In this document: piece after piece, positions 1 through 64,000 of the stretch
Layout of the letters: each line of letters begins with the position of its first letter
Position numbering within the stretch: the first letter of the stretch is position 1
Source: Pseudomonadota bacterium
Lineage (GTDB): Bacteria > UBA10199 > 2-02-FULL-44-16 > JBDRGF01
DNA length: 64,000 nt
Direction of reading: 5' to 3'
NCBI GenBank assembly: GCA_043818055.1
Contig: JBDRGF010000159.1
Location: 17,623 to 81,622, forward strand
Program-made: the position numbers and the translations under genes
Notes under the pieces: generated by a model
The model's input: the letters and a program-made list of their open reading frames with translations, nothing else
Database searches by the model: none
What the model was told of the DNA's origin: nothing

Positions 1-1133
1 ATAAGTAAATAACTAGCATAAGCAACAAGCAAGTATCGTGCCGAATAATACGCTTTATATCTTATAAATGGGTATGCCAGCATCACGAAATAGAAAACTG
101 AAAATATCAATCCATAATTTCTGATTAACTCTACATATGTCAGCTCTACAATAGATAAATACTGCCCTCTGCCTGCCACATAAAATCTAGCCCCAAGTCC
201 TTGCCCAACCAGTAAATTCTTCAGACTTTCAAACACAACTGAGTAATCATTTAAAAAACTTATTTTTAATGCGTTAGATGATTCCTTCATTGATAGCGCG
301 TCTAGGAGCACATCTTTTATTAAAACACTAACAATTATTAAAAAAACAAATAGGATACTTATGACAAAAAGTTTCTTCTTTGTATATGTAAACCATGTGG
401 CAAGAGGTGTTAAAACACACAGCATAATACTACTCCTTGTTCCAACAATAAACATAGCAAAAACATTAACAAAAAGAATAAACATTGCGCCCATTTTTGC
501 AAAGCCTTTTTTTTTCATAAACTGATAAGTAAAATATGCAATCGGTATTACCAGTAATGGCGAAGTGTAGATATCTACCGTCAGGTAATCATAGCCCCCG
601 TAACTACGCATGCTCCCACCAAGCATACCATACTGTTCACCGAAATCCCACACTGCCAAACCATCAACAATCTTATACTTTACGACGAACAATATCGCAA
701 TCATTGCCATGGACAATAATGTCAAAATAACGCTCAACGTCCTGGTAAGATCGATATTCTCTGTGAACAATATGAATATAAGTGAAAGGAAAAGATATGC
801 CTTAAAATATCCAAAACCGTCGTAGTTTGCCAGTGTTTGGTTGCTTACCGCAAAATTAAATATCGACAGAACCGGCAGGACAAGACTGAACAACATAAAA
901 TAAATGACCATGGAAAAAGGAACATTTAACATGCCCTTGTCACATAGATGTTTCATTATAAAAACCAACCATGTAAGAACGAACAGCGGCACTTTTAAAT
1001 GAAATAGTTTATCAGCGGGATCAAAAACACATACGAACACGAGCAATACTATCACGATATGCAAGATCTTACTTAAAACATTATCACCTGCAATTTCTAT
1101 AGAATCGTTATTTATACAAGTGCAATTTTTCAT
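1..1133 (-). CDS. Polytopic membrane protein, O-antigen polymerase/ligase (Wzy)-like; partial, C-terminus runs off the window start
   Basis: Minus-strand ATG at 1133..1131. My manual translation gives an open frame for more than 370 aa down to position 1 with many hydrophobic segments. It is absent from the ORF track only because the stop lies outside the window. It lies at the distal end of the glycan locus. Confidence 0.5.
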   Translation of the reverse strand, partial: MKNCTCINNDSIEIAGDNVLSKILHIVIVLLVFVCVFDPADKLFHLKVPLFVLTWLVFIMKHLCDKGMLNVPFSMVIYFMLFSLVLPVLSIFNFAVSNQTLANYDGFGYFKAYLFLSLIFILFTENIDLTRTLSVILTLLSMAMIAILFVVKYKIVDGLAVWDFGEQYGMLGGSMRSYGGYDYLTVDIYTSPLLVIPIAYFTYQFMKKKGFAKMGAMFILFVNVFAMFIVGTRSSIMLCVLTPLATWFTYTKKKLFVISILFVFLIIVSVLIKDVLLDALSMKESSNALKISFLNDYSVVFESLKNLLVGQGLGARFYVAGRGQYLSIVELTYVELIRNYGLIFSVFYFVMLAYPFIRYKAYYSARYLLVAYASYLL

Positions 1134-1151
1134 GATAAAATTTACTGATAG

Positions 1152-2585
1152 TTAATACCGGAAATGCATGTCGGCAAGAATACTATTAAAGTCCTTTTCA
1201 ACATCTTTCCCTAACCGAAATACAAGACTCTCCAGATAAGAACTCTCAGAAAGCTGTCTTGACGCGGACTCAGTTAAACTCATATCGATAAGCGCCCGCA
1301 TCCAGCGTTCATCTACATTATACTTAACAAAAAAAGTGGTCATTTTTGTTAAATTTCTAATTTTTTTTGCTGTTTCCCGATCAAATCTAACAGATCCTTC
1401 GCCAGAATGCCACTCGTACTCGCATTTATCGTTTAACAAAACCCCATCATTGAGACATTTGTTGTAAAGTAAAGTGCCGGGATATAACATCAAAGGAAAA
1501 CACGTAGTAAAGCCGCCTGGAGCAACACGTTGACAAAGTTTGATTGTATCAAGGGCGTCTCCAAGTGGATCTTGGACGGGAAGTCCGATTATCACTTCTA
1601 ATTTTACTTTGATACCAAAACTACGAAGCCTTTCATAAGCTTTTTTAACCTGCTCTTCTTTTTGAAAAGTTCGATTGAAAAGGTTTAACGATTCTGGCCG
1701 CGCAGTCTGTACCCCCATTTGAACAGAACTTACAATCTTCGCCAAAGTGGTCAAAGCCTTATCAGATACCTTCATTACAGTTTGAGGCGTCACATTGGCA
1801 TATGTCGGCAAACCAATTTCCTTATTCCAAGCGTCCACAAATGATTCGATCCATGTTTCAGCCTCGGCACCTGCAAAAATATCATCATCTTCCAACGACA
1901 CTTCTCTCGTATCAAATTCAAGCAACACCTTAGCTTCTTTAATAAGCTCCTCTACGGGACGTCTCATCATCCAGTACTTATTATATTCAGTAGCACCATA
2001 ATGCTTCCGAAGTAATGAAGTAGTACAATAAGAACAGTTATATAAACAACCAAAATGCGACATGATGTATTTGCGATGTCTGTTTGCCATACGGGGAATT
2101 GACAAGTAATAATCACGTACAGACGGGTACATTACTTGGCTATCTACAGGTTTTCCTATGATAGTGCCTTTGCGCTCACTTTTTATAATTTTCTCCACTG
2201 TTCCGTACACCGGCCCTCTGACCAAAATATCGACTGCTTTACTTTCTATACATTCTGGAACGGCAAATGCATGCACACCGCCAAATACTGTCGAAGCTTC
2301 CGGTAACGCCGATTTTATCTTCATTGCAAGCTCTTCTGACTTTGAAAAAAATGTTGATAACGGAGAAAAACAGACAAAATTTGGCTTCCATTCCGATATT
2401 CTTGAAACCACATCAGGATCATCACCATCATACCATTTTACGTCATAGCCATGTCTTTCAAGCTCGCCGGCCACAAATGTAAGACCGTAAGCCATATCAT
2501 TACCTATGTGAATCAAAGCAAATTTTCTTGAATTCGATCTAATTTCTCCGACTGACGCCTTTGTTTTTTCACATGAGCAGTTCAA
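1152..2585 (-). CDS. B12-binding domain radical SAM enzyme (class B rSAM, probable methyltransferase)
   Basis: N-terminal cobalamin-binding-like region followed by CLYNCSYC, which fits CxxxCxxC. 477 aa. Confidence 0.8.
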   Translation of the reverse strand: MNCSCEKTKASVGEIRSNSRKFALIHIGNDMAYGLTFVAGELERHGYDVKWYDGDDPDVVSRISEWKPNFVCFSPLSTFFSKSEELAMKIKSALPEASTVFGGVHAFAVPECIESKAVDILVRGPVYGTVEKIIKSERKGTIIGKPVDSQVMYPSVRDYYLSIPRMANRHRKYIMSHFGCLYNCSYCTTSLLRKHYGATEYNKYWMMRRPVEELIKEAKVLLEFDTREVSLEDDDIFAGAEAETWIESFVDAWNKEIGLPTYANVTPQTVMKVSDKALTTLAKIVSSVQMGVQTARPESLNLFNRTFQKEEQVKKAYERLRSFGIKVKLEVIIGLPVQDPLGDALDTIKLCQRVAPGGFTTCFPLMLYPGTLLYNKCLNDGVLLNDKCEYEWHSGEGSVRFDRETAKKIRNLTKMTTFFVKYNVDERWMRALIDMSLTESASRQLSESSYLESLVFRLGKDVEKDFNSILADMHFRY

Positions 2586-2598
2586 TAGCCACCTCCGA

Positions 2599-3672
2599 TT
2601 AAAAAGCTTTATTCATATAACGCGAAAAAGTGGATGTTACTATATGAGCATATTTCAGATATTTAAGAGGTACCAACATTTTAAGCCTCGCTTTAGCAAT
2701 ATACAAAGGCATAGCATTAAACGCAATATTCAATTCAGAAACAGCATTATCATATAAAGTTGAACCTCTCAGAAAATCAAATCCCTTCTCAACCAAAAGA
2801 CGGTATTTCAGCATATCGTCCATAACTAACTTTTTATTATGCATTATGCTTCTTACAACAACAGCACATATAACCGATTTCAATATCGAAGATAAGTTTT
2901 TTTGGAAATCAACCTTCAGAGCATCCTTTGACAAAACCGTAATACTTTCTCGAATTAGATTTACCCCTGCTTCTTTAAACAATGCTACATCACTACTTGA
3001 GCATGTCCATGACTTTTCATGCATACGAGTCGAAACCAATGGAGCATCTATATAAACAACTTCAGGCAACAAACCAGTTTTAATTAAAAGTAAATCTTCT
3101 GTATATAAAGCTGTTGGCCCGCTTGATAGCCGTTGAACACCGCCAATACTTCTAAGATAATCTGTATTATAAAACCCACAACATCCCATCGCTTTTAACC
3201 CACCTGACAAATAAGCCCTTAGAAAAGCTCTCCCTGAAAACAACATGGCCCGTCCATCATTATATCTTTTGAACTTATGAACATGGGAACCATAAATACC
3301 AAAATATGATGTAAACACAGATATTGGGAAATCAAACTTAGTCAAAGCAGCACAAGACTCATTTAAAAAAGTTGGCGCACATGGGTCATCATCAAACTGC
3401 CATGTAAAATACTTACCATTAGCTCTGGTGAGCAAATAATTCATATTTTCCAACTCACCCATATTCCGTTTGTGATTGATAATTTTAACTCTTGGATCGT
3501 CAATTCCCAACATCTCGAGCGAAAGGGAATCGTCCACAAAATCATTTCCAACAATAACTTCAAAATCAGTAAAGGTTTGCGCTAAAATAGATGAAAGAGT
3601 TTGTTTCAATAAATCTTTTCTCCTATAAGTTGGAACACCTATTGAAAAAAAAGGCTGTCCTGTGATCGCCAT
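2599..3672 (-). CDS. Family 2 glycosyltransferase
   Basis: N-terminal FSIGVPTYRRKDLLKQTLSSILAQTFTDFEVIVGNDFVDD GT-A motif region. Confidence 0.75.
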   Translation of the reverse strand: MAITGQPFFSIGVPTYRRKDLLKQTLSSILAQTFTDFEVIVGNDFVDDSLSLEMLGIDDPRVKIINHKRNMGELENMNYLLTRANGKYFTWQFDDDPCAPTFLNESCAALTKFDFPISVFTSYFGIYGSHVHKFKRYNDGRAMLFSGRAFLRAYLSGGLKAMGCCGFYNTDYLRSIGGVQRLSSGPTALYTEDLLLIKTGLLPEVVYIDAPLVSTRMHEKSWTCSSSDVALFKEAGVNLIRESITVLSKDALKVDFQKNLSSILKSVICAVVVRSIMHNKKLVMDDMLKYRLLVEKGFDFLRGSTLYDNAVSELNIAFNAMPLYIAKARLKMLVPLKYLKYAHIVTSTFSRYMNKAF

Positions 3673-3695
3673 CCTAACTCCCCTTGTTATTAATT

Positions 3696-4565
3696 CTATG
3701 GTCTGTTTGCCGAAAACACGATATCCTTCAAATGCCGCAGTGTCATTAAAGAATATTTTTTGTCGCTTACGGTATAAAATTGACAGACAGCCCGCTTTAT
3801 GAGCCTAATATAGAATATGAAATTTTCCATTTTCGATCCATAAGATTTCATAAAAAGTGTTTCAGCTTTGAGAATATTTAAATATCTTTTTTCATTCATG
3901 AATTTATCATAGTTTCTTACGGAAAGCTCGTGTTCAACAATCGAATCCATTACATAAATCTTATTGCCTATTTTGTTGATAGAATAAAACATCCATCTAT
4001 CTAAGCAGTCCATCCAAAACACTTCATTAAATCCACCGATTTTTTGCAAAACGGGAACTCTGACAGTGCTTCCAGAACCGATGGCACAGGCGTTTTTAAA
4101 CATACAAATACCTCTGTGTCGCCTGTCTATCGCCCTGACTATCCCGCCAAACCAAATCCTTGTCGGAGAAAATATATTATTCTTAAAGCACATCTTTGGA
4201 ACAACGGCGGCAATCTCGTCATTATCACCAACCTTGGAAAGATTATCCATCAGGCTGACAATAAAATCATCCGGCAATGATGAATCTTGATCCAAAAGAA
4301 GCAACCAGTCGCAGAAAGCATTAACCGCTTTACTCAACGCGTAATTGTACGCAACTGCCAAGCCTTTGTTGGTGTTGTCATGAACATATTCGCATTTAAA
4401 TACTGTGAAATCCAGACTTTGTATTGATGGACTATTATCGTAGACAATAAAGTTTATTTTCTCAAATGATTGAGAATCTCTCATATAATTCTTCAACAGG
4501 GAAATATATGTTTTACTATTCTCAATTACACAATTATAAACCACTATAATGACCGTTAAACTCAT
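3696..4565 (-). CDS. Family 2 glycosyltransferase (rhamnosyltransferase-like)
   Basis: TVIIVVYNC...YDNSPS N-terminal GT2 signature and LLLLDQDS DxD region. 4-nt overlap with the upstream gene. Confidence 0.7.
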   Translation of the reverse strand: MSLTVIIVVYNCVIENSKTYISLLKNYMRDSQSFEKINFIVYDNSPSIQSLDFTVFKCEYVHDNTNKGLAVAYNYALSKAVNAFCDWLLLLDQDSSLPDDFIVSLMDNLSKVGDNDEIAAVVPKMCFKNNIFSPTRIWFGGIVRAIDRRHRGICMFKNACAIGSGSTVRVPVLQKIGGFNEVFWMDCLDRWMFYSINKIGNKIYVMDSIVEHELSVRNYDKFMNEKRYLNILKAETLFMKSYGSKMENFIFYIRLIKRAVCQFYTVSDKKYSLMTLRHLKDIVFSANRP

Positions 4566-6313
4566 GGTCTACCCCGACACAATTTTTCTCTTAGCACAAA
4601 CATCTTATTTTGGATTCGTCTAAACAAGCTTCTACATTTACGCGGAATGCAACCTAACAATGCAATAATAAAATATGAGTTGCAGTACAATAATATATTT
4701 ATACTTACTGCGTGTCGAAAATCACTTATTCCATACACAGCATTAGCTATAGAACTCTCCAACTTACAAAAACGATCAAAATCTTTTTTGTTAAGCAAAA
4801 CATTTAGACTTGATGCAATTCTTATAATTAACAATCTCATCGAATGGGTTTTTAAAGCCGATGTCACATCAGGAATGTTCTTCAACGCTACAAGAAAATT
4901 ATATATAGCCCTGATCACCATCACATTAAGATCAATTTTATCGCGCCATTCCCACTCAGCATCAATAAAAATGCATTTATTATCAAATATAAAACAGTTA
5001 CTCCACAAACAATCCAAATACTTTCCATCAAGTAGTTCCACTCCCATCTCCTTCGTGCATAACGATTTAAGATAGTAAAGCCACAATTTGCATGGAGCAA
5101 ATATATCCTCTATAGAAACATTTATTTCTCTAACCCTCTTCAATATCTGCGCATGCAACGTCGGCTCGTTCAGCCATTCATCTTTACATGTATGAAGTGA
5201 CATCTTTCCCAACGTCACTACTTCAAGACCACATTGAGGTACTTTATTTACAAATATTCTTTTATTTTCGCATTCAAGAATTCTGGTCACTGTTTGAAAT
5301 TCGCTAATTCGATTTTCACTATAAGCCAAACCAAGTTGGTCAAATTTAATCGATGATATGTTATGCCTGCCAGCTATAACCAAGAATGAATTAGAAAAGA
5401 AAGGGAGTTGGTTGTTTTTATCTAGTTCTAAGAGAGCGATATTTTCATCGAATAATGGTTTTCTACGGCCTGAGTAATCTCGCGGCCTATAAAGACCCGC
5501 AAGCTCACCCGCTTTTATTTTATTGAAAGCCCTCTCCGCTAAAACACATGATGGTATTTTATAATCTGGGTACGGAAAATAAAATTCGACATTTTCATAG
5601 TATTTTTTAAGTCTTGATCGCAACTCATAATAACCAAACGTCCGTCCTCTGTTTTTAAAACGGGGATACCCTTCTATGCCATCGAACATAACATCCGTAT
5701 GGTCTTCGCTACTCGATGAAAAGTATTTCAATCCAAACTGGTTTTCAATTGCCAGAACGACTACTCCATCTGGTGTTAAAATATCTTTAAAATACTCAAG
5801 AATGTAATCATAAGGATTATCTTTATTCACAAAAGCATTTGAATACTCAAAAACGCCGACACAAAAAATTATATCGAAAGGCTCTTTAAAATCCACCTCG
5901 TGAAATGGGGCACAAAGCACCGAAACATTGTTCATATCCTTTGTGCGCAAACGCGCCAAACGTGCTCTACTCTCGCTACCTTCAACGGCAACAACATCAT
6001 CGAATGTTTCTGCAAGAAAGCGAGTGATTGCTCCGCAACCGCAACCAACCTCCAACACTTTTTTTGTTCTATCATACTCAAAACCACGAAGAAGTTGCGT
6101 TCGTTTTCTCGACAAATGATATTCGCTTGACCAATCCCTAATGTAGCGTTCTAGTTCGTACGACTTTGAGCTCAAATCAGTCGCTTTCCTAAATACCTTT
6201 TCGAGGTAATTCTCAAAGAAACGACCCTCTGAGTAATTTATCGTATTTCCGTTAGCAAGAACCCAAACTGACCCATCGTTAAGCTCTATTTTGTTATTAA
6301 CTCTTTTTTTCAT
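4562..6313 (-). CDS. Class I SAM-dependent methyltransferase fused to a ~350-aa C-terminal domain of unknown function
   Basis: VLEVGCGCGAITRFLAETFDDVVAVEGSE SAM-binding motif I in the N-terminal third. I do not recognise the C-terminal part. Confidence 0.65.
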   Translation of the reverse strand: MKKRVNNKIELNDGSVWVLANGNTINYSEGRFFENYLEKVFRKATDLSSKSYELERYIRDWSSEYHLSRKRTQLLRGFEYDRTKKVLEVGCGCGAITRFLAETFDDVVAVEGSESRARLARLRTKDMNNVSVLCAPFHEVDFKEPFDIIFCVGVFEYSNAFVNKDNPYDYILEYFKDILTPDGVVVLAIENQFGLKYFSSSSEDHTDVMFDGIEGYPRFKNRGRTFGYYELRSRLKKYYENVEFYFPYPDYKIPSCVLAERAFNKIKAGELAGLYRPRDYSGRRKPLFDENIALLELDKNNQLPFFSNSFLVIAGRHNISSIKFDQLGLAYSENRISEFQTVTRILECENKRIFVNKVPQCGLEVVTLGKMSLHTCKDEWLNEPTLHAQILKRVREINVSIEDIFAPCKLWLYYLKSLCTKEMGVELLDGKYLDCLWSNCFIFDNKCIFIDAEWEWRDKIDLNVMVIRAIYNFLVALKNIPDVTSALKTHSMRLLIIRIASSLNVLLNKKDFDRFCKLESSIANAVYGISDFRHAVSINILLYCNSYFIIALLGCIPRKCRSLFRRIQNKMFVLREKLCRGRP

Positions 6314-6317
6314 ATAC

Positions 6318-7844
6318 CTATTCTCCGGCTAAGTTGGTTTGACTTTCGCAGACAAGCACAGGTCTGAAAAGTTGAATACGGACTCGAATTCCTAGTGAAG
6401 TTAGAGTATTATTAATTATTCCTACAAGTGATTCTCCGAGAAGACTTGGAACAAACGAGACTATTAATAAAACCGAAATTACACTACTGCCAAGAACAAC
6501 ACAAAGAAACATCATATTGGATGATGTTAGTTGCCGGACTGTTGTAACAATTGGTAAAATAGTTAGTAACAATAAACTACCGATTATAATTCCATGTGTG
6601 TATAGTTTAAAATAATCTTTCAATCTGAATCTGACGATTGATTTACTTAATTGTATCATTAAAATATAGCCAATTACGTTAGCTATATCAACCGCAATGG
6701 CCACGCCTTTCAAACCGAAAAATGTTCCCACCCAGCTAAATGATATGATTACGAGTGCAGTTATTGCCTTTCGCACGGCACTTGCATATACGGCACCGGT
6801 TGCACGCACAAGAGTATCGGAGATGGTTATAAATATTCTACAAACAATAGTGAGTAACAAAATGCGGAATGGCCAAATGGAAGCTGACCAGTTAGGACCC
6901 AATAAAGTGTAAATTATTTCGGGTGCAATTAGAAACATCAGCACAGTTAGCGGAATTAAAGCAGTACTTACAATGCTCGTAGAAGTAAAGTAAGCTTTTT
7001 CTAACCTTCCTGCTTGGCTTTGAACTTGAGACATTGCTGGAAAAAGAGCTTTGTCCAGGACAAGATTAAGATGCTGACCGGGCATCGACATAATTGAAGA
7101 CGCCCTGTCATAGAAGCCTAAAGATGTAGAACCTAAAAAATGACCAATAATGAAATAATCACCTTGTGAGGCAATGCTATCAAATACTCTTGTTAACGTC
7201 AGACCTCCACCATAAGTCAGAAGTTCTTTATACTCGCTGCCAATTATAAATGGCCTCAAGGAGCCTGGTCTTATAAACAATAAACACGCTGTTTGCAGAC
7301 AACATTGAGTTAATTTTCCCACAACAATTGCCCATGCCCCAGATCCATGCATTGCCATTAAAATACCAACTAGAGCATACCCAAACACATATGAACCAAC
7401 ATCAATCCACATTAGGATATCAAACCTCATCTCCCGCTCTATGCGAGAACGGGAAACAATGCCTATTTTGGTAATCAACGCCGAAACCGCAATCCATCTT
7501 ATTATACTTATAAGACTTTCAGCCTTAAAAAAGGTCGCAATTAGTGGTGCGCACAACCATAATATCAACACAAAGAAGGTACCCAATATTATCGATAGAA
7601 AAAAACCTGCCCTTATATGTTTTTCAGTTAATTCCTCTTTTTGAATTATTGCCGGGCCAATACCAGCATCGGCAAACATATCCACAAAAATCATCACCAT
7701 ATTGGCCATGGCTATGTAGCCGAATTCTCTGGGCAAAACATATCGCGCCAATACTGCTAATACCAATAATTGCAAGACACCCTTTGCGACAACAGCCACA
7801 AGTTGCCAGCTTCCCGCTTTTATGGTTCGGTGTGTTAGAGTCAT
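6318..7844 (-). CDS. wzx: Oligosaccharide/O-antigen flippase Wzx (MOP superfamily)
   Basis: 508 aa with about 12-14 hydrophobic helices and the typical N-terminal KGVLQLLVLAVLARYVLPREFG Wzx-like region. Set in a polysaccharide locus. Confidence 0.7.
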   Translation of the reverse strand: MTLTHRTIKAGSWQLVAVVAKGVLQLLVLAVLARYVLPREFGYIAMANMVMIFVDMFADAGIGPAIIQKEELTEKHIRAGFFLSIILGTFFVLILWLCAPLIATFFKAESLISIIRWIAVSALITKIGIVSRSRIEREMRFDILMWIDVGSYVFGYALVGILMAMHGSGAWAIVVGKLTQCCLQTACLLFIRPGSLRPFIIGSEYKELLTYGGGLTLTRVFDSIASQGDYFIIGHFLGSTSLGFYDRASSIMSMPGQHLNLVLDKALFPAMSQVQSQAGRLEKAYFTSTSIVSTALIPLTVLMFLIAPEIIYTLLGPNWSASIWPFRILLLTIVCRIFITISDTLVRATGAVYASAVRKAITALVIISFSWVGTFFGLKGVAIAVDIANVIGYILMIQLSKSIVRFRLKDYFKLYTHGIIIGSLLLLTILPIVTTVRQLTSSNMMFLCVVLGSSVISVLLIVSFVPSLLGESLVGIINNTLTSLGIRVRIQLFRPVLVCESQTNLAGE

Positions 7845-8776
7845 TATACCCGCATGTTCTTAATTAAACTAATCGTATCTGATATGCCGATATCCAGGTT
7901 GCCATTAAAAAGAAAATCCCTTGATTTAAACTTAGAGTTCGAAACATTATATGAAAGCTGGTTCATTATTTGAGAATCCACAAATTCAATCTTCAGATCA
8001 GAAACATGTTTCTTTATGATCTCTATAATATCATTCACAGTGGAATTGACTGTAACAATGTTATAAGTTTGTTTGTCAAACATGTTTCTTTTAATAACAA
8101 AATCTATAGCCCTAACTGCATCACCAAGATCAAGATATGGCCTCTTCTGGTACAATGCGGTCCGCCAAACGGTTATTGGCTGAGCAAGACATGCCTGCCA
8201 ACAGAACTTGTTAATCGCGGTATGAAAACGCATCCCCAAAGACGTACCGAAGATCGTGCCAAAACGTCCAACAAAGTACTTCAAACCATGCTCATCACCA
8301 AACTTTTTCAACATTTGTTCAGCACGAAGCTTGCTTGACGCGTATGGACTTTGTGGTTTTAATTCCTCGATCGAACAATTTTCATCAACGACCGCTTCTT
8401 GAGTTCCATAAACACTCGTTGTTGAAAAAAACATTATTTTACTCCCAGTCTCTAAACATGCCTTCGCAACACGTTCCGTCCCCTCATAATTAACCTTTTC
8501 AACCTGATCCTGAATATCGAAACTTCCTGCCGCATTTGTGATAGCCGCTAAGTGAATTACACAATCTATGCCATCACAATAATGCACCATATCAGCAGTA
8601 CAAACATCATCCTCCACAAACTTAAATGGCACTCCCTTGGAAAGGTTGAATAGAGAGCTGTAGCGCTGTGTCGATAAATTATCCAATAGAACAACTTTTT
8701 CAAACTCACCAGGTTTAATAGAGTGGATAAAACGAGATCCAATATGACCTAAAGCTCCTGTTATTAAAATTTTCAT
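7844..8776 (-). CDS. NAD-dependent epimerase/dehydratase (SDR family)
   Basis: MKILITGALGHIGSRF Rossmann GxxGxxG motif and YASSK catalytic YxxxK. Confidence 0.75.
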   Translation of the reverse strand: MKILITGALGHIGSRFIHSIKPGEFEKVVLLDNLSTQRYSSLFNLSKGVPFKFVEDDVCTADMVHYCDGIDCVIHLAAITNAAGSFDIQDQVEKVNYEGTERVAKACLETGSKIMFFSTTSVYGTQEAVVDENCSIEELKPQSPYASSKLRAEQMLKKFGDEHGLKYFVGRFGTIFGTSLGMRFHTAINKFCWQACLAQPITVWRTALYQKRPYLDLGDAVRAIDFVIKRNMFDKQTYNIVTVNSTVNDIIEIIKKHVSDLKIEFVDSQIMNQLSYNVSNSKFKSRDFLFNGNLDIGISDTISLIKNMRV

Positions 8777-8818
8777 TTTTCGTCCTTTGCTTGAGTTGTT
8801 TTCGTTTTACCTTATTTA

Positions 8819-9841
8819 CTAAACATATTCACTGAGGCAGTTTTTAAAATATGTTTTAGATTTCTGAAGACCTTCATCTAAACTATATTTTGGACACCAA
8901 TTCATAAATTCCTTGATTCTTTTGTTACTGATAACCGCATCCCCAAGCTCCATTGACTTGCGCTCCTTCGGCCAAGAGATATATTTCACACAACCACTAC
9001 CAATATTATGCACAGTCCTTTCTGCAATTTGTGCCACGCTATAATGATTATCGCCTACTGCAAAAAAAGTTTTACCATTCGAATCCTGTGATTCAGCAGC
9101 AGTAACCAGGGCGTCGACTGCATCCTCCACATAAAGAACATTTCGTAGCTGTTTTCCATCCCCATATACTGTGATATCCTTGTCTTGAAGTGATAAACCA
9201 ATAAAATAATTATTGAAAGTAAACTCTGGGCTATGGATAGACGCCCGGGGGCCAAATACATTAGCGAGTCTAACAACTGTTGCGCGTAAACCATAAGCAC
9301 GTGCGTATATTAGTACATATTTTTCTGAAACACTTTTATTGGCCGAATATATGTCGGTTGGAAATTCGGGATGATCTTCATCTGCAGGGTTGTAACGTAA
9401 CGGACCTAACTGAGTGCTTGTCCCAATGTGAACCAATTTTGCCTCCGAATTAAAACGTTTTATCGCCTCTATAAGATTTACGACGGCCCTGCTGTTTATA
9501 TCAAGGTCCAACCATGGTTCACGCATAGAAAAAGGATGCGACGTAGAAGCTGCGCAATTAAAAATTACGTCTTGACAACATACATGATCAGATAACAAAT
9601 CAAAATTCATGAGATCATGAAAATGCAGTTCAATAACGTCTTTAATATCTTTGACATTATAGAGATTACCTCCAGAGTGAGGGTCTAAGTTGTCATAGAT
9701 CGAAACTTTTGCTCCAAGCTCCACACAACGATGAGCAAGGTTACTGCCTATAAATCCCAATCCTCCAGTAATTAAAACCCTTTTACCTGCCATACCTGAC
9801 ACTGCACTTTTTTCGATCATATACACCTCATTGACTAACAA
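8819..9841 (-). CDS. NAD-dependent epimerase/dehydratase (SDR family); the true start is probably an internal Met
   Basis: VLITGGLGFIGSNLA motif and YSANK. The N-terminal ~20 aa of the track ORF are likely spurious. Confidence 0.7.
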   Translation of the reverse strand: MLVNEVYMIEKSAVSGMAGKRVLITGGLGFIGSNLAHRCVELGAKVSIYDNLDPHSGGNLYNVKDIKDVIELHFHDLMNFDLLSDHVCCQDVIFNCAASTSHPFSMREPWLDLDINSRAVVNLIEAIKRFNSEAKLVHIGTSTQLGPLRYNPADEDHPEFPTDIYSANKSVSEKYVLIYARAYGLRATVVRLANVFGPRASIHSPEFTFNNYFIGLSLQDKDITVYGDGKQLRNVLYVEDAVDALVTAAESQDSNGKTFFAVGDNHYSVAQIAERTVHNIGSGCVKYISWPKERKSMELGDAVISNKRIKEFMNWCPKYSLDEGLQKSKTYFKNCLSEYV

Positions 9842-9859
9842 ATTGAACTGTCGATTTGT

Positions 9860-10846
9860 TTAGCAATAAACATCTATCATTAGATCTATTCCATCTTTAA
9901 GAGAAACTTTTGCTCGCCAACTTGTAGCCTCAGTAAAACAATCAGTCTTGGCAACAAAATTACGCTCTTCTATGGGTGAAAGATTACTCGGAGGATCAAT
10001 ATGAGTAACTTTAATCTCTTTACCAGTTTTGAGTCTTGCTCGTTCCGCAACCAGATTCACAGCATCGGCAATAGTATATGCATCACCACTACCAATAACA
10101 AAATGCCGACCGTTGGCCATATCAATATTCGAAGCAGCGCTCAAGAAAGCAAATACAACGTCGTCCACATAGACATAATCTCTAATAAACTTTCCATCTC
10201 CATAAATAGTTAGTTCTTCACCTTGCAATGCCTTACGCACCATCATATTCAATACACCTCTGTCGGCACTACTACTGCGTGGGCCAGGGCCATAGACATT
10301 TGCTAGTCGTAAAATTGAGCCAAAAACAACCCCCCTATTAATATAGTGTTTTAAATACTTTTCAGACATCAACTTATGCATGTCATAGACTGTAATTGGA
10401 TTGTCTGGGTAGTTCTCATCAATTGGAATATGCTGTGTCAAACCAACCTCGGTCGCAGTTCCTGAAAAAATAATGATAGGTTTATATTGATTTTGACGAC
10501 ACGTTTCCAACAAATTCAACATTGGCATAACATTAATATTTAGGTCGGATCTTGGATCATTTTCTGCAACATAAACACTGGTTTGTGCGGCAAAATGAAA
10601 AACTATATCCACACCTTTTAATATCTGTTTCCAGGTTGTGCTATCACAAATATTCGCACAAACATCTTCAATTTGTGCAACTCCAGCGACCTGTTGAAAT
10701 GATATACCCGGTTTATCCAATCTAATTATATAGCAATCCAAGTTCCGCAATGAACTAATCACATTAGTTGCTAAGTAGCCAGCACCACCAGTTATCAAAA
10801 TTCTTTTGTTCTTGAAGAAATTCATCTGATTGAAACTGTGAACCAA
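9860..10846 (-). CDS. NAD-dependent epimerase/dehydratase (SDR family)
   Basis: ILITGGAGYLATNV motif and YDMHKLMSEKY YxxxK region. Confidence 0.75.
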   Translation of the reverse strand: MVHSFNQMNFFKNKRILITGGAGYLATNVISSLRNLDCYIIRLDKPGISFQQVAGVAQIEDVCANICDSTTWKQILKGVDIVFHFAAQTSVYVAENDPRSDLNINVMPMLNLLETCRQNQYKPIIIFSGTATEVGLTQHIPIDENYPDNPITVYDMHKLMSEKYLKHYINRGVVFGSILRLANVYGPGPRSSSADRGVLNMMVRKALQGEELTIYGDGKFIRDYVYVDDVVFAFLSAASNIDMANGRHFVIGSGDAYTIADAVNLVAERARLKTGKEIKVTHIDPPSNLSPIEERNFVAKTDCFTEATSWRAKVSLKDGIDLMIDVYC

Positions 10847-11277
10847 TCATAAACATCGTGTAATTTATCACAGGAAATACGAATTTCCTCCTGCAAATCA
10901 TATGTACCCGATGTAACATAAATCACGTTTGCTGGTCCCCCAATACATTGATAGCCATGCAAGACTCCAGGTGGAAATGAATACACCCTCGTATTTTGAT
11001 TATCTCCAACCAAAAATTCCATCTTTTCCCTATATGTTTGGGAGTCAGGGCGATTATCACATAACACCACTTTTAATAGTCCGTTAACAACATAATTCCA
11101 CTGCGTCTGTTTTTTATGTGCATGCCAAGCCTTTACAACTGCAGGATAAACAAGAGAGTGGCTAAGTTGACCAAAGCCATCTTTAAAAAATCCATCAGTC
11201 ACACGAATGATCTCACGAAAAAAGCCACGATCATCGGCATGCGTCACCAACTCCTTAAATTCAACTCCACTTATCAT
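10822..11277 (-). CDS. Cupin-fold NDP-4-keto-6-deoxyhexose 3,5-epimerase / ketoisomerase (RmlC-like)
   Basis: 151 aa with ELVTHADDRGFFREI...WHAHKKQTQWNYVVNGLLKVVLCDNR, which is RmlC-family-like. A second paralog of the bona fide rfbC at 37328. Confidence 0.6.
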   Translation of the reverse strand: MISGVEFKELVTHADDRGFFREIIRVTDGFFKDGFGQLSHSLVYPAVVKAWHAHKKQTQWNYVVNGLLKVVLCDNRPDSQTYREKMEFLVGDNQNTRVYSFPPGVLHGYQCIGGPANVIYVTSGTYDLQEEIRISCDKLHDVYDWFTVSIR

Positions 11278-12377
11278 TTTTTCTCCATAAACCTTTGAAT
11301 CACGGCTGCAACTGTCGCTAGTTCCGATGTCTTCAATTCGGGATACATCGGCAATGAAAGAACTTCATTTGCAATTTTTTCAGTATTCACAAGCTCGTCT
11401 GAACCCTTTAAACGCTTCAAATAGGCTGGCTGAAGATGTACTGGTACTGGGTAATGTACCAACGAGCCGACTCCATTATCCTTGAGATATTGCTGTAATT
11501 TATCACGTTCAGAAGATCTTATAACATATAAGTGATATACATGAGTGGATTCTTCGCGTTTCTTTGGTAAAATAATATTATGATTTACTAATAACTGATC
11601 GTATTTAGATGCCAACATTGATCTAAGTTCATTATCTTTATCTAGTGTACGTAATTTTATTCTTAGTATTGCAGCCTGCAATTCATCTAGTCTTGAATTC
11701 CAGCCTGATATTTTACTAACATAACGGTCAGCCCATCCATATTCACGCAACAATTTTGCTTTTTGCGCTATCTCTCCATCATTGGTGACCAACATACCAC
11801 CATCACCTAATGCACCTAAATTTTTGGTGGGATAGAAACTAAAACAAGCAGCATCGCCCCATGAACCAACTCGTCGCCCATGACACATCGCCCCAGTTGC
11901 CTGAGCACAATCTTCGATAACCTTCAATTTATTAGCGCGTGCTACGTCAATTATAGAGATCATGTCAACAGGCAAACCATAGAGATGAACAGGAATAATC
12001 GCTTTAGTTTTTGTACTAATCGCCTTTTCAATTTTCAATGGATCCAAAACATAAAATTTTGGATCAATATCAACTAAAACTGGTGTTGCGCCCGCAAGTT
12101 CGATAGCGGCTATTGTTGCAACAGCAGTATGAGCAACAGTAATAACTTCATGACCTGGCCCAATACCACATGCCCTTAAAGCAACGTGTAAAGCTTCAGT
12201 TCCGCTGCCAACCCCAACCCCAAACTTTACTCCAACATAATTAGAGAATTCTGATTCGAATAATTTGCATTCCTCTCCAGATATATACCATCCCTTCTCC
12301 AAAACATTAGAGATTGCAGAGACAATTTCATCCTTGTGTGATAAATATTGTATTTTAGGATTACTGCAGTGTATCAT
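11274..12377 (-). CDS. DegT/DnrJ/EryC1/StrS-family PLP-dependent sugar aminotransferase
   Basis: Strong family resemblance throughout, including EESTHVYHLYVIRSSERDKLQQYLKDNGVGSLVHYPVPVHLQPAY. 4-nt overlap coupling with its neighbours. Confidence 0.85.
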   Translation of the reverse strand: MIHCSNPKIQYLSHKDEIVSAISNVLEKGWYISGEECKLFESEFSNYVGVKFGVGVGSGTEALHVALRACGIGPGHEVITVAHTAVATIAAIELAGATPVLVDIDPKFYVLDPLKIEKAISTKTKAIIPVHLYGLPVDMISIIDVARANKLKVIEDCAQATGAMCHGRRVGSWGDAACFSFYPTKNLGALGDGGMLVTNDGEIAQKAKLLREYGWADRYVSKISGWNSRLDELQAAILRIKLRTLDKDNELRSMLASKYDQLLVNHNIILPKKREESTHVYHLYVIRSSERDKLQQYLKDNGVGSLVHYPVPVHLQPAYLKRLKGSDELVNTEKIANEVLSLPMYPELKTSELATVAAVIQRFMEKK

Positions 12378-13597
12378 TTAAGCACCTTTACTGTTGGAAC
12401 GTGGACAATCCATTTACCACCTGTTGATTTATAATCTTGTTCTTTAGCCATAATCTCTTCTGAATGGTTCCATGCAAAAAGAAAAGCATAATTCGGATAT
12501 TTTGTCTTAAATTCCTGATAACTTTTTACTGGTATATGCATTCCAGGACTAAACCTACCCTGCTTAATTGGCGTTGTATCACATATATATTCAATTAGTT
12601 CAGAACCTATCCCACAATAATTGAGAATTGTTGTACTCTTCGAAGTAGCGGCATATCCAACAACACGGTCCCCATCTCTTTTGAATTCGACCAAAAGTCT
12701 CTTCAACGACTCCTTTGACTGCTCACAATTTTTTCTAAACTTATCATATGTGTCCGGCAGATGTAACCCAAGGTCATGTTCTTTTTTTAGTTGTTCGCCT
12801 ACTCTCTTGGAAATTGGCTTTGTACCCTTATGAGCTATAACATAACGCATGGAACCACCATGAGTCGACTGAGGCTCCACATCAATAACCTCCATACCAT
12901 GTTCATTAAAAACATAACTGATGGAAGAAACAGAAAAAAGAAAAACATGTTCATCATATATTTGGTCATAAGATGTCTTTTCAATAACATCACCAAGATA
13001 TGGATCCTCGAACATCGCAACCCCATCATCTTTTAATAAAATGTTAATTCCCTCTGCTATAGAGTGGAAATAAGGTATGTGACACATGACATTTGCGGCC
13101 AAATAGGCATCTGCTTTACCATATTTATCAACGATCTTCCTTGCCAATTTCTCATCGAAAAATTCTGATATCGTATTGATACCACTATCCATAGCAACCT
13201 TAGCAACATTAGATGAAGGTTCAATTCCTAGATGCCGGATCTTTCGAGCCGCAAAGTTTTTGAGCATAATTCCATCATTACTACCTACTTCAACAACAAA
13301 CGGATCATTTGATTTTATGTAATCTTTAAGGGCATGATCGGCGAACTCAGCAAAATGGGCTATCATTCCTTTGGAAGTTTGGGAAAAGAAGGCATAGTTC
13401 TCATGAAACATCTTCTCACGATCAGGCTGATCAATAAGCTGTACCATTTTGCAGTGTGGACAAAAAGCGACCTTCATCTCAAAAAAATACTCTTCTGCAA
13501 ATCTATCCTTCGTCAGAAAACCATTAGCTATGGGCATCTTTCCAAAATCTATAAACGGCTCGATGTGAGTATTACAAATCAAACATTTTTTCATCAC
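12374..13597 (-). CDS. NDP-hexose C-methyltransferase (TylC3/Methyltransf_13-14 type, with N-terminal Zn-ribbon)
   Basis: N-terminal CLICNTHIEPF...CPHCKMVQL zinc-binding motif, then a class I MTase domain and the C-methyltransferase C-terminal domain. Confidence 0.7.
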   Translation of the reverse strand: MMKKCLICNTHIEPFIDFGKMPIANGFLTKDRFAEEYFFEMKVAFCPHCKMVQLIDQPDREKMFHENYAFFSQTSKGMIAHFAEFADHALKDYIKSNDPFVVEVGSNDGIMLKNFAARKIRHLGIEPSSNVAKVAMDSGINTISEFFDEKLARKIVDKYGKADAYLAANVMCHIPYFHSIAEGINILLKDDGVAMFEDPYLGDVIEKTSYDQIYDEHVFLFSVSSISYVFNEHGMEVIDVEPQSTHGGSMRYVIAHKGTKPISKRVGEQLKKEHDLGLHLPDTYDKFRKNCEQSKESLKRLLVEFKRDGDRVVGYAATSKSTTILNYCGIGSELIEYICDTTPIKQGRFSPGMHIPVKSYQEFKTKYPNYAFLFAWNHSEEIMAKEQDYKSTGGKWIVHVPTVKVLK

Positions 13598-13647
13598 GCA
13601 TCTCCTTTTTTATAAAATATTATCTCAAGCAATTATTAAGCCGACTC

Positions 13648-15249
13648 CTACCGTTTTTCTAAAGAAAAATAACTAACCGACTTCTCATCCTTTGGGAAAT
13701 CTCTCGGCAAATCAATATCTATTAAATTATACTTGTAAGCTTCGGCCCTTGGGTAAAAAGATGCCTTGGAAAACTGGACCGTCCTGTTTGAATATACATA
13801 TTTTCTAAACACACCACGTACAATAGGAGCTAAATCACCGCGAATATAAAAAATATTCGTCTTTCCTTTTACATTAATATCATTTTTGTCGATTATTTCT
13901 TTTAATGCATCCATGGCACCGCTGCTATATTGAATGTCATTATTTTGTTTTCCCCGTTCACCAAAAGAATTCAAGAGAGACATCGTATTTCCAAACAACG
14001 ATCCATAAAACAAATAATGAGATGCAACAAAAGCTGTCGCGGTCATTCCGATCATAGAAACACTCATATAAACATGCCGTTTAACTGCGCTCTTGTCTGG
14101 CAAAATAGCAAAGACAAAAACCGGCAAAATAACAAACCAGGCTGAACCGTAATAGAATCTCCAAACAATTTGATAATGAGTTATAATAGCGGCGACTATG
14201 AATGTTAACGGGATAACGGGAACTAAAAAAAACAGTATCGACGAAATCAATTGTGACTTAAACAGATTTTGATTTATTATTATGCTCCGTTTCTTTGAAA
14301 TCCATAGCGTAAAAAGACCCGCTAAGAGTGAAAATATGGCAATCTCGCTAAAGGCCTTTGGAAATGCGTTGAGCTCCATTACAAGCCTGCCTAAGCCTAC
14401 ACTTTTAACTTTATCGACATATAAAACATATGTGGCATAAAAATCAGTAAAAAGTGATGGTACAGGTATACTCTTTGTCAGGATAATAATTACAAAACAA
14501 ATCGAAAGAAATGATATTGCAAACACAAAGGGCCAACGATAAGCGATAATAATATTATGTACATAGGACCTACAGAAGCAAACCATCACCATCAACGAAA
14601 TTAAATAAAACAATGCTTCAGTAGGATGTATAATTAGAAGCAAAGGCAATATGAGAACGATCTGGGAAAGTGCAACTATTTTTTGCCTTCTAATCGAACA
14701 TTTATCGAACAATATGTGCATGGACAAAGCGGAAATATACCAATACAGCGGGATCGTTAAACCCTGATAGGTGATCGAATACCATAAGATCCAAGCTCGT
14801 TGATCATACTCAGCACTACCATTTCCTATAAACCAGAGAATTATAGAAAATATGATAAGCATCTGCCGCTCGACATTTTTAATATTTGGCAGGGCTAATT
14901 TTACAAAAGTTGAACTGAAAAAAGCGATACAGACGTAAGATAATATTGATTGAGAAACATGGATGATCTTTGCCCATACGAAAATGTCATTTATATGAAT
15001 AAATTTAAAGAAATATCCCCATACAAGGTGCCAAAGATACATTGAACGACGCACATCTTCTGGCCAAAAGATGAAGCTTTTACCATTGTCATAAAAACTC
15101 GTAATCACCGTGAGGTGTTCCCACATGTCAAATGGTAATTTCAGGAATGGATGCGAAAATATAATAGCTGCGATCACCATGACCGAGAATACAGCAATAT
15201 ACGAATTGTCTAAAATTTTATTCTTGATCGTCATAATATTCCAAAACAC
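13648..15249 (-). CDS. Large polytopic membrane protein, possible GT-C-type glycosyltransferase/polymerase
   Basis: 533 aa with more than 12 predicted hydrophobic helices. I see no recognisable soluble domain. Confidence 0.45.
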   Translation of the reverse strand: MFWNIMTIKNKILDNSYIAVFSVMVIAAIIFSHPFLKLPFDMWEHLTVITSFYDNGKSFIFWPEDVRRSMYLWHLVWGYFFKFIHINDIFVWAKIIHVSQSILSYVCIAFFSSTFVKLALPNIKNVERQMLIIFSIILWFIGNGSAEYDQRAWILWYSITYQGLTIPLYWYISALSMHILFDKCSIRRQKIVALSQIVLILPLLLIIHPTEALFYLISLMVMVCFCRSYVHNIIIAYRWPFVFAISFLSICFVIIILTKSIPVPSLFTDFYATYVLYVDKVKSVGLGRLVMELNAFPKAFSEIAIFSLLAGLFTLWISKKRSIIINQNLFKSQLISSILFFLVPVIPLTFIVAAIITHYQIVWRFYYGSAWFVILPVFVFAILPDKSAVKRHVYMSVSMIGMTATAFVASHYLFYGSLFGNTMSLLNSFGERGKQNNDIQYSSGAMDALKEIIDKNDINVKGKTNIFYIRGDLAPIVRGVFRKYVYSNRTVQFSKASFYPRAEAYKYNLIDIDLPRDFPKDEKSVSYFSLEKR

Positions 15250-15261
15250 CTAAACAAATGT

Positions 15262-15897
15262 TTACTCACAAGAATTTCGCAGGCCAACCTTTTCAAACAA
15301 TAACAGCCTGAACACATCCAGAAATATCTTCTCGTTTCGCACGATATTAAAACCATGCCCAGCAAAAATATTGATAAAATCCATAATTCTATAATTATAT
15401 TCGTAAACATTTTTATCGCCCACAAGCAGTTCGGACAAATATGCAAGCGTTTTGCCGATAAAAGAACCATGATTCGGCTGAATTAACAGCACGTAGCGTC
15501 GACTTATCCTTACCAAATGCTCTGCATACGGTTCAAAATTAAGGAAGTGTTCAAGCATGCCGTCGCTTGAAACAAGATCGAACTGCCGATCCATCGCGTC
15601 CAAATTCATCAGTGTAGCATTCAGTCTTTTTTTTCTGCACACTGCCACCGCTTCCGGAGAAATATCTATGCCCTCACATTCATAACCAGCATCGTGAAAA
15701 ATACGCAAGGTATGGCCAAGCCCGCAGCCAACCTCCACCACTGTCCTGATCTGAATATCATCCAGCACCTTTTTCAGAATGTGTTCTTTTGCGTTGAACA
15801 TTTTTCGACCAAGGATGGTCAACCTCTCCTTTTCCTGACTCCCGTCCCATCTTTTATCCCACTCAACAGCAAGGTTCTTGTCTATGTCATTTGTCAT
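15262..15897 (-). CDS. Class I SAM-dependent methyltransferase
   Basis: VVEVGCGLGHTLRIFHDAGYECEGIDISPEAV motif I and post-I. Confidence 0.75.
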   Translation of the reverse strand: MTNDIDKNLAVEWDKRWDGSQEKERLTILGRKMFNAKEHILKKVLDDIQIRTVVEVGCGLGHTLRIFHDAGYECEGIDISPEAVAVCRKKRLNATLMNLDAMDRQFDLVSSDGMLEHFLNFEPYAEHLVRISRRYVLLIQPNHGSFIGKTLAYLSELLVGDKNVYEYNYRIMDFINIFAGHGFNIVRNEKIFLDVFRLLLFEKVGLRNSCE

Positions 15898-15929
15898 ATG
15901 TTTTTAAAAAATCTGCTGTAAGGTTTATC

Positions 15930-16922
15930 TCATTTCACTCTTGGGTTGAGAAGCCCATACATCTCTCCTAGAGCATAGCCAAAATGTTGCACTATATAAA
16001 CAGATATAACATAAAAAACTACAGATAATTTCTTTTTTTTAAAGCACATAAAAAAAGATAATATCGTAATGGCCAAAAAATATAATAACGGCAGAAAAAA
16101 CATTCTATTCTGAATAGAAAATAATGTGGAAAGCATGATCAATATAAAAATTATCGGCAAGACAAAACTTGGCTTCCACATGGCCGGATACCGTTTCAAA
16201 AGACGAGCTCTCCCTTTTCCATAACGAAACATGTTTTTCAACCATCTTGTGGGGGTAGGCCGCATTTTGTGCCACACCATGGATTCGGGGATAAAGACAA
16301 ATTTATGACCTGACAAAGAAAGTCTATAATTAAGATCGGCGTCCTCTGCCTCGCTAAAAAGTGATTCGTCATAACATCCAGCCTCAACAATCTTATCTTT
16401 TCTATATAGAACATTGAGACTTGAAAGACTTGTAACGTACCTGTGTTCTGCAAAACATCTTCCTTGCACACTATTAAAGCTCCCGGCATACGAATCAAGT
16501 GCAACACCGATTGCATTCATAAACTTAGAAGAATATTCAGGAGGCTTATTTCCGCCTCCCACAGCCACAACCCGATGATCCTTATTTGTCGCACGTTGAT
16601 AATTATCGACAAGAATGGTCAACCAATTTGACAAGGCCTCGCAATCGGCATCGATAAGAGCTATATGGTCGTATCGCGAGGCCTTGATACCTGCGTTTCT
16701 ACCCGCAGCAACTCCTTTTTTTGGTTCAATTATGAGAGTAACCTTCTTCCCTTGTCTCTTACAAAACTCTTCAACAATAGCTCTAGTGCAATCATTGGAA
16801 TTACCATCAACAACAATTATTTCATACTCACCAAGCCGATAATTCATATTCAGAAGCGACCTCAAACAGTCCCCTATATTTTTTTCTTCGTTAACGCATG
16901 GAACTATTACCGACACGTTCAT
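15930..16922 (-). CDS. Family 2 glycosyltransferase with C-terminal transmembrane segments
   Basis: VSVIVPCVNEEKNIGDCLRSLL...IIVVDGNSND and ALIDADC DxD, with a hydrophobic C-terminal tail. Confidence 0.8.
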   Translation of the reverse strand: MNVSVIVPCVNEEKNIGDCLRSLLNMNYRLGEYEIIVVDGNSNDCTRAIVEEFCKRQGKKVTLIIEPKKGVAAGRNAGIKASRYDHIALIDADCEALSNWLTILVDNYQRATNKDHRVVAVGGGNKPPEYSSKFMNAIGVALDSYAGSFNSVQGRCFAEHRYVTSLSSLNVLYRKDKIVEAGCYDESLFSEAEDADLNYRLSLSGHKFVFIPESMVWHKMRPTPTRWLKNMFRYGKGRARLLKRYPAMWKPSFVLPIIFILIMLSTLFSIQNRMFFLPLLYFLAITILSFFMCFKKKKLSVVFYVISVYIVQHFGYALGEMYGLLNPRVK

Positions 16923-16924
16923 GA

Positions 16925-18412
16925 TTACTGTCCTCTTCCAAGTTGTCCCATAAAATATTTTGAGAAAAAAACCCTTGCGGATTTCAGACTCCTATAGCCT
17001 TCCGATGGGTCTTTAATGGCCTGTTTTAGCTTCATAAACATATATGCAAACCTTAAATGATATTTTTTTAAATAGTCATCACAAAGAGATACCATCTCTT
17101 CTGATTTGAGACTAGCAGTATTAATCACACAATTGTGTAATCCATCGTTTGTCAACCATTGTGAAAAATCTTCTGTTTTGAGATATCCATGCTCCTTTGC
17201 CCATGAATATGCTTCTGTTCCGGGATAGACGTAGAGCGGATAAAACTGCATACTGTCGCAGTTTATCTTTTTGGAGAACTCATAGCTCTTCATCAGAGTT
17301 GTCTTGGTATCTCCGGGATTGCCAACCATTATGCAACCATGTACCAGAACACCGGCCTTCCTCGCGCTGTCAGCAAATTTATAATAAACTTCAACCCTCT
17401 CACCTTTGCACATCTTGTCAAGAATCTGTTGACATCCGCTCTCAAAACCAACTGTAACGAGACGACAACCCGCGCTCTTCATCAATTTCAAAAGATCATA
17501 ATCAAGATCACCGCGCACATTGCAATACCACTTTATTTTTATTCCGCGGCCAATAATTAACTCACATATCTTTTTCACCCTTTTACGATCTGCGCTGAAA
17601 CAATCATCCTCTATACCGATCTCTTTTACATCTGGAAAGTTCCTGACAATATATTCAAATTCATCGACAACATTCTCCGGAGAACGCGTTCTGTAGGATC
17701 TTGCATGGAATACTTGCGGATAAACACAAAAAAAGCACTTAAACGGACAACCCCTGCCCGTAATTATCATCATCATGGGATAATTAGCTGCCGCAAAAAA
17801 ATATTTACGGCAGTTAAGATGCTTTTTATATACCGATGAGACAAAGGGAATATTGTCAAGGTCCTTGATTTTCTCCCTTTCCTTATTGCGAACTATCACC
17901 CCGTCTTTTCTAAAGACCAAGCCGTCAACCTCACCAATGTCATTCTTGTTCATTATGACGCCTGCAAGGTCACGGATCGTGTAATCATATTCGCCGATGG
18001 CAACGGCATCGACCTTCGTGCTTAAGTTCACCGTCTGTTCGGGAAGTGCGGAGGGATGTGTCCCGACCATTACAATGAACGAGGCAGGATATTGATCTTT
18101 GATGGTCCCTGCAATATGAACATCACTGAATATGCTCGGTGTGCTTGTATCGATAACCGCAATTTCAGGGACGAAACCGTCTAACGAGTTAAAGACCCCT
18201 TCGATATCAAGTCCAAGGGCCGGCGCATCTATCAGCCTGACGTTATGACCAGCCTGTTCGGCAACAGCCGTCGCATAGGCAAGCCACAAGGGGTAGTATA
18301 GCGTTCCCCCCTTACAAACCGCGGGGCTGCGCGAGGTCCGTGAAAACTGATCAAGAAACGGAGGATTGAGAAATAATATGTTCATTGAATTGATTTGATG
18401 CGTTAGATCCAT
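16925..18412 (-). CDS. B12-binding domain radical SAM enzyme
   Basis: GRGCPFKCFFC CxxxCxxC after an N-terminal B12-binding-like domain. 495 aa. Confidence 0.8.
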   Translation of the reverse strand: MDLTHQINSMNILFLNPPFLDQFSRTSRSPAVCKGGTLYYPLWLAYATAVAEQAGHNVRLIDAPALGLDIEGVFNSLDGFVPEIAVIDTSTPSIFSDVHIAGTIKDQYPASFIVMVGTHPSALPEQTVNLSTKVDAVAIGEYDYTIRDLAGVIMNKNDIGEVDGLVFRKDGVIVRNKEREKIKDLDNIPFVSSVYKKHLNCRKYFFAAANYPMMMIITGRGCPFKCFFCVYPQVFHARSYRTRSPENVVDEFEYIVRNFPDVKEIGIEDDCFSADRKRVKKICELIIGRGIKIKWYCNVRGDLDYDLLKLMKSAGCRLVTVGFESGCQQILDKMCKGERVEVYYKFADSARKAGVLVHGCIMVGNPGDTKTTLMKSYEFSKKINCDSMQFYPLYVYPGTEAYSWAKEHGYLKTEDFSQWLTNDGLHNCVINTASLKSEEMVSLCDDYLKKYHLRFAYMFMKLKQAIKDPSEGYRSLKSARVFFSKYFMGQLGRGQ

Positions 18413-19059
18413 CCCTTGAACCAGAAATAAACGATGGATAGATATTCCCTGATAATTTCCGGCATGAATCTAATCCTATTGGGAATGTGATATATCTCCT
18501 TTTCATAACAAGACACCGGTGCAGGATATGCTTCAATTCCCATTTTCTTACAGATCAGGAGACTTCTGAACATGTGATATGAAGATGTGACCAACAATGA
18601 TTTTTTTAAACCTAAGGAATCCAATATCGGCAGTGAATTGGCAAGATTCTCATAGGTATTTTGTGAACGCTCTTCAGTGATAATATCATCTCCATTTACG
18701 CCCATTTTCACCATAAGATCTTTTATTGTGACCGATATCGGCGGATCTCCTTTTTTCAGCACACCTCCACAAATAATTATCTTCTTGGCATACCCTTCTT
18801 TATATAGAGATACTGCCTGCAACATCCTTTGAAACGAGTTCTGTTCGGGTATGTTTTTAGTAAAATATCCCGACGAAAGAAGAATGATCGAATCGGCTTG
18901 TTTTATCTCGGGTATAACCTCTAAATACGAATATAATCGATTGACAAGTGGCGTGAACACAAGAATGCATACAAGAAAATTCATGAGCAAAGATAAGAAA
19001 AAAACCGATCTATAGATTTTCTGTTTCGCTGTCATTAAAACTTTCGGGGTATCTGTCAT
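18403..19059 (-). CDS. DUF218 / YdcF-SanA-ElyC family membrane-anchored protein
   Basis: N-terminal TM segment and KKIIICGG...GDPPISV DUF218 core. Confidence 0.55.
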   Translation of the reverse strand: MTDTPKVLMTAKQKIYRSVFFLSLLMNFLVCILVFTPLVNRLYSYLEVIPEIKQADSIILLSSGYFTKNIPEQNSFQRMLQAVSLYKEGYAKKIIICGGVLKKGDPPISVTIKDLMVKMGVNGDDIITEERSQNTYENLANSLPILDSLGLKKSLLVTSSYHMFRSLLICKKMGIEAYPAPVSCYEKEIYHIPNRIRFMPEIIREYLSIVYFWFKGWI

Positions 19060-19079
19060 CTGGGATAGCTCGTTTCGTG

Positions 19080-19670
19080 TTATCTTATTATGTATTCTAC
19101 TCTGCCGACGATCATGTCATTGATACAATGAAGAAGCAAATTATGAATGATCTCAACATAACCATAGGCCTTGGAGTTGATCCAAAAATTTATTGAACCC
19201 AATGCACTCAAAGGATTTTTTTGATCGAACCCTGAAAATGTGATCACGGTCATATTTTTTTTCAATGCCTCTTCACAGGCGTTCAAAATGTTCTTAGACG
19301 AGCCACTACTGCTGATAGCTATCAAAACATCACCCTTACAACCGTAGTGTTCAACGCCCTTTTGAAACATCCTTTCATATCCATAATCATTAGCATATGC
19401 CGTCATCATCGGAGACCCGCTGATCGTCATAGCCCTTAAACCAGCATTTTTCGTCAAATCGACAGACATGTGTTCAGCTATTGCCGCCGAAGCGCCATTT
19501 CCTATCAATATTATCTTAGCCCCCCTATTCTTCGTGGCAATAAGACACTTTGTGGCATCAATCAACTTAGCCTTGTTGTTCTTTTTTCCGATATGGGCTT
19601 CAACAATACTGTTAAAGTCACAAAAAAACTCATCCAAAAAACTATTATAAAACTCGTTCGTCTCATTCAT
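19080..19670 (-). CDS. gmhA: SIS-domain sedoheptulose-7-phosphate isomerase
   Basis: KIILIGNGASAAIAEHMSVDL...DVLIAISSSGSSKNIL, the SIS fold typical of GmhA. 196 aa. Confidence 0.75.
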   Translation of the reverse strand: MNETNEFYNSFLDEFFCDFNSIVEAHIGKKNNKAKLIDATKCLIATKNRGAKIILIGNGASAAIAEHMSVDLTKNAGLRAMTISGSPMMTAYANDYGYERMFQKGVEHYGCKGDVLIAISSSGSSKNILNACEEALKKNMTVITFSGFDQKNPLSALGSINFWINSKAYGYVEIIHNLLLHCINDMIVGRVEYIIR

Positions 19671-19706
19671 ATATTAAAACACCTATGGAGGAATCGTTAA
19701 ATAATG

Positions 19707-21008
19707 TCACTGACAATTGCCATGAAGCTCTGGATACAAGGTTTTATTGTTATTTTTCTCATATTCAGCCAAAATCTGTCTGAATTCGGGAATGGTCATA
19801 CTTCCTTTCTTCTCAAGTGCAGGATAATAAAAATTCATAAAATCCGGATCATCTGCCAAAAAGCAGGCGTGATATCCTCCAAATGGAGTTTCTTTCAGAC
19901 CTCTTTCCCGTGCAACAGACAGTGGCTCCTTCATAACATTTCCCATGTAAACATGCATGTTAGCACAATTCATGACATCACCGTAGGGGGTCATATTTAT
20001 CATTTCTTTCGTCCCGGGACATCCGAACTGCTTCCCGTAATTGAAGTTCAGATGCCTGGTAACCCAGTTGTATGGTTTTATAATTTTCTCGTAATTTTTG
20101 ACATCTTCCTTGTCGAGCATAACCTCCTTGTTATGGAAATTGCCTACTCCTTTGGCAAATAGTGTGCACAGAAGCACCTGTTCCCGTTCCGCAAGCTCCA
20201 ACAACTCCCTGAAACCATCTGTATAGAGATTACCTTTGTGAACGCAGCAATTAATAACAACTTTAATACCATATTTTTTACTCAACCTGATATTTTCAAC
20301 AACCTTTTCAAAGCTCCCAGCCTTTTTTCTGAAGGCATTATGAATTTCAGGATAACCGCTGTCGAGACTATAATTGATCGTATCAACACCCAACTCGTAA
20401 GCTCTTTTGATCTTTGCTTCGTCAACAAGATAACCATTGGTGGTAATAATAATATGATTCTTCATCGGTTGCCATGCCCTGATAAACTCCTCCCAGTTTT
20501 TTACAACAAAAGGCTCTCCGCCTTCCATGCCAAACGTAGTGGCACCAAGCTTCATCGCCTCTTTCACAACTCTCGCATAATCGGAAGGTTTCATCTCCTG
20601 TCTCTTCCCCGACTCATCAATCCTTGCACAAAGACAATGATTGCAACTAAAGTTACATCTAAAGCTAACTGCAAACTCTATCCCTCTTAGAATATATTTT
20701 TTCATTCCCAGGTAGTGATAAACTTTCCCTCGGATCTCATTCCAAATAATCCTGAAGGGATAGAATGGCTTTCTCCAATGGATCCCATATTTAAAACGAA
20801 TGCGCCATAACGTAAGGAATTTTTTAATTGGATTGTATTGCCGTGTAATTATTACCCGTTTGCGTTTTGTCTGTTCTTCGGCTTCTTTCAATTTTTTCAT
20901 TATACGTCTGGACTCTTCCTGTGTTTTGGCAATCAGCTTAACATCGTCTTCAAGCGTACTAAATACCGACACCTTGTTTTGTGACGCAAATACACTACTC
21001 TCAAGCAT
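19707..21008 (-). CDS. Radical SAM enzyme with auxiliary-cluster-like C-terminus and ~100-aa N-terminal charged/coiled extension
   Basis: FRCNFSCNHC CxxxCxxC and GGEPF. C-terminal Cys cluster CPGTKEMINMTPYGDVMNC. The N-terminal extension may be an artefact of an upstream start. Confidence 0.7.
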   Translation of the reverse strand: MLESSVFASQNKVSVFSTLEDDVKLIAKTQEESRRIMKKLKEAEEQTKRKRVIITRQYNPIKKFLTLWRIRFKYGIHWRKPFYPFRIIWNEIRGKVYHYLGMKKYILRGIEFAVSFRCNFSCNHCLCARIDESGKRQEMKPSDYARVVKEAMKLGATTFGMEGGEPFVVKNWEEFIRAWQPMKNHIIITTNGYLVDEAKIKRAYELGVDTINYSLDSGYPEIHNAFRKKAGSFEKVVENIRLSKKYGIKVVINCCVHKGNLYTDGFRELLELAEREQVLLCTLFAKGVGNFHNKEVMLDKEDVKNYEKIIKPYNWVTRHLNFNYGKQFGCPGTKEMINMTPYGDVMNCANMHVYMGNVMKEPLSVARERGLKETPFGGYHACFLADDPDFMNFYYPALEKKGSMTIPEFRQILAEYEKNNNKTLYPELHGNCQ

Positions 21009-21082
21009 AAAATCGCTCCTTTTTGATCTGTAATTATAGTTTTATACTTAACCGAACACCAAGGAATTCTTCTCTCAAATTA

Positions 21083-22078
21083 TCATAACAAACCCTCTTT
21101 TCTAAGATTTTCAACTGTTTTGCTAATCGACTTTCTCCAATTGGTAATAGCGTACCCCAACTCTTTTATGGCCAATTCCGAAGAATAAAAAAGATTCTGC
21201 CGAATCATCTCTCCTACTATTTTAGTAATCGGTGTTTCTTTCTTCAGCAAATTAAAGATCAACTCAGCACCATACCCAAGCCAGGGCAGTATAAATCTCG
21301 GCAGTGGAATTTTAGGCGAAATTCCTCCGGTGGCATAGGCTATATCGCTAAAATATTCTTTAAAAGATATATTATCCCCACCTAAGATATATTTTTTTCC
21401 AGTAATACCCTTTTCATAGCATAGGAAAAGACCTCTTACTAAGTCATCTATATCTGTAAGGCAGACCCCGCCTGAAGGATATATTTTCATCTTACCTTGA
21501 GCAATAGCCTTAAAATTATCTAACTGAGTTCTCTTGATACCGTGCGATCCTATCACATTTCCGGGACAAACGATGATCGAGTCTAACCCCAAGCCAACCT
21601 CTCTAAGGACGGCCTGTTCTCCCAGATATTTTGTATAAGCGTAGGGATCTCTGTAGTTGTTAAAAACAAATTTTTCATCGGCCACTTCTCCATGTTCAGG
21701 GACACCTACAGCCGACACCGAACTGATATGGATCAGACGCAATCCTCCTTTTTCTCTGGTCATTCTCGCAACATTGCTGGCAACTGCAATGTTAATGATC
21801 TCCCTTAAACGTTGATCTCTTTTCAATGAAGAGCCACACGCGGCAAAATTATAAACAGCAACACACCCCTCCATGGCTTTAGCCAGCGCCATATTGTCAG
21901 TTAAATCTCCTTCAAAAGGAGTAAAAGAAAAACCGGTTAGGTTCTTCATTGAAGATGATTTCCGATGGAAGACAACAACCTCTACATCCTTTTCCTGTAA
22001 ATATCTGACTAAATTACTGCCAATAAATCCTGTCCCACCTATAAGTAGAATCCTATTATTATTTGTTTTTCTACCCAT
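21083..22078 (-). CDS. NAD-dependent epimerase/dehydratase (SDR family)
   Basis: ILLIGGTGFIGSNLVRYL and YAYTKYLGE YxxxK. Confidence 0.75.
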   Translation of the reverse strand: MGRKTNNNRILLIGGTGFIGSNLVRYLQEKDVEVVVFHRKSSSMKNLTGFSFTPFEGDLTDNMALAKAMEGCVAVYNFAACGSSLKRDQRLREIINIAVASNVARMTREKGGLRLIHISSVSAVGVPEHGEVADEKFVFNNYRDPYAYTKYLGEQAVLREVGLGLDSIIVCPGNVIGSHGIKRTQLDNFKAIAQGKMKIYPSGGVCLTDIDDLVRGLFLCYEKGITGKKYILGGDNISFKEYFSDIAYATGGISPKIPLPRFILPWLGYGAELIFNLLKKETPITKIVGEMIRQNLFYSSELAIKELGYAITNWRKSISKTVENLRKEGLL

Positions 22079-22086
22079 ATATATAT

Positions 22087-22866
22087 CTATCCCTTTATGC
22101 CTTTAATTATCATAATGGGTCTCCGCATAAAATCTGGGTTATCCATTCCAATCAAACTATCATCTTCTCTAAAAAGCTTTCTTCTATTTAGAAAGATAAA
22201 TGGTTTAATTACCAAAGATACAAACACTTTATAACACCACAGAATTAATGGTTGCTTCTTTTCTAATTTGAAGGATATGTTTTCAGAATATCTATTTTCC
22301 TCAGGTTCCGGTTTATAACCAAAAAATGTCTGCAATTTAATGATAAACATTCTTAATTGCACCAAAGATGGAATTGCTCTAATTAGTTTATATTCCTTTA
22401 TTTTCAGATTTTTTTTAACAGCCGTAATTATAAATTCTTTAGTTATTCGGCATCCATTTCCCGGGCCTAGAGGAACTAAAAGCAATAGCTCTCCATTTTT
22501 GGTCAGTAAATTGGCAAAGTTTTCTATTGCGGTTTCCGGATGCTCTATATGTTCAAGTGCAGAAAGATTAATTATTTTTGTAAAGGATAATTTGGACAAT
22601 CTCTTGGAATGTTCTCCAATACTGAGGTTGCCAAGGTGAGTATGAAGAAAAACCAGATTATTCAAGTTATATATCTCTTCATTTCTTTTTATTCTTAAAA
22701 TATCCCAATCAACACCGACCACATTAGCAACTTTCTTAGCAACCTGTGAGCCAATATAACCATCCCCACATCCCGCATCCATTATAATGTCATCTTTCTT
22801 GAATTCTATAAAATTGGGCAGAATTTTTAGTTTCCACAATACATCTAAATGATATTTTGATAACAT
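22087..22866 (-). CDS. Class I SAM-dependent methyltransferase
   Basis: IIMDAGCGDGYIGSQVAKK motif I. Confidence 0.7.
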   Translation of the reverse strand: MLSKYHLDVLWKLKILPNFIEFKKDDIIMDAGCGDGYIGSQVAKKVANVVGVDWDILRIKRNEEIYNLNNLVFLHTHLGNLSIGEHSKRLSKLSFTKIINLSALEHIEHPETAIENFANLLTKNGELLLLVPLGPGNGCRITKEFIITAVKKNLKIKEYKLIRAIPSLVQLRMFIIKLQTFFGYKPEPEENRYSENISFKLEKKQPLILWCYKVFVSLVIKPFIFLNRRKLFREDDSLIGMDNPDFMRRPIMIIKGIKG

Positions 22867-22891
22867 TTATCACCTCCAATAGCTCACAAGA

Positions 22892-24265
22892 TCACAGTTT
22901 TTCCGTCGTCCATTGGATATAATCCCTGATGGCGCCCCAATTCCTTGTTTTATAGAAGTATGTTAAGACGGATTTGACTCCAACATAAGATCTATAATGT
23001 TTAAACATTGCCCTTCTACAAAAATTATAGAGAACATTTTCGTCAAGATCTTTTCTATAGATAGAAAAATACGGATATTCTTTATCTGAGGTAAAATCAT
23101 ATTTATCCTTGCATCGTTCAAATAGTGTGCTTCCGGGCAATGTCCTCAATACCCCCCAGCTAAGAAAGTTTGCTCTGATTTCCTTTTGTAGCTGAAGGCC
23201 CATTTTTATATCTTCATCAGTTTCATCCGGGTTTCCCACCATAAAAAAAGCAAATGTCGTTATTTTAAGTTCATGGCACCACTTAAAGGCATTTCGTATA
23301 TGCTCTACGGTATAGCCTTTCCTCAATGACTTCAGAACCCTCGGCGAACCGGACTCCACGCCCAAAACTATAAAATACAAACCGGCCTTTTTCATTTTGA
23401 CCAATAGTTCCCTTGTTAAAAAATCTACCCTAGTGGTGCAGGTCCATGGCAGGTTAATTCTTTCTTTAATTAACAAATCACAAATATCAAAGGTTCTTTT
23501 TTCCAAAATGGTAAAATCATCGTCGAAAAACCTTATCTCTCTTATTGGAAGCCTCCCCTTCCAGTATTTTATCTCTTCGATAATCCGATCGGGCGACATT
23601 GATCTAAGGGTATTCTTAAAAACCGCTTTCGAACAAAAAATACATCTGCCCGGACAACCTCTTGTTGTAACCATTGTTAAGGGAATACCATACCACCCGT
23701 ATGGAGGATGAATTTTATATTTGCTCGAATCAACCTGTTCTAGGTCTGGGAATGGAAGGGTATCAAGATTCTCTATGTATTCCCGGGGGGGATTAATTAT
23801 TATCTCATCTCGTTTCCTAAAAGCAATGCCTTTTATATGATCTAACCTGTCTGATTTTAAAGATTCTACAACATCTACTATTGTATTCTCACCTTCTCCA
23901 ATCGCCACCAAATCAATGGAATCTATCTCTTGCAATACTTCCCTCGGAAGAGCTGAGGGATGCGAACCACCAACAATTATTTTTATTGTCGGAAACCATG
24001 ATTTTAATTTATTCGCCAATTCCTTAACAGTAACATATCTTCTGGTAAAAAAAGTAATCCCGATTAAGTCCGGATTATATTCCAATATCTTTTTTCTGAG
24101 CGCATAGTCTGATAATGGCTCAGCGCAAAGATCCAGTATCAACGCCTCATGATTATTAGCTTTCAGGAATGAGGATAAATACGACAGACTCAATGCTGGA
24201 AAAGGGATATTTGATTTTTCAGGCAAGGGATTTATTAATACGACTTTCATCTTATTCCTTTCCAT
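22892..24265 (-). CDS. B12-binding domain radical SAM enzyme
   Basis: TRGCPGRCIFC CxxxCxxC with an N-terminal B12-binding-like domain. Confidence 0.8.
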   Translation of the reverse strand: MERNKMKVVLINPLPEKSNIPFPALSLSYLSSFLKANNHEALILDLCAEPLSDYALRKKILEYNPDLIGITFFTRRYVTVKELANKLKSWFPTIKIIVGGSHPSALPREVLQEIDSIDLVAIGEGENTIVDVVESLKSDRLDHIKGIAFRKRDEIIINPPREYIENLDTLPFPDLEQVDSSKYKIHPPYGWYGIPLTMVTTRGCPGRCIFCSKAVFKNTLRSMSPDRIIEEIKYWKGRLPIREIRFFDDDFTILEKRTFDICDLLIKERINLPWTCTTRVDFLTRELLVKMKKAGLYFIVLGVESGSPRVLKSLRKGYTVEHIRNAFKWCHELKITTFAFFMVGNPDETDEDIKMGLQLQKEIRANFLSWGVLRTLPGSTLFERCKDKYDFTSDKEYPYFSIYRKDLDENVLYNFCRRAMFKHYRSYVGVKSVLTYFYKTRNWGAIRDYIQWTTEKL

Positions 24266-24270
24266 TAAAA

Positions 24271-25407
24271 TCAGAATAAATTATTCATTTTAATTTCATA
24301 CCCGATGTTTAATTTTTGCATGCATTGCCGACAAATATCGAATGTATTATAATTTTCCCCGGTTACAAATAAACCGCGGATTTTCTGTAATTTTCTACTA
24401 TTCCAGATATCAGATAAATTGTCTTCGTTTATATTTCCCAAAACCAATCCTTTCTCGATTTTGTGAGAGAAGGCTGTGCAACATATTGAAACATCTCCGT
24501 TTATATATACCGCCAGTTGCAACCATGGTGACATGCATAAGAAGCGCCGTCCCCTGGTGTACTTAAACCATGGAAGATAGTAGTCGGAATCCTTAAGCCG
24601 ATACCCTTTTATGGAATCCTTCTCCATTTTATTGACGCCATTTAACAAGCTGGGAAGACTGCTCTTGAGACCAATCTTTGAGGAAAGCTTCTCGGCCTTC
24701 CTTAAAGTGGCAATGATTTTTTCCAGATCATAATTCTCTCTGAACTCCCTTGCGGTTTCTTCTGTAAATTGTGAAAAGTTTACCGGAACAAAACTAACGA
24801 ATGAACTATTTAACTCTTTTGCCAGATAGACAAATGGGATAATGTCGTCTAAGTTGTTTTTCTGAATAACAAAATCCAGACGGCATATTTCTCTTTTAAC
24901 ATCAAGTTCCTTTCTAATCCTATCCAGTCGTCTGATATTACCTAATAATTGATCAAATCCATTGTTTTTCCGTATCTTTTCGTAGGTCTCCTTTGTCGCT
25001 GCATCCATGGAAAATTTGATTAAATTGATGCCATTTTTTATTAAATTGTATGCAGTTCTTTCGTCAAGCAATAGACCGTTTGTAGTTATGAATGATTTAG
25101 ATTTATTTTCGCTAGCTATCCTCACCAATTCGCAGATGTCCTTATTCATCAACGGTTCAGCGGAAATGCCACCGAATAACATCATTTTTGGCTTTATCTG
25201 CGAATACAGCTTTTCTAATGTCTTAATGCTGAGAAATTGCTTCTCAGATTGCTTAAAATATGATTGATTCCGATAACACATTTTACAGCTCAAATTGCAA
25301 ACATTAGATGTGTCTACATTCACCGCAATCGGTTGATTTAGAATCTTTTTATGTTTTAAAATCAGCGAAATGAAAGCCTTTATATATTCTGACATAAACC
25401 GTCCCAT
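24271..25407 (-). CDS. Radical SAM enzyme with SPASM/twitch C-terminal domain
   Basis: VDTSNVCNLSCKMC and C-terminal CMSPW...ICC...CRQC Cys-rich SPASM-like region. Confidence 0.8.
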   Translation of the reverse strand: MGRFMSEYIKAFISLILKHKKILNQPIAVNVDTSNVCNLSCKMCYRNQSYFKQSEKQFLSIKTLEKLYSQIKPKMMLFGGISAEPLMNKDICELVRIASENKSKSFITTNGLLLDERTAYNLIKNGINLIKFSMDAATKETYEKIRKNNGFDQLLGNIRRLDRIRKELDVKREICRLDFVIQKNNLDDIIPFVYLAKELNSSFVSFVPVNFSQFTEETAREFRENYDLEKIIATLRKAEKLSSKIGLKSSLPSLLNGVNKMEKDSIKGYRLKDSDYYLPWFKYTRGRRFLCMSPWLQLAVYINGDVSICCTAFSHKIEKGLVLGNINEDNLSDIWNSRKLQKIRGLFVTGENYNTFDICRQCMQKLNIGYEIKMNNLF

Positions 25408-25409
25408 AA

Positions 25410-26498
25410 TTATTCAATTGTTATTGAAGAAAACTTTCCTTTTTTTAATTTATTCGCTATTAACAAGGCTATTTTTTCAAACCTGTATCCTAGAAAGTTT
25501 GTAACTGCATCAGTCAAACTAAGCCTTATGCCCGAAGGAATACCTACTATAGGGGGAGTGCCCAAGACAATACAATTACCGCATAGTGGCAACAGATCAA
25601 GATAATCTCCATCGAGCATTGATTGTCTTAATTTAAGCATTTTATTGCTGTTCCAAATATCTATTAATTTGTTTTCCTTGATATTTCCTATAACATATTC
25701 ATGATTGGTATCATAAACACATGGCACAACATCGCCATTCCAGGTGATACATACTGTACTCCACAATCGCGAGCACGGCGGAAAAAAGCGGTCATGTTTT
25801 CTAGGGTTAAAGGTATCTACACCCTCAAAAGTGCTACCCCAGGTTGAAACCTCCCTTAAACGGACCTCATCAATAAGACCATTGAATTTTTTCAAAAAAA
25901 CCTCTTTTTCTTCTCCACTACAATCCCCTATTTCGAGCATTAAGATGGATAATACGGTATAGGGAGATTTTTTTTCTTTTCTCTTTTTCAATTCTAGGAA
26001 GTAAAAAATGTTATCAAGGGTTTTTTCAAAATCAGCACCGACCCTTGCCTTTTCATAGGTTTCCTTATTAAACCCGTCAAAAGCAAAGCTTATACTGGCT
26101 ATTCCGGAATACAATAACTGCTCCACCTTTTCCTTAGTCAAGAGGGTAGCATTTGTATTTAGCAAGATCTTTATGTCATTAGAACTTGCATATCTTACCA
26201 TATCGAAGAATTGAGGGTGAAGCAGAGACTCGCCCCCAACTGCCAGGATGATTGCAGATGTATAATCCTTAACCTCATCTATTATCTTCTTGAACAGACC
26301 ATAATCCATATAGCCCTTTTTAACACTTGTCATTCCAGTCCCCGTAGGACACATAATACATTTCAAGTTGCAATGGTTGGTTGGCTCTAACCAAATAAAA
26401 CTAGGGGGATTATCTAAATGCACCTTTTTCCTGTGATAATTTTTTAAGGCCCTTATATTATTGAATAGTATTTTAATTTTTTTTATCATATCTGACAT
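25410..26498 (-). CDS. Radical SAM enzyme with SPASM/twitch C-terminal domain
   Basis: EPTNHCNLKCIMC and C-terminal CSRLW...PC...CGNC. Paralog of the preceding gene. Confidence 0.8.
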   Translation of the reverse strand: MSDMIKKIKILFNNIRALKNYHRKKVHLDNPPSFIWLEPTNHCNLKCIMCPTGTGMTSVKKGYMDYGLFKKIIDEVKDYTSAIILAVGGESLLHPQFFDMVRYASSNDIKILLNTNATLLTKEKVEQLLYSGIASISFAFDGFNKETYEKARVGADFEKTLDNIFYFLELKKRKEKKSPYTVLSILMLEIGDCSGEEKEVFLKKFNGLIDEVRLREVSTWGSTFEGVDTFNPRKHDRFFPPCSRLWSTVCITWNGDVVPCVYDTNHEYVIGNIKENKLIDIWNSNKMLKLRQSMLDGDYLDLLPLCGNCIVLGTPPIVGIPSGIRLSLTDAVTNFLGYRFEKIALLIANKLKKGKFSSITIE

Positions 26499-26512
26499 TT
26501 ATTAATTACTAA

Positions 26513-27964
26513 CTAACCGCATATCCGATGGTTTATCATAGCTACTTTTAAAGCTTCAAAATAATTTGTATAGGACTTCTTGGTCTTTTGAGTATAAAGT
26601 TGTCTCAGCAATACATATGGACGAAAAACCAACATTTCTAAGAGGAAGAGGCTAAAGCGTGGATACGTGAATAGATTAAGGTTAGCATTCTTTTGCCCCA
26701 ACGAGAGAAACTTTGATCTATAGTATAATAATTCATTTCTCGATAGAGTTGACCGAAAATTGGGATTTTCCGTTAACGAAAACGATAGATCATCCAACAT
26801 CTCTCCATCTTGCTCATTATAGTAGGAAGTACCTGGCATAGGCATATAATAGTTTACTGTTACAAAAGTTGGTTTGACCTCTTTCAACAATTCTACGGTT
26901 TGGTCCATATCGCGTTTGGTCTCTCCAGGAAGGCCTATGATAAGAAATATATATGTATATATACCAGCGTCGTTGATAGCCTTGATTGCCGTTTTAACCT
27001 GTTCAATTGTAATCCCCTTATTCATATCAATAAGCATTCTTGGAGACCCAGATTCAACCCCTAGTGCCAATTGCATAAAGCCCGCTTCCTTCATCAATTT
27101 CAACGTTTCTTTTGAACCTACCTTATCTACTCTTGTCTGTGCATATATCTTCAATTTTATCTTCTCTTTTAATAGTCCTTCACAGAATTCCGTAACGCGT
27201 CTATCAGTGAAATAAAAGAGGTCGTCCAGAAGGACAAGTCCCTTAATCTTATATCTGTCTATCTGCCATTTGATCTCATCTATTATTTCGCCGATAGGCC
27301 TTTCGCGGTACACGTTCCTTATTGGCTCAGTACAAAACTTACATCTAAATGGACATCCTCTATTGGCCATCAGAAAACCCGTCTTGATGAAATGCCCAGG
27401 TATACCACCCAGCTTGATATTTGTATAGTGAACATAGTCCACTAAATCAACTGCGGGATATAAAAGATTATAGAGATCCTTCGGTTCTCTTCGAGATGTT
27501 TGGAAAACCTTCCGTTCTTTCAAGAAGGCAATGCCTTTTATGTCTTCCAATGTCTTACTTGAATCATAAGCATTTATGAGTTCAACCGCTGTTTCTTCAC
27601 CTTCGCCAATTACTACCACATCGGCTGAATAGCTTAGATATTTTTCAGGTGAAAAAGAGGGGTCTTTTCCACCGCATATGATGATTTTATCCTTGGTAGT
27701 CTCTCTTACCTTTTTTATTATCCTTGAGGCAACCTTTCTATTCCAACTTATGACTCCTAAACCAATGAAATCGGGATCAAAAATGTAGAGCTCCTCCCAC
27801 AATTTCTTATTTTTTCGGGTATTAAAATCTTCATCGATAAATTCGATTATCTTCACCTCATGTTGTGCTCTTCTAAGATAACTAGCTACATATAGTAAAC
27901 CCAAGGCAGGACGCCATCCTTTTCTAGGATTTATAAGTAATATTTTCTTTCTCATATTATACAA
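26513..27964 (-). CDS. B12-binding domain radical SAM enzyme
   Basis: NRGCPFRCKFC CxxxCxxC with an N-terminal B12-binding-like domain. Confidence 0.8.
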   Translation of the reverse strand: MYNMRKKILLINPRKGWRPALGLLYVASYLRRAQHEVKIIEFIDEDFNTRKNKKLWEELYIFDPDFIGLGVISWNRKVASRIIKKVRETTKDKIIICGGKDPSFSPEKYLSYSADVVVIGEGEETAVELINAYDSSKTLEDIKGIAFLKERKVFQTSRREPKDLYNLLYPAVDLVDYVHYTNIKLGGIPGHFIKTGFLMANRGCPFRCKFCTEPIRNVYRERPIGEIIDEIKWQIDRYKIKGLVLLDDLFYFTDRRVTEFCEGLLKEKIKLKIYAQTRVDKVGSKETLKLMKEAGFMQLALGVESGSPRMLIDMNKGITIEQVKTAIKAINDAGIYTYIFLIIGLPGETKRDMDQTVELLKEVKPTFVTVNYYMPMPGTSYYNEQDGEMLDDLSFSLTENPNFRSTLSRNELLYYRSKFLSLGQKNANLNLFTYPRFSLFLLEMLVFRPYVLLRQLYTQKTKKSYTNYFEALKVAMINHRICG

Positions 27965-28967
27965 CCTGTTTTATCCGCAAGAAATCGCATCTTCTGCAGA
28001 AGTCAAATTCTTCCTGGTGTTTCCTGAGATAATTGAATTTCTCACCACACCATACTTCTCTTATGTCCTTTTCCAGCATGTTGCCCATATTTAGTTCTTT
28101 AGAAAAACAACAAGGATAGACATCGCCATTTTGAGCAATAAATACGAAATCTTGAAATCTGTAACAATATGTATCGAGTCTTAGAAGAAACTTGAAATAC
28201 TTGTAAAAAAACCCTTTCCATCCATCGAATATTTGATCTTGGAGATAGTCAATTCTTATCTTGTATCTCTTTCTTAACCTAGCAAATTCATTAAATATCT
28301 CTCTTTCTTCTATCAAGTTAGGCCGTTTCATGTCAGGGACAAACCTTAAATCAACGCGAACGACATTGATCCTATCAACACAATTTTCAGCACCCCACTT
28401 GATTATCTCATAAACATCTTGCACTTTATCGCTAAACAGAATGGGCTGAAGCGTAACTCTTGGTGTTAAAGAACCCAGTTCCTTTTTCATCTCAATCAAT
28501 CTTTTTATGTTCCTTAGCGCTTTTACATTTGGATGGGATATTTCACTGTTTTCCTTCAGACTTTCAATGGAAAACGAAATCCAGTCCAGTTTTGACCGAA
28601 TTACTTTCTCCATCTTCTCTTCATCTTCTAACAACAAACCATTTGTCGTTATCTGAACTTCCAAACCTCTTTCCTTACAGTATCTTATGGCCTCATAAAA
28701 TCTAGGGTATGTTAATGTTTCTCCAATTCCCACCAAAATCACAGTCTTTACCGCTTCAAGTCTATCTACCACTTTCTTGAATAACTCGTAATCCATATGA
28801 GTTCGTTCGATATCAATATAATTTCTGATGCACATCTTACAATCTAAATTACAACAATTGGTAATACATATCTGTGCAAAACGAGGTGAGCTCTCTGGTA
28901 TATGCAAGATTTTCCTTATCGCTGTAGAGATAAAGCTTCTACTCATATTAATAAACAAGCCTCTCAT
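27957..28967 (-). CDS. Radical SAM enzyme with SPASM/twitch C-terminal domain
   Basis: ICITNCCNLDCKMC and C-terminal PCC...CRRCDF. Confidence 0.75.
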   Translation of the reverse strand: MRGLFINMSRSFISTAIRKILHIPESSPRFAQICITNCCNLDCKMCIRNYIDIERTHMDYELFKKVVDRLEAVKTVILVGIGETLTYPRFYEAIRYCKERGLEVQITTNGLLLEDEEKMEKVIRSKLDWISFSIESLKENSEISHPNVKALRNIKRLIEMKKELGSLTPRVTLQPILFSDKVQDVYEIIKWGAENCVDRINVVRVDLRFVPDMKRPNLIEEREIFNEFARLRKRYKIRIDYLQDQIFDGWKGFFYKYFKFLLRLDTYCYRFQDFVFIAQNGDVYPCCFSKELNMGNMLEKDIREVWCGEKFNYLRKHQEEFDFCRRCDFLRIKQVV

Positions 28968-30012
28968 CTAAATTCTCCTGACTTTGCTGGGCACGCTTGA
29001 TTAGCTCTTTATTAAAGATATAATAAAGATAGCTAATGAACGCTACAAAAATTAAAGACGCCTCACCAAGTATTCTCGAAACCACTACAAAAATCCCAGC
29101 CTCAGGCGCATTAACACCCATCAATACCAAAACCCCAAACCAACTGACATCAAGTGATCCAAGAGCCCCTGGAATAAATGTTGCAATAATTATGACCTGA
29201 ACCACGGCAGAGCCTAATAAGATATAGTAAAAAGGGATGTTGATCTGTAAAGCTAAAATAATAATATAAACCCGTAATGTTATGCATAATTGTTTCAAAC
29301 AGGAGTAAAAAAATAATCTAATGGCAATACTTCTACTAAATGGGTTGAGTTTTTCGGACATTATAGAATTGTTCTGAAACCTTCTTTTGAAAAAGAAAAC
29401 CTTGGAAACGATCTTAAGTAAAAACCTATAAACCCGTATTATCAATCCGAATATCATTCCATTTTTATAAACAATCAAACCAAACAATGAGAGGATCGAC
29501 ACAACAATAAATGTAACCGAGGCCTCTAAAGATAAAATGTCAACAAAAAAAAGCAATGATGGGATAACCAGTAAAATGAGTATTAATAAATCAAATAATT
29601 GTTCGATAAAGATTGCCAGTACCCCTTTGTCTGCTGGTATTTTATGTAATAACTTCATGGAAATAGTTTTAAGGCCATAATTTCCACTTTGTGGTATTAT
29701 AGTATTCAATATCATAGCTATTGCACAATTGTATAAAAAATAACCTTTGGGGATTTTACTAATGTCCACTAAATTATTTAAAATCATTTTCCATTTTAAA
29801 CCTGAAATACTAAGAATGAAAAAATTTGTAATTACTATAGCAATGAGATAATAATATTTAATATTACGAAGATTATTTATAACCATTTTTGGTGAAATGC
29901 CGGCGAGCCTTATCATCAAGACAATCAAAAAAAAACCCAGAACAGCTAAAGATGAATTAATGATAATTTTATAATGTTGTTTAAAAAAAATTTTACCTGA
30001 AATTAATTTCAT
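28948..30012 (-). CDS. UPF0104 / lysyl-PG-synthase-TM-like 'flippase-like' membrane protein
   Basis: 354 aa with about 8 TM segments and the N-terminal pattern typical of the YbhN/UPF0104 family. Confidence 0.5.
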   Translation of the reverse strand: MKLISGKIFFKQHYKIIINSSLAVLGFFLIVLMIRLAGISPKMVINNLRNIKYYYLIAIVITNFFILSISGLKWKMILNNLVDISKIPKGYFLYNCAIAMILNTIIPQSGNYGLKTISMKLLHKIPADKGVLAIFIEQLFDLLILILLVIPSLLFFVDILSLEASVTFIVVSILSLFGLIVYKNGMIFGLIIRVYRFLLKIVSKVFFFKRRFQNNSIMSEKLNPFSRSIAIRLFFYSCLKQLCITLRVYIIILALQINIPFYYILLGSAVVQVIIIATFIPGALGSLDVSWFGVLVLMGVNAPEAGIFVVVSRILGEASLIFVAFISYLYYIFNKELIKRAQQSQENLDERLVY

Positions 30013-30041
30013 TCTTTATCCCCATCTCAACACCTATCCAA

Positions 30042-31301
30042 TCACTTGTTCAACCTCATTCTGAAAAAATCTTTTACACTGCTGGCAATGTAGCGAATGT
30101 CTTTTTCAGTCAAGCTGGGATGGCAAGGCAAGTAGATAATTTTGCCGTTAAGCTTACTGGCATTAGGAAAAACACTGTTAACATAAGGTTGAAAACGCTT
30201 CATCTGAGTGATATCTTCGGCCGATTCATCTTGGGCATCAATTTTGTTTTTTAGAAGATATTCTTGAAGGTCTTTTTTTCTTTCCGTCCAAATAGCATAG
30301 TGGACACAAACATGTTCTCTATCGGTTGGATCGGATGGGATATGAAGCTCTTTGATACTTTTTAGTTCATTATTTAGAATTTTGAGATACTCTCGACGCC
30401 GTTGATTAGTTGAGTCAATCGTCATAATCTGGCGCAGTCCCATCCTTGCCTGAATACTATACATATCTATCTTGAAATCTTCTGGGACGCCGTTGTAGTA
30501 AGGTTTTTTGATTCGAAACCACGAAGCAAACCTTTCATCTTCTTCTATCTGATATCTGTAACTAAGTGGAAAGAGAGTAAATCTATGTATCAAAGGCGTA
30601 TTGAGAAATTTGAGCAAGCAGCCTTTGAAAATACCATGGTAAAGATTCTTCACCGAAATAGTTTTGAAGTCTCGTTTCAACTCACGTAGTCGTTCAATAA
30701 AGATTTGGTCGTTGGAAGTGACCATGCCTCCACCAAATCCGTAAAAGGATTTTCCGTATCCAAAACTGAAAGCACCAATGTCAAAAGAACCAACTCGCCT
30801 ATCCTGAAACCGGCTACCACAAGAGCGAGCACAGTCTTCAATAACACGGAGATTATACTTCCGAGCTACATCCATAACAGCCTTTATATCGGCAGGAAGA
30901 CCGTTAAGATGCGCGAGCAAAATGACTCGGGTTTTGGAGGTGATAGCATTTTCTATTTTTGAGCTATCAATATTCAATGTTTCAAAGTCAACATCAACAA
31001 ATATTGGCTTCAATCCGGCCAAGAGAACCACAGCTGCATCCACCCAAAAGGTAAATGCAGGAAGAATAACCTCATCACCATCCTCTAAATTCAAGGCCTT
31101 AAGGCAAAAGTAGAGCGCGCTGCGGCATTTTGGAAAGGCTACTGCTTCTCTGGTGCCAATAAATCGGGCGTAGGCCCTTTCAAATTCAGATAACAATAAC
31201 CGACCCCCGGCCATAGATGGATTGAGAACGCGAAACAGGGCTGACATTACCTCGACTGTTTTAAGATCAACCCAGACCCTAGGATATGCCTTAAACATCA
31301 T
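30042..31301 (-). CDS. DegT/DnrJ/EryC1/StrS-family PLP-dependent aminotransferase (second copy)
   Basis: DVARKYNLRVIEDCARSCGSRFQDRRVGSFDIGAFSFGYGKSF covers the lysine-bearing region. Confidence 0.8.
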   Translation of the reverse strand: MMFKAYPRVWVDLKTVEVMSALFRVLNPSMAGGRLLLSEFERAYARFIGTREAVAFPKCRSALYFCLKALNLEDGDEVILPAFTFWVDAAVVLLAGLKPIFVDVDFETLNIDSSKIENAITSKTRVILLAHLNGLPADIKAVMDVARKYNLRVIEDCARSCGSRFQDRRVGSFDIGAFSFGYGKSFYGFGGGMVTSNDQIFIERLRELKRDFKTISVKNLYHGIFKGCLLKFLNTPLIHRFTLFPLSYRYQIEEDERFASWFRIKKPYYNGVPEDFKIDMYSIQARMGLRQIMTIDSTNQRRREYLKILNNELKSIKELHIPSDPTDREHVCVHYAIWTERKKDLQEYLLKNKIDAQDESAEDITQMKRFQPYVNSVFPNASKLNGKIIYLPCHPSLTEKDIRYIASSVKDFFRMRLNK

Positions 31302-31423
31302 TCACCAACCATTTCTTCACATTTCTGATAATAAAATTGTCCCAAATCCAGACCCTTCTCTTCCATTTACGGTTTATCAATCAATATACCATCACGCTAT
31401 TTTACTCTCCAACAACCTATCTA

Positions 31424-31546
31424 TTACACCATGTGATATATCACGTACTTCCGTGCCGCTTCTGCTGACATTACCAATCTAGATTCGATTTCTTCGACCA
31501 CTTGCCGTTTAAACCCTTTCTCAAATTTCCTTCTCGTCACTCCCAT
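31424..31546 (-). pseudogene. Remnant of an IS3-family transposase orfA (N-terminal HTH only)
   Basis: A 40-aa ORF MGVTRRKFEKGFKRQVVEEIESRLVMSAEAARKY resembles the IS3/IS911 OrfA N-terminus, and no remainder of the IS is present. Confidence 0.4.
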
Positions 31547-31736
31547 CACAAATCTCCCCTCTAGCTAAGTTCTCTGAGATTTGCAACATCCTTTCTCATT
31601 TTTTAGTCCAAAATCTCAACCCATAAGTATGCATATCAAAGTAAACCAAGAGGCAATATCGAGTTCGAGGCACACGAAACTGAATTGATCAATACTACAT
31701 GCATTTTTTCACTTTAGAAAAATATTTATTCAAGCG

Positions 31737-31907
31737 ATGACGTAACGGCACTGCCTCCATTACCAAAAATGAAGATGTTTACCGCATTTTCATACGCTAG
31801 AATAAGTTCAGAAATAAAACCCTTAAACTCTCTCTCATCAACTTTATCAAAGATGTTGATCAGTTCGGTAAAATATTGTCTCAAGAAGACCTCTTTCATA
31901 ATAAACT
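31737..31907 (-). pseudogene. gmhA: Truncated gmhA (N-terminal 56 aa of sedoheptulose-7-P isomerase)
   Basis: MKEVFLRQYFTELINIFDKVDEREFKGFISELILAYENAVNIFIFGNGGSAVTSSLE* parallels the N-terminus of the intact gmhA at 19080..19670. It sits directly downstream of hddA. Confidence 0.5.
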
Positions 31908-31908
31908 A

Positions 31909-32877
31909 TTACTCGCGGAATAACAATTTGGAACCTTCCGAATCGATGCTAAATGGTAGCGACCTACACCCCATTTTCTGTTCCAATTGTCCATGATCCA
32001 CCGCATAAACAAGCATAAAACCAGCCCCGCCAGCGCCCAGAAGCTTACCACCCGACGCTCCACCCTCTATTGCCTTTTTGTACATTGCATCGATCTCATG
32101 ATTAGAAATACCTGACGCAAGTTCCCTTTTGTAACACCACCCTTTATTTAAATATTCTCCGACTAAATCGTACTTACCCTTCGAGAGTTTGTCCTTTAGA
32201 TCATCTGCCATGGAAGCCATGTCTTTCACGCACAGCATCATTGAATCCTGAGATAAGTTATCTCTTTGTCTGGAAAGAATATCTGCCGATCGCCTCTCTC
32301 CACCCGTGTAATATAAACGTAAACATTCTTCAAACTTCTTAATAGTAACGATGTCCAATTCGATCGGATACACATTTACAGTTTCATCCTTATTAAATCT
32401 AATATAATTAAGTCCTCCGTAGGCAACGGCATATTGGTCCTGTTTTCCAACAGGATCTCCAAGAACATCCATCTCTATTTCACATGATTCCCTAGCCAAT
32501 CGTTCCTTTGAAACTTCAATTCCCCTATAAGCATAGAGAGCATTCAAAAGGCCGACTGTAAACGAACTGGATGAACCAAGGCCAGTACCCTTAGGGACAT
32601 CAGCAAAGCTTGCTATCTCGATACCTTTATCAATTTCCACTTTTTCCAAACAAGCCTTAACAATCGGATGCTTAATATCTTTAACGTTGGAAACATCTTC
32701 GGTTTTAGAATATTTTACGCGTATCTTGTCATGAAAGTAAGGATGAATCACTATGTACATGTACTTTCTAATCGCAGCACTCACAACAGATCCATAGCCA
32801 CTCTTCGAATAAAATTCTCTCAAATCGCTTCCTCCACCGACAAAACTCACTCTAAAAGGAGTTCTCGTTATTATCAT
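31909..32877 (-). CDS. hddA: GHMP-family D-glycero-alpha-D-manno-heptose 7-phosphate kinase
   Basis: MIITRTPFRVSFVGGGSD...PKGTGLGSSSSF GHMP motifs. Confidence 0.7.
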   Translation of the reverse strand: MIITRTPFRVSFVGGGSDLREFYSKSGYGSVVSAAIRKYMYIVIHPYFHDKIRVKYSKTEDVSNVKDIKHPIVKACLEKVEIDKGIEIASFADVPKGTGLGSSSSFTVGLLNALYAYRGIEVSKERLARESCEIEMDVLGDPVGKQDQYAVAYGGLNYIRFNKDETVNVYPIELDIVTIKKFEECLRLYYTGGERRSADILSRQRDNLSQDSMMLCVKDMASMADDLKDKLSKGKYDLVGEYLNKGWCYKRELASGISNHEIDAMYKKAIEGGASGGKLLGAGGAGFMLVYAVDHGQLEQKMGCRSLPFSIDSEGSKLLFRE

Positions 32878-32878
32878 A

Positions 32879-34213
32879 CTATATCGCCATCCTACTGTTT
32901 AAAATCACATTGACCGCTTCTTCCAAATTATCGCAGATAAAATCTGGGTTTATTGAAGTATTTTGATTTTTATCATCGTTATTTTTCCGAAGTAATATAG
33001 ATCTCAACCCTGCATTAATAGCGGCTTGAATATCTATCACTGAATCACCTATCATCCATGAGGATACAAGATCGATGTTATATTGGCTAGCCGCTTTCAT
33101 TATCATTCCCGTCTTCGGTTTTCTACAATCACAGACAATCTTGAACAAAGGATTTTCTTCAGGATATCCCTTATCGGGATGATGCGGACAGAAATAAATC
33201 TCGTCAACATATACCCCGTTTTTACCCAGCAAGGTCTCAAACTTATCGTGAATACTTTTTAGCGTTTCAAGAGAACAAAGATTTCTGGCTACGACTGGCT
33301 GATTCGTAACCACAATTGACAGATAGCCAGATTCGTTGATACGCTTGATGGCCGGTGTTGAAAACGGTAACAACTCGAGATCCTCCGACCTATGCAACAG
33401 ATCTACCTCCTTTACCAAGGTGCCGTCTCTATCCAAAAAGATCGCCGGTCTCTTATTTTTCTTTGAAAGTCTTTTAATTTTACCGTTCGCAAAATCTGAC
33501 TTGACCTTTTCCAGCCTATCGACCGTTCCTACATCTTTGATATACTCAGTGGTTTTGTATCCGCAAAGTTTTTCGAAATTCAGCATGCGAGGAAAGACAT
33601 CTTTAACAAAATCCGAAGCGACACCTTTGCTGATGTATTTAAAAATCCGCGGCGAAAGAACGTACATTGCGGCATTGATCTGATTTGGATAGCATTCCCT
33701 ATCGACGCTCTTTGGCAAAAAACCGACTATCTCCGATTTTACGTCTGTCAACACGATATCGCTGTCATATGGATGATCGTTGGGGTGAACAACAAGAGTT
33801 GCTGCTGCGCATTTTTCTTTATGATATTCAAAAAGATCGTCAAGATCCAGATCGAACATGACATCGCCATATGCAAGAAGAAAGTCCTCATCTATCTCAT
33901 TTTCCAGCGCCTTCAAGCAGCCCGATGTCCCCATTGGCTTATTTTCCAGATAGTGTCTAATATCGATTCCGTGTTCGCTACCGTTGCCAAAATAATCTTC
34001 AATCACATTTCCCATGTATCCTGAAAGAATGATCACTTCCTTTATCCCATGCCTTCTCATGACGTCGATCTGATGCTCGAGTATCGGCTTGCCGGCAATT
34101 TTCAGCATCGGTTTAGGGCAATCGAATGTCAAAGAATGAAGACGCTCCCCACGTCCTCCTGCCAGTATCACTGCTTTGCGAACAGAATGTTGTAACCGAA
34201 CTAAGCTTCTCAT
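32879..34213 (-). CDS. Bifunctional sugar-1-phosphate nucleotidyltransferase (HddC-like) / HAD D,D-heptose-1,7-bisphosphate phosphatase (GmhB-like)
   Basis: N-terminal AVILAGGRGERL...KPML NTP-transferase domain. C-terminal FLDRDGTL...VTNQ HAD motifs I/II of the GmhB type. Confidence 0.7.
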   Translation of the reverse strand: MRSLVRLQHSVRKAVILAGGRGERLHSLTFDCPKPMLKIAGKPILEHQIDVMRRHGIKEVIILSGYMGNVIEDYFGNGSEHGIDIRHYLENKPMGTSGCLKALENEIDEDFLLAYGDVMFDLDLDDLFEYHKEKCAAATLVVHPNDHPYDSDIVLTDVKSEIVGFLPKSVDRECYPNQINAAMYVLSPRIFKYISKGVASDFVKDVFPRMLNFEKLCGYKTTEYIKDVGTVDRLEKVKSDFANGKIKRLSKKNKRPAIFLDRDGTLVKEVDLLHRSEDLELLPFSTPAIKRINESGYLSIVVTNQPVVARNLCSLETLKSIHDKFETLLGKNGVYVDEIYFCPHHPDKGYPEENPLFKIVCDCRKPKTGMIMKAASQYNIDLVSSWMIGDSVIDIQAAINAGLRSILLRKNNDDKNQNTSINPDFICDNLEEAVNVILNSRMAI

Positions 34214-34216
34214 TAT

Positions 34217-34585
34217 CTATTTTTGGATATTTCCGTCTCTGCTGTTAAGCGTTGATAATTCACTTTCGAATATAGCTAGCTGTTGAATAAGCCGTCTGAT
34301 CTGACGTCTCTGGGAAGTGATAACAATCGAAAACTGCAAGCACATCAATAATACGACTATCAGCCCCAGAAAAAAAAGCGTATTTGCCGGAGCAACCACT
34401 CCAATCAAATGCGTCAAATAAATAAGCCATTCATATTTTACTACGATCAGTGTTGTTACGACACCTATCGCCAACCATAACCAGCAATAAGCCACATCCA
34501 GACGCCCTTTTTGAATCAATCTTATGATTAATAGCAATAAAGAAAGTGCAACGAACAAAAATACAATTACCTGATGTAAAGACAT
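34217..34585 (-). CDS. DUF2304-like small membrane protein
   Basis: 122 aa, 3-4 TM segments, located directly after a GtrB-like GT2. Confidence 0.5.
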   Translation of the reverse strand: MSLHQVIVFLFVALSLLLLIIRLIQKGRLDVAYCWLWLAIGVVTTLIVVKYEWLIYLTHLIGVVAPANTLFFLGLIVVLLMCLQFSIVITSQRRQIRRLIQQLAIFESELSTLNSRDGNIQK

Positions 34586-34610
34586 TAATCGCTCCTTTAC
34601 AAAATTTTAA

Positions 34611-35363
34611 TCATAATTCTTCAGAAACTTCGGACTGGTTGGACAATCTTCGAAGGCTTCTCTTGTTCAAACGAACAATAAACAAAGATAAAAACATTTT
34701 GAACACATAATATAGCGGTTTGACACCAGAATGCATAGAAACACCCTTAATTCTGTTCAACATTTTTACGGGCACTTCTTTGATTCTTAAGCCTGCAAAT
34801 TTTGACATCATAATCACATCGGCATCAGGATAATCATGTGGAAAAAGGCCACTGGCAAAAAGCCTTAACGATCGTTTATCCAGCCCCTGGAATCCAGACG
34901 TCGAATCGCTTATGTGAAATCCGGATAATAAATAAACAACGGTTGAAAACAATTTCTGTCCGATTTTTCTGAAGATAGAATGTGAATAATCACAATCGTT
35001 TCTGTCCCCAATAACAATATCCGCCTCGTTATTTTCAAGAATAGAAAGGATCTTTAACAACTCAGAGGCAAGATGTTGTCCGTCTCCATCCATTTGTAAA
35101 ACAAAATCATAGTTTTTCTTAATCGCATATAGATAACCGGTTTCTAAGGCGGCTCCATATCCCAAGTTGAAAGTATGAGAAACAACTTTTGCACCGACAC
35201 TTATGGCTTTTAATCGAGTTTTATCATATGAACCATCATCTACAACCAAAATATCTGCTGCAGGAACAGATTTGGCTATTTCACTTACAACTTCAGCTAC
35301 ATTGTTCTGTTCGTTGAATGCTGGAACAATAACCAGAATATGCTTTAACGTTTTGAAAGTCAT
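34611..35363 (-). CDS. GT2 polyprenyl-phosphate sugar transferase (GtrB/DPM1-like)
   Basis: VIVPAFNEQNNV...LVVDDGSYDKT...QMDGDGQH motifs. Confidence 0.75.
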   Translation of the reverse strand: MTFKTLKHILVIVPAFNEQNNVAEVVSEIAKSVPAADILVVDDGSYDKTRLKAISVGAKVVSHTFNLGYGAALETGYLYAIKKNYDFVLQMDGDGQHLASELLKILSILENNEADIVIGDRNDCDYSHSIFRKIGQKLFSTVVYLLSGFHISDSTSGFQGLDKRSLRLFASGLFPHDYPDADVIMMSKFAGLRIKEVPVKMLNRIKGVSMHSGVKPLYYVFKMFLSLFIVRLNKRSLRRLSNQSEVSEEL

Positions 35364-35388
35364 AAACTATTAATTCATTTATATTACT

Positions 35389-36459
35389 TTATCTTTTTGA
35401 ATAATTCTTATCAATCCATTCCCTATACTTATTACTTCGAATGTTTTCAATCCATGTTTCATTTGTCAAATACCACTTAAGAGTCTCTTCTAGAGCCAAT
35501 TCAAATCCATAATATTGTTTCCATCCAAGCTCTGTTTTTATTCTATCACAATTTATTGCATATCTTTTGTCATGACCTGGGCGATCCTTAATGTGTGTAA
35601 TTAATTTTTTATAATAATCGCTCGGTTTATCTACTATCATGGACATCTTTTCACAGAGAGTATTTACTAATCTAATATTTTCCCATTCATTCTCACCGCC
35701 GATGTTGTATGTCGCACCAAGCTTCCCCGCATTCAAAATCAACCAGACAGCGCTGTTATGATCATCAACATAAAGCCAATCACGAATATTCTTACCATCA
35801 CCATAAACCGGCAATGGCTTTTCTTCTTTCATATTCATAATCATTAATGGAATTAGTTTTTCAGGAAATTGATAAGGACCATAATTATTAGAACAGTTTG
35901 AGATTGTAATAGGCAATCCATAAGTATGATAATATGCCATCACCAGATGGTCAGATGAAGCTTTTGAAGCTGAATACGGGCTTCTTGGATCATACGGGGT
36001 ATCTTCATAAAAATATCCATTATCTTGGAGAGAACCATATACTTCGTCGGTACTAATATGATGAAACAACACACCATTTATGCCGCTCCAGTTTTCACGC
36101 GCCACTTCAAGAAGCGAGAACGTTCCAATGATATTTGTATGAACAAAATCTTTTGGACCATGAATCGATCTGTCAACGTGTGATTCAGCGGCAAAATGGA
36201 CCACAGTGTCAATATCAAATTTGTCAAATATTTCCTTTATTTTTTGACAATCACATATATCTGCTTTTTCAAAACAATATCTTTCGTTTCCAAATTCATT
36301 TTGAATATCTAGTAAATTTTCAAGATTGCCAGCATATGTGAGCTTATCGACATTTATTATTCGTCCTGTGAAATCCGTTTTTTTAAATACATAACGAATA
36401 AAATTCGAACCAATAAAACCAGCACCGCCAGTGACCATTATGTTTTTTAGTTTTCTCAT
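35389..36459 (-). CDS. rfbB: dTDP-glucose 4,6-dehydratase
   Basis: IMVTGGAGFIGSNFIRY...VHFAAESHVDRSI...YSASKASSDH. Confidence 0.9.
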   Translation of the reverse strand: MRKLKNIMVTGGAGFIGSNFIRYVFKKTDFTGRIINVDKLTYAGNLENLLDIQNEFGNERYCFEKADICDCQKIKEIFDKFDIDTVVHFAAESHVDRSIHGPKDFVHTNIIGTFSLLEVARENWSGINGVLFHHISTDEVYGSLQDNGYFYEDTPYDPRSPYSASKASSDHLVMAYYHTYGLPITISNCSNNYGPYQFPEKLIPLMIMNMKEEKPLPVYGDGKNIRDWLYVDDHNSAVWLILNAGKLGATYNIGGENEWENIRLVNTLCEKMSMIVDKPSDYYKKLITHIKDRPGHDKRYAINCDRIKTELGWKQYYGFELALEETLKWYLTNETWIENIRSNKYREWIDKNYSKR

Positions 36460-36470
36460 ATCTTCCTATT

Positions 36471-37331
36471 TTAAGTCAGCGACTTGATGAATTCATCTAA
36501 AGCTGAGTTCCAACTTCTGTTTTTAAAACCAAAAGTGTCCAACATTTTATTTTTTGATAAACATGAATTTTTAGGTCTAATCGCCCTTGTTGGATAATCC
36601 TTGGTGCTTATTGGAACAATGCTTACATCGTTTTCTACTAATCCATATTCTTTCGCAAATTCATATATCTTACAAGCAAATTCATACCATGTCGTGGCAC
36701 CATCATTAGTAAAATTATAAATTCCGTATTTTACTGAGTTTGAAACAACTATATTTAATATAAATTTTGCTAAATCCTTCGTAAAGGTCGGACTGCCACA
36801 TTGATCATTAACTACTTTTACAACATCCTTTTCATTGAAAAGCTTTATCATTGAACAGACAAAATTATTTCCATTTTTTCCATAAAGCCATGCTGTCCTG
36901 ATAATAAAATGTTTTTCAAAATTATTTCGAATATTTTTTTCACCTTGAACCTTGCTCTTCCCATAAATCCCCAATGGATTTGGCACATCATTTTCAAAAT
37001 ACTCAGCAGCTTTGTTCCCATCAAAAACATAATCAGTCGATAAATGAATCAATTTCGCACCAATTTCTCTAGCAACATTTGTAATATTTAAAACGCCGTC
37101 CGAATTGATTTTATAAGCAAGTTCCATTTCACCCTCTGCCCTATCTACTGCTGTATAGGCCGAACAATTTATAATCCAATTTATTTTTTTAGCTTCAATA
37201 AATTTTTTGAGTTGATCGGCGTTGCAAATGTCGACTTCTTTGTCAGATACAACAAAATTCAATTTTCTACTAGTCAACAATCGTTCAACATCTGAGCCAA
37301 GCATACCTTTGTTTCCAATAAGCCAAATCAT
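36471..37331 (-). CDS. rfbD: dTDP-4-dehydrorhamnose reductase
   Basis: MIWLIGNKGMLGSDV and an overall RmlD-like sequence. Operon position after rfbC. Confidence 0.85.
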   Translation of the reverse strand: MIWLIGNKGMLGSDVERLLTSRKLNFVVSDKEVDICNADQLKKFIEAKKINWIINCSAYTAVDRAEGEMELAYKINSDGVLNITNVAREIGAKLIHLSTDYVFDGNKAAEYFENDVPNPLGIYGKSKVQGEKNIRNNFEKHFIIRTAWLYGKNGNNFVCSMIKLFNEKDVVKVVNDQCGSPTFTKDLAKFILNIVVSNSVKYGIYNFTNDGATTWYEFACKIYEFAKEYGLVENDVSIVPISTKDYPTRAIRPKNSCLSKNKMLDTFGFKNRSWNSALDEFIKSLT

Positions 37332-37885
37332 TTGTATTCAAAATTATTATCGGCACATTCTAATGTTGGATTTCCTTTATCTTTATCGGAAAGAATAGGG
37401 CTTAAAGTGGGCCAATTTATGTTTATTATTGGGTCATTCCAAATAATTCCTTTGTCATTTTTTGAATCATATTCGGCGGAACATTTATAAACTATTTCTG
37501 TCATGTCACATTTTGCAAAAAAACCATGAGCAAAACCTGGTGGAATATATAACATATGTGCATTTTCCTCAGAAAGATCGGCAAAAATCCATTTACCATA
37601 GGTTGGCGAGCCTTTTCTTATATCAACCGCAACATCATATATTTCACCCCTTACACACCTAATAAGCTTTCCTTGTGCAGAAGGATTCTTTTGATAATGT
37701 AACCCTCTTAATGTATTCTTCGATGAACTTGAGTGATTATCTTGTAGAAATCTTATATTGACACCTGCATTTGTAAAATCAAGCTCCTTATATGTTTCTA
37801 TAAAAAAACCCCTTTTGTCACGTAATATTTTTGGTTTAATTAAAACTACTTCTGGAATTGCAAGTTTTTGGAATATAAATGACAT
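37328..37885 (-). CDS. rfbC: dTDP-4-dehydrorhamnose 3,5-epimerase
   Basis: EVVLIKPKILRDKRGFFIETY...RGLHYQ RmlC signature. Confidence 0.85.
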   Translation of the reverse strand: MSFIFQKLAIPEVVLIKPKILRDKRGFFIETYKELDFTNAGVNIRFLQDNHSSSSKNTLRGLHYQKNPSAQGKLIRCVRGEIYDVAVDIRKGSPTYGKWIFADLSEENAHMLYIPPGFAHGFFAKCDMTEIVYKCSAEYDSKNDKGIIWNDPIININWPTLSPILSDKDKGNPTLECADNNFEYK

Positions 37886-37892
37886 AATAGTT

Positions 37893-38795
37893 TTATTTCA
37901 ATATATTCATCAAGTAACTTCCATATGAATTTTTCTTTAAAGAGTCTGCCAATTTGATAAATTGATTATCATCTATATAGCCTAAAGCGTGCGCAATTTC
38001 CTCAATACACGCAATTTTCAACCCTTGCCTTTTTTCTATGGCTGATACATAATTTGACGCTTCTAAAAGGGATTCATGAGTTCCAGTATCAAGCCAAGAG
38101 AATCCTCTGCCCAGTATTTCAACGCGAAGTTGATTTTCCTTCAAATACTTTTTATTAACATCCGTAATTTCCAATTCCCCCCTTCGGGAGGGAGTTATTG
38201 TTTTTGCTATTTTAACAACGTCATTGTCATAAAAATAGAGTCCAGTAACAGCAAAATTTGATTTTGGTTGTTCTGGTTTTTCTTCTAATGAAACAACTCT
38301 GCCACTTTCATCAAACTCTACTATACCATATCTTTCTGGATCATTAACAAAAGAACCGAATACAGTTGATCCACCCTCTGTTTCAACAGCTTTTACAGCC
38401 TTTCTAAGTATGTCGACTAATCCATGTCCATAAAACACATTATCACCTAATATTAAACTTACTGCCTGCTTTCCTATAAAATCCTCACCAATGATAAATG
38501 CTTCTGCAAGGCCATTTGGTTGCAGCTGTTCCTTATATGACAACTTCAAACCCAATTGAGAACCATCGTTGAATATTTCTTTAAATCTAGGTACGTCCTG
38601 TGGAGTGGATATTATCAATATTTCCCGTATTCCAGCTAACATCAAAACGGACAAGGGGTAATAAATCATAGGTTTGTCATAGATTGGCAGCAACTGTTTA
38701 CAAACCGCTGTTGTAATAGGATAAAGTCTAGATCCACTTCCACCAGCTAAGATTATTCCCTTCATAGTTATCTCCAATTTACTTTTGGTTTTCAT
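37893..38795 (-). CDS. rfbA: Glucose-1-phosphate thymidylyltransferase (likely true start at the internal MKGIILAGG)
   Basis: [18 protein letters not shown]...[10 protein letters not shown] RmlA motifs. Confidence 0.9.
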
Positions 38796-39973
38796 CCATT
38801 AATATTTTCAACTACATACCTGCTAAACGAAAAAGCACATGTAAACGCAGGGGAAACAGCATTTAGAATATGGGTTGAATTTTCACCATGCTCGACTACA
38901 AAATCCATAACCAGATCCATTGAATGTTTATCAACAAGTTGCGCACGAATGCCAGGCTCAAGATATTTTCCAAATTTTAGATAGTCAACTGTTTTTGTCA
39001 TATATGTTGCTTGGCTTGTCATATATTTTTTATAATATTTTCGTATTTCATCAAATGCAAGTGAACGAAATTCAGGTTTTGTCAGAAACATCCTTGATTC
39101 GTAAAGCACAACTTCCATCAGTTCCTTGACCTTAAAACCCTTTCCAATACTGTAATTCTCTCTCCAAAACGCTGGCATTGATGTTGGGCCTATTTTTACA
39201 CTTCCATCAACTTTTTTTGTATAATGAACTCCCAAAAATGGATTTTTCAGATTGGGTACTGGATAGACATGCATTCGCAAAAAATCATCATCATTATATT
39301 TAACATACATACCTTTAAATGGAATCAGCGTGTACTTTTTCCCAACACCATATTGATGAGCAATCCTATCTGCATAAAGTCCGCCACAATTGATCAAATG
39401 CTTATATCCTATCCTGCCTTTATTTGTAATAACAGTTTTTTTACTATGTCCTTCAAATGTTGTATTAAACAAAATCTGTGAATTTTTCCCTAGATCATCG
39501 ACTATAGATTTACAAACAGCTTTTGGATCAACAGAAGATGTCGTCGGGGAATAAAGTGCTTTTTTATATGTCTTTGCATTTGGTTCAAGTTTTGAAAGTT
39601 CTTTTTCATCTATAATCTTTATAAAGACGCCATTTGTCTTTCCACGCTTTTCCAGTTCTAACAGCGTATTCAATTCCTGTTCATCCTTTGCAACAACCAC
39701 TTTTCCGCAACGATTTATCTTTAGACCTTTTTGTAGACAATAATCGGTCAATAATTTATTTCCATCACGCGTAAATCTCGCCTTCAGTGAATCTGCTGTA
39801 TAATAAAAACCCGCATGAAGAACTCCGCTGTTTCGTCCGCTGGAATGTAGAGCAACAGTGTTTTCCTTTTCCAGAATGACGATTTTGGAATCGGGATATC
39901 TCGTTGAAAGTTCACGTGTAATTGAAAGCCCTATTATTCCTGCGCCAACTATTACAAAATCCGCTTCAATCAT
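38792..39973 (-). CDS. FAD-dependent oxidoreductase, L-2-hydroxyglutarate oxidase (LhgO)-like
   Basis: [18 protein letters not shown]...[24 protein letters not shown] aligns with the LhgO/YgaF N-terminus. Overlaps the rfbA start by 4 nt. Confidence 0.65.
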
Positions 39974-39989
39974 CCATTCTCCTTTAAAG

Positions 39990-41918
39990 TTAAAAATTTA
40001 CGGTTTTTCCTCTACTATCTTCTTCAGACGCAAATGTATGGATAGTATTTGCTCTATCCAGTCCCCTCACAGCCTCCGCAATCGCCGATGAATCGATGTT
40101 GTGCATTCTTCTCAGATCATTTTGTGAAGTGTGTATGGTAAATTCATCGCTGATGCCAAGTTCGTAGATGGAAAGATCTTTATCTGAAATGTGATTTTTG
40201 ATCAGTGATCCCAGGCCTCCTGTTAAGCTACCCTCTTCAACTGTGATCACATTTGAACAATGTTTGGAAAGTTGGTTGAACAGTGAGAAATCAAACGGCT
40301 TCACAAAACATGGATCGATAACTGTGATATCGATTCCTTCTTCACTCAAAATATTTGCGGCTTTCACGGCTTCGATTACAAGATGGCCGGCTGCCCAGAC
40401 AGTTGTCTGTGGTTTTTCTTTTTCATAAACGATCTGAGCTTTTCCATACTCCAGCGTCTTGGGTAGCCTTTGATATTGCAAAGCAGGAACCTCACCTCTT
40501 GGATAGCGTATGGCCATTGGTCCATTATATTTTGATGCCATAAAAAGCATCTCTCGCAGTGTTTGTTCGTCCCTTGGTGCAGCGATTGTCATATTCGGGA
40601 TCGGATTTAAAAAGGAGATGTCGAAAAGGCCATGATGTGTGGAGCCATCTTCTCCGACAACACCGGCTCTATCGATAGCAAAAATCACCGGGAGATTTTG
40701 CAGACATACGTCGTGAATGATCTGGTCATATGCCCTCTGCAAAAACGTTGAGTATATAGCAACGACCGGTTTATACCCTTGAGTTGCAAGACCGGCAGCG
40801 AATGTTACAGCGTGTCCCTCTGCGATTCCAACATCAAAAAAACGGTCGGGATATTTTTTAGCGAATTTGGTCAAGCCTGTCCCTGTTGTCATTGCTGCTG
40901 TAATTGCTACAATTTTAGGATCGCGATCTGCAAGATCAACGATGGCGTCGCCAAAGGCATCTGTAAATGTCCTTCCACTTGAAGAATGAGTCTCGCCGGT
41001 TGTAATATTGAATGAGCCTATTCCATGAAATTTTGTTGGATTATCTTCAGCCAGTTTATATCCCTTTCCCTTCTTCGTCATCACATGAATGAGAATAGGG
41101 CGTTCACCTATAGACATGCTTTTGACTTCGTTAAATATCCTGATCAGTTCATCTATATTATGGCCATCAATCGGGCCCATATAATCAAAACCGAACGCCT
41201 CAAACAAAAATCCCGGCGTAAAAAAACTGACTGTTGTTTCCTTCGCCCTTTGCACGAGATTGAAAATCACAGTTCCCCAAAATGGTATCCTGAATAATAA
41301 CCTCTTTAATCTTTTATTTAATCTTGAAGCTGTTTTTCCATGAACGTTGATAGAAAAAAACTTTGAGAGTGCTCCCACATTCGGCGAAATGGACATCTCA
41401 TTATCGTTGAGTACAACGATAAGATTCCCCACTTTGTGACCTGCGTTATTCATCGCTTCGAAGGCGAGCCCCCCTGTCATTGCACCATCACCTATCACTG
41501 CAATCGCCCTGTTATCCTTATTTTGTCTCTTCATGGCATGCGCGATTCCAAGTGCAGCTGAGATCGAAGTTGACGAATGTCCGGTGCCAAAGGCATCGTG
41601 TTCACTCTCTGAGATCTTTGGAAAACCGCTTATGCCGTTTGCAGTTCGCAATGTATGAAAGCGATCTCTTCTTCCGGTTAAAATCTTATGCGCATATGAC
41701 TGGTGTCCCACATCCCAGACGACCTTGTCGTTCGGGGAATCAAAAACATAATGAAGTGCTGTGGTCAACTCAACGACACCGAGGCTGGGTGCAAGATGGC
41801 CACCGTTTTTTGAAACGGTATCTACTATCAACTCACGAATTTCTGAGCAGAGATTAGGGAGTTCTCTGGAAGAGAGTTTTTTTAGATCGTTGGGATTGTT
41901 GATTTTTTCTAAAAACAT
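39990..41918 (-). CDS. dxs: 1-deoxy-D-xylulose-5-phosphate synthase (ThDP-dependent)
   Basis: DVGHQSYAHKILTGRR, GTGHSSTSISAALG and GDGAMTGGLAFEAMNNAG DXS signatures. 642 aa. Confidence 0.85.
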   Translation of the reverse strand: MFLEKINNPNDLKKLSSRELPNLCSEIRELIVDTVSKNGGHLAPSLGVVELTTALHYVFDSPNDKVVWDVGHQSYAHKILTGRRDRFHTLRTANGISGFPKISESEHDAFGTGHSSTSISAALGIAHAMKRQNKDNRAIAVIGDGAMTGGLAFEAMNNAGHKVGNLIVVLNDNEMSISPNVGALSKFFSINVHGKTASRLNKRLKRLLFRIPFWGTVIFNLVQRAKETTVSFFTPGFLFEAFGFDYMGPIDGHNIDELIRIFNEVKSMSIGERPILIHVMTKKGKGYKLAEDNPTKFHGIGSFNITTGETHSSSGRTFTDAFGDAIVDLADRDPKIVAITAAMTTGTGLTKFAKKYPDRFFDVGIAEGHAVTFAAGLATQGYKPVVAIYSTFLQRAYDQIIHDVCLQNLPVIFAIDRAGVVGEDGSTHHGLFDISFLNPIPNMTIAAPRDEQTLREMLFMASKYNGPMAIRYPRGEVPALQYQRLPKTLEYGKAQIVYEKEKPQTTVWAAGHLVIEAVKAANILSEEGIDITVIDPCFVKPFDFSLFNQLSKHCSNVITVEEGSLTGGLGSLIKNHISDKDLSIYELGISDEFTIHTSQNDLRRMHNIDSSAIAEAVRGLDRANTIHTFASEEDSRGKTVNF

Positions 41919-41938
41919 TTTTTTAGAAGTCCATCCGC

Positions 41939-42755
41939 TTACTTGACATAATATCCACCGGTTTTTTTGCTGCCACGGTATTCGATTTTACCTTGCTTTT
42001 TTAATTTTGCCGCCCATCTTTCGACTGTCTTTGGCGACATGCTTATTTTTTCAGCAATTTCTGAAATTCTTTTACCTGGATTGACTCTAATAAATTCCAG
42101 AAAAACATTTATTCCCTCATTTATTCCCTCATTTATTCCCTCATTTATTCCCTCACTTATTCCCTCACTTATTCCCTCATTTATTCCCTCATTTATTCCC
42201 TCACCTCTTTTTCGTAAGTGAAAAACAATGACAAATGCCCCTGCTGTCTCACTAAACTCTGGTGCAGGGTTACCATTTTCAAGAGAATAGTTATAAATCT
42301 TTTGAAAGCCTCCTCCCCAGCCTTCAATCAAACCTATCTTATGAAAAACATCTACTATCGCCTTGTTCCGGGGTATGGAACGACCTTCAGTCAGTAAATT
42401 TTCTATGTTGATTTCCTTAGGTAACAATCCGGGGCTCCATATTTCCAGCCTGTCATCAAAAATTCTGATCTGTATATTACCTGCGTCTGCATAATCACGG
42501 TGTGCAACTGCATTAATAATAGCCTCTCTTATGGCCGGTAAAGAATAGTCCCGGATCTGTATGCAGCTTTACCTTGTTGATCAAATCCTCAATCGCTCCT
42601 TTTCCAACAACCATGTTTAAAGGTCCACCGCTATCATCCAAACCTACGATCACTTTTCCACCACTCTTGTTTGCAAAGGCACCAAGGGTGACTATTACAT
42701 CTCTCCACTCCGCAAGAGAGGATTTGAGTTCCAATGTTTCGGATTCTTTATACAT
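41939..42755 (-). pseudogene. AlbA_2 (Schlafen-like DNA-binding) + wHTH regulator, disrupted; contains (NEGI)n coding repeat
   Basis: Two adjacent ORFs, 42513..42755 (AlbA_2 N-domain, ETLELKSSLAEW...FANKSGGKVIVG) and 41939..42427 (wHTH C-terminus), are separated by a frame break. 12-nt tandem repeat at about 42100-42215. Confidence 0.5.
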
Positions 42756-43479
42756 GGCTATACACCCTCATGATCTCTTGTGCATACTCAACTGCCTGTT
42801 CAGCTTCTTTTCTGGTGATTTCATGTTCGTCATCCATCCAATTTTCAGACTTCTGAAATAACTTATAAAGATATTTAAATTTTGAGGCTATATCTTTACC
42901 ATAATATTTCTCGGTCAGCGGGAGAAGCACATCTATCTTGCTTGAATATCCCTCGTTCTTCATGGCAAGTGAAGCTTGTAAGGCATGTTTTGATGCAACA
43001 AAGCAATAATCGATCACACCATTTGTAAAGCCATCCTTCAGCAATTCCTGAGCCAACTTAACTTTCCGGGATTCAAAATCTCTAGAGTCTTTAAAAAAGC
43101 CTGCATATTTAGATGAAGGAGACTCAAAACTTAACGACATATCAATATCTCCAAAGATAAGCTTTCCTTCACGCTTAGCAGCTGTATAAACAGGCAACTT
43201 TTCCTTTACGAAATCCTTCTCGCTTGCAACTAAAACAGAAAAAGCCTCTTCCTTTACAAGTTCATCTCTGATGCGATTTGCCTTTTTATTCACATTATCA
43301 ACAACCATAAGCAGATCGACATCCGAATCTTCCCTGGCACATAATTTTGCCCATGACCCATAGAGAATGGCCGCTTTAATACTTTTACTTTCAGTTAGCT
43401 TTTGCCTGATTGTTTCAATATGCGTGTCTATTGGCTGAATCATATTAATTAATGGGTTGGGGTATTTTTCTATGAGCAT
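42748..43479 (-). CDS. Fused minimal nucleotidyltransferase (MNT) - HEPN domain protein
   Basis: N-terminal ILYGSWAKLCAREDSDVDLLMVV NTase motif and a C-terminal HEPN-like helical domain. Confidence 0.65.
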   Translation of the reverse strand: MLIEKYPNPLINMIQPIDTHIETIRQKLTESKSIKAAILYGSWAKLCAREDSDVDLLMVVDNVNKKANRIRDELVKEEAFSVLVASEKDFVKEKLPVYTAAKREGKLIFGDIDMSLSFESPSSKYAGFFKDSRDFESRKVKLAQELLKDGFTNGVIDYCFVASKHALQASLAMKNEGYSSKIDVLLPLTEKYYGKDIASKFKYLYKLFQKSENWMDDEHEITRKEAEQAVEYAQEIMRVYSHV

Positions 43480-43503
43480 TTTTTAATAGATAGTGGTCAG
43501 TCT

Positions 43504-43572
43504 GAAACTAGAAGCCAGAAGCAAGAAGCTAGAAATCAGAGGCCAGAAAATAGAAGTTAGAAACTAGAGGTC
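43504..43572. repeat. Heptanucleotide tandem array block A, about 9 units (AAGYYAG/AGAAGYY)
   Basis: gaaactag aagccag aagcaag aagctag aaatcag aggccag aaaatag aagttag aaactag, period 7. Confidence 0.8.
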
Positions 43573-43771
43573 ATAAATCCTTGATTCCTGCAATTTTTAG
43601 CAGGGCTTTTTGCAAACCGACTTTCAAAGGCCTATTGCCATGTATCGGCAAACTTATTCGTTCTCTCTATCCATCCTTCATAAATATATGATGGCTGCCG
43701 TGTATCCTCTTTAACATCCAGCCGTTATTTTCCAACAATTCTACCATTTCTTTACCTGATAGGGCTTTCAT
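43571..43771 (-). pseudogene. hicA: hicA toxin gene interrupted by an in-frame TAG
   Basis: MKALSGKEMVELLENNGWMLKRIHGSHHIFMKDG*RERISLPIHGNRPLKVGLQKALLKIAGIKDL. Amber codon at 43667..43669. ATGA overlap with the hicB stop. Confidence 0.6.
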
Positions 43772-43971
43772 ACAGCAATTTCCAGCACTTCTGCTTTATC
43801 ATGATTCTCTCCCTCATCAACATCGACAGACAAACAACCTTCCACTGCCTCGTATATATTACTTAGCAACTCTTCCCAAGTGTCGCCTTGCGTGATACAG
43901 CCCGGAACAGCCGGCACTTCCGCCCAATATCCACCCTCCTCCGCTTTGTGAACGACTACCTTTATCTTCAT
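43768..43971 (-). CDS. hicB: HicB-family antitoxin (UPF0150-like)
   Basis: MKIKVVVHKAEEGGYWAEVPAVPGCITQGDTWEELLSNIYEAVEGCL, the canonical HicB N-domain. Confidence 0.7.
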   Translation of the reverse strand: MKIKVVVHKAEEGGYWAEVPAVPGCITQGDTWEELLSNIYEAVEGCLSVDVDEGENHDKAEVLEIAV

Positions 43972-44009
43972 TATCTCACCCTCCCCCTGTTTATCATTTT
44001 TATTTTGTG

Positions 44010-44135
44010 GTTTTCATCAAAATTTTGAATACACCTTCATGATCTCTTGTGCATATTTGACCGATTGTTCAACTTCGTTTCTTTATATTTCATCTTCCGC
44101 ATCCAGCCAATTCTCAGACTTCTGATATAACTCAT
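44010..44135 (-). pseudogene. Degraded duplicate of the 3' end of the MNT-HEPN gene
   Basis: About 75% nucleotide identity to 42757..42870. Encodes ...YAQEIMKVYSKF* compared with ...YAQEIMRVYSHV*. Confidence 0.35.
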
Positions 44136-44142
44136 ATAGATT

Positions 44143-44205
44143 CAGAGGCTTGAAGTCAGAAGCTAGAAGTCAGAAGTCAGAAGCTAGAGGTCAGAGGGGG
44201 GAAGT
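44143..44205. repeat. Heptanucleotide tandem array block B (AGAAGYY)
   Basis: agaggct tgaagtc agaagct agaagtc agaagtc agaagct agaggtc agagggg. Confidence 0.8.
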
Positions 44206-44630
44206 TGCTATCGTTCCCTTTTTGTAATTGACTTTGACTTCAAATCGTCTGAAGAAGTCCAATCCTATCAGCACCTTTATTCCCCAAGATTGGTCGAAGT
44301 GCGAGACATAGAATTGCATCAAACTTATGCCATCTGCCATCCCTGGTTGTGACAAAAACCGGAAGAAATATGTAGCGCGCGCTCGTATCAAAAGTGGTGA
44401 TGTTCGGCATGAGCTCTCCATCCGCCGGGGAATTTGCTTTCGCCGGTGTACTTAAAAGTGCAATCCTTATCAGGTGCCGGAGGACTAAAAACATCCTGAT
44501 CGTTCTTTGAGTGTCGTTCAACAATACCGGAGATGAGCCGGCCGGATTCATCTTCATCACAATCAACAATCATAAGCCACTCATCCGGAAAGGCCTTCTT
44601 CATCTCTTCCCAACTCATTTTCTGTCCCAT
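44191..44630 (-). pseudogene. Frameshifted small gene; the C-terminal part resembles a retropepsin-like (clan AA) aspartic protease
   Basis: Three overlapping ORFs in three frames. One ends ...WGIKVLIGLDFFRRFEVKVNYKKGTI, which is like the C-terminal motif of bacterial retropepsin-like proteases. Confidence 0.3.
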
Positions 44631-44667
44631 GATTTTCTCCCAATGGAAATTTATATTGCGATATACA

Positions 44668-44782
44668 AAAGCAAGAAGTCAGAGGCAAGAAGTCAGAAGT
44701 TAGAAGTTAGAGGTCAGAAACAAGAAGTCAGAAGTCAGAAGTCAGAAGCAAGAAGCTAGGAGTCAGGGGCCGGAAGTCAACC
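44668..44782. repeat. Heptanucleotide tandem array block C, about 16 units (AGYYAGA)
   Basis: agcaaga agtcaga ggcaaga agtcaga agttaga agttaga ggtcaga aacaaga agtcaga agtcaga agtcaga agcaaga agctagg agtcagg. Confidence 0.8.
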
Positions 44783-44833
44783 GTAGGTTTGCCAGTTGTT
44801 TAAGAGTCCCCATAACATTTTGCCGATTTCATC

Positions 44834-45151
44834 TTAGTTTTCATAACATCCTTGGTAAGTTGCCTCATCGATATATTTGCACTTGCTTGCGAAATCAAGC
44901 CATACCTTAACGTCTTCGCATGAACCGATAGAATCCAACAGATGCCTTTTAAATACATTTTCAAATCGCCTTTTGGCCCAACATTCTGCAATATTGGCTG
45001 GAATTGATCTCGACGATCTTCTCATTTGATCTATCAAACTATAGCGTTCTTCCTTTGGAAATTTACCGGTCAATCTGAATATACCCATCGCAGATTCGAA
45101 AGATTTCGTAAAAACGACCAAATCTTTACATGTTTTTATCTTCTCTTGCAT
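44834..45151 (-). CDS. Four-helix-bundle protein (23S rRNA intervening-sequence protein family)
   Basis: MQEKIKTCKDLVVFTKSFESAMGIFRLTGKFPKEERYSLIDQMRRSSRSIPANIAEC, the typical family signature. Confidence 0.8.
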   Translation of the reverse strand: MQEKIKTCKDLVVFTKSFESAMGIFRLTGKFPKEERYSLIDQMRRSSRSIPANIAECWAKRRFENVFKRHLLDSIGSCEDVKVWLDFASKCKYIDEATYQGCYEN

Positions 45152-45200
45152 CTGGCTTCTTGCTTCTGACTTCTTGCTTCTTGCCTCTGGCTTCTGCGAC
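45152..45200. repeat. Heptanucleotide tandem array block D (inverted orientation) plus adjacent duplicated 5'-end fragment of the MNT-HEPN gene (to about 45250)
   Basis: gcttcttgcttctgacttcttgcttcttgcctctggcttctg is the reverse complement of AGAAGYY units. 45195-45250 is about 85% identical to 43390-43450. Confidence 0.7.
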
Positions 45201-45284
45201 TTTCAGTTAGCTTTTATCTAATTGTTTCAATATGCGTATCTATTGGCTGTCAGTTGAAAAAAATAAATTACAGATGTTGGTTTA

Positions 45285-46626
45285 TCAGTCCTTTTTTATC
45301 ACTTTCCAGTGACCACCCTTATCGGGGCCAACACGTTCTATAAATCCTTTTAATTTTAACTTCTTCAGGTTTTCCTCAATTTTCCTCTGTGAAATTCCAA
45401 CAAACGTTGCCAGTTCATTTGCAGAAACATGAGGTTTTTCCCTAATTGTTTTGAGAATTTTAGCCTGGTTTCCCGTTACCTTTTCTCCGACCTTTTCTCC
45501 GACCTTTTCTCCGACCTTTTTAGACCTATTATAAACAGTGACCAAAAACCCCCCACCCTGTACATCAAACTTTGGAGAAGGAAGTTTTCTATCGGCAAAT
45601 GAATCAAATACGCGTTTTATTCCGGAACCATATTTTTCCATTATCTTCAGCTCTTTAAACATTGTTGCAATCTGCTTGTTTCTTATCTCCGATTTATAAT
45701 TCCCTTTCACCAGCTGTTCAACAGTAAGCGGTCCCATCAATTTTCCTGGATTGTAAAATTCCATTCGATCACTAAGACGAACTTGAGTAGTCGCGATGAA
45801 CGACCATGTTTATTACCAGCTCTCTAAGTGCATCCAAAGGATAATCCCAAACCTCATCTCTTTGTGGCTTTCCAGTTATAACATATGCCTTATTGATGTG
45901 CTTGGTTATAAAATGCATCACTTCATCAACTTCTGAAAGCACATCCGTTCTAACCGTTGTACCATCTTTGATAAGTGTCTCCGTCTGAAATCTGCCCAGT
46001 TCAATCGTGCTTAATATCGACCACTCTTTCATAAAAAGTAGAAAACACGCCTTCGATATTTTTTTATCACGCAACAACTCATACTTTTTTAGAAACGTAA
46101 TAGGGTCATCCGTAATTGGATATTCTCTGTTTCTATTTGCTCTTTCAATGAACAGCACAACCTTATCCAGAGAAATATCATTTATTGTATGATTGCTGTC
46201 CTCATAATAATCCCAGCTAGAATTAAATGTTTTGAGATGCATATTGACGACTTCATTTATATTCAGAAGATGATTAGAATTTTTGACCCGTTTGTAATAT
46301 CTGCCTCTGAACGCCACCGGTTTTATCGGATATTCAATCGTATTTATAACAGCTATCAATTTTCCACCGCGTTTTTTAACATCGACGTCAGGAATGATTG
46401 ATGGGTTGGTTTTGTTCTTGATTTCATTTATCCAATTCTGAACAGTTTCTTTGCCTATTTTAACACCTTCCACTTTGCCTTTATCATTCACGCCGATAAC
46501 AACACTCCCGCCTTTCGCATTAGCAAAAGCCACAAGCGTCTCTATTACCTCATTTCCAAAATTGAGTTTAAATTCCTGTTTGTCTGATTCTTTGTATTTC
46601 ATTCTACACTGTCCACGGTAGCCCAA
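45285..46626 (-). pseudogene. AlbA_2 + HATPase_c_4-like + wHTH 'divergent AAA / Schlafen-like' regulator, split by a frameshift; contains (KVGE)n 12-nt coding repeat
   Basis: ORFs 45772..46626 (AlbA_2, FANAKGGSVVIGV) and 45285..45764 (wHTH C-terminus) lie in different frames. ccgaccttttct x3-4 at about 45480-45530. Confidence 0.55.
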
Positions 46627-46733
46627 CCCCCAGCAAGACTTATTTGTAAACCCACCGCTGATTTCCTAACAATTTTCCTTCCAAATCACATGGCATTAAA
46701 AGTGCCCACAAAAACACCAACTTTTAGGATTCG

Positions 46734-47678
46734 TTATACATGGTTCAAGAAAGTTGCGACATCTGGGGAAATCGTTACTCCATTATCCTGAAGCAGTTTG
46801 ACGCTACCCCAACCTCCTACGTCGCTCCAGTCGAATGCGGCTTTTACGACGGCTACTTGCTGGGATTTTTCTAGCAGGGCGTAATCGACTGATATCGATG
46901 GTGACTGTTCAAAGCATCTTTTGAGAAAATCTCCGCTATCCGCATCTATGTTGATAGATTCATAAACTTCTGTGGCATGAGTTTTGAGTTCACTTAAAAA
47001 TTTACTCGCTCTCCAGACGAAAATGCCGGCGTTCCAGAGATATCCCTCATCTATATATGTCTTTGCCAATTCTTCGTTTGGTTTTTCTGTAAAATTTTTG
47101 ACTGGCGACCAGTCTCCTTCATGCGCTGGAGAAATATAGCCATAGTCCACTGATGGCCAGGTTGGATTGATGCCTAATGTTACCAGATAATCTTTTTGTG
47201 CGATTTCTATCGCTTGTTTAATAACTTCATGAAAAAGATTCTCCTGCGGGATATAGTGATCGGACGGCACGCAACAGATGATCGATTCCCCGTCCTGCAT
47301 ATGAATAATTTTTGTAGCATAAGATAATGCGGGAGCAGTATTTTTTTTGCATGGTTCTGCTATGATATTTTTCTCAGGCAACTCGGGAATCTGTTCTTTC
47401 ACAAGATCGACATATTTTTCATTTGTGGAGATATAAATTTTCTCGCATGCAAACAATGGCAACATCCTATCAAACGTCTGACGAATGAAGGTTTTCTCAC
47501 CGATGAAGTTTAGAAATTGTTTTGGCTTTTCAGGCGTTGAAAGTGGATAAAACCTTGTCCCCTCGCCACCTGCCATGATAACTGCGTATAGATTTTTTGA
47601 GTGATTGTGATTCAAACGAATACTCCTGATTTCTCTACATTTTCCATATTGTGTACCAAAAATTTTTTGTTCTTTCAT
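46734..47678 (-). CDS. manC: Mannose-1-phosphate guanylyltransferase (no PMI domain)
   Basis: LYAVIMAGGEGTRFYPLSTPEKPKQFL motif. 314 aa. Confidence 0.75.
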   Translation of the reverse strand: MKEQKIFGTQYGKCREIRSIRLNHNHSKNLYAVIMAGGEGTRFYPLSTPEKPKQFLNFIGEKTFIRQTFDRMLPLFACEKIYISTNEKYVDLVKEQIPELPEKNIIAEPCKKNTAPALSYATKIIHMQDGESIICCVPSDHYIPQENLFHEVIKQAIEIAQKDYLVTLGINPTWPSVDYGYISPAHEGDWSPVKNFTEKPNEELAKTYIDEGYLWNAGIFVWRASKFLSELKTHATEVYESINIDADSGDFLKRCFEQSPSISVDYALLEKSQQVAVVKAAFDWSDVGGWGSVKLLQDNGVTISPDVATFLNHV

Positions 47679-47889
47679 CTATTTCCCGACTTCTTCTGAC
47701 AACTATTTTAATCGAACGAACACCTGTATTCTCTAATAGCCACCTCACAGCTTTTACATCTCCAAAATTCAGGATTCTCTCTATGATAAAAAACTTATAT
47801 TTTTCGAACTGCAAATCCTTAAACTCGCAGTCCCAGAAATATTTCGCAAACGATTTTGGGAGTTTTATATTTTTTTTCGATTTAGTCAT
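47635..47889 (-). CDS. Hypothetical small protein (84 aa)
   Basis: ORF only. Overlaps the manC start by 44 nt. No recognised domain. Confidence 0.3.
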   Translation of the reverse strand: MTKSKKNIKLPKSFAKYFWDCEFKDLQFEKYKFFIIERILNFGDVKAVRWLLENTGVRSIKIVVRRSREIDERTKNFWYTIWKM

Positions 47890-47984
47890 GTGATGACGCG
47901 TTTCTGATGTTATTAACGCTGAAGAGTGATTAAGAGTTTGATTAATTCAGTCCTTCGACCCCCTCCACCTCCCCCTTATAAGAG

Positions 47985-48062
47985 GCTGTTGCTAAAATGT
48001 AGGGGCACCCCCCCCGTGGTTGCCCTCTTATAAGGGCAGGCACGGGGGCCTGCCCCTACAAA
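47985..48062. repeat. Inverted pair of REP-like GC-rich hairpins (...GCCCCTACA family)
   Basis: tgtaggggcaccccccccgtggttgccc ... gggcaggcacgggggcctgcccctacaaaaac. Confidence 0.7.
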
Positions 48063-48095
48063 AACATCAAAAAACAGACTTCGGCAATTGGCTAT

Positions 48096-48518
48096 TCATT
48101 TTTTATTTACCAGGCTGTTTAAAAGACTCTTAATTTGGCTTATCTGTTTTTTATATACCATTATAGTCTGCCATTTGAGATCGAGATAGCGATGTACGAG
48201 CCTGTTTCGATGAAAGGCAAGTTGCCCAAGTGCCTGGGCTTGTTTTGCGCTCAATCCCGCATTTTTGGCCGCGAGAGATAAAGTTTGCGCATAGCTATCG
48301 GCGGAAATTCCTTTTTCAGCTAAAACAGTCCCGCAAATTTCTATCAGGGCGTTCAATATATTTTCCACTGTTCTGTCGATCAGCTTTTGTTTTTTTGTAT
48401 CAGTCCGATATTCTTCCCACGTAATCCTGGAGTATTCTGCATCAAACTCGCACATCTCCTGCGATATAAACTGAATCGATTCTGCTATTCTCCCCTTTGC
48501 ATAAGTATATTCAGGCAT
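48096..48518 (-). CDS. HepT-like HEPN toxin (DUF86)
   Basis: AFHRNRLVHRYLDL contains the Rx4-6H HEPN motif. 140 aa. Confidence 0.7.
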   Translation of the reverse strand: MPEYTYAKGRIAESIQFISQEMCEFDAEYSRITWEEYRTDTKKQKLIDRTVENILNALIEICGTVLAEKGISADSYAQTLSLAAKNAGLSAKQAQALGQLAFHRNRLVHRYLDLKWQTIMVYKKQISQIKSLLNSLVNKK

Positions 48519-48954
48519 TTTTGATTCTCCTTAAGTTTACCTTAGAAGCAAGAATCTGCCAGGCAGTCCCAAAAAGGCAAAAATCTTCCATCTGAGCTAT
48601 TGATTCAAACAAATAGCGATCACACAGATCCTTATTTTTAACATATACTGGGATTCCTTTTACAGAGGCATTGTAATAAACCATTGGATGATCAAATTCC
48701 TTTTTTAATCTTAGAATGTTCACTTCCAATCCAAGCAATTCACTTAAATCGACACTGATCTTTCCAATAACATCGAGCATTTTCTCCTCATCAGTATGTT
48801 CATCGGAAAACAGAACAGCTATATCGACATCGGATATCCTTCTCTGCTTCCCATGCGCCCAGGAACCATACAAAAAGACCAAATCTAATTTGAGTTTTTT
48901 TGAAACTCTTTTAAAATATTTTTCTAAGATTTTTTTTAACTTTGAGGAGTCCAT
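48511..48954 (-). CDS. MntA-like minimal nucleotidyltransferase antitoxin (start set at the internal Met; the track ORF extends to 49083)
   Basis: LVFLYGSWAHGKQRRISDVDIAVLF NTase GS...D.D motif. Start at 48954 overlaps the epimerase stop (TAATG). Confidence 0.65.
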   Translation of the reverse strand: MDSSKLKKILEKYFKRVSKKLKLDLVFLYGSWAHGKQRRISDVDIAVLFSDEHTDEEKMLDVIGKISVDLSELLGLEVNILRLKKEFDHPMVYYNASVKGIPVYVKNKDLCDRYLFESIAQMEDFCLFGTAWQILASKVNLRRIKNA

Positions 48955-49961
48955 TATATGTTCAACTCCTTCACAAACTCCCAATTCTCTCTGGTCCAAT
49001 CGACTGTTTTTTTGAGGCCATCTATAAAGGAAACTTTTGGTGACCAGTCGAGCATCTTTTTCGATTTTTCTATTGATGCCCATGTCGCTTTCATATCCTC
49101 TTTCGGGAATGGTAGACGATCAATTTTGAGTTTCGCGCCGGTCGCTCCCTCAATAAATGATATCATTTCAACTAGTTCATGAGGAGCATCGCCTCCCAGA
49201 TTGAATATCTCATAGCCAACATTTTTAAGCGCCTTTATCGTGCCATCGGCTATATCATCCACATATGTGAAATCACGCTTCTGAGTTCCATCCCCCATCA
49301 GCTGGATATGATTTCCTTCAAAAGCCCACTTTATAAAACGAAATATACTCATATCGGGTCGCCCAGCAGGTCCATAGACTGTGAAGTACCTTAAAATTGA
49401 GACATCGATATCGTAAAGATAATGATAGCTGTATGCAATTCCCTCCGCTCCACCTTTTGACGCTGCGTATGGTGATATCGGCGTTGTCGTTGGTATCGAT
49501 TCATCGAAGGGCATCTCTTTTCCGGCATAAAGGCTCGATGTTGAGGCCAGGACGAATTTTTTAACATCGTGTTTTTTACAGAGTCCCAACAAATTAGCGG
49601 TGCCAAGCATGTTTGTAGTGATATAAACTTGAGGATTATCGAGGCTTGCCCTTACACCCGCTCTGGCCGCAAGATTTATCACCGCGTCAAATTTATGCTC
49701 CGAGAAAATTCTTTCCAAGGCATCTTTGTCTTCGATATCGAGCTTTATAAATTTAAAATTGTTAAACTTTGACAGGAAATTTTCAAGTCGCCACTCTTTC
49801 AACCGGACATCGTAGTAGTCATTGAGATTATCGATACCCACGACCTCCACACCCAACTCACACAATCTCTTAGCCACATGAGAACCGATAAACCCAGCAA
49901 CCCCTGTGACAAGAATTTTCTTAGTATTTTGAGTCAATTTTTTAATATCGTTTACCATCAT
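48954..49961 (-). CDS. NAD-dependent epimerase, UDP-glucuronate 4-epimerase-like
   Basis: KILVTGVAGFIGSHVAKRL...YAASKGGAEG. Paired with ugd in the locus. Confidence 0.7.
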   Translation of the reverse strand: MMVNDIKKLTQNTKKILVTGVAGFIGSHVAKRLCELGVEVVGIDNLNDYYDVRLKEWRLENFLSKFNNFKFIKLDIEDKDALERIFSEHKFDAVINLAARAGVRASLDNPQVYITTNMLGTANLLGLCKKHDVKKFVLASTSSLYAGKEMPFDESIPTTTPISPYAASKGGAEGIAYSYHYLYDIDVSILRYFTVYGPAGRPDMSIFRFIKWAFEGNHIQLMGDGTQKRDFTYVDDIADGTIKALKNVGYEIFNLGGDAPHELVEMISFIEGATGAKLKIDRLPFPKEDMKATWASIEKSKKMLDWSPKVSFIDGLKKTVDWTRENWEFVKELNI

Positions 49962-50094
49962 CGATTTTTACCACATGCCACATGCTCAAGCCTACATACT
50001 GCTCTTGACAGGCTACCGCCGTCCCCGTTCAAAATTCGAACCGGCAAAAAGGAAAATAGATTGTTTATACTGCTCATCAATTTTTTTTTGGGAA

Positions 50095-50150
50095 GGTTTG
50101 AAACCTTCCCCTACATTCACGGGCGACCACGGGGGGATCGCCCCTACAAT
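50095..50150. repeat. Two tandem REP-like hairpins (...CCCCTACA family)
   Basis: ggaaggtttgaaaccttcccctacattc and gggcgaccacggggggatcgcccctacaataaa. Confidence 0.7.
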
Positions 50151-50191
50151 AAAACATTTCGCCGTACGCTATACGCCGTACACCGTACGTC

Positions 50192-50704
50192 CTATGCTAC
50201 TTTTTCAACACGCACGCAGGGCAATTCAAGCCGAACTTTCTTCCCTACAAGATTCAACAGCACTTTAACCCTTCCATCCGCAGAGATCGGTTTTTCCAGC
50301 ACTCCGACGAGATCCGTAAGCGGGCCATAGCAGATCCGCACGCTATCCCCGGCTTTAAAAAGCAGCTGCTGCTGTATAATTCCTTTTTCATCCACCCTGC
50401 CCTTTATTACATCTATCACAACATCATCAAGTGAGAGGGGAATGTCTCCGGCGCTTACAAATTTCCTGACTCCACGCGTATATTTTATCATCCTGAACAG
50501 ATTGATCTCGTTTGGTGATATGCGAACGAAGAGATATGAGGGAAAAAGGGGCTTTAGCCTCTGCAGTTGTCTCGTCACTCCCCTCACTGCAACGCGAATT
50601 TGCGGCAAAAAGGCCTCGACATTCGCCCGCCTCATATGTTCGAGGACGATATGCTCAATGCATGGCTTTGTCTGTAAAACGTACCATTTCATATCATGCA
50701 CCAC
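50192..50704 (-). CDS. NusG-like transcription antiterminator paralog (RfaH/UpxY/LoaP-type, NGN + KOW)
   Basis: WYVLQTKPCIEHIVLEHMRRANVEAFLPQIRV NGN domain and a C-terminal KOW-like AGDSVRICYGPLTDLVGVL. Confidence 0.7.
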   Translation of the reverse strand: MVHDMKWYVLQTKPCIEHIVLEHMRRANVEAFLPQIRVAVRGVTRQLQRLKPLFPSYLFVRISPNEINLFRMIKYTRGVRKFVSAGDIPLSLDDVVIDVIKGRVDEKGIIQQQLLFKAGDSVRICYGPLTDLVGVLEKPISADGRVKVLLNLVGKKVRLELPCVRVEKVA

Positions 50705-51242
50705 CCATCGCCAAACCGTTATTCCAGATCAACAGCAACCCCTCTTCTTTCAACCAGTCGTCCATCTTAGAAAATTCAGAGCTCGACAACAAAAGGGTGC
50801 GTATCTTCTTTTTCACCATGCCCTCAACTTTTGTGATGATCCCCTCAAGCTTACCCTTATCGACATCGCCTACGAGCAAAAGATCTAGAACAGCTGTCTC
50901 AGAGCCCTTCGCCAACGCACCCATCAGATAAGCGCTTTCCACGTTTCCGATCTCACTGACAATTTCGTGAAGCTTATCGATGCCGACCACCTTCTTTGAC
51001 ATGCTGTTGATTTCTGGGAAGAGTGGGTGCTCAGTATTTGCACAATAGTAAACATTCCTTCCCCGTTTTTCGGAGACGAGGAGAGAGGCCTTTTCTAATC
51101 TATTGAGTTCGACGCGAATTGAATTTGAGGAGCAATGAAACTCATCGGAGAGTTCGCGCAAATATGCCTTGGTCTTTGGATTTACAAAAAAGCGAATTAA
51201 CAACTTGATTCGCGCTTCCGATGTGATAATAGAGTCCAACAT
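50694..51242 (-). CDS. Winged-helix transcriptional regulator with C-terminal domain
   Basis: KAYLRELSDEFHCSSNSIRVELNRLEKASLLVSEKRGRNVYY is a wHTH motif. 11-nt overlap with the NusG-like gene. Confidence 0.5.
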   Translation of the reverse strand: MLDSIITSEARIKLLIRFFVNPKTKAYLRELSDEFHCSSNSIRVELNRLEKASLLVSEKRGRNVYYCANTEHPLFPEINSMSKKVVGIDKLHEIVSEIGNVESAYLMGALAKGSETAVLDLLLVGDVDKGKLEGIITKVEGMVKKKIRTLLLSSSEFSKMDDWLKEEGLLLIWNNGLAMGGA

Positions 51243-51405
51243 CTTGTGATGATTTCTCCCCTACCTTTTTAGACGATCAATTTAATCAATCGAAGCCATT
51301 GCGTTGCAATATGAGTAAAAATGTTGCTCATAATTATCATCTCTCACATACTTGTCAACCCGCTAAAGAACGATAATTGTAACGATTTGTTTTTTAATGA
51401 TTAAA

Positions 51406-52737
51406 TCATCCCACAGAATGAACAATGAATCCATGTTCATATAAATGAGACTTTTCATAGAGGTTTCTGCCATCAAAGATGATAGGGTCCGTCTTCATCA
51501 GGGATTTGATTTTAGAAAAATCGGGACTCCTGAATTCACGCCACTCGGTACAAACTATCAATGCATCGGCATTTGTCAGACATGCATATGCATCATCATT
51601 CCACATCACACTGTTTGCAATCTGTCCAAGGGCTTCCTGGGAACTTGCAATAGCAACTGGATCAAACGCATTGACCAAAGCCCCATGTGCTACTAACTTT
51701 TCTATCAAATATAACGAAGGTGCAAACCTCACATCGTCAGTATTTGCCTTGAAGGCCAAACCCCAAACTCCGAAAGTCTTTCCCTCGAGACCTCCCCTGT
51801 CATTAAAATGCTTAACGATCTTATTCCAATACCATTCCCTGTGATAATCATTGGCACGGTCTGCAGCCTCGACGATTGTTATAGGATGATCGTGTTCCCT
51901 GCCAAGCTGGACGAGCGCTTTGGTATCCTTTGGAAAACATGAGCCTCCGTAGCCAAGCCCGGCGTACAGAAAATCAGGACCGACCCGGGGGTCGCTTCCC
52001 AGCCCGCGTCTCACATGATTGATATCGGCACCTATCTTCTCGCAAAGGCGCGCCATCTCGTTCATAAAGGAGATGCGAGTGGCGAGCATCGCGTTGGCGG
52101 CGTATTTGGAAAGCTCTGATGAAGGGATGTCCATCTTTAAGAAACGATCCGATCTGCGCATGAAAGGGGAATAGAGTTCGTGCAATATCTGGCCAACACT
52201 CTCCTTCTCCATACCGACTATCACGCGATGAGGCTTCATGAAATCGCTGACTGCGTCTCCCTCTTTGAGAAATTCAGGATTCGAAGCGACATCTACGAGA
52301 TGTGGATCGAAGCCCCTCCTTATCAGTTTTTCCTCGATGACCTTTTTTACACGATATGTTGTTCCTACGGGGACTGTGCTCTTTGTCACAACCACGATGG
52401 GAGATGTGATGATGCTTCCTATCTCATCGGCAACTGCCAGGACATTTGTAAGATCCGCCTTGCCATCCTCCATGGGAGGGGTATCCACTGTGATAAAGCA
52501 GATCGTTGCATCTTTCAATCCGTTGCTGAGTTTGTTGACAAAGAAGAGGCGATTTTCTTCGATATTTCTGCTGACCACCTCTTTTAGACCGGGCTCAAAG
52601 ATGGGAATTTCTGAGCGTTTGAGTTTTTCAATTTTATCCAGATTTTTATCTACGCATGTGACGACGTTTCCGGCATCGGCAAAGCATGCCCCGGTGACGA
52701 GCCCCACATAACCTGTTCCAACGACACAGAGTTTCAC
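51406..52737 (-). CDS. ugd: UDP-glucose 6-dehydrogenase
   Basis: MKLCVVGTGYVGLVTGACFA...GGSCFPKD catalytic Cys region. UDPGDH family. 443 aa. Confidence 0.85.
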   Translation of the reverse strand: MKLCVVGTGYVGLVTGACFADAGNVVTCVDKNLDKIEKLKRSEIPIFEPGLKEVVSRNIEENRLFFVNKLSNGLKDATICFITVDTPPMEDGKADLTNVLAVADEIGSIITSPIVVVTKSTVPVGTTYRVKKVIEEKLIRRGFDPHLVDVASNPEFLKEGDAVSDFMKPHRVIVGMEKESVGQILHELYSPFMRRSDRFLKMDIPSSELSKYAANAMLATRISFMNEMARLCEKIGADINHVRRGLGSDPRVGPDFLYAGLGYGGSCFPKDTKALVQLGREHDHPITIVEAADRANDYHREWYWNKIVKHFNDRGGLEGKTFGVWGLAFKANTDDVRFAPSLYLIEKLVAHGALVNAFDPVAIASSQEALGQIANSVMWNDDAYACLTNADALIVCTEWREFRSPDFSKIKSLMKTDPIIFDGRNLYEKSHLYEHGFIVHSVG

Positions 52738-52767
52738 TTTGCCTCCATATAAAAATACTGCCCTCAG

Positions 52768-52840
<73 letters not shown>

Positions 52841-53047
52841 ACTGAAAGCAGTTTTTAAAAACATCAAACTGAGTTCGCTTAGCTAGCTAATATGTGAAAA
52901 AAGATCAAGGGTTTAATCTCATGTTTGGGATATTTTAGCATCGGCATCACATAAACTGTTTATTTTTATTCCCACTTGATATCTGGCTGGAATTATGCTG
53001 AATTAAGCATCAGAAGCCCTTTTTAAGGGAACAAATTAGGAGGCAAC

Positions 53048-54796
53048 ATGAAGAAAAAATCCCTATCAAACCTTGTGACCTTTATCCTCATCATGTCATT
53101 TCTTATAAGTTGTTCAGGAGGAACGAGTTCACAGGGAGGAGTAGATAATTCGGCATCGGTTGCAGATGATAGCCTTGTTGGAGTTTGGACGCAAAACACG
53201 AGTGACGCAAACGCTCTAAAAACGATGACTCTTACAAAAACGAACGTCACCAACAGCCTTAGCATGGATGGGAATATGGGGAATAACACACAAGTGAAAG
53301 GGGTAATGGTTGTAATCCCATCCTCCACTGCAAAAGCTGCTGCCGACGCTGAAACTGCAACAGCAATCTTGAGTTTCTATGATACAGGAACAAACGGCGC
53401 TATCCTAGATGTTACCATCAAAGGCGCGATCTCCTTATCTGCCGACTGCAAAACACTTACGATAGATGACAGCCAGAACAACACTACAACTACATTCACC
53501 AGCACCAAGACATCCTGCTCGGACACCGGGACAGTAACACAGCCTACAACACCCGGCGCACAGCCCGCCAACTGCATCAATAGCGATATCCCAGCAAAGA
53601 TAAATTGGGCAAGACAGATAGGTTCAACAAATACCGATTTTGCCACTAGCATTTGTATGGATAAAACCGGAAATGTTTACATGGCCGGACATACCCTGGG
53701 CAGTTTGGACAACAACCAAAACGCGGGGGGGGCCGATATTTTTCTCGTAAAACACGACTCCTCGGGAAATAAAATATGGCTTCGGCAGATTGGAACAGCA
53801 TCAAAGGACCTTGCTGCTGGGGTTGCTGCCGACTTGAATGAGAATATCTATATGACGGGATATACCCAAGGGGGTTTGGATAATAATCAAAATGCCGGTG
53901 ATTATGACATCTTTGTCATGAAGTTCGATGCCTTGGGGAACAAGCTCTGGACGCGCCAGATGGGCACTAATGCGTATGATGCCTCATCCTCAATAGCGGT
54001 GGATAGCAGCGGAAATGTGTATATTGCCGGCAAAACGAATGGAGCTTTGGATGGACAGAAACATTCAGGGCTCAGGGATATCTTTCTTATCAAGCTGGAT
54101 TCGTCAGGCAACAAGCTCTGGACACGCCTGTCGGGAACCGCTGCAAACGATGAAGCCACCGGTGTCGCTGTGGATAGCACCGGGAATGCCTATGTCACCG
54201 GCATGACAGAGGGTGCATTGGATGGCAATCAGCATTCAGGGTTCTCTGATATATTTGTTATGGAGTTCGATCCGTCAGGCAATAAGCTCTGGACGGAACA
54301 GAGGGGAACAGCCCTTAACGATAATACATCGGCCATTGCAGTTGATAGTAGTGGAAACAGCTATGTATGTGGCAGGACGGAGGGTGGGCTGAGTGGCAAT
54401 CAAAATGCTGGATTGACGGATATCTTTCTCATTAAGCTCGATTCAGCGGGAAATGATATCTGGACGAAACAGTTCGGCACAACACAAAATGACAGCGCAT
54501 CAGGGATCGCAACAGATATGAGCAACAATATTTATGTCACAGGCAATACCGATGGAGGTGTGGATAACTATAACAATATGGGATTTTCAGATATTTTTAC
54601 CGCAAAAATAGACCCATCATCTGGAAATCCAGTCTGGATATTTCAAACGGGTTCTCCCGGCGGCGACGAGGCAACTGGAATTACGATTGATTCAGGCGGA
54701 AGTATCTACGTGGCAGGACATACCGACGACGATTTGTATGGTAATAAGAATGCGGGCATAAGAGATGCCTTTGCGATCGCGCTGATTTGCAATTAA
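53048..54796 (+). CDS. Lipoprotein with multiple SBBP beta-propeller repeats
   Basis: Signal peptide plus lipobox (LISC). At least 7 repeats of the ...GNVYxxGxTxGxLDGNQNAGxxDIFLxKxDSSGNKLWTRQxGT type. Confidence 0.7.
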   Translation: MKKKSLSNLVTFILIMSFLISCSGGTSSQGGVDNSASVADDSLVGVWTQNTSDANALKTMTLTKTNVTNSLSMDGNMGNNTQVKGVMVVIPSSTAKAAADAETATAILSFYDTGTNGAILDVTIKGAISLSADCKTLTIDDSQNNTTTTFTSTKTSCSDTGTVTQPTTPGAQPANCINSDIPAKINWARQIGSTNTDFATSICMDKTGNVYMAGHTLGSLDNNQNAGGADIFLVKHDSSGNKIWLRQIGTASKDLAAGVAADLNENIYMTGYTQGGLDNNQNAGDYDIFVMKFDALGNKLWTRQMGTNAYDASSSIAVDSSGNVYIAGKTNGALDGQKHSGLRDIFLIKLDSSGNKLWTRLSGTAANDEATGVAVDSTGNAYVTGMTEGALDGNQHSGFSDIFVMEFDPSGNKLWTEQRGTALNDNTSAIAVDSSGNSYVCGRTEGGLSGNQNAGLTDIFLIKLDSAGNDIWTKQFGTTQNDSASGIATDMSNNIYVTGNTDGGVDNYNNMGFSDIFTAKIDPSSGNPVWIFQTGSPGGDEATGITIDSGGSIYVAGHTDDDLYGNKNAGIRDAFAIALICN

Positions 54797-54813
54797 AAAG
54801 TTTGTGTAAAAAA

Positions 54814-55572
54814 TTATTTTGTAAAATCAACTGTAAATGTGCTGCCGTTACAATTGCCGCAGTTTGCTATCTCAAGTGTAAATTTTGCCTTATCAGAACA
54901 TCCAACGCTACCCTGTGAGTTTTTAGCTAATACCAAATTGCAATTCCGCGTGTTATTCGTCCATGTACCTCCTGTTGTAGCGTTATCGTTCATCGTAAAT
55001 ATAACCCCACCTGCTATGTAGCGGTTTTGCTCACACTTTCCATCTTGATATTGACCGGCTGTATCTGCAGGCAGGTTGTAGCCCGAACAATCCAGAAGTT
55101 CAGTGAACATCCACCTTATTTTTGCAGAGTTTGGAGTCGTCTCGGCCGGAGGAGGCTCAGTAGAGGTTTCAGGCGACGTCTCTTTGTTGGATTCTTCCGG
55201 AGCAGTTTCATTCGCGGGTTCGGTTTCTCTTGCGGGTTCGTCTGGGCCGCCGTCGCGGGGGGCTCTTTCCTCCGCAACTATCTCAGGTGATTTCTCCTGT
55301 GGTTTCTCAGATGTCTTATCAACGGGCTTTTCAGCAGGTGGTGTGTCGGGCATCTTCTCTGTGCCGCCATCTTTTGGAGTCTCCTCGTATGGTTTCCCCT
55401 CTTTGATTTTTTCCAGCTGTTTGGCGCTTTTGCAATAATCCTCTAACTTCTTGCTACTATCCTTATCGACTTTGACCTTTTCCCCTTTGCACTCCACGTA
55501 GGTGTCTTTTCCCGCACAGCCTTTGAGCAACAGGGCCAGAGTCCCTAATCCCAATACAATCAACGGAACCAT
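54814..55572 (-). CDS. Putative lipoprotein with Pro/Glu-rich linker and Cys-rich C-terminal domain
   Basis: MVPLIVLGLGTLALLLKGC lipobox. Low-complexity PE-rich middle region. Confidence 0.45.
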   Translation of the reverse strand: MVPLIVLGLGTLALLLKGCAGKDTYVECKGEKVKVDKDSSKKLEDYCKSAKQLEKIKEGKPYEETPKDGGTEKMPDTPPAEKPVDKTSEKPQEKSPEIVAEERAPRDGGPDEPARETEPANETAPEESNKETSPETSTEPPPAETTPNSAKIRWMFTELLDCSGYNLPADTAGQYQDGKCEQNRYIAGGVIFTMNDNATTGGTWTNNTRNCNLVLAKNSQGSVGCSDKAKFTLEIANCGNCNGSTFTVDFTK

Positions 55573-55695
55573 AATTTCCTCCTTGCCGCATTGAAGTGCT
55601 ATCTGCAGAGAAAGTCAAGAGAATATATCGCCAAAAGCTCTATTTTCAACGTTTTGCGAGCAATAAAAAAATGCCCAATTAACAATACCAAAATT

Positions 55696-55828
55696 CAATA
55701 TCCAATATCCAATATCCAATATCCAATATCCAATATCCAATATCCAATATCCAATATCCAATATCCAATATCCAATATTCAGTTAACAATATCCAATATC
55801 CAATATTCAATACACAATACTCAATTAA
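55696..55828. repeat. (CAATATC)n heptanucleotide microsatellite, about 12 near-perfect plus about 7 degenerate units, in a divergent promoter region
   Basis: caatatccaatatccaatatcc... seen directly in the sequence. Between the minus gene start at 55572 and the plus gene start at 55866. Confidence 0.9.
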
Positions 55829-55865
55829 TGTTGAATAATTATCGACAAGAATATAGATTGTAGCG

Positions 55866-56378
55866 ATGTTATCGAAAACTATCATTCTATTCTTAATCAC
55901 GCTCCTGCCCTTTTTGGAGCTGAGAGCTTCGATACCATTTGGAATCTTATCCGGCACCGTTGCTATGCCTTTGGGGTTTCACGCTACAGGGCTTGATCTC
56001 AGCTGGCCGATCGTCTTTGCCATCTGTGTGGTTTCCAATATGGTGCTTGGTATTATACTGTATCCGGTCATCCATCATCTTATTCTTCTTTTGGAGAAGA
56101 TTCCTTTATTCGGGAAATTTTGGAAACGCCGCGTTGAAAAGACTCAAAGAAAAATCCACCAATATGTCGAGAGATGGGGGATGATCGGGGTTGCCCTGTT
56201 CATCGCCGTGCCGCTCCCCGGCAGTGGGTCATATAGCGGTGCAATCGGTGCTTATCTGATAGGCATGAGCTACAGGCGATTTATACTCGCCAATTGCATC
56301 GGCGTTACGATCGCGGGGATACTGGTGACGCTCGCAACGATGACTGGCAAAGGAATTTGGGCATTTTTCTCTAGCTGA
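55866..56378 (+). CDS. Small multidrug-export-like (COG2426/Sm_multidrug_ex) membrane protein
   Basis: LELRASIPFGI motif and 4 TM segments. 170 aa. Confidence 0.45.
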   Translation: MLSKTIILFLITLLPFLELRASIPFGILSGTVAMPLGFHATGLDLSWPIVFAICVVSNMVLGIILYPVIHHLILLLEKIPLFGKFWKRRVEKTQRKIHQYVERWGMIGVALFIAVPLPGSGSYSGAIGAYLIGMSYRRFILANCIGVTIAGILVTLATMTGKGIWAFFSS

Positions 56379-56404
56379 GAGCTAAAAACCTGCCCGAAAG
56401 TAGT

Positions 56405-56437
56405 AACGCGGGCGGGTTTAAAACCCGCCCCTACAAA
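56405..56437. terminator. REP-like hairpin, probable bidirectional terminator between convergent genes
   Basis: gcgggcgggtttaaaacccgcccctacaaaaag. Confidence 0.55.
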
Positions 56438-56442
56438 AAGAG

Positions 56443-57006
56443 TTAATCTTTGAGCGATGGGCATTTGCAACCCTGTTTACCCACTGACTTGACCTTTTTT
56501 TCGATGATGTTCATCTCGTCGGAGCCGCTTAAAATTAGAGGGAAAAATTCGGCTTTATCATCCTGTGCCCACTTTAGATTTTCATTCTCCCACCGGGCTA
56601 CCATCTGCCGCGATTCACCCTCATCGATCACAAATACAAGGTCTCTCTTATAATCGAAGTCCTTTGAGATAAGGGGCGCGTAGGTTTTGAGCCTCTTTGC
56701 CAGAAAGTTCACATAGACAGAAAAATAGCGCTTCAGGAAGCGATTCAGACGCGCCCTCTCCTGGGGCAGATATTTATCCAGCAACGTCACTTCAACCTCT
56801 ATCATGTTCTTATCCGTTACCCTCGGGGCAAAGGCCAGCAGGCATGAAGTGAGGTAGAGGCTGGTGATATCAAGTTGCAATTGCAACGCCTGTTTTTGAG
56901 TGAACGGCGCCGACTTGTTCAAATCGCCGCTTTTTAAACTGGCAAAGGCCTGTGATGTCGAAAACAAGAGAACTACGACGATCAAGCATGCGGAAAACCT
57001 TTTCAT
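56443..57006 (-). CDS. Secreted hypothetical protein
   Basis: N-terminal signal peptide MKRFSACLIVVVLLFSTSQAFA. No recognised domain. Confidence 0.45.
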   Translation of the reverse strand: MKRFSACLIVVVLLFSTSQAFASLKSGDLNKSAPFTQKQALQLQLDITSLYLTSCLLAFAPRVTDKNMIEVEVTLLDKYLPQERARLNRFLKRYFSVYVNFLAKRLKTYAPLISKDFDYKRDLVFVIDEGESRQMVARWENENLKWAQDDKAEFFPLILSGSDEMNIIEKKVKSVGKQGCKCPSLKD

Positions 57007-57103
57007 ATAACACCTCCAAGTAAGCTTGATGAACCAGTTTTATGCGATTGTCAACTCTCTAGGAAAAAGTGTAGGAGTGTAGAAGTGTAGGAGTGTTTAA
57101 GTT

Positions 57104-57760
57104 ATGATGATATGTGGATTGATATTGGCTGCGGGGGTGTCATCTAGGATGGGGGCTTGCAAGGCGCTGCTCTCACTTCGTGATGGAAGCACGCTTTTGT
57201 CTGCGCAATATAACCTGCTCAAAAATGCAGGGTGCGAGAGTATAGCGGTCGTAGTAGGAGCAAATAATAAAGATATCGTAAAGGCGCATGAGGATCTGGA
57301 TGTCATCTGGGTTGAAAATGAGCAATGGGAGTTGGGGCAGTTTTCATCTTTGCAATGTGGTTTGGATAAATTGCTAAAACTATCACCCCCTCCCCATCCC
57401 TCCCCCCTCAAGGGGGAGGGGCTAAATGTGGTGATCCTCCCCATCGATACTGTCGGGGTGGAGGGTAAAACGGTTGAAATTCTCATAAGCGAAGCTCAAC
57501 AGGATGAAAACTATGATGCTTATGTGCCAGAATATGCTGGTAGAGGTGGACATCCCATACTCATCACAAAAAAAATTATAACCCGCAGTCTTGATTTAGA
57601 CCCTAAAAATGAGAGGGCCAGACTCGATTTCATCATCTCTGAGGCTCACCATAGGATGGTCCCTGTCGATGACAAAGGTATAAGAAATAACATCAACACG
57701 AGAAGCCAATGGAGAAATTATATTTCCCAATCACAAGAGATCTTTCAGATAATCAGATAG
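57104..57760 (+). CDS. mocA: MobA-like NTP transferase, probable molybdenum cofactor cytidylyltransferase
   Basis: GLILAAGVSSRMGACKALL matches the MobA/MocA family. Adjacent to an XDH-family operon. Contains an unusual GC-rich palindromic in-frame insert. Confidence 0.65.
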   Translation: MMICGLILAAGVSSRMGACKALLSLRDGSTLLSAQYNLLKNAGCESIAVVVGANNKDIVKAHEDLDVIWVENEQWELGQFSSLQCGLDKLLKLSPPPHPSPLKGEGLNVVILPIDTVGVEGKTVEILISEAQQDENYDAYVPEYAGRGGHPILITKKIITRSLDLDPKNERARLDFIISEAHHRMVPVDDKGIRNNINTRSQWRNYISQSQEIFQIIR

Positions 57761-58570
57761 TATGTTAGCAGAGACAAAGCTCCTGTAGGCGGCGGTCGAT
57801 CTGATATCATCGATCGATTTCCATTCATTCTTCAGTGACTCTTTAGCTTGATCAATCAAATCTTCACTTAGCAACTCTCCTTCAAGAAGCTTCACTGTTT
57901 TAGGCGCCGTCACAACAGTCGGCCCCATGCTTGCGGCTGCTATCGAGATCGATTCGATAACGCCTTTTTTTACAATCGACCCAACGCAGAGAGCAGCCTT
58001 TGATATCGTCTGCGCCTTTCGTGTTCCTATCTTATAGAACTTCGCATTCATTCCATTTTGAGGAGTGGGAAGTTTTAATCTTGTGATGATCTCGTCCGGT
58101 TTTAGATTCAATTTTTTATACCCTTCAAAAAGATCGACGAGTTTGATAAGGCGAGAGCCTCTAAGACTTTTAAGTTCTAATTCACAATTGTAAACTACAA
58201 GGACAGGAGGGGTATCCCCCGCAGGACTTGCGTTTGCGACGTTTCCACCGATCGTTCCGCGACTTTGTATCTGCTTGGCGCCGATGGTCGAACATGCGTG
58301 CGATAGAGTAGAAAAATGTTTTTTGATCAAAGCATCCTCTTTGATCATCGCATGGGTAACGAGCGCCCCTATATAAACATCTTCCCCCTCTTCAGATATG
58401 CCGCTCAATTCAGAGAGGGCTGATATATCTATGACGCCCTTCAAATCGATGGCGCCGCTTTTCCATTGGACGATGAGATCCGTCCCTCCGGCGAGGAGTG
58501 GAAAGCGGGTCGATTCGTCGAATAGATATCGAAGCGCTTCGTCCAATGTTGTTGGTTTGAGATATTTCAA
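57731..58570 (-). CDS. Xanthine dehydrogenase family FAD-binding (medium) subunit; proposed TTG start
   Basis: FAD_binding_5-like LLAGGTDLIVQWK...GTIGGNVANASPAGD. Track ORF 57731..58906 has a spurious N-terminal 112 aa overlapping the 2Fe-2S gene. TTG at 58570 forms TTGA with the upstream stop. Confidence 0.7.
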   Translation of the reverse strand: MKYLKPTTLDEALRYLFDESTRFPLLAGGTDLIVQWKSGAIDLKGVIDISALSELSGISEEGEDVYIGALVTHAMIKEDALIKKHFSTLSHACSTIGAKQIQSRGTIGGNVANASPAGDTPPVLVVYNCELELKSLRGSRLIKLVDLFEGYKKLNLKPDEIITRLKLPTPQNGMNAKFYKIGTRKAQTISKAALCVGSIVKKGVIESISIAAASMGPTVVTAPKTVKLLEGELLSEDLIDQAKESLKNEWKSIDDIRSTAAYRSFVSANILSDYLKDLL

Positions 58571-59040
58571 CTTTTCATTTCCCTTGCGGCGTTTTCTATT
58601 GCGTCTATTATTTTCACATATCCGGTGCAGCGGCAGAGATTGCCTGAGATCGCTTCTGTGATCTCCTCGCGCGTCGGTCTTTTGTTCTTTCTCAAAAGGG
58701 ATTCGGCCGCCATCATCATGCCGGGCGAGCAGATCCCGCACTGCATAGCGCCACCTGAGACGAAGTGTTTTTGTAGCACTGAAAACTTTTTTCCTTGTGA
58801 TAAACCCTCTATCGTCTCCACATGATCGCCATCCTTCAGCTGGCCTAAAAGTATCAGGCATGAATTCACAACTTCGCCATTTAGCAGGACTGAGCAGGCG
58901 CCACACTCACCCTCTCCGCACCCCTCCTTCGTCCCAGTTAAATGAAGTTTTTCACGCAACAGATCGAGTACTCGGGAGTGAGGTTCGGCTTGAATCATCG
59001 TGTCTTTTCCGTTTAATTTTATTTTTATTTCTATCATCAT
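58567..59040 (-). CDS. [2Fe-2S]-binding small subunit of the XDH/aldehyde oxidoreductase family
   Basis: GCGEGECGACSV and CGICSPG...CRCTGY two-cluster motifs. Start taken at MMIEIK so that the REP hairpin is intergenic. Confidence 0.8.
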   Translation of the reverse strand: MMIEIKIKLNGKDTMIQAEPHSRVLDLLREKLHLTGTKEGCGEGECGACSVLLNGEVVNSCLILLGQLKDGDHVETIEGLSQGKKFSVLQKHFVSGGAMQCGICSPGMMMAAESLLRKNKRPTREEITEAISGNLCRCTGYVKIIDAIENAAREMKS

Positions 59041-59048
59041 ACGCCCTC

Positions 59049-59076
59049 GGGCAGACACAGGGGTCTGCCCCTACAT
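59049..59076. repeat. REP-like hairpin between Mo-enzyme subunit genes
   Basis: gggcagacacaggggtctgcccctacatc. Confidence 0.6.
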
Positions 59077-61311
59077 CTATTTTATACAAGCCGCTAATAA
59101 TTTCTCCGGTGTTATCGGCAGGTCGCGGATACGCACACCGATTGCATCATAAACCGCATTTGCGATCGCCGGAGCGGGGCCGTCCATCGGCAACTCCCCC
59201 AATCCCTTGCAGCCGCCGGCGCTGTATGAATATAAATTCTCTATAAAATGGACGTGCATCTTCGGGGCATCTAGCGCTGTCGGTATGAGATATGTCTGCA
59301 TGCGATCCGTTTTCACGTGCCCTTTATCCATGACAAAATTTTCGAGCAGCGCGTATCCGACGGCCTGAAGAGCGCCGCCCTCCACCTGTCCGGAAGCCAG
59401 CATCGGATTGACCACCTTTCCCACATCCTGGACGAGATGGAGATTGGTGAGTTTCACTTCAAATGTATTCATGTCGACTTCAACCTCTGCTATATTGGCT
59501 CCCCACGCAAATACGGGATAGGCATCCCCTTTGTAATTATGTTCATCCCATACGATACCGGGTGGAACCTGATACTGACGAATGACCTCGGTGGGACCGT
59601 TACTATCATAAAATTCCCGCGCGATTTCGATAAATCCTTTTTTAACTGGTGCAAAGCTCTCAATTCTATTCCTCAACTCCAATGCCGCATCGTACAACAC
59701 CTTTCCTATGACCATCGTCGTCCGCGATGCAACAGTCGGACCGCTATTTGGAACGACAGATGTATCCGGGGTTGCGACCTTAATATTTTCGATTGAGATA
59801 GCAAGTGCATCGGCGACTATCTGGGTCAAAACAGTATGAGAGCCCTGTCCCATCTCGGTCGATGCTGTTAGAATTGTAACTGAGCCATCCTTTTCCAAAC
59901 GTACACCGGCCTTCGATTTCAGACGATCCTCGCCGCTGCCTGTAAATCCGGCGCCGTGCAGAAACAACGAAATTCCGATGCCGCGCCTTTTCGAAGAATT
60001 CCTTTTCCATTTTGAATCGGGTTTGGACTTCTTTTCAAATTCGCTCATCGACGACGCCTTCTCCAGGACTTCCGATGCTGACACGCTCTCCTTGAGCCTT
60101 TGCCCCGTGGTGGTCTCGTCGTTTAACTTGAGGAGGTTTTTCCTGCGAAATTCCAGAGGTGACATTTTAAGCTCATTTGCTATCTCATCGATGTGCGACT
60201 CCAGCGCGAAGATCGACTGCGGCGCGCCAAAGCCTCTGAATGCGCCGTTTGGTGATGTGTTGGTGGCAAATGTTAAAGCATGTGCACTGAAATTTTCGAT
60301 CTTATAGGCGCCCCCCGAATGCAACACGCCCCTGGACAACACAACCGGGGAGAGAGACATATACGCGCCACCATCCAGAAAGAATCTTATCTCCATCGCC
60401 TTGATCGTTCCGTCGCTTAAAACGCCGGTCTTGTAATGCGCCTTTGCCGGATGGCGCTTCGTCGAGACGATTATATCCTCATTGCGATCGTAGATAATCT
60501 TGATGGGACGGCGTGCCTTGTATGAAAGGATGGCTGCATAACCTGCGATGACAGATGGATAATCCTCCTTGCCGCCAAACGCCCCACCGACAACGGCCTG
60601 ACGAACGGCGATGCGCGCATCGTCCCAGCCAAAAAGATATTTCATGGCATCGTGAACGTAATACGGACACTGAAGCGAACCGATTATCTCCATCACGCCA
60701 TCTTTACGAAAATCGGCGATCACGCTCTGAGGTTCGATATATAAGTGTTCTTGGTGACCGACGCTGTAATCACCCTCGATGATCAGATCGGAATTTTTGA
60801 ATCCTGCGTCAACATCACCCTTTACGATATCATAGGAGGCAAAGAGATTATCGTCGCCATATAAAACCCTCTTTTTCGAAAGCGACTCCTCCATCGTGAG
60901 GACTGGATCGATTGCCTCAAATTTGACTTCGACCCTCTTTCTCGCCTCGAGCGCCATCTCCCTTGTGGGTGCGGCAATCAGACATATCCCCTCACCGACA
61001 TAACGAAACTCAGCCGTAGCAAGCAGCGGCATATCTTTTTCTATCATCGCCACACAGTTTTTTCCGGGAATATCATCGGCAGTTGCCACAACGACCTTAG
61101 ACCAATCAAAGGAGGGATCGAAATCTACAGATGTGATGCGCCCAGCTGGGGCCTTCGCCCTCACAACAGCGCCATGCCACATGCCGGGAAGCACGATATC
61201 GTCGACATATTTTGCTATTCCAAGCGCTTTATCATGAGCATCAACACGAGGTGTATTTTGTCCTATAAAATTCATCACGTTATTTTTGCTGGAAGCACTG
61301 TAAAAAGACAA
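59077..61311 (-). CDS. Molybdopterin-binding large subunit of the XDH/aldehyde oxidoreductase family
   Basis: 744 aa. Ald_Xan_dh N-terminal a/b hammerhead region and MoCo-binding domain patterns (GGAFGGK, GQG...E). Confidence 0.85.
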   Translation of the reverse strand: MSFYSASSKNNVMNFIGQNTPRVDAHDKALGIAKYVDDIVLPGMWHGAVVRAKAPAGRITSVDFDPSFDWSKVVVATADDIPGKNCVAMIEKDMPLLATAEFRYVGEGICLIAAPTREMALEARKRVEVKFEAIDPVLTMEESLSKKRVLYGDDNLFASYDIVKGDVDAGFKNSDLIIEGDYSVGHQEHLYIEPQSVIADFRKDGVMEIIGSLQCPYYVHDAMKYLFGWDDARIAVRQAVVGGAFGGKEDYPSVIAGYAAILSYKARRPIKIIYDRNEDIIVSTKRHPAKAHYKTGVLSDGTIKAMEIRFFLDGGAYMSLSPVVLSRGVLHSGGAYKIENFSAHALTFATNTSPNGAFRGFGAPQSIFALESHIDEIANELKMSPLEFRRKNLLKLNDETTTGQRLKESVSASEVLEKASSMSEFEKKSKPDSKWKRNSSKRRGIGISLFLHGAGFTGSGEDRLKSKAGVRLEKDGSVTILTASTEMGQGSHTVLTQIVADALAISIENIKVATPDTSVVPNSGPTVASRTTMVIGKVLYDAALELRNRIESFAPVKKGFIEIAREFYDSNGPTEVIRQYQVPPGIVWDEHNYKGDAYPVFAWGANIAEVEVDMNTFEVKLTNLHLVQDVGKVVNPMLASGQVEGGALQAVGYALLENFVMDKGHVKTDRMQTYLIPTALDAPKMHVHFIENLYSYSAGGCKGLGELPMDGPAPAIANAVYDAIGVRIRDLPITPEKLLAACIK

Positions 61312-61408
61312 GACAAAAAACGTGAAGCCTAAAAACGTGAAGCGTCCACGCGTGACGCGTGAAGCGAAAAAAAAGGAGCAGCATTACTGCGCCACCTTAT
61401 ATTCTCAA

Positions 61409-62533
61409 TCAGTACTCCTGAGATAAATAGTATGCAAAGAACGGATCGGCGATGCGCACACCATTTTCGTCCTTTTCGACATATCCTTTATCCATGAGCA
61501 GGTTACACATCTGAGACATCCCTCTCGCTGAAATTCCACTTTCAGAAACCGTCGCTTGCGATGTGACCTCCTTAATGTATCCGTTTTTTGCAATCACAGA
61601 AAGAAACTTGACCTGTTTTATACTCAAAAATGCAACCTTTTCAGCATATCGGCTCTGTGCATCGAGGTATCCATGATGGATGATGTTTTTAATCTCCGAA
61701 ATTTCGACAGCCTCATGTTCATGAGAGTTGTAAATATCAGAACAGAGCTTACATATATAGTTAGGGATATGATATCCGCTTTGAATGATGAATCTCAACG
61801 CATCATCATCCAATCGAATTTTTTTGTTTTTCATTCTCTCCAGTATATACGGCTTCCAATTTTCAAAGCTTATCTCTTTCAACTCCAGGCTTTTTCCCCA
61901 GTTATAAAATGGCCTTCGCTCGTCAAGAAAGATATCCTTGAGAAGATGTTTCTTAGACCCTGAGATGATGATGGAGCCCTTATTCAATTTCTGGGTCAAA
62001 TCTCTTAACAGTGCTTCTGCCTCTGGCACGAAAACCACATCCTGAAACTCATCCATGACAAGAAGAAGGGGATATTCGCTGCCTAATCCTAATAAAGAGT
62101 TAAAAATATCATGAAGGCTTCTTTTATCTGTTGTTTCTGTCGATATGGTGAGCTTTGTCTCACCAGATAATGAATCGACCTTGATCTCCGGACGCAAAGA
62201 TTTCAGAAGCTTTAATATATTGGAGGCTATCACTTTTATTGAAAAAACTTTATTGATCACATCTGTCAGCGCATGTGAGAAACGAATTGCTATCGAATCA
62301 AGATCCTTCACCTCCTGCAAGTTCACGTAACAAAAGATTGCGCTTTTTTTCCTCGCAAGAAAATGTTTACCTGTCACATTGACCAGCACAGAGGTCTTTC
62401 CAAATCGACGGGGGGCGAAGAGAAGAATTTTTTCACCACCGTTGACATATCTATCAAGCCTTTTTATCTCCTCCTCGTAGTTACAGATATCCTCTTCGTC
62501 TATCAACACGTCATATTTAAACATGGCTTCCAA
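61409..62533 (-). CDS. AAA ATPase (archaeal-type ATPase_2 + DUF234)
   Basis: LLFAPRRFGKTSVL Walker A, LLVMDEFQ Walker B, and a C-terminal DUF234-like region. Confidence 0.65.
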   Translation of the reverse strand: MEAMFKYDVLIDEEDICNYEEEIKRLDRYVNGGEKILLFAPRRFGKTSVLVNVTGKHFLARKKSAIFCYVNLQEVKDLDSIAIRFSHALTDVINKVFSIKVIASNILKLLKSLRPEIKVDSLSGETKLTISTETTDKRSLHDIFNSLLGLGSEYPLLLVMDEFQDVVFVPEAEALLRDLTQKLNKGSIIISGSKKHLLKDIFLDERRPFYNWGKSLELKEISFENWKPYILERMKNKKIRLDDDALRFIIQSGYHIPNYICKLCSDIYNSHEHEAVEISEIKNIIHHGYLDAQSRYAEKVAFLSIKQVKFLSVIAKNGYIKEVTSQATVSESGISARGMSQMCNLLMDKGYVEKDENGVRIADPFFAYYLSQEY

Positions 62534-62545
62534 CCCTCCTAAAAT

Positions 62546-62609
62546 ATTGATTATACTAAAAGTATAATACTGTTAGTATCATATATATTATACTTTTAGT
62601 ATAATCAAG
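62546..62609. promoter_or_regulatory. 23-bp perfect inverted repeat (16-nt spacer), 13 bp upstream of the AAA ATPase start
   Basis: TTGATTATACTAAAAGTATAATA ctgttagtatcatata TATTATACTTTTAGTATAATCAA. The arms contain TATAAT-like boxes. Confidence 0.7.
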
Positions 62610-62626
62610 AATAAAATTTACACATT

Positions 62627-62656
62627 AAAAAAACGGGCGGATCATCGATCCGCCCA
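62627..62656 (-). terminator. Rho-independent terminator of rpoD
   Basis: On the minus strand, gggcggatcgatgatccgccc followed by a T7 run. Confidence 0.7.
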
Positions 62657-62696
62657 ACTTAAACACTCAAACACTCCTACACTTAAACACTCACAC

Positions 62697-64000
62697 CTAC
62701 CAATCAATAAAACTCTTCAGCTTCTTAGCACGACTGGGGTGGCGCAGCTTTCTCAAAGCTTTGGCTTCGATCTGTCTGATACGCTCCCTCGTCACGGAGA
62801 AATCTCGGCCCACCTCTTCGAGCGTATGATCCGATTTCTCACCTATGCCGAATCTCATCCTGAGCACCTTCTCCTCACGCGGTGTGAGAGTAGATAGAAT
62901 CTCCTGAGTCTGTTCGGAGAGATTTAAATATGAGACTGCATCGGAGGGTTTGACGACCGATTTGTCCTCGATGAAATCACCAAGGTGGCTATCCTCCTCC
63001 TCGCCGATCGGCGTCTCTAGGGAGATCGGCTCTTTTGCGATCTTGAGCACCTTTCTCACCTTCTCAACCGGCAACTCCATCTTCTCGGCTATCTCTTCAG
63101 GAAGCGGCTCTCTTCCCAGCTCCTGAACGAGGTAGCGGGATGTCCTCACAAGCTTGTTGATCGTCTCGATCATATGGACAGGGATCCTGATCGTGCGCGC
63201 CTGATCGGCGATCGCTCTGGTTATCGCCTGTCGTATCCACCACGTTGCGTACGTGGAAAATTTATATCCCCTCCTGTATTCGAACTTATCGACAGCCTTC
63301 ATGAGGCCTATGTTGCCCTCCTGAATCAGATCCAGAAACTGCAATCCACGATTTGTATATTTCTTCGCGATGGAGACGACCAGCCTCAAATTCGCTTCGA
63401 TCAACTCGCACTTTGCCCTCTCAGCGAACTGCTCAGCCCGTTTTACTTCGAGGTAAGTCTGTCGCAAGCTCTCAACGTCCTGTCCTGCCACCTTCTCCAG
63501 ATCCTTTATAGCGGCAACGATCTCTGAATATTCCTTTGATAAATCCAGGACATCGTTTCTCGACAGCCCTGACTGCTTTGTGAGCTTTCTCTTCTGATAA
63601 TCATTTCTCTTGAATTCGACAAAGAGTTTTTTCAAATCCTTCCGGTCAGATTCAAGCTTATGCGCCATCTTCTTGACGGCGTACTGATGTTTATCGATAT
63701 CCTCAACCTTGTCGTGCAGAAGCTCGATGATCCTGTCGATCGTGCGAGTCGCAAGGCTCATATCCTTGACATGTTCGAGCATCTTCTCTTTGAGATCCTT
63801 CTGCTGTCCCATGAGTTTAGTCTTCACGGCTTCACTGATCCGCGACCTCTTGAGCTTATCCTGAACGGAGTTCAACTGTTTTAGACTTGTTTTGAGTTTC
63901 GAAACCGCTTTGAGAAAATCTGCCTTGCACTTCTGTTCGTCAAATGTCTCCTCGGTCGAATCGATATCCTCAATCTCTTTGATCACCTCGATGACCCTGA
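62697..64000 (-). CDS. rpoD: RNA polymerase primary sigma factor (sigma-70); N-terminus beyond the window end
   Basis: Regions 2-4 are fully recognisable, including ...[52 protein letters not shown].... The frame stays open to the window edge. Confidence 0.9.

Follow-up and report, generated by a model that had tools for sequence, protein, structure and literature searches.

Surface-polysaccharide locus and its radical-SAM genes

The window, the whole 64-kb stretch of DNA analysed here, comes from an uncultured bacterium and carries a long polysaccharide locus in which rmlABCD, a Wzx-type flippase, GT2 glycosyltransferases and all eight radical-SAM (rSAM) genes lie on the minus strand. Seven of these eight genes fall in a cassette at 15262-35363. 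The features outside the cassette are as follows.

1152..2585, minus: orphan B12-binding rSAM (Pfam B12-binding 42.7 bits, Radical_SAM 43.8 bits)
2599..6313, minus: a pair of GT2 glycosyltransferases, plus a 583-aa methyltransferase whose C-terminal half is rich in Cys (Pfam)
6318..7844, minus: Wzx-type flippase (Pfam Polysacc_synt_3, 244 bits; 14 hydrophobic segments)
7844..13597, minus: second, conventional NDP-hexose tailoring set, with TylC3-type C-methyltransferase, DegT, cupin and three SDRs (Pfam)
13648..15249, minus: 533-aa membrane protein of a rare unannotated family, ~10 TM segments (TM prediction); candidate polymerase or GT-C-type transferase
35389..38795, minus: rmlB, rmlD, rmlC, rmlA (dTDP-rhamnose pathway; Pfam)
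50192..50704, minus: NusG-family paralog at the locus head (Pfam NusG, 62.4 bits)

The cassette itself consists of the following features.

15262..15897, minus: small SAM methyltransferase, closing the cassette (Pfam)
15930..16922, minus: GT2 carrying two TM helices at its C terminus; the HpnJ-like gene lies immediately upstream (Pfam GT2 families)
16925..18412, minus: HpnJ-like B12-binding rSAM, cassette anchor (Pfam B12-binding and Radical_SAM; NCBIfam HpnJ)
18403..19059, minus: DUF218 protein (ElyC/SanA-like), one N-terminal TM segment (Pfam DUF218, 89.4 bits)
19080..19670, minus: GmhA-like SIS-domain isomerase (Pfam SIS_2)
19707..21008, minus: 433-aa rSAM (rS433), core; four-helix N-terminal extension and degenerate twitch domain (Pfam Radical_SAM only)
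21083..22078, minus: SDR closest to HpnA ("hopanoid-associated sugar epimerase"), core (NCBIfam HpnA 196.8 bits, cutoff 367.65)
22087..22866, minus: class I SAM methyltransferase, accessory (Pfam methyltransferase domains)
22892..24265, minus: B12-binding rSAM (B12c), variable slot (Pfam)
24271..25407, minus: twitch-type rSAM (SPb), accessory (Pfam Radical_SAM and SPASM)
25410..26498, minus: twitch-type rSAM (SPc), core (Pfam Radical_SAM and SPASM)
26513..27964, minus: B12-binding rSAM (B12d), core (Pfam)
27957..28967, minus: twitch-type rSAM (SPd), core, coupled to B12d (Pfam Radical_SAM and SPASM)
28948..30012, minus: polytopic PF03706 "flippase-like" protein, MprF-TM/AglD/HpnL superfamily (Pfam LPG_synthase_TM, 94.9 bits)
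30042..31301, minus: DegT-family PLP aminotransferase, 419 aa, core (Pfam DegT, 242 bits)
31302..31908, minus: degenerate spacer with a truncated SIS/GmhA-like ORF (31726-31899) and a fragment that is transposase-like by eye only (31424-31549) (translations)
31909..32877, minus: HddA-like GHMP kinase, heptose-7-phosphate 1-kinase type (Pfam GHMP_kinases_N and C)
32879..34213, minus: fusion of a sugar-1-phosphate nucleotidyltransferase and a GmhB-like HAD phosphatase (Pfam NTP_transferase and HAD)
34217..34585, minus: small DUF2304 membrane protein of the GacJ/Rv3632 family, paired with the following GT2 (Pfam DUF2304, 72.5 bits)
34611..35363, minus: short soluble GT2, candidate polyprenyl-phosphate sugar synthase, PpgS/GacI-like (Pfam Glycos_transf_2)

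A six-frame scan of the whole window found exactly eight ORFs of at least 150 aa with a CxxxCxxC motif, one motif in each, and therefore the nine rSAMs in the title of an initial annotation, whose own text names eight, are one too many. The rSAM ORFs listed there are all intact and on the minus strand at the positions above. Spacing is tight, though looser than the 0-25-nt gaps or 4-nt overlaps it described: genes overlap by as much as 25 nt or stand as far as 74 nt apart, and there is a single large gap of 607 nt (31302-31908). Its reading of a surface-glycan locus is supported: a Wzx (6318), a cupin, several GT2s and SDRs of the epimerase or dehydratase kind are present, as are four SAM methyltransferases, namely 4562, 12374 (TylC3-type C-methyltransferase domains), 15262 and 22087, and two DegT enzymes, 11274 and 30042, the second just beyond the end it had set (30012). 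The idea of one pathway in a standard operon needs revision, since seven rSAMs form a discrete recurring cassette and the 1152 rSAM lies outside it, in the variable part; this rSAM has no PDB sequence match, and none of the related loci holds a counterpart. The tailoring set at 7844..13597 is likewise not conserved together with the cassette.

The 583-aa methyltransferase contains 18 Cys and no CxxxCxxC motif. The 13648 membrane protein has no Pfam or NCBIfam match and 120 relatives among 1.84 billion representatives, with D41, H45, H97, E211 and R364 invariant in the family; a cut ORF at 3-1151 also encodes a polytopic membrane protein without family match. The Wzy-like protein of the initial annotation is putative. 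No GT-C transferase or initiating phosphoglycosyltransferase is recognisable in the window, which counts against the pathway proposed below. The NusG paralog is possibly an RfaH/UpxY-type antiterminator.

Enzyme classes within the cassette

The eight rSAMs of the window comprise four B12-binding enzymes, three BtrN-type twitch enzymes and one with a predicted fold closest to the twitch enzyme SkfB. As initially annotated, 1152-2585, 16925-18412, 22892-24265 and 26513-27964 combine B12-binding and Radical_SAM domains, both above Pfam gathering scores. Three of four proposed SPASM/twitch enzymes hold, with Radical_SAM and SPASM in Pfam (24271-25407, 25410-26498 and 27957-28967); the fourth, rS433, matches Radical_SAM only and has a degenerate twitch domain, its N-terminal extension being predicted to form four helices. 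The twitch enzymes carry Cys 291, 309, 359 and 362 (SPb; BtrN 1e-9), Cys 242, 260, 306 and 309 (SPc; BtrN E=4e-13, DesII 2e-6) and Cys 268, 286, 324 and 327 (SPd, matching the BtrN twitch region). B12d best matches OxsB and AprD4 among PDB sequences (~1e-16), and B12c matches MgmA (9ccb), AprD4 and TokK. The SPd stop codon lies 1 nt from the B12d ATG, and natural fusions join SPd to B12d (P0016) and a methyltransferase to rS433 (P0359).

The rSAMs do not resemble peptide maturases. Among solved structures, those closest to them belong mostly to enzymes of sugar or small-molecule chemistry (BtrN, DesII, BlsE, AprD4, OxsB and TokK), and no RRE domain was found: in the twitch enzymes CxxxCxxC starts at residues 37-43, which leaves no space for one, and the extension of rS433 is the predicted four-helix one. 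Nor did we find a precursor peptide, the only sizeable gap (31302-31908) containing a pseudogene instead.

The anchor aligns over its full length with NCBIfam HpnJ at 391 bits, below the 577.6 cutoff; the next family is BchE (160 bits), making HpnJ by far the closest. Its model (pLDDT 82) best fits AprD4 in the PDB (TM 0.62-0.72). The GT2 beside it, with TM segments predicted at 246-295, has MftF (121.5), EpsD, PgaC and AglG as best NCBIfam matches and no HpnI match.

Genes for heptose activation back the heptose proposed initially. The 19080 SIS protein scores 89-95 bits with NCBIfam GmhA models (cutoffs 209-276), the 31909 kinase best matches HddA (155.6 bits, cutoff 600), and the 32879 fusion scores 157.9 bits with GmhB (cutoff 178) and 91.9 with HddC (cutoff 300). 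The truncated SIS ORF in the spacer retains an "IFGNGGSA" motif; in other loci an intact SIS gene fills this slot, giving the order NTP-GHMP-SIS. A "SFGYGK" stretch in the 30042 DegT looks like a candidate Schiff-base lysine motif.

The initial annotation overlooked the lipid-carrier components, that is, the GT2-DUF2304 pair, the two-TM GT2, the PF03706 protein and the DUF218 protein. The 34611 GT2 best matches NCBIfam PpgS (93.8 bits, cutoff 370), and its DUF2304 partner has ~4 hydrophobic segments. Such pairs make polyprenyl-phosphate sugars, GacI and PpgS being stimulated by GacJ and Rv3632, respectively (bioRxiv 10.1101/180810). The 28948 protein (~8-10 TM segments) matches TIGR00374 at 63 bits, above the 43.2 cutoff, and belongs to PF03706 like the membrane domain of AglD/HpnL (PMC12324291). 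The DUF218 protein matches ElyC (37.7) and SanA (27.1) in NCBIfam, both weakly.

Recurrence of the cassette in other genomes

The co-occurrence analysis found the same genes together in many unrelated genomes, and the clustering is not due to chance. Orthologs of eleven cassette genes, 43-68% identical, occur in loci of Omnitrophica and Magnetococcus and in further loci from MAGs or an unassigned metagenome; identities include 57-63% for SPc, 48-61% for SPd, 56-63% for B12d, 54-66% for the DegT, 43-56% for the SDR, 48-56% for the two-TM GT2, 47-59% for the 15262 methyltransferase (always after the GT2) and 57-61% for the kinase (L001, L003 and L004). Five of the seven cassette rSAMs have clear orthologs elsewhere, the exceptions being B12c, with 31-33% identity to B12-rSAMs of L001, L003 and L004 (paralog level only), and SPb, with weak matches only in related loci; the 22087 methyltransferase has no ortholog there. 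Homologs of the anchor form >120 clusters at ≥60% identity (mean column identity in an alignment 67%), and those of B12d ~55 clusters at 42-65%, every one from a MAG or metagenome.

We surveyed 37 non-redundant loci, each of at least 9 kb with an HpnJ-like ortholog. Of these, 24 contain a GHMP kinase or a SIS gene, and 12 have at least five rSAM-like ORFs. No more than 8 kb from the HpnJ-like ortholog lie an ORF resembling the two-TM GT2 (26 of 37), a GHMP kinase (20) and a PpgS-like GT2 (17). GmhA/HddA/GmhB/HddC-like genes and the PpgS/GacI-like GT2-DUF2304 pair are usually near the anchor; about one-third of the loci (e.g., L117-L119, L121, L123 and L138) have no heptose genes within the available sequence. 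In rSAM-rich loci a membrane-anchored GT2 directly follows the HpnJ-like gene, as in the window and in L001, L003, L004, L085, L086, L089, L095 and L128. Shared membrane components include the GT2-DUF2304 pair (L085, L087, L095, L128, L133 and L169), the PF03706 protein (L001, L003, L004 and L169) and the DUF218 protein (L001, L003, L004, L086, L168 and L169); the nucleotidyltransferase/HAD fusion recurs in L087 and L168.

The cassette recurs in many anaerobes next to heptose-activation genes, including cultured Desulfobacula phenolica, where it counts ten rSAM genes, and Pseudodesulfovibrio sp., with an adjoining HldE-type gene; among the other related loci the maximum is 9 rSAM-like ORFs, packed into 21 kb in L004. 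Polysaccharide or teichoic-acid-type genes adjoin it in all loci inspected. The gene content is thus not unique, yet the cassette is uncharacterised: the literature searched yielded no product or description of such a cluster, in line with the initial claim.

Proposed pathway and comparison with known systems

We lean toward reading 15262-35363 as an example of a "radical-SAM heptose-tailoring cassette", recurrent but uncharacterised, inside a Wzx-type surface-polysaccharide locus. Its product is best read as an NDP-heptose-derived sugar, probably bound to a lipid carrier, which would be aminated, radical-remodelled and then joined to a surface glycan. Gene content and synteny are the observations from which we infer each step, as well as all substrates and reactions, because no enzyme reaches the curated cutoff of a characterised family, bar the generic flippase-like model. 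The GmhA-like SIS protein, HddA-like kinase and GmhB-like HAD/nucleotidyltransferase fusion would make an NDP-heptose from a ketose phosphate, for which sedoheptulose 7-phosphate is the likeliest candidate. A membrane-associated GT2 would place the sugar on a carrier, most likely polyprenyl phosphate, the candidates being the PpgS/GacI-like GT2 with DUF2304, the two-TM GT2, or both. The HpnA-like SDR would oxidise a ring carbon, which the DegT enzyme would transaminate, and the HpnJ-like rSAM would bring about a radical skeletal change of the carrier-bound sugar. B12d and B12c may then catalyse C-methylation or rearrangement, and SPd, SPc, SPb and rS433 oxidation, deamination, decarboxylation or epimerisation (BtrN-, DesII-, BlsE- or epimerase-type). 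SAM methyltransferases would cap O or N atoms, the PF03706 protein would export the product, and a polytopic transferase would join it to the rhamnose-containing polymer from the rest of the locus.

Several of these assignments have rivals. Given the divergence of the heptose genes (GmhA-like ~90 bits against cutoffs of at least 209, HddA-like 156 against 600), a different C6-C8 sugar derived from a ketose could be the substrate instead. The loci without heptose genes also speak against the preferred reading. For the two-TM GT2, which is not HpnI-like and best matches MftF and PgaC, candidate acceptors are polyprenyl phosphate, another lipid or the growing glycan. The skeletal change at the anchor would be a ring contraction or carbocyclisation on the precedent of HpnJ, Cds and PtmC, with dehydration or C-methylation as alternatives; against it stands the closest solved fold, AprD4, a dehydratase that is not known to use cobalamin. 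The rSAMs could also act on an NDP-sugar instead of a lipid-linked one; carbocyclisations by HpnJ, Cds and PtmC are thought to follow attachment of the sugar to its carrier by a glycosyltransferase (PMC9092360; PMC13459092).

On our preferred reading, remodelling of a carrier-bound heptose, the cassette would probably make a heavily remodelled surface sugar via chemistry so far undescribed for bacterial glycans. The initial equation of B12-rSAMs with C-methyltransferases is too narrow for its anchor, which pairs the AprD4 fold with a nearest family, hopanoid HpnJ, that is proposed to contract a sugar ring to a cyclitol, but to which the anchor's similarity is sub-threshold.

Gene order and radical-SAM complement

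Nearly all substantial ORFs lie on the minus strand, from ~50.7 kb down to position 1 of the window, and the G+C content is ~33-41% over the first 40 kb and 45-49% at the housekeeping end. Of the six window proteins that could be found by exact-sequence look-up in the protein collection, five are singletons at 90% identity. The gene order, given here in the direction of transcription, was read from Pfam and NCBIfam scans.

Gene order of the window in the direction of transcription (GT2 and SDR are family names; rSAM, radical SAM; TM, transmembrane)
50192-50704 (-), NusG-family paralog at the head of a ~50-kb co-directional gene array
Downstream of it, UDP-sugar genes mixed with nucleotidyltransferase/HEPN-type pairs resembling toxin-antitoxin modules
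48096-49083, HepT-like protein and nucleotidyltransferase
41939-42427 and 45285-46626, Schlafen AlbA_2 and HATPase_c_4/wHTH fragments
44834-45151, 23S rRNA intervening-sequence protein
42748-43479, nucleotidyltransferase and HEPN fusion
39990-41918, full-length Dxs, with an L-2-hydroxyglutarate oxidase alongside, before the rml genes
38795-35389 (-), rmlA, rmlC, rmlD and rmlB
35363-34217 (-), short GT2 (34611-35363) and DUF2304 (34217-34585)
34213-32879 (-), nucleotidyltransferase/HAD fusion
32877-31909 (-), GHMP kinase
31302-31908, degenerate spacer of 607 nt between GHMP kinase and DegT
31301-30042 (-), DegT
30012-28948 (-), PF03706 flippase-like membrane protein
28967-22892 (-), five consecutive rSAM genes, then a methyltransferase and an SDR
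21008-19707 (-), sixth rSAM, then a SIS isomerase and DUF218
18412-16925 (-), seventh rSAM, then a GT2 with two C-terminal TM helices and a small methyltransferase (ending at 15262)
Variable part (-), ~10-TM protein without annotation, TylC3-type C-methyltransferase, second DegT, cupin and three SDRs
Remainder of the variable part (-), Wzx, 583-aa methyltransferase, two GT2s, eighth rSAM (2585-1152) and a cut-off polytopic protein

The NusG paralog could be an operon-specific antiterminator of the RfaH/UpxY type. Between 41939 and 49083, elements resembling defence or toxin-antitoxin genes are scattered among the sugar genes. The spacing is less tight than the 0-25-nt gaps or 4-nt overlaps of the initial annotation, since neighboring genes overlap by as much as 25 nt or are separated by as much as 74 nt, the 607-nt spacer (31302-31908) being the one exception. 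A scan for promoter-like sites returned the number expected from shuffled sequence (54 vs. 52.4 ± 8.0) and terminator-like sites were modestly above it (16 vs. 9.3 ± 3.1), a resolution at which operon boundaries are not separated. Wzx is a clear Pfam match (244 bits) and Wzy is only a candidate in the window; the Pfam and NCBIfam scans returned no initiating phosphoglycosyltransferase in these 64 kb, past which the contig continues, and no GT-C transferase was identified in the window. Two polytopic ORFs, 13648-15249 and 3-1151, have no family match.

There are eight rSAM ORFs in the window, each intact and each with one CxxxCxxC motif inside a Radical_SAM domain (PF04055) scoring above the gathering threshold. 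All of the genes that the initial annotation listed were found intact, but its count of nine becomes eight, since a six-frame scan of the whole window yields no ninth candidate. Four of these proteins (genes 1152, 16925, 22892, and 26513) combine an N-terminal B12-binding domain (PF02310) with the rSAM core, both above Pfam cutoffs. Of the others, three match Radical_SAM plus SPASM above cutoff and one matches Radical_SAM alone. Full SPASM domains are defined by a seven-cysteine motif, and twitch domains bind a single cluster through four ligands (C-x(~18)-C...CxxC). The 24271, 25410, and 27957 proteins, which exceed the PF13186 cutoff, have four C-terminal cysteines (C-x17-C...CxxC), a pattern that fits a twitch better than a full SPASM domain. 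All three match the twitch region of BtrN, which ranks first among solved structures with 24271 and with 25410 and second with 27957. The remaining protein, the 433-aa rSAM encoded at 19707 (rS433), displays a partial motif with three invariant cysteines, and the top fold match of its predicted structure is SkfB. Because the paralogs share only 20-33% identity with one another, a recent tandem expansion is excluded. As for the B12-rSAMs, their nearest relatives include the non-methylating HpnJ, AprD4, OxsB, and BchE, and the affinities to HpnJ and AprD4 do not support the general rule, previously applied here, that such enzymes are C-methyltransferases.

A recurrent cassette and its surroundings

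The B12-rSAM 26513 has ~55 homolog clusters (42-65% identity), exclusively from MAGs and metagenomes. Around three of these homologs, in an unassigned metagenome, a Magnetococcus sp., and an Omnitrophica MAG (loci L001, L003, and L004), we found the same gene set as in the window, which we compared gene by gene using tblastn.

Identity of window genes to their orthologs in L001, L003, and L004 (tblastn)
15262, methyltransferase, 47-59%
15930, GT2 with two C-terminal TM helices, 48-56%
16925, HpnJ-like rSAM, 60-68%
19707, rSAM, 61-66% (L001 and L004; not seen in L003)
21083, SDR, 43-56%
25410, twitch rSAM, 57-63%
26513, B12-rSAM, 56-63%
27957, twitch rSAM, 48-61%
30042, DegT, 54-66%
31909, GHMP kinase, 57-61%

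Conservation is weaker (22-48%) for the DUF218, flippase-like, SIS, and nucleotidyltransferase proteins. By tblastn, genes 22087, 22892, and 24271 have no clear ortholog in these three loci and 1152 has none at all. Since orthology is found within 15262-35363 and nothing across 1-15249 is conserved with it in the related loci, this region is a discrete cassette, set into an otherwise ordinary, variable polysaccharide locus. Two natural fusions occur in related cassettes. In P0016 (812 aa; L001, 10001-12439), a 27957-type twitch rSAM is joined to a 26513-type B12-rSAM, the genes for which are one nucleotide apart in the window, and in P0359 (564 aa, on the L167 contig), a SAM methyltransferase is joined to an rS433-type rSAM. 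These fusions argue that the enzymes concerned act on the same substrate.

We call the HpnJ-like rSAM 16925-18412 the anchor of the cassette; its family comprises more than 120 clusters at ≥60% identity, with a mean column identity of 67% in their alignment. Its hosts include the cultured Desulfobacula phenolica, a Pseudodesulfovibrio sp. entry without MAG label, and MAGs from Maribacter, Scalindua, Omnitrophica, Magnetococcales, and Oscillospiraceae, to which a metagenome scan added 80 loci (46-77% identity). The distribution of the cassette rests on these metagenome loci and on individual look-ups; a scan of GTDB genomes with generic patterns (RGCPxxCxFC) gave, among the matches listed, only B12-rSAMs of ≤34% identity (L005-L084) and no orthologs. 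Our earlier co-occurrence thresholds (35% identity, 60% coverage) undercounted divergent partners, and neighborhoods were counted instead on per-locus maps of 37 non-redundant loci, each ≥9 kb long. Of these 37, 24 have a GHMP kinase or SIS gene and 12 have at least five rSAM-like ORFs; within 8 kb of the anchor, 26 have a GT2 resembling that with two C-terminal TM helices and 17 have a PpgS-like GT2. The commonest minimal arrangement is GT2 + DUF2304, GHMP kinase, nucleotidyltransferase-HAD, SIS, HpnJ-like rSAM, and a large unannotated ORF. These large ORFs mostly encode predicted polytopic membrane proteins; in the Oscillospiraceae locus, two of the large ORFs are DUF2142 and DUF6311. The window contains an expanded, rSAM-rich form of this minimal module.

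Such expansion is not confined to the window. D. phenolica (assembly GCA_900105645.1, contig FNLL01000002.1, at ~29-63 kb) carries ten rSAM genes together with the kinase, the nucleotidyltransferase/HAD fusion, DUF218, DegT, the trio of HpnJ-like rSAM, GT2, and methyltransferase, the GT2 + DUF2304 pair, and a split transketolase, and the Pseudodesulfovibrio locus has an additional HldE-type heptose kinase/adenylyltransferase. The gene content of the window is therefore not unique, since D. phenolica and other related loci share it; it is the whole cassette class that lacks annotation. We also observed that split transketolase subunits or Dxs-like thiamine diphosphate (TPP) enzymes recur near HpnJ-like genes (L168, the D. 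phenolica locus, at 529-2267; L117, L118, and L123), that L001 has a TPP_enzyme_N/C protein, and that the window has its full-length Dxs at 39990-41918. These enzymes might provide a ketose-phosphate precursor or lengthen it, or their proximity might be a coincidence. In a subgroup of loci (L117-L119, L121, L123, and L138; HpnJ-like proteins of 55-57% identity), the GT2 is upstream of the anchor, not downstream, and the available sequence contains no heptose-nucleotide genes; a different sugar or acceptor may be involved there.

The spacer, which is the only large intergenic gap of the cluster, contains a truncated GmhA/SIS-like ORF of 57 aa (31726-31899, with the motif IFGNGGSA) where related loci carry an intact SIS gene, a second and intact copy of which is found in the window at 19080-19670. 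A fragment at 31424-31549 resembles, by eye only, the N terminus of a transposase. Together, the SIS remnant and this fragment suggest that the spacer is the trace of a past insertion or rearrangement.

Directly after the cassette, the 533-aa protein encoded at 13648-15249 has ~10 TM segments and belongs to a rare family: a set of 1.84 billion representative proteins contains 120 relatives. The family has the invariant residues D41, H45, W73, H97, Q100, W153, W156, Y157, H208, E211, and R364. Pfam and NCBIfam assign the protein to no family, Pfam is likewise empty for 33 of its relatives, and clustering separates it from the large membrane proteins found in other loci. We regard it as a candidate for a polymerase or a GT-C-like transferase. 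The orphan B12-rSAM 1152-2585 adjoins two GT2 genes, has only weak family matches (the best, TIGR04013, at 64 bits vs. a cutoff of 251), and matches no sequence of a solved structure. None of the related loci has an equivalent, and this enzyme acts apart from the cassette. The 583-aa protein (4562-6313) has a class I methyltransferase domain at its N terminus (residues ~60-190) and a C-terminal half of ~330 aa without domain match, which carries 14 of the 18 cysteines; it has no CxxxCxxC motif. Finally, 7844-13597 and rmlABCD (35389-38795) make up a second, conventional deoxysugar pathway, with a TylC3-type NDP-hexose C-methyltransferase (Methyltransf_13/14), a DegT aminotransferase, a small cupin, and three SDRs, which suggests a C-methylated amino-deoxyhexose in the same glycan.

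Proposed pathway and alternatives

The anchor matches the HpnJ equivalog model (TIGR03471) over its full length with 391 bits, the next family being BchE at 160. Since the cutoff is 577.6, it belongs to a sister family and is not HpnJ itself. HpnJ-threshold domains have been reported only from genomes positive for squalene-hopene cyclase (SHC) (PMC12324291). SHC, HpnH, HpnI, and HpnK are absent from the window and from the ~45 related loci inspected, and NCBIfam returns no HpnI match at E ≤ 1e-5 for the GT2 beside the anchor. Strict homology to the hopanoid module (HpnI/HpnL) was considered and rejected: as this GT2 is not HpnI-like and the membrane protein matches (E ≤ 1e-5) only a generic flippase-like model, we keep the hopanoid module as an analogy alone. 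In the predicted structure of the anchor (pLDDT 82), the nearest solved fold is that of AprD4 (TM-score 0.62-0.72), an rSAM diol dehydratase whose substrate is an aminoglycoside sugar, followed by TsrM, CysS, OxsB, MgmA, and TokK. HpnJ, the calditol synthase Cds, and the pactamycin enzyme PtmC are the three known or proposed rSAM conversions of a sugar to a cyclopentitol, none of which has been reconstituted, and in these a glycosyltransferase is thought to attach the sugar to a carrier first (PMC9092360; PMC13459092).

The best NCBIfam matches of the sugar-activation genes are all below cutoff, with GmhA at 89-95 bits (vs. 209-276), HddA at 156 (vs. 600), GmhB at 158 (vs. 178), and HddC at 92 (vs. 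300). By family resemblance, all four steps of an NDP-heptose route appear to be represented by the SIS protein, the GHMP kinase, and the HAD/nucleotidyltransferase fusion. As for the carrier, the short GT2 (34611-35363), a putative synthase, has as its best NCBIfam match, below cutoff, the polyprenyl-phospho-GalNAc synthase PpgS, and it adjoins a DUF2304 gene (34217-34585), as in GacI/GacJ and PpgS/Rv3632. Two C-terminal TM helices are predicted in the conserved GT2 that follows the HpnJ-like gene, an architecture of the GtrB/ArnC type. DUF2304 is the GacJ/Rv3632 family of activators of polyprenyl-phosphate sugar synthases (10.1101/180810), and the PF03706 membrane domain is common to MprF, AglD, and HpnL (PMC12324291). 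The PpgS-like GT2 with its DUF2304 partner, the two-TM GT2, and the PF03706 protein point to a probable lipid-carrier stage. The SDR 21083, which is closest to HpnA in NCBIfam, and DegT would provide an oxidation followed by a transamination.

On balance, we favor a general picture in which an NDP-heptose-derived sugar is lipid-linked, tailored by radical chemistry, and added to a surface glycan, a reading that we consider somewhat better than evenly supported; any particular reaction is proposed with much less confidence. Domain content, synteny, conservation, fusions, and the absence of RiPP features are observed, whereas the chemistry is throughout what we infer. The pathway would begin with synthesis of an NDP-heptose and its transfer to a lipid carrier, followed by oxidation, transamination, and a radical change of the sugar skeleton by the HpnJ-like enzyme. 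The other rSAMs would tailor it further, O/N-methylation would follow, and the product would be flipped and transferred to a rhamnose-containing polymer. A bolder version, which we regard as doubtful, is that the HpnJ-like enzyme and its GT2 form a widespread unrecognized route to the ring contraction or carbocyclization of a lipid-linked heptose, which expanded cassettes elaborate by amination and poly-C-methylation, using further B12-rSAMs and twitch rSAMs, to place a carba-heptose or aminocyclitol on the surface of anaerobes. If true, bacterial surface-glycan biosynthesis would for the first time have cobalamin-dependent radical chemistry assigned to it, and would offer a bacterial glycan parallel to the bacteriohopanetetrol (BHT)-cyclitol ether, calditol, and the pactamycin core.

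The main competitor, ranked by confidence ahead of a glycolipid, a diffusible product, and peptide maturation, is the reading of the initial annotation, in which all tailoring occurs on soluble cytoplasmic NDP-sugars, with B12-rSAMs as GenK/Fom3-type C-methyltransferases and twitch rSAMs as BtrN/AprD4-type enzymes, before ordinary GTs build a Wzx/Wzy repeat unit. NDP-sugar activation genes are indeed the most consistent neighbors of the HpnJ-like gene, the nearest solved relatives include DesII and BlsE, whose substrates are nucleotide-linked or nucleoside sugars, Viperin and MoaA, structural neighbors of rS433, use nucleotide substrates, and the window has Wzx and several GT2s. We nevertheless judge this reading unlikely, since it leaves unexplained the two-TM GT2 fixed beside the HpnJ-like gene, the GT2 + DUF2304 pair, PF03706, and DUF218, since a lipid-linked sugar is the presumed substrate of HpnJ, the family nearest to the anchor, and since the affinities to HpnJ and AprD4 speak against methylases throughout. 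Rather improbable is that the product is the head group of a free membrane glycolipid instead of a polysaccharide residue, analogous to BHT-cyclitol ether or calditol lipids in anaerobes without hopanoids. This would suit the HpnJ-like and HpnA-like proteins, a PF03706 domain common to MprF, AglD, and HpnL, the envelope-associated DUF218 family (ElyC/SanA-like), and the carbocyclization precedents, which are lipid head groups. Against it, the cassette lies within polysaccharide or teichoic acid-type loci wherever the flank suffices (rml, Wzx, GT1/GT2s, DUF2142/DUF6311, MBOAT/AlgX), lipid-synthesis genes are not conserved with it, and HpnJ-threshold domains, which are restricted to SHC genomes (PMC12324291), score higher than the anchor family.

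A diffusible aminoglycoside or pseudosugar-type natural product, encoded by chance next to glycan genes, we find very unlikely. The aminotransferase, SDR, B12-rSAMs, twitch rSAMs, methyltransferases, and GT do resemble the toolkits for gentamicin, apramycin, butirosin, and pactamycin (PMC9092360 for the logic of the last), and AprD4 and BtrN are among the nearest structures, but the cassette has no conserved 2-deoxy-scyllo-inosose synthase, sugar-phosphate cyclase, resistance gene, or exporter, includes lipid-carrier components, and occurs across very diverse lineages, nearly all known only from MAGs or metagenomes, always among envelope-glycan genes. We give scarcely any credence to the SPASM/twitch and B12 rSAMs being maturases of peptides (RiPPs) or proteins, even though maturase families are the best NCBIfam matches of the twitch proteins (W_rSAM_matur, ~115-125 bits), because all such matches are far below cutoffs of 380 and above, no peptidase or ABC exporter is present, and the genes conserved alongside belong to sugar-nucleotide and GT families. 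In the twitch proteins, no N-terminal domain precedes the cluster motif, and the extension of rS433 is predicted to consist of four helices without a β-sheet, which we take not to resemble a PqqD-type RRE. The initial annotation had named peptide maturases with a nearby precursor peptide as the finding that would overturn its glycan assignment; RiPP features are absent from the window. The RiPP hypothesis was rejected: there is no RRE-like N-terminal domain, and intergenic gaps are ≤74 nt except one, the only sizeable gap, which holds the SIS pseudogene and the transposase-like fragment.

The preferred picture of a lipid-linked, radical-tailored sugar has no precedent in what we searched. The full-text literature searched, which covers few subscription-journal papers, contained no rSAM or B12-dependent rSAM in bacterial surface polysaccharide biosynthesis, and nothing relevant that links rSAMs to O-antigens, capsules, heptoses, or carbocyclic sugars. 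No such system is described in recent reviews of rSAM enzymes that depend on B12 or modify lipids, and a 2026 review of the B12-dependent enzymes mentions neither polysaccharide nor glycan nor heptose. Relative to this literature, we rate the cassette as a glycan-tailoring gene set with an unprecedented radical-SAM complement. HpnJ-like genes of 46-77% identity were found in 80 metagenomic loci in addition to genomes or MAGs of Desulfobacterota, Omnitrophica, Magnetococcales, Scalindua, Oscillospiraceae, and Maribacter. For enzymology, the cassette offers at least five uncharacterized rSAM families, likely acting on one substrate class, and a new way into the unsolved HpnJ-type reaction. Any new sugars could serve as antigens, phage receptors, or biomarkers of anoxic habitats. 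Since the cultured D. phenolica carries the ten-rSAM version, the cassette is directly testable.

Comparison with known systems

No cassette enzyme reaches membership of a characterized equivalog family, and its relation to known systems is one of partial likeness. The HpnJ system is close in several respects: the full-length HpnJ match of the anchor is far above that to any other family, and the cassette has an adjoining GT2, an HpnA-like SDR, and a PF03706 (HpnL/AglD-type) membrane protein. Both would also follow one logic, with a GT loading the sugar on a carrier and a radical enzyme then remodeling it. However, the anchor scores below 577.6, the GT2 is not HpnI-like, the membrane protein fits only a generic flippase-like model, there is no SHC, HpnH, or HpnK in view, the partners are heptose-nucleotide genes, and hosts include lineages in which we saw no hopanoid link; the HpnJ reaction itself has never been reconstituted. 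The heptose route of GmhA/HddA/GmhB/HddC is paralleled by SIS 19080, GHMP kinase 31909, and the HAD + nucleotidyltransferase fusion 32879, in a typical adjacent gene order in related loci. Here too the matches are below equivalog cutoffs, GmhB alone coming near (158 vs. 178), and between loci the kinase is 57-61% identical, whereas the SIS protein and the transferase are only 26-32%. The actual sugar may differ from the product of that route.

By sequence and fold, the nearest solved relatives of the cassette enzymes are aminoglycoside-type rSAMs (AprD4, BtrN, DesII, BlsE, GenK/GenD1, and OxsB), with AprD4 as the best fold for the HpnJ-like model, the BtrN twitch region matching all three twitch proteins, and BlsE and DesII among the matches. 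Aminoglycoside pathways and the cassette also combine the same enzyme types (aminotransferase, SDR, B12-rSAM, twitch rSAM, and methyltransferase). Identity in fold alignments is nevertheless 12-22%, sequence E-values are at best 1e-9 to 1e-20, and the aminoglycoside pathways make secreted antibiotics in actinomycetes and bacilli, whereas the cassette belongs to envelope-glycan loci, with lipid-carrier components, of mostly anaerobic or uncultured lineages. The pactamycin aminocyclopentitol pathway attaches its sugar to a carrier by a GT (PtmJ), oxidizes and transaminates it (PctP/PctC), carbocyclizes it with an rSAM (PtmC), and C-methylates it repeatedly with rSAMs (PtmH/L/M) (PMC9092360). This likeness is one of logic only, and the pactamycin sugar is carried by an ACP-bound polyketide instead of a lipid.

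Among transmembrane glycosylation systems (GacI/GacJ/GacK/GacL, PpgS/Rv3632/Rv3779, GtrABC, and ArnC/ArnT), GacI/GacJ and PpgS/Rv3632 resemble the GT2 + DUF2304 pair of the cassette, which also has a second GT2 with two C-terminal TM helices, a flippase-like membrane protein and, in related loci, large polytopic membrane proteins nearby, including DUF2142 and DUF6311. These systems differ in that they move ordinary sugars without rSAMs, and their GT-C enzyme has no identified equivalent in the window. In a combination not described in the literature that we searched, the cassette resembles a joining of HpnI/J/K logic, the tailoring of aminoglycosides and pactamycin, heptose-nucleotide synthesis, and GacI/J-type glycosylation.

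Follow-up and report, generated by a model that had tools for sequence, protein, structure and literature searches.

A conserved six-gene operon most likely building a methyl-branched amino sugar for the cell surface

Introduction

The dTDP-L-epivancosamine pathway of chloroeremomycin biosynthesis includes a C-3 aminotransferase (EvaB), a C-3 methyltransferase (EvaC), an RmlC-like 5-epimerase (EvaD) and an SDR 4-ketoreductase (EvaE). Routes to 3-amino sugars require an FdtA/QdtA/Tyl1a ketoisomerase, and the EvaC-type methyltransferase family includes C-5 methyltransferases (NovU) as well. The routes known to yield 3-amino-3-C-methyl sugars depend on a 2,3-dehydratase, KijB1 or EvaA, and in kijanose synthesis KijD7 acts after KijD1 (PMC10951976). 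The NAD-dependent C4-dehydrogenase Cj1427 of Campylobacter jejuni passes its product on to a cupin epimerase and a C4-reductase (PMC10680097). Virenose (6-deoxy-3-C-methylgulose) is a sugar of Coxiella burnetii LPS, for which the TylCIII-like CBU_0691 has been proposed in silico (PMC3539893). Here we describe six genes from a 64,000-nucleotide stretch of a Pseudomonadota genome assembly (the window; GCA_043818055.1, contig JBDRGF010000159.1) that form an operon most likely building a methyl-branched amino sugar for the cell surface, with an enzyme set that differs from the antibiotic pathways in which C-methyl amino sugars are known.

Results

A first-pass annotation had described a module of three SDRs, a cupin, a DegT aminotransferase and a C-methyltransferase. 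This observation is correct: all six open reading frames are confirmed on the minus strand, and all six domain assignments hold against Pfam. In minus-strand order, 7844-13597 encodes a Zn-ribbon sugar C-methyltransferase, a DegT aminotransferase, an RmlC-like cupin and three extended SDRs (Table 1). ATGA or 1-nt overlaps are found at four junctions of the operon; methyltransferase, aminotransferase, cupin and SDR-C are joined by ATGA overlaps, and the Wzx start shares 1 nt with the SDR-A stop (TAATG). The methyltransferase starts at ATG 13594 (the frame runs to 13597) with AGGAG 7 nt upstream and is 100% identical to NCBI MAG protein P0001, and the aminotransferase start lies in the overlap with its stop. 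SDR-B starts at 9820 (the frame runs to 9841), and its 333-aa protein is 100% identical to NCBI protein P0391. SDR-C probably starts at ATG 10825, where it would overlap the cupin stop; its frame reaches further, to a TTG at 10846.

Table 1. Cassette genes and neighbouring glycan genes in the window
Feature	Position	Strand	Length	Basis
Sugar C-methyltransferase, TcaB9/KijD1/EvaC type	12374..13594	-	406 aa	PF08421 Zn-binding (3.4e-18), PF13489 class I methyltransferase, PF08484 C-terminal domain (1.3e-55); PDB matches
PLP-dependent nucleotide-sugar aminotransferase, C-3 aminotransferase clade by sequence	11274..12377	-	367 aa	PF01041 DegT/DnrJ/EryC1 (2.4e-117); PDB matches
Short RmlC-like cupin	10822..11277	-	151 aa	PF00908 dTDP_sugar_isom (4.6e-15; 56 bits, cut-off 27)
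SDR-C, GalE-like extended SDR	9860..10825	-		PF01370 (5e-48)
SDR-B, RmlB/GalE-like extended SDR	8819..9820	-	333 aa	PF01370 (3e-42)
SDR-A, constant methyltransferase partner	7844..8776	-		PF01370 (2e-37)
Wzx-type MOP flippase	6318..7844	-		PF13440 (2.5e-72)
GT2y glycosyltransferase	3696-4565	-		PF00535
GT2x glycosyltransferase	2599-3672	-		PF00535
rmlB, rmlD, rmlC, rmlA	35389..38795	-		NCBIfam equivalog cut-offs
rmlB	35389-36459	-		NCBIfam equivalog
rmlC, genuine	37328-37885	-		NCBIfam equivalog
rmlA	37893-38795	-		NCBIfam equivalog

Orthologues of the six proteins (at least 60% coverage, same order and orientation) are present, in operon order, in 79, 65, 43, 38, 54 and 56 of 80 related loci, among which almost none of the other window genes recurs; the grouping is far beyond chance. 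Dozens of genomes, spread over unrelated phyla (Elusimicrobiota, Planctomycetota, Nitrospirota, Bacteroidota, Acidobacteriota, Chloroflexota, Omnitrophota and Desulfobacterota), have the identical six-gene order; Ca. Methanoperedens and the cultured Geobacter sp. AOG2 are among them, and rml genes are usually not close by. The carriers thus range widely among environmental bacteria and include at least one archaeon, and the synteny that links SDRs and cupin across phyla argues against SDRs drawn from unrelated pathways. Close homologues number in the thousands and lie within Wzx/ABC-transporter/glycosyltransferase loci of environmental bacteria, so at the level of genomes the earlier remark, by which such sugars belong typically to antibiotics and not to cell-surface glycans, is misleading.

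The methyltransferase combines a Cys4 zinc ribbon with class I SAM and Methyltransf_14 domains, and its full-length PDB matches are 5t64 (1e-124), TcaB9 (3ndi, 3e-116) and the D-mycarose 3-C-methyltransferase 4rv9 (2e-75). It aligns with 5t64, a solved sugar 3-C-methyltransferase, at 45.4% identity over 403 residues without a gap, keeping the zinc ligands Cys5/8/46/49 and the motifs MCHIPY and QIYDEH, and many of its homologues carry the JGI label "methylation protein EvaC". The suggested kinship with sugar C-methyltransferases therefore extends from end to end, which speaks against a non-sugar methyltransferase.

PDB matches to 7b0d (1e-119), QdtB (2e-101), 2oga (DesV, 5e-92), 5u1z (6e-89) and WbpE (6e-75) agree with the reading of the DegT protein as a nucleotide-sugar aminotransferase, and the SFYPTK motif with Lys185 is kept in 56 of 57 orthologues. 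By sequence it falls with the C-3 aminotransferases (QdtB, DesV), since the search gave 2e-101 to 6e-75 for C-3 enzymes against 1e-60 or worse for C-4 enzymes. DegT regiospecificity is not certain from such comparisons, and the enzyme could still act at C-4 instead. A 4-amino-3-C-methyl (kansosamine-like) sugar would then arise by C-3 methylation of dTDP-4-keto-6-deoxyglucose, epimerisation by the cupin and C-4 amination, with the 3-OH kept as by TylC3 and the SDRs adjusting stereochemistry elsewhere. With rmlB in the window, this route would dispense with a 3-keto-forming enzyme and so explain the missing dehydratase and isomerase. We nevertheless consider it quite unlikely, because the E-values against C-3 enzymes are better by 15 to 40 orders of magnitude, variant loci add a separate, clearly C-4-type aminotransferase, the FdtA-like isomerases of other variants are sensible only for C-3 amination, and three conserved SDRs would be left without a role.

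The cupin is, as the first-pass annotation had it, a second RmlC-like protein separate from the genuine rmlC product, and it scores 39 bits against TIGR01221, under the cut-off of 155.75. Between the FdtA/QdtA and RmlC subfamilies it belongs to the RmlC type: its family profile matches RmlC, NovW, EvaD (1ofn, 3e-10), ChmJ and heptose epimerases only, and no FdtA/QdtA structure at E<0.01. The equivalents of RmlC His63, His120 and Tyr133 are invariant, while counterparts of Lys73 and of the C-terminal Asp170 region are lacking. These features make the cupin a probable epimerase acting at C-5 (or C-3/C-5) of a 4-keto sugar; about a third of the related loci are without it. Alternatively, the cupin and not SDR-B might be the missing 3,4-ketoisomerase, an RmlC fold that acquired an FdtA-like His-x-His, with the SDRs as an oxidase/reductase pair around C-4. 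The invariant W-H-x-H-K-x-Q of the family resembles the RG-x-H-A-H-K that FdtA-like proteins of related loci carry, an FdtA-like HMM gives weak matches (about 8e-4) to two members, and the equivalents of RmlC Lys73 and the Asp170 region are lost. This is improbable given that, among the 49 loci in which a C-3-type aminotransferase occurs, 11 contain neither cupin nor FdtA-like protein, one locus (L068) has both, the equivalent of the RmlC acid Tyr133 is retained throughout, and the family profile matches no FdtA/QdtA structure at E<0.01.

The positions of the RmlB Asp-Glu pair are not acidic in any of the three SDR families; they read T-S (invariant) in SDR-A, S-T in SDR-B (50-53 of 55 members) and V/A-T in SDR-C, and none thus has the 4,6-dehydratase pair. 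YxxxK is present in each family, as is an Asp closing beta-2, which indicates NAD rather than NADP. Homology places them only among extended SDRs, most of whose solved neighbours begin catalysis by C-4 oxidation. The window cassette also has no 2,3-dehydratase and no 3,4-ketoisomerase of the FdtA/QdtA family, so the claim that this gene set, together with rfbB, is what is needed does not stand, and the route is not that of the antibiotic sugars (EvaA-E/Kij).

Of 56 complete loci, 51 contain SDR-A, with at least 50% identity every time. Both its closest PDB profile match (6vo6, 8e-32) and its closest fold match (TM 0.86, AF2 model with pLDDT 90) are Cj1427, with 26% identity only. We infer that it is an NAD-dependent C-4 dehydrogenase or C-4 oxidoreductase supplying or handling the 4-keto group for the methyltransferase. 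The relationship to Cj1427 also raises the idea that SDRs and cupin modify a heptose by the Campylobacter GDP-heptose model (C4-dehydrogenase, epimerase, C4-reductase), and GmhA-, HddA- and HddC/GmhB-like genes for heptose-type activation do lie in the same cluster. All of these score under the NCBIfam cut-offs, however, and accompany the cassette in no more than 2-3 of 80 loci, and the relatives of the methyltransferase and aminotransferase are dTDP-sugar enzymes, leaving a heptose substrate very improbable.

For SDR-B, profile and fold searches returned generic extended-SDR neighbours only, the AF2 model is poor precisely at the active site, and nothing in homology, profile or fold searches pointed to C-3. 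The evidence comes from gene substitution. SDR-B and an FdtA-like isomerase/cupin occur together in none of 56 loci (SDR-B in 47, FdtA in 5; Fisher p=3e-5, with loci treated without phylogenetic relatedness and five FdtA-type loci only in the sample), and of the 49 loci that have a C-3-type aminotransferase, 47 contain one or the other. Because it alternates with these isomerases, SDR-B likely forms the keto group, probably 3-keto, required by the aminotransferase. In 16 of the 47 SDR-B-containing loci, the place of SDR-C is taken by a C-4-type aminotransferase resembling perosamine synthase, alone or accompanied by a PglD-like N-acetyltransferase; the other 31 have SDR-C and none has both (Fisher p=2.5e-7, again irrespective of relatedness). 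This alternation suggests that SDR-C is probably the terminal C-4 ketoreductase.

A few loci (L072, L079, L028) have the methyltransferase with SDRs B, C and A and no aminotransferase within reach, so SDR-B is not strictly tied to amination, and L060 has only the methyltransferase and SDR-A of the cassette, together with GT2y and GT2x. Such loci would fit two or more sugars, one a non-aminated 3-C-methyl-6-deoxyhexose made by the methyltransferase and SDR-A (methylation, then 4-ketoreduction, as in virenose- or mycarose-like logic) and another an amino or epimerised sugar made by aminotransferase, SDR-B, SDR-C and cupin, the genes travelling together as parts of one conserved glycan unit. The two GT2 genes behind the cassette and the TylC3-type methyltransferase proposed for non-aminated virenose (PMC3539893) are in line with this. 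We regard it as unlikely, as methyltransferase and aminotransferase are adjacent with an ATGA overlap in the window and in most loci, resemble the consecutive pair of kijanose and tetronitrose synthesis, and a separate amino-sugar pathway would still have no recognisable source of keto substrate.

The Wzx gene, which flanks the cassette in Geobacter sp. AOG2 as well, places the operon in a putative surface-glycan export context. In other genomes GT2y and GT2x come straight after SDR-A (SDR-A-GT2y-GT2x in L003, L060 and L072; GT2x orthologues in 20 loci) and are thus candidate transferases for the product; GT2y matches the TIGR01556 rhamnosyltransferase subfamily weakly (61 bits, under the cut-off). 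The rmlA, rmlB, rmlC and rmlD genes all pass their equivalog cut-offs and lie 22 kb from the cassette, outside the conserved set. They are the likely source of dTDP-glucose and dTDP-4-keto-6-deoxyglucose, so the proposed partnership with rfbB stands as plausible substrate supply within the window but not as a conserved feature: just 2 of 80 loci have a canonical RmlB within 10 kb of the cassette, and rmlA and rmlB orthologues adjoin it in L004 and L027 only. The sugar may therefore not be 6-deoxy or dTDP-linked.

Gene content, homologies, the missing dehydratase and isomerase signatures, operon structure, synteny and substitution patterns are observed; from them we infer nucleotide carrier, the carbon acted on by each SDR, step order and product. 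We give about an even chance to one translationally coupled operon, a mobile conserved cassette, that converts a nucleotide-activated hexose, most likely dTDP-linked and supplied by RmlA/RmlB, into a C-3-methyl-branched amino sugar for a surface glycan. SDR-B would create the 3-keto group, replacing the 2,3-dehydratase of antibiotic pathways and the FdtA/QdtA isomerase of Qui3N/Fuc3N pathways, and the DegT enzyme would transaminate C-3. SDR-A would supply or restore the C-4 ketone, the KijD1/TcaB9/EvaC-type methyltransferase would methylate C-3 via a 3,4-enolate, the cupin would epimerise C-5 (optional, as many loci are without it), and SDR-C would reduce the C-4 ketone. The expected product, an NDP-3-amino-3-C-methyl-(6-deoxy)hexose with the 2-hydroxyl kept, would be used by the nearby GT2 transferases and Wzx flippase to build a cell-surface glycan.

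Discussion

With virenose there is already a case in which a C-methyltransferase of the TylC3 family is proposed to serve a cell-surface glycan, although that sugar is non-aminated and has no described equivalent of the six-gene cassette. The C. jejuni heptose modification (Cj1427, Cj1430, Cj1428) shares C-4 oxidation without dehydration, cupin epimerisation and C-4 reduction by a second SDR, but acts on GDP-heptose without amination or C-methylation. Synthesis of dTDP-Qui3NAc/Fuc3NAc for O-antigens and S-layers (QdtA/FdtA with QdtB/FdtB) has in common a C-3-type DegT aminotransferase in a surface-glycan locus, and a minority of related loci have an FdtA-like isomerase; the window differs in having no FdtA/QdtA-family protein and in adding a C-methyltransferase and three SDRs.

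The gene classes of the cassette match four of the five of the EvaA-E epivancosamine pathway (EvaB, EvaC, EvaD and EvaE), whereas EvaA has no counterpart in the window, SDR-A and SDR-B are conserved additions, and the cupin is shortened and without the RmlC Lys73 and Asp170 equivalents. Compared with dTDP-D-kijanose and D-tetronitrose (KijD2, KijD1, KijD7; TcaB9), the window has no N-oxygenase and no 2,3-dehydratase (KijB1), so that the 2-OH should be kept, has three extra NAD-type SDRs, and places these genes in the Wzx/GT2 surface-glycan locus of a low-GC MAG instead of in a polyketide cluster of an actinomycete. The two systems are alike in their consecutive C-3 aminotransferase and C-3 C-methyltransferase working beside a C-4 ketone, in the 45% identity of the window methyltransferase to 5t64 and its match to TcaB9, and in the C-4-type aminotransferase that takes the place of SDR-C in variant cassettes, which parallels KijD7 and mirrors its action after KijD1.

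Gene content and genomic setting

Six co-directional minus-strand ORFs at window 7844-13597, transcribed in the order methyltransferase, aminotransferase, cupin, SDR-C, SDR-B and SDR-A, form a cassette whose product is probably a C-methyl-branched amino sugar for a surface glycan. Junction sequences revealed ATGA stop/start overlaps between methyltransferase and aminotransferase, aminotransferase and cupin, and cupin and SDR-C, SDR-B and SDR-A are each preceded by a gap of about 40 nt with a Shine-Dalgarno sequence, and SDR-A overlaps the downstream Wzx flippase gene by 1 nt. For the methyltransferase (13594) and SDR-B (9820), 100%-identical NCBI proteins (MAG, Pseudomonadota bacterium) confirm the start positions. 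In the NCBIfam scan a curated cut-off was reached by none of the six proteins (0/6), and the methyltransferase matched no model.

The cassette is located inside a glycan cluster of about 40 kb, all on the minus strand, with a G+C content of about 37% vs about 46% in the flank. The rmlA, rmlB, rmlC and rmlD genes are in the same cluster, all above their equivalog cut-offs. A tRNA-Lys(CTT) gene stands at the drop in G+C content from about 46% (52-64 kb) to about 37-40% (1-50 kb), and the tRNA and G+C profile are consistent with a horizontally exchanged glycan island adjoining a tRNA gene. An antibiotic gene cluster was ruled out, as PKS and NRPS genes are absent and the neighbors are Wzx, GT2 and rml genes.

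Features of the window, with the number of the 80 related loci that hold an orthologue
Feature	Position (nt)	Strand	Assignment	Loci with orthologue
Methyltransferase		-	C-methyltransferase	79/80
Aminotransferase		-	DegT/DnrJ/EryC1 fold	65/80 (>=40% identity)
Cupin		-	dTDP_sugar_isom family	43/80
SDR-C	ORF 9860-10846	-	extended SDR (Pfam)	38/80
SDR-B	ORF 8819-9841	-	extended SDR (Pfam)	54/80
SDR-A	7844-8776	-	extended SDR (Pfam)	56/80 (all >=50% identity)
Wzx	6318-7844		flippase	
GT2y	3696-4565		glycosyltransferase	
GT2x	2599-3672		glycosyltransferase	20/80
B12-binding radical SAM	1152-2585	-		
Membrane protein	13648-15249	-	533 aa, polytopic	
B12-binding radical SAM	16925-18412	-	hopanoid HpnJ model, 391 bits vs cut-off 577.6	
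GmhA-like	19080-19670	-	below NCBIfam cut-off	
Further radical SAM	19707-21008	-		
SDR	21083-22078	-	HpnA model, 197 bits vs cut-off 368	
B12-binding radical SAM	22892-24265	-		
Radical SAM/SPASM	24271-25407	-		
Radical SAM/SPASM	25410-26498	-		
B12-binding radical SAM	26513-27964	-		
Radical SAM/SPASM	27957-28967	-		
HddA-like	31909-32877	-	below NCBIfam cut-off	
HddC-GmhB fusion	32879-34213	-	below NCBIfam cut-off	
GT2 and DUF2304 protein	34217-35363	-	PpgS/AglJ-like, below cut-off; small membrane protein	
rmlC	37328-37885		true rmlC	
Segment between dxs and mannose-1-phosphate guanylyltransferase	41939-46626	-	HATPase_c_4 fragment, Pol-beta-type nucleotidyltransferase, AlbA_2/Schlafen-domain protein	
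tRNA-Lys(CTT)	52767-52840	-		

Predicted enzyme functions

The first-pass annotation had assigned the methyltransferase to the TylC3 type, and its domains and a full-length alignment to PDB 5t64 (deposited title 'sugar 3-C-methyl transferase'), which we take to be KijD1, bear this out. The protein has an N-terminal Cys4 zinc-binding domain (PF08421, 3.4e-18), a class I SAM domain (PF13489) and the C-methyltransferase C-terminal domain Methyltransf_14 (PF08484, 1.3e-55). Residues 4-406 align with residues 14-416 of 5t64 over 403 residues, ungapped, at 45.4% identity (1e-124), with Cys5, 8, 46 and 49 aligned to its four Cys and the segments MCHIPY and QIYDEH conserved. The enzyme is nearer to the amino-sugar enzymes 5t64 and TcaB9 (1e-124 and 3e-116, respectively) than to the D-mycarose 3-C-methyltransferase 4rv9 (2e-75).

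The aminotransferase has the DegT/DnrJ/EryC1 fold (PF01041, 2.4e-117), and its PLP lysine, Lys185 in an SFYPTK motif, is kept in 56 of 57 orthologues. Among named structures the best matches are to enzymes that aminate C-3, namely QdtB (2e-101), 2oga (presumably DesV; 5e-92), 5u1z (presumably KijD2; 6e-89) and WbpE (6e-75), vs 2e-60 for perosamine synthase, 4e-53 for ArnB, 5e-37 for WecE and 2e-28 for PseC among the C-4 enzymes. By these scores it is nearer to the C-3 than to the C-4 aminotransferases and is predicted to aminate C-3; a 4-amino-3-C-methyl (kansosamine-like) sugar, with C-4 enzymes matching at lower significance, is a less likely alternative to the preferred 3-amino product. A literature search for PDB 7b0d, 7b0m and 7n63 returned nothing usable.

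The cupin (151 aa) belongs to the dTDP_sugar_isom family (PF00908, 56.2 bits vs a cut-off of 27) and scores below the RmlC equivalog (TIGR01221, 39.2 bits vs a cut-off of 155.75); with the true rmlC elsewhere in the cluster, the earlier description of a second RmlC-like cupin besides the genuine rfbC holds. Between the FdtA/QdtA (3,4-ketoisomerase) and RmlC subfamilies it falls on the RmlC side. A profile of 41 cupin-family sequences matched RmlC structures (1e-18), NovW, EvaD, WbcA, ChmJ and Campylobacter heptose epimerases, with FdtA/QdtA structures absent from its matches at E<0.01; PF05523 (FdtA/QdtA) had no match in the cupin by Pfam, and an HMM of FdtA-like proteins from related loci had no match anywhere in the window. 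With these profile and HMM searches negative, membership of FdtA/QdtA was ruled out at the family level. In RmlC, His63 and Tyr133 are catalytic and Lys73 and Asp170 supporting; the equivalents of His63, His120 and Tyr133 are invariant in the 41 sequences, that of Lys73 is absent, and the cupin ends ahead of the Asp170 region. The family also has an invariant W-H-x-H-K motif.

YxxxK is conserved in all three SDR families, and beta-2 ends in an Asp, which indicates NAD(H) as the cofactor. Where RmlB has its Asp-Glu pair, the residues are T-S in SDR-A (57/57), S-T in SDR-B (50-53/55) and V/A-T in SDR-C, and TIGR01181 scores are 99, 136 and 92 bits, respectively, vs a cut-off of 365. Given no acidic dyad in the three families and equivalog scores this far below the cut-off, 4,6-dehydratases of the RmlB/GMD type were ruled out. 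The SDR-A family profile places Cj1427 (6vo6/6vo8) at the top (8e-32; runner-up 2e-28), and Cj1427 is also Foldseek rank 1 for the SDR-A AF2 model (pLDDT 90; TM 0.86, 26% identity), with C4-epimerases only marginally behind. The NAD-dependent C4-dehydrogenase Cj1427 holds its NADH tightly and recycles it with alpha-ketoglutarate; a cupin epimerase and a C4-reductase then act on the 4-keto sugar that it forms (PMC10680097). SDR-B is nearest to dTDP-glucose 4,6-dehydratases, 4-epimerases, UXS, Pal and CDP-tyvelose 2-epimerase, none of them decisive, and its AF2 model, which is low-confidence at the active site, has only generic extended-SDR neighbors in Foldseek. Source annotations of SDR-A and SDR-B are generic ('UDP-glucose 4-epimerase', 'GDP-mannose 4,6-dehydratase', 'SDR family oxidoreductase'). 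We know of no sequence signature for tight NADH binding or alpha-ketoglutarate recycling.

Distribution and variation among related loci

One genome per GTDB species was scanned with the methyltransferase, resulting in 554 relatives, and the best 80 loci (60-72% identity) were analyzed. These best 80 of 554 are found in Elusimicrobiota, Planctomycetota (including Scalindua), Nitrospirota, Desulfobacterota, Bacteroidota, Acidobacteriota, Chloroflexota, Omnitrophota, Bdellovibrionota and the archaeon Ca. Methanoperedens. When the main window ORF proteins were blasted against the ORFs of the 80 loci, only the six module proteins and one GT2 recurred; the window's rml and radical SAM genes and its remaining methyltransferases had essentially no recurrence there. 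Gene order in related loci (methyltransferase-aminotransferase-cupin-C-B-A) is that of the window, often with GT2y-GT2x next. The methyltransferase family comprises at least 7,996 proteins at E<=1e-50 in a 90%-clustered database and 3,178 clusters at E<=1e-30 in a 50%-clustered library, and many homologues are named 'methylation protein EvaC' by JGI.

Among cultured organisms, Geobacter sp. AOG2 (GCA_019972295.1, BLJA01000001.1 3017867-3039087) carries the cassette in the order Wzx-methyltransferase-cupin-C-B-aminotransferase-A-GT2, adjoined by a B12 radical SAM gene, and is a practical organism for sugar analysis. Several loci differ around the methyltransferase. L006, L021 and L025 have a protein of about 390 aa immediately after it, the L006 and L025 copies being one sequence family and the L021 copy having weak radical SAM/SPASM similarity. 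In L013 and L029 a similar weak match to radical SAM/SPASM lies immediately before the methyltransferase, a gap of about 1.1-1.4 kb follows the methyltransferase in L011, L013 and L029, and the aminotransferase (about 43% identity) comes after GT2x in L011, L013, L021 and L029.

Variation was analyzed in the 56 loci whose downstream sequence extends for 7 kb or more, using tests that ignore phylogenetic relatedness. SDR-C is present in 31 of 47 SDR-B-containing loci and a PglD-like N-acetyltransferase (PglD_N and Hexapep domains) in 11 others; the two never occur together (0 loci; p=2.5e-7, not phylogeny-corrected). All 16 of the SDR-B-containing loci without SDR-C have a second aminotransferase, an acetyltransferase or both, and this aminotransferase is nearest to 7b0m and perosamine synthase, a C-4 enzyme. 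Such replacement is what one expects if SDR-C is a terminal 4-ketoreductase and if the 4-ketone is otherwise aminated at C-4 and then N-acetylated, by analogy with KijD7. The replaced variant, with a perosamine-synthase-like aminotransferase and the PglD-like N-acetyltransferase, is seen in L004, L015, L043, L050, L054, L058 and L074, and from its gene content predicts a 3,4-diamino, N-acetylated, C-methyl sugar. Loci of this kind often have additional methyltransferases as well, a CmcI-type family among them.

A genuine FdtA-like small cupin with an RG-x-H-A-H-K motif is found in five loci and never together with SDR-B (0 loci; p=3e-5, not phylogeny-corrected). SDR-B or FdtA is found in 47 of the 49 loci that have a C-3-type aminotransferase, vs 38 for the RmlC-like cupin or FdtA, which points to SDR-B, not the cupin, as the candidate for providing the 3-keto group. 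The RmlC-like cupin is missing in 18 of the 56 loci and is therefore dispensable to the cassette. The alternative is that the cupin is a convergent ketoisomerase, of RmlC descent and with the task of FdtA; on these counts SDR-B is the best candidate for that step. Both substitutions (SDR-C vs a C-4 aminotransferase and acetyltransferase, SDR-B vs FdtA-like) give directly testable role assignments. SDR-A occurs in 51 of 56 loci, among them the FdtA-type loci and a minimal methyltransferase-A-GT2y-GT2x locus (L060), and exceptions such as L072, L079 and L028 carry SDR-B, -C and -A with no aminotransferase within reach. A less likely alternative to a single product is that these genes serve two separate sugars, the methyltransferase and SDR-A making one and the aminotransferase, SDR-B, SDR-C and the cupin the other.

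Other genes of the glycan cluster

Window 1152-28967 is a surface-glycan locus unusually rich in methylation and radical chemistry, with four B12-binding radical SAM enzymes, three radical SAM/SPASM enzymes, a further radical SAM enzyme and at least three more class I methyltransferases in the cluster. The HpnJ- and HpnA-related proteins are putative hopanoid-like tailoring enzymes embedded in it. The PpgS/AglJ-like GT2 resembles polyprenyl-phosphate sugar synthases and adjoins the DUF2304 protein, presumably a pair like GacI/GacJ; this analogy suggests that one sugar may reach the site of its extracytoplasmic transfer on a lipid-phosphate carrier. Directly upstream of the C-methyltransferase, the 533-aa membrane protein has no Pfam or NCBIfam match and no relative in the 80 related loci, and is possibly a polymerase or GT-C-type transferase. 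The segment at 41939-46626 breaks the sugar genes and looks like an inserted defense or mobile segment.

The GmhA-like, HddA-like and HddC-GmhB-like genes indicate a putative activation pathway of NDP-heptose type (or for a related sugar phosphate) in the cluster. Heptose modification is accordingly an alternative role for the cassette; as the main reading it was ruled out, heptose genes co-occurring in only 2-3 of the 80 loci.

Proposed pathway

No 2,3-dehydratase (EvaA/KijB1) was detected in the 38 window ORFs scanned (1-47.7 kb), and the 80 loci hold no conserved family of about 470 aa alongside the cassette and no recurring 2,3-dehydratase, so that a hidden one was ruled out for the scanned ORFs and for families recurring in the 80 loci. 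With no 2,3-dehydratase, no FdtA/QdtA cupin and no dehydratase dyad, the module cannot work like EvaA-E/Kij or QdtA/QdtB.

In the route we propose instead, RmlA and RmlB or another source would provide an NDP-hexose, from which SDR-B would form a 3-keto sugar and the aminotransferase a 3-amino sugar. SDR-A would then oxidize C-4, the methyltransferase methylate C-3, the cupin epimerize C-5 and SDR-C reduce C-4, after which GT2y and GT2x would transfer the sugar and Wzx export the unit. The specific role given to each enzyme is tentative and leans toward doubtful; product class and roles taken together, this best explanation could go either way. Among carriers dTDP would be favored because the nearest methyltransferase and aminotransferase relatives are dTDP-sugar enzymes, because L004 and L027 have rmlA and rmlB directly next to the cassette, and because GT2y weakly resembles rhamnosyltransferases, though a canonical RmlB is near just 2 of 80 loci, so that carrier and 6-deoxy state are both tentative.

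A broader reading, unlikely to hold in all its parts at once, is that an undescribed SDR route free of dehydratase and cupin ketoisomerase leads to an unreported, widespread 3-amino-3-C-methyl hexose that keeps its 2-OH. Jointly with this, the 3-keto and 4-keto groups would come from NAD-dependent extended SDRs, SDR-B acting as either a C-3 dehydrogenase or an SDR-type 3,4-ketoisomerase and SDR-A as a Cj1427-like C-4 dehydrogenase, and the sugar would occur on the surfaces of bacteria not yet cultured and of some archaea, in a 3,4-diamino, N-acetylated form where SDR-C is replaced.

Comparison with known systems

Nearly all C-methyl-branched amino sugars of which we are aware occur in antibiotics of actinomycetes (vancosamine, kijanose, tetronitrose). 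In the present cassette that aminotransferase and C-methyltransferase chemistry takes the form of a compact, horizontally mobile surface-glycan operon, found in a dozen phyla and with thousands of homologues. Confirmation of the product would give prokaryotic surface glycans a new monosaccharide class, with a new regiochemistry for extended SDRs and enzymes for branched amino sugars without 2-deoxygenation. Our literature search found no paper on the cassette, a characterized version of it or its product, and one precedent for a TylC3-type methyltransferase serving a surface glycan, the in-silico proposal for Coxiella virenose (PMC3539893).

In kijanose biosynthesis the C-3 aminotransferase KijD2 and then KijD1 act on a 3,4-diketo sugar from the 2,3-dehydratase KijB1, and the C-4 aminotransferase KijD7 acts after KijD1 (PMC10951976). 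Because the 2,3-dehydratase is absent, the cassette stands outside the Eva/Kij/Tca pathway type, and because the GDP-heptose context is absent it stands outside the Cj1427/Cj1430/Cj1428 type. Its core would nevertheless work like the Eva/Kij/Tca branched amino sugar pathways and, around that core, the cassette would follow the oxidize-epimerize-reduce logic of Cj1427/Cj1430/Cj1428.

Follow-up and report, generated by a model that had tools for sequence, protein, structure and literature searches.

The window, which is the whole 64,000-nucleotide stretch of DNA that was analysed, encodes two sugar-activating proteins in consecutive genes on the reverse strand. The first gene (32879–34213) is one open reading frame of 444 amino acids, in which a sugar-1-phosphate nucleotidyltransferase domain (NTP_transferase, residues 13–241) is fused to a GmhB-like HAD-IIIA phosphatase domain (residues 255–440), as assigned by Pfam and NCBIfam. 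The DRDGT motif and the zinc loop CPHH...CDCRKP are present and intact in the HAD part. Across 22 homologues the junction between the domains is conserved, with D240, G244, S250, K251, R255, P256 and A257 invariant or nearly so, and the fusion is therefore genuine and not a frameshift artefact. The initial annotation had singled out the fusion as a notable feature. The architecture is nevertheless very common: homologues number in the thousands, species-genome matches come to at least 586, and the genes next to it are usually those for a GHMP kinase and a SIS protein.

A single nucleotide separates the stop codon of the fusion from the start of the second gene (31909–32877, reverse strand), which encodes an HddA-like GHMP sugar kinase of 322 amino acids, assigned as an anomeric kinase. 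It consists of GHMP_kinases_N and GHMP_kinases_C domains and carries the intact GHMP motif VPKGTGLGSSSS as well as GAGGAGF. HddA is its top NCBIfam match; in the PDB the best matches are heptokinases (3k85, 4usm and 4n3o, E ~1e-37), ahead of a fucokinase at 1e-17. Alignment with the fusion-adjacent kinases of loci L001, L005, L173 and L174 in other genomes gives 400–476 bits.

A comparison of the two fusion domains with known families gives different results for each. The HAD domain groups with GmhB (PDB entry 2gmw, 8.5e-29, versus 1.2e-15 for HisB-N). The transferase domain resembles ManB/GMPP, UGPase and MurU more than it resembles HddC, with 164 bits for ManB/GMPP-type models versus 92 bits for HddC in NCBIfam, and 8.5e-24 for GMPPB versus 1.5e-14 for HddC in the PDB; the nucleotide is therefore uncertain. 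The initial annotation had coupled two outcomes that would speak against a heptose pathway, a transferase domain grouping with ManC or RmlA-type enzymes and a HAD domain grouping with a phosphatase other than GmhB, and only the first is seen. None of the four domains reaches its curated equivalog cut-off: the kinase scores 155.6 against 600 for HddA, the transferase domain 92 against 300 for HddC, the HAD domain 157.9 against 178 and 119.7 against 149.6 for GmhB, and an intact SIS protein encoded at 19080–19670 scores 95 against 209–276 for GmhA. Because the domains fall below these cut-offs and the transferase domain is ManB/GMPP-like, the labels "GDP" and "manno-heptose" are inferred. The GDP-heptose pathway of the initial annotation thus stands in part: all four activities of an alpha-type (GHMP-kinase) NDP-heptose pathway appear to be encoded, each most like its heptose-pathway counterpart or a close relative, and GDP and the exact sugar are assigned with less certainty.

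A truncated and an intact SIS gene

Immediately after the kinase, inside a 607-bp gap, lies the remnant of a GmhA-type SIS gene (31726–31899, reverse strand), which the initial annotation had overlooked. It comprises 57 N-terminal codons and ends just past the sequence GNGGSA. By tblastn, it shows 47% identity to residues 15–71 of the protein encoded by the post-kinase SIS gene in L005 (E 4e-14), and at least 20 further SIS proteins of cassettes match it too. For the other ~130 amino acids, no frame gave a match. The rest of the gene is replaced by a non-coding scar of 424 bp (31302–31725), the sole large intergenic gap in the operon and unique within the window. A 41-residue open reading frame in the scar (31424–31549) has a weak helix-turn-helix match (BrkDBD, E 0.001) that is below the cut-off, and a transposase origin is therefore not established. 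The isomerase gene of the cassette itself has been destroyed and is now a stump in situ.

The intact SIS gene (19080–19670, reverse strand) encodes a full-length GmhA-family protein of 196 amino acids. GmhA and DiaA (E 2e-20) are its sole relatives of known structure. On one side the gene borders a MoaA-like radical-SAM gene (19707–21008), and on the other a DUF218 gene and an HpnJ-like B12 radical-SAM gene (16925–18412). Sequence identity is 33% with E. coli GmhA, 28–34% with cassette SIS proteins, 50% with the L172 protein and 59% with P0248, and the closest relatives (59%, 50% and 40% identity) sit in neighbourhoods of the nonulosonic-acid or CDP-hexose type. The gene is missing from the equivalent position of the syntenic loci L169 and L171. 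Equivalents of H61, D94, S119, S121, S124, H175 and H180 are retained, and the equivalent of the catalytic Glu65 is an aspartate. This change is part of a covarying E65D/Q172E pair common to 23 of 56 aligned SIS sequences, mostly from genes no more than 3 kb away from a fusion. The protein belongs to a GmhA subfamily that is distinct from the cassette SIS. The initial annotation was exact in its coordinates for the kinase and fusion (31909–34213) and for a full gmhA-family gene at 19080 among radical-SAM genes, and the domains were confirmed; its description of the latter as a relocated gmhA does not hold, since the cassette's own copy is still in place as a stump and the gene at 19080 is of a different GmhA-like lineage.

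The radical-SAM island

The genes around the cassette described below are all encoded on the reverse strand. Upstream of the fusion are a DUF2304 small membrane protein with three hydrophobic segments (34217–34585) and a PpgS-like GT2, probably a polyprenyl-phosphate glycosyltransferase (34611–35363), whose best NCBIfam match is PpgS (93.8 versus 370). Here and in L001–L003 the GT2 gene immediately precedes DUF2304 and the fusion, and the arrangement is partly present in L004; DUF2304 is paired with the GT2 in L001–L004, L170 and L171.

Downstream of the scar is a 419-residue DegT-family aminotransferase with a divergent C-terminal half (30042–31301). Its PDB matches are, in order, glutamine-scyllo-inositol transaminase (2e-46), the unnamed putative aminotransferase 7n63, and then QdtB, perosamine synthetase and BtrR/S; orthologues of 465–560 bits occur in L001, L007, L088/L168, L169, L170 and L171. 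It is followed by an LPG_synthase_TM or flippase-like protein with ~9 hydrophobic segments (28948–30012; orthologue in L171, 203 bits), a 336-residue SPASM radical-SAM enzyme with the motif CNLDCKMC (27957–28967; 343–356 bits in L169, L171 and L168) and a 483-residue B12-binding radical-SAM enzyme (26513–27964; best PDB matches OxsB 2.5e-16 and AprD4 3.2e-16; 572–725 bits in L168, L169 and L171). The next gene encodes a BtrN/DesII-like SPASM enzyme of 362 residues, SPASM362 (25410–26498; BtrN 4.4e-13, DesII 1.9e-6). Among the matches listed it has about 100 homologues at 44–71% identity, all unnamed, from Brocadiales, Magnetococcales, Omnitrophota, Desulfobacterales and Nitrospirota. Another SPASM enzyme (24271–25407, 378 residues), a second B12-binding radical-SAM enzyme (22892–24265, 457 residues; relatives of ~210 bits in L169 and L171), a class I SAM methyltransferase (22087–22866, 259 residues) and an HpnA-like SDR (21083–22078, 331 residues; TIGR03466, 197 bits versus a cut-off of 368) complete this part of the island. 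In Scalindua (L169), an orthologue of the SDR (386 bits) comes after the kinase.

The radical-SAM gene beside the intact SIS gene encodes a MoaA/BlsE-like enzyme of 433 residues (MoaA 3.5e-10, cytosylglucuronate decarboxylase 5.9e-8), with orthologues of 454–653 bits in L007, L088/L168, L089, L169, L170 and L171. On the other side, the DUF218 (ElyC/SanA-like) protein (18403–19059) has one N-terminal membrane segment and is found in L005, L007, L169, L170, L171 and L174. The 495-residue HpnJ-like B12-binding enzyme matches TIGR03471 end to end (391 bits versus a cut-off of 577.6), and its best PDB match is AprD4 (7.3e-20); its orthologues in L005, L169, L171, L172, L173 and L174 score 483–821 bits. 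Further downstream are a 330-residue GT2 glycosyltransferase with two C-terminal membrane segments (15930–16922) and its conserved partner, a 211-residue SAM methyltransferase (15262–15897; 236–280 bits in L168, L169, L170 and L171). This GT2 has orthologues of 376–428 bits in three loci: in L169 and L171 they come directly after the HpnJ-like gene, and the third is in L168. Beyond them lies a 533-residue membrane protein with ~9 hydrophobic segments and a soluble tail of ~140 residues (13648–15249); it has no Pfam or NCBIfam match and is tentatively a GT-C or polymerase-like transferase.

Six radical-SAM genes are situated between the kinase and the intact SIS gene, one just past the latter, and an eighth at 1152–2585; all eight retain the CxxxCxxC motif. 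In the PDB, the radical-SAM enzymes and the aminotransferase come closest to enzymes of carbohydrates or cyclitols (BtrN, DesII, BlsE, AprD4, OxsB and inosose aminotransferases). Genes for rmlABCD and for a third sugar pathway are also present in the window, and either pathway could alternatively supply the radical-SAM substrates.

Recurrence of the cassette and its proposed role

Among 45 species genomes with enough flanking sequence, 37 have a GHMP kinase and 31 a SIS gene no more than 3 kb from the fusion; 28 have both. The set recurs as neighbours in many genomes, and the arrangement is therefore a real unit and not due to chance. Radical-SAM neighbours were found for just one of these 45 more distant cassettes. 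All of the relatives at 53–65% identity (L001/L002, L005, L007, L173 and L174) have B12 or SPASM radical-SAM neighbours, as does L172, which is placed by the score of its fusion orthologue (511 bits) and not by identity. Several of these loci also contain an orthologue of DUF218 or of the 419-residue aminotransferase, and the closest relatives of the cassette, which lie beside orthologues of the window's radical-SAM genes, come from Nitrospirota, Desulfobacterota, one Scalindua genome and uncultured metagenome bacteria. The radical-SAM link of the cassette is clade-specific and recurrent. In L005, L172, L173 and L174 the order is HpnJ-like gene, GT2, fusion and kinase, and in L001/L002 the aminotransferase lies between fusion and kinase, followed by a SPASM362 orthologue. 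At the head of L169, from Scalindua, stand an HddA-like kinase and an HddC/ManB-like transferase that is not fused; orthologues of 14 genes from the block come next, in broadly the same order. A transferase and a GHMP kinase head five of the six informative loci with a SPASM362 orthologue. These conserved neighbourhoods in other phyla lend support to the link with radical-SAM tailoring that the initial annotation had suggested. A literature search found no paper on a radical-SAM-linked heptose cassette.

We conclude that an ordinary activation module is accompanied here by a putative, uncharacterised radical-SAM tailoring route. Our preferred reading, to which we give a probability of roughly 0.55, is that an alpha-type NDP-heptose module heads a conserved tailoring island (~15262–34213) whose product would be delivered to a surface glycan via polyprenyl phosphate. 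A GmhA-family isomerase, presumably the intact SIS paralogue or a housekeeping gmhA elsewhere in the genome, would convert sedoheptulose-7-phosphate to glycero-manno-heptose-7-phosphate. The HddA-like kinase would then phosphorylate the anomeric position, the GmhB-like domain would remove the 7-phosphate, and the fused transferase domain would form the NDP-heptose, probably with GDP because the domain is GMPP/ManB-like and HddC-like. In the island, the BtrN/DesII-like SPASM enzyme may oxidise a sugar hydroxyl to a ketone that the DegT aminotransferase aminates; the AprD4/OxsB/HpnJ-like B12 enzymes and the HpnA-like SDR could carry out deoxygenation, rearrangement or C-methylation, and the SAM methyltransferases would supply methyl groups. 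Delivery on a polyprenyl-phosphate carrier would involve the PpgS-like GT2 with DUF2304, the flippase-like protein, DUF218 and the multi-pass membrane protein. The nearest solved structures of the kinase, HAD domain and SIS protein are heptose-pathway enzymes, and an anammox bacterium in which GDP-heptose was detected has been described (bioRxiv 10.1101/2020.12.03.409086).

Rather unlikely, in our view, is that plain NDP-heptose is added unmodified to a surface glycan by a glycosyltransferase, while the radical-SAM block acts on something else, such as a dTDP-6-deoxyhexose made in the same locus, a polyprenyl-linked sugar or a lipid, the two sharing only a glycan locus. The presence of rmlABCD and of a further pathway with an aminotransferase, a C-methyltransferase and an SDR would fit this, as would the 44 of 45 cassettes without radical-SAM neighbours and the more distant SPASM homologues, which accompany GT2, SDR and B12 genes and rarely a cassette. 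In L168 the radical-SAM and aminotransferase genes occur as a block, yet no heptose cassette lies up to 10 kb away; in its place are a CTP_transf_3 gene and an APH-like kinase. In contrast, the genes keep a tight order that recurs across phyla: in four loci the HpnJ-like gene is found two genes upstream of the fusion, in L001/L002 the aminotransferase is inserted between fusion and kinase, and the Scalindua block is headed by the transferase and kinase pair. In addition, rml genes are not conserved beside the block in the syntenic loci.

It is improbable that the four activities use a ketose phosphate other than sedoheptulose-7-phosphate and yield a different NDP-sugar. In lincomycin biosynthesis LmbN, LmbP, LmbK and LmbO produce a GDP-octose by the same logic of isomerase, kinase, phosphatase and guanylyltransferase. 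All domains here score well under the heptose-specific cut-offs, the SIS proteins show the distinct D65/E172 signature, and some cassettes have transketolase-family genes nearby (a split one in L007, matches in L014 and L075). However, heptose enzymes are the top matches of the kinase, the phosphatase and the isomerase alike, and the window contains no transaldolase or dedicated transketolase; its Dxs gene (39990–41918) is probably housekeeping because it exceeds the Dxs equivalog cut-off (775 versus 466).

The truncated SIS gene with its scar, and the nonulosonic-acid or CDP-hexose type clusters in which the nearest relatives of the intact SIS protein are found, could also mean that the module is decaying, its pathway having fallen out of use, and that the intact protein serves another function, but this is very doubtful given that the kinase, the fusion and all downstream genes are intact open reading frames with complete motifs and tight spacing, that C. 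jejuni capsule loci likewise depend on a gene encoded elsewhere for their GmhB step, and that in L007 the fusion and kinase likewise occur as a pair, the only SIS gene of the same lineage being distant. The significance of the preferred reading lies in the uncharacterised link between ordinary activation genes and radical chemistry, in a block conserved across several bacterial phyla.

Layout of the glycan locus and identity of the activation genes

The minus strand of the window carries a single glycan locus of about 37 tightly spaced genes at 1152-41918. It differs in composition from the flank at 50-64 kb, with a GC content of 0.33-0.43 compared with 0.45-0.485; most of the first 40 kb is at 0.33-0.40. 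In transcription order the strand run is headed by dxs and an FAD oxidase gene (38792-41918), followed by the rhamnose genes rmlA, rmlC, rmlD and rmlB (35389-38795), a PpgS-like GT2 gene and a DUF2304 gene. Next come a fusion of a sugar-1-phosphate nucleotidyltransferase with a GmhB-like HAD phosphatase (32879-34213) and a GHMP kinase gene (31909-32877). The sole large gap in the operon, of 607 bp, lies between the kinase and the aminotransferase gene DegT419 (30042-31301), after which a flippase-like LPG_synthase_TM protein and five radical-SAM genes are encoded in the order SPASM, B12, SPASM, SPASM, B12; these include B12_483 (26513-27964) and SPASM362 (25410-26498). A methyltransferase gene, an HpnA-like SDR gene and the MoaA-like radical-SAM gene rSAM433 (19707-21008) lead to a SIS gene of the GmhA family (19080-19670), which is followed by DUF218 (18403-19059), an HpnJ-like B12 radical-SAM gene (16925-18412), a GT2, a methyltransferase and a 533-residue membrane protein. 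A further aminotransferase/C-methyltransferase/SDR pathway (7844-13597) comes next, and Wzx, more glycosyltransferases and an eighth radical-SAM gene are last. The CxxxCxxC motif is kept in all eight radical-SAM proteins of the window.

The initial annotation assigned the kinase, the fusion and the SIS gene to a heptose activation pathway. Its observation is confirmed, with coordinates and family-level identities correct for all three genes, and its interpretation is partly supported. The top NCBIfam family of the kinase is HddA, although the score of 155.6 bits is below the equivalog cut-off of 600. Among solved structures, the heptokinases 3k85, 4usm, 4n3o and 4usk match at E values of 4e-37 to 8e-35, and the next family, fucokinase, follows at 5e-17. 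The best solved relatives are thus the heptokinases of Bacteroides, Burkholderia (WcbL) and Campylobacter, some twenty orders of magnitude ahead of fucokinase, and by sequence the protein is a GHMP kinase closest to the known heptokinases.

The fusion is a single uninterrupted open reading frame, and it is genuine, as the junction of its two halves is conserved in 22 homologues. The HAD half contains all HAD-IIIA motifs (DxDxT, T, K and GDxxxD) and a Cys-His-Cys-Cys zinc loop; Asp-261, Asp-263, Thr-265, Thr-303, Lys-365, Asp-390, Asp-394, Cys-342, His-344, Cys-361 and Cys-363 are invariant across the 22 homologues. Its match to E. coli GmhB (2gmw, 8.5e-29) is far better than that to HisB-N (1.2e-15). 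The scores fall slightly under the GmhB cut-offs (157.9 versus 178 and 119.7 versus 149.6), and the half passes just the generic HAD-IIIA and histidinol-phosphatase domain models.

The transferase domain behaves differently from the HAD half. It scores 164 bits with the ManB-type model (Rv3264c-type mannose-1-phosphate guanylyltransferase), 122 with archaeal GlmU, 121 with MurU and 91.9 with HddC, for which the cut-off is 300. Structural matches are to UGPase (1.2e-32), GMPPB (8.5e-24) and HddC (5xhw, 1.5e-14, covering residues 14-133 only), so that UGPase, MurU and GMPPB are all nearer than HddC. Judged by these similarities, the domain does not group with HddC over other sugar-1-phosphate nucleotidyltransferases. 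They favor a guanylyltransferase acting on a manno-configured sugar but prove neither the nucleotide nor the sugar, and structure prediction would not settle this specificity because the candidate families share the same folds. Placement of both fusion domains outside the heptose families would speak against the heptose assignment; the transferase half does lie outside, nearer to ManB/GMPP, whereas the HAD half lies inside, with GmhB.

No cassette domain in the window reaches its curated cut-off. The same is true of the tested cassette proteins from other genomes, including the kinases of a Thermodesulfovibrionales locus (L005, 151 bits) and of Scalindua (L169, 217 bits), which also miss the HddA cut-off, and for this reason the cut-offs may simply be narrow. 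For every cassette domain, the greatest similarity is to an enzyme of the heptose pathway or to a near relation of such an enzyme.

Occurrence of the fusion and fate of the isomerase gene

The fusion had been singled out as a notable feature, but it proves to be ordinary. A protein database search gave 8000 scored homologues that share the two-domain architecture, and a scan of one genome per species gave at least 586 confirmed matches, which among those listed come from Bacteroidales, many Firmicutes, Treponema, Leptospirales, Acidobacteriota, Verrucomicrobiota and Proteobacteria. Source annotations describe the protein as D,D-heptose bisphosphate phosphatase or HAD-IIIA hydrolase; our literature search found no biochemical study of the fused form. 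Of 45 loci from the species-genome matches, each with at least 4 kb on either side of the fusion, 37 have a GHMP kinase gene within 3 kb, 31 have a SIS gene and 28 have both. These counts identify fusion, GHMP kinase and SIS gene as a standard cassette. The cassette of the window thus belongs to a very common, database-annotated kind, and its fusion is not special.

The homologues occur in a form of about 430 residues and a form of about 628 residues with a third, P-loop kinase-like domain. The latter accounts for about half of the closest homologues; the C-terminal P-loop reads GGxARSGKS and gives weak PRK/uridine-kinase Pfam matches. In three such relatives (L007:10001-11911, L172:16621-18552 and L173:10001-11884) the GHMP kinase gene still adjoins.

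The SIS gene at 19080 had been described as a relocated gmhA, which is incorrect. The 607-bp gap behind the kinase opens with a 57-codon reading frame (31726-31899) that terminates just past the sequence GNGGSA. Over the first 57 aligned residues, this stump shares 47% identity with the SIS protein encoded behind the kinase of a Thermodesulfovibrionales genome (E = 4e-14, from a small search), and it matches more than 20 further cassette SIS proteins. The remaining ~130 residues have no counterpart in any frame. The cassette's own isomerase gene was therefore destroyed in situ. The 424 bp after the stump are unique. A transposase origin of this scar was considered; the one hint is a weak helix-turn-helix match below cut-off, the scar is not repeated within the window, and none of the fetched loci has a homologue of it.

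The intact SIS protein represents a different lineage. It does not match the stump, and its identity is 28-34% with cassette SIS proteins and 33% with E. coli GmhA, compared with 50-64% with a large family of ~189-residue SIS proteins. The syntenic loci of Scalindua and Omnitrophota lack this gene at the equivalent position. The surroundings could be read for three relatives. One, 59% identical, is in a nonulosonic-acid type cluster (L175); one, 50% identical, adjoins CDP-glucose genes (L172); and one, 40% identical, adjoins PtmE-like and CMP-sugar synthetase genes (L007, Desulfobacula phenolica). The last two loci each also contain a fusion and kinase pair 8-16 kb away, which in L007 has no SIS gene of its own. 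The "relocated" gmhA is thus a pseudogene plus a paralogue, and much of the original finding, namely a commonplace fusion and the pseudogenization of gmhA beside a paralogue, is shown to be ordinary. The cluster at L175:8240-14930 also encodes a DHQ-synthase-like protein of the sugar-phosphate cyclase type and two CMP-sugar synthetase-like proteins, and it contains three B12 radical-SAM genes. A role for the 19080 protein as a PtmF-type legionaminic-acid enzyme, suggested by the PtmE-like and CMP-sugar synthetase genes beside its relatives in L007 and L175, was rejected since PtmF is an oxidoreductase of 326 residues (PMC4481668).

The paralogue has SIS_2 and SIS domains. GmhA or DiaA accounts for 15 of its 16 structural matches with E ≤ 0.001, and a transcriptional regulator for one weak match (2.5e-4). 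It scores below all GmhA equivalog cut-offs (94.9 versus 276, 90.7 versus 209.45 and 88.6 versus 265). These matches place it as a SIS fold with GmhA as its closest characterized relatives. It was aligned with 54 SIS proteins of the fetched loci, which for the most part are encoded beside fusion genes, and with an E. coli GmhA reference whose numbering agrees with the published residues. Relative to this reference, His-61, His-180, Asp-94 and the phosphate-binding serines Ser-119, Ser-121 and Ser-124 are kept. Among the catalytic and metal residues, Glu-65 and Gln-172 are replaced by Asp and Glu, respectively, and Thr-120 of the phosphate loop is replaced by Ser. The 56 sequences fall into two covarying classes at positions 65/120/172: Glu/Thr/Gln in 33, including E. 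coli, and Asp/Gly-or-Ser/Glu in 23, including the window. The residues are compatible with a metal-dependent isomerase.

The genes of the window share the four predicted activities and the GHMP-kinase (alpha-anomer) logic with the known GmhA/HddA/GmhB/HddC pathway, and the kinase, phosphatase and isomerase match the enzymes of that pathway best among solved structures. They differ in that the transferase is fused to the phosphatase and is nearer to ManB/GMPP than to HddC, in that all domains are under the curated cut-offs, and in the Asp and Glu of the SIS protein where GmhA has Glu-65 and Gln-172.

Radical-SAM genes beside the cassette and a proposed route

The closest relatives of the fusion come from Nitrospirota, Desulfobacterota and metagenomes, and all those inspected at 53-65% identity have radical-SAM neighbors. 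In contrast, only 1 of 45 more distant cassettes has a radical-SAM gene within 10 kb. Loci L001/L002 contain the GT2, DUF2304 and fusion genes, an orthologue of DegT419 between fusion and kinase, an orthologue of SPASM362 after the kinase, and more SPASM and B12 genes. DUF218 and/or B12 genes are present in L005, L172, L173 and L174, and in all four the order is HpnJ-like gene, GT2, fusion, kinase; their HpnJ-like orthologues score 483-512 bits versus 130-180 for paralogues. The D. phenolica locus has the fusion, kinase, DUF218, two B12 genes and orthologues of rSAM433, DegT419 and SPASM362.

At the start of the Scalindua locus, the transferase is HddC/ManB-like and not fused, and an HddA-like kinase accompanies it. 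Orthologues of 14 genes of the window block follow in broadly the same order, among them those of the HpnJ-like gene (821 bits), rSAM433 (653) and DegT419 (547). An Omnitrophota locus (L171) is equally syntenic, its head being outside the fetched flank. Close homologues of SPASM362 (44-71% identity) among the matches listed come from Brocadiales, Magnetococcales, Omnitrophota, Desulfobacterales, Acidobacteriota and Ca. Magnetobacterium, and none of these proteins has a name. A metagenome scan with the SPASM362 alignment gave mostly distant homologues (30-43%) in mixed contexts and two close ones, and carries little weight either way.

Orthologues of SPASM362, rSAM433, DegT419, the HpnJ-like gene and DUF218 thus adjoin a transferase and GHMP kinase head in L001/L002, L005, L007, L169, L172, L173 and L174. 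Such a head is present in five of the six informative loci. The exception is L168 (identical to L088). Here orthologues of rSAM433, DegT419, SPASM362, SPASM336 and B12_483 are accompanied by genes for a CTP_transf_3 protein and an APH/choline-kinase-like protein, whereas no heptose cassette lies within 10 kb. The radical-SAM block may take sugars that are activated in different ways. As read from gene content, there is a conserved island of radical-SAM and heptose genes in unrelated phyla, with orthologues recognizable in anammox Planctomycetota, Nitrospirota, Desulfobacterota, Omnitrophota and Magnetococcales. For the earlier proposal that heptose is the substrate of radical tailoring, the recurrence of this gene coupling across phyla is in favor; against it is the block without a cassette in L168.

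To our knowledge, the conserved association of this cassette clade with an island rich in radical-SAM genes, seen in several phyla, has no earlier description. Heptose tailoring is known to us only through SDR and cupin chemistry, for example in Campylobacter capsules, and we know of no radical-SAM enzyme that acts on an NDP-heptose or a heptose-containing glycan. We found no such system in literature searches that paired radical SAM with heptose, O-antigen, nucleotide sugars, GHMP kinase or anammox glycans. For Campylobacter, SDR and cupin enzymes, not radical-SAM enzymes, are reported (PMC10680097). GDP-heptose (bioRxiv 10.1101/2020.12.03.409086) and oligo-heptose S-layer glycans have been reported in the anammox bacterium Kuenenia, in papers without mention of radical-SAM enzymes; this shows that the alpha-type pathway operates in the anammox group.

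The nearest solved relatives of the tailoring proteins are BtrN and DesII for SPASM362, MoaA and cytosylglucuronate decarboxylase for the MoaA/BlsE-like rSAM433, AprD4 for the HpnJ-like protein, OxsB and AprD4 for B12_483, and scyllo-inositol and 2-deoxy-scyllo-inosose aminotransferases, QdtB and perosamine synthetase for DegT419. By this comparison, the tailoring proteins stand closest to radical enzymes for carbohydrates or cyclitols and to the partners of such enzymes. In aminoglycoside tailoring, BtrN is a dehydrogenase working with the BtrS/BtrR aminotransferase, and AprD4/AprD3 is a deoxygenation pair. The window resembles these systems, and the GenK-type B12 methylases, through its relatives of BtrN, AprD4, OxsB and the inosose aminotransferases, and also has an SDR and methyltransferases. 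The similarities are distant (E = 1e-13 to 1e-20), however, and the genes lie in a locus for a cell-envelope glycan, together with Wzx and glycosyltransferase genes, rather than in an antibiotic cluster.

A second parallel is the hopanoid side-chain system (HpnI GT2, HpnK, HpnJ and HpnA), in which HpnJ, according to a proposal, turns the glucosamine that bacteriohopanetetrol already carries into a cyclitol ether by contracting the pyranose ring of the sugar (PMC9204698). The HpnJ-like gene of the window (391 bits, matching over its full length) likewise adjoins a GT2, and an HpnA-like SDR is present; the notion borrowed from this system is the remodeling of an attached sugar by a radical-SAM enzyme. 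On score and context the gene is nevertheless not assigned to HpnJ: its score is below the TIGR03471 cut-off of 577.6, and hopanoid context is absent, as no squalene-hopene cyclase, hpnH, hpnI or hpnK was found among the annotated genes of the window. Its partner is a heptose-activation cassette and not UDP-GlcNAc.

The PpgS-like GT2 and the adjoining DUF2304 protein recall polyprenyl-phosphate sugar systems (mycobacterial PpgS/Rv3632, ArnC/ArnT and GtrA/B/C), Rv3632 being linked to DUF2304. Flippase-like and multi-pass membrane proteins are also present, although the GT2 scores 93.8 bits, far below the PpgS cut-off of 370. The lincomycin GDP-octose pathway uses an isomerase, a GHMP kinase, a HAD phosphatase and a guanylyltransferase (LmbN, LmbP, LmbK and LmbO). 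The likeness lies in the enzyme order and in its use on a higher-carbon sugar; an LmbR-type transaldolase is missing from the window.

On the basis of the nearest solved relatives and the HpnJ precedent, a tailoring scheme can be drawn. A radical dehydrogenase and an aminotransferase would give an amino sugar, the AprD4-, OxsB- and HpnJ-like enzymes with the SDR could carry out deoxygenation, rearrangement or methylation, and SAM methyltransferases would finish the sugar. A polyprenyl-phosphate carrier and periplasmic transfer are suggested by the PpgS-like GT2 and its DUF2304 neighbor, together with the flippase-like protein, the DUF218 protein of ElyC/SanA type and the multi-pass 533-residue protein. 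We tentatively propose, with a probability of roughly three in ten, that an undescribed radical-SAM route remodels an activated or already-transferred heptose in anaerobes and microaerophiles of at least five phyla. This route would yield a higher-carbon sugar that is aminated, deoxygenated and/or C-methylated, conceivably even a ring-contracted cyclitol-type unit by analogy with HpnJ, exported on polyprenyl phosphate to decorate the envelope. In that case the island would stand for carbohydrate radical chemistry and an envelope component that are both new, in anaerobes of environmental importance. The question is testable, as D. phenolica, which has a version of the island, is cultured.

Other genes of the locus and its borders

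The genes at 7844-13597 encode three SDR epimerase/dehydratases, a 151-residue dTDP-sugar-isomerase-like protein, a DegT aminotransferase and a TylC3-type C-methyltransferase (Methyltransf_13/14), which suggests a branched or amino 6-deoxyhexose alongside rhamnose. The eighth radical-SAM gene (1152-2585) closes the locus, behind two GT2 genes and one for a 583-residue methyltransferase. Its product is B12-binding, and the top family is TIGR04013 with 64 bits only.

At the opposite end (38792-41918), dxs and the L-2-hydroxyglutarate-oxidase-like FAD enzyme gene (332 bits versus 299) are joined to the glycan strand run by a 16-nt separation and a 4-nt overlap. Dxs (39990-41918) was considered as the chain-extending transketolase of an octose route; this was rejected, and the protein is taken as housekeeping, because it passes the Dxs equivalog cut-off (775 versus 466). 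Between the glycan locus and the higher-GC flank, the region 41939-46626 encodes two short HATPase_c_4 fragments (162 and 159 residues) and a nucleotidyltransferase/HEPN protein. It also contains a 67-residue HicB-like reading frame and a 105-residue four-helix-bundle-like one, both judged by eye, and has the appearance of a junction where small genes of toxin-antitoxin or defense type are frequent.
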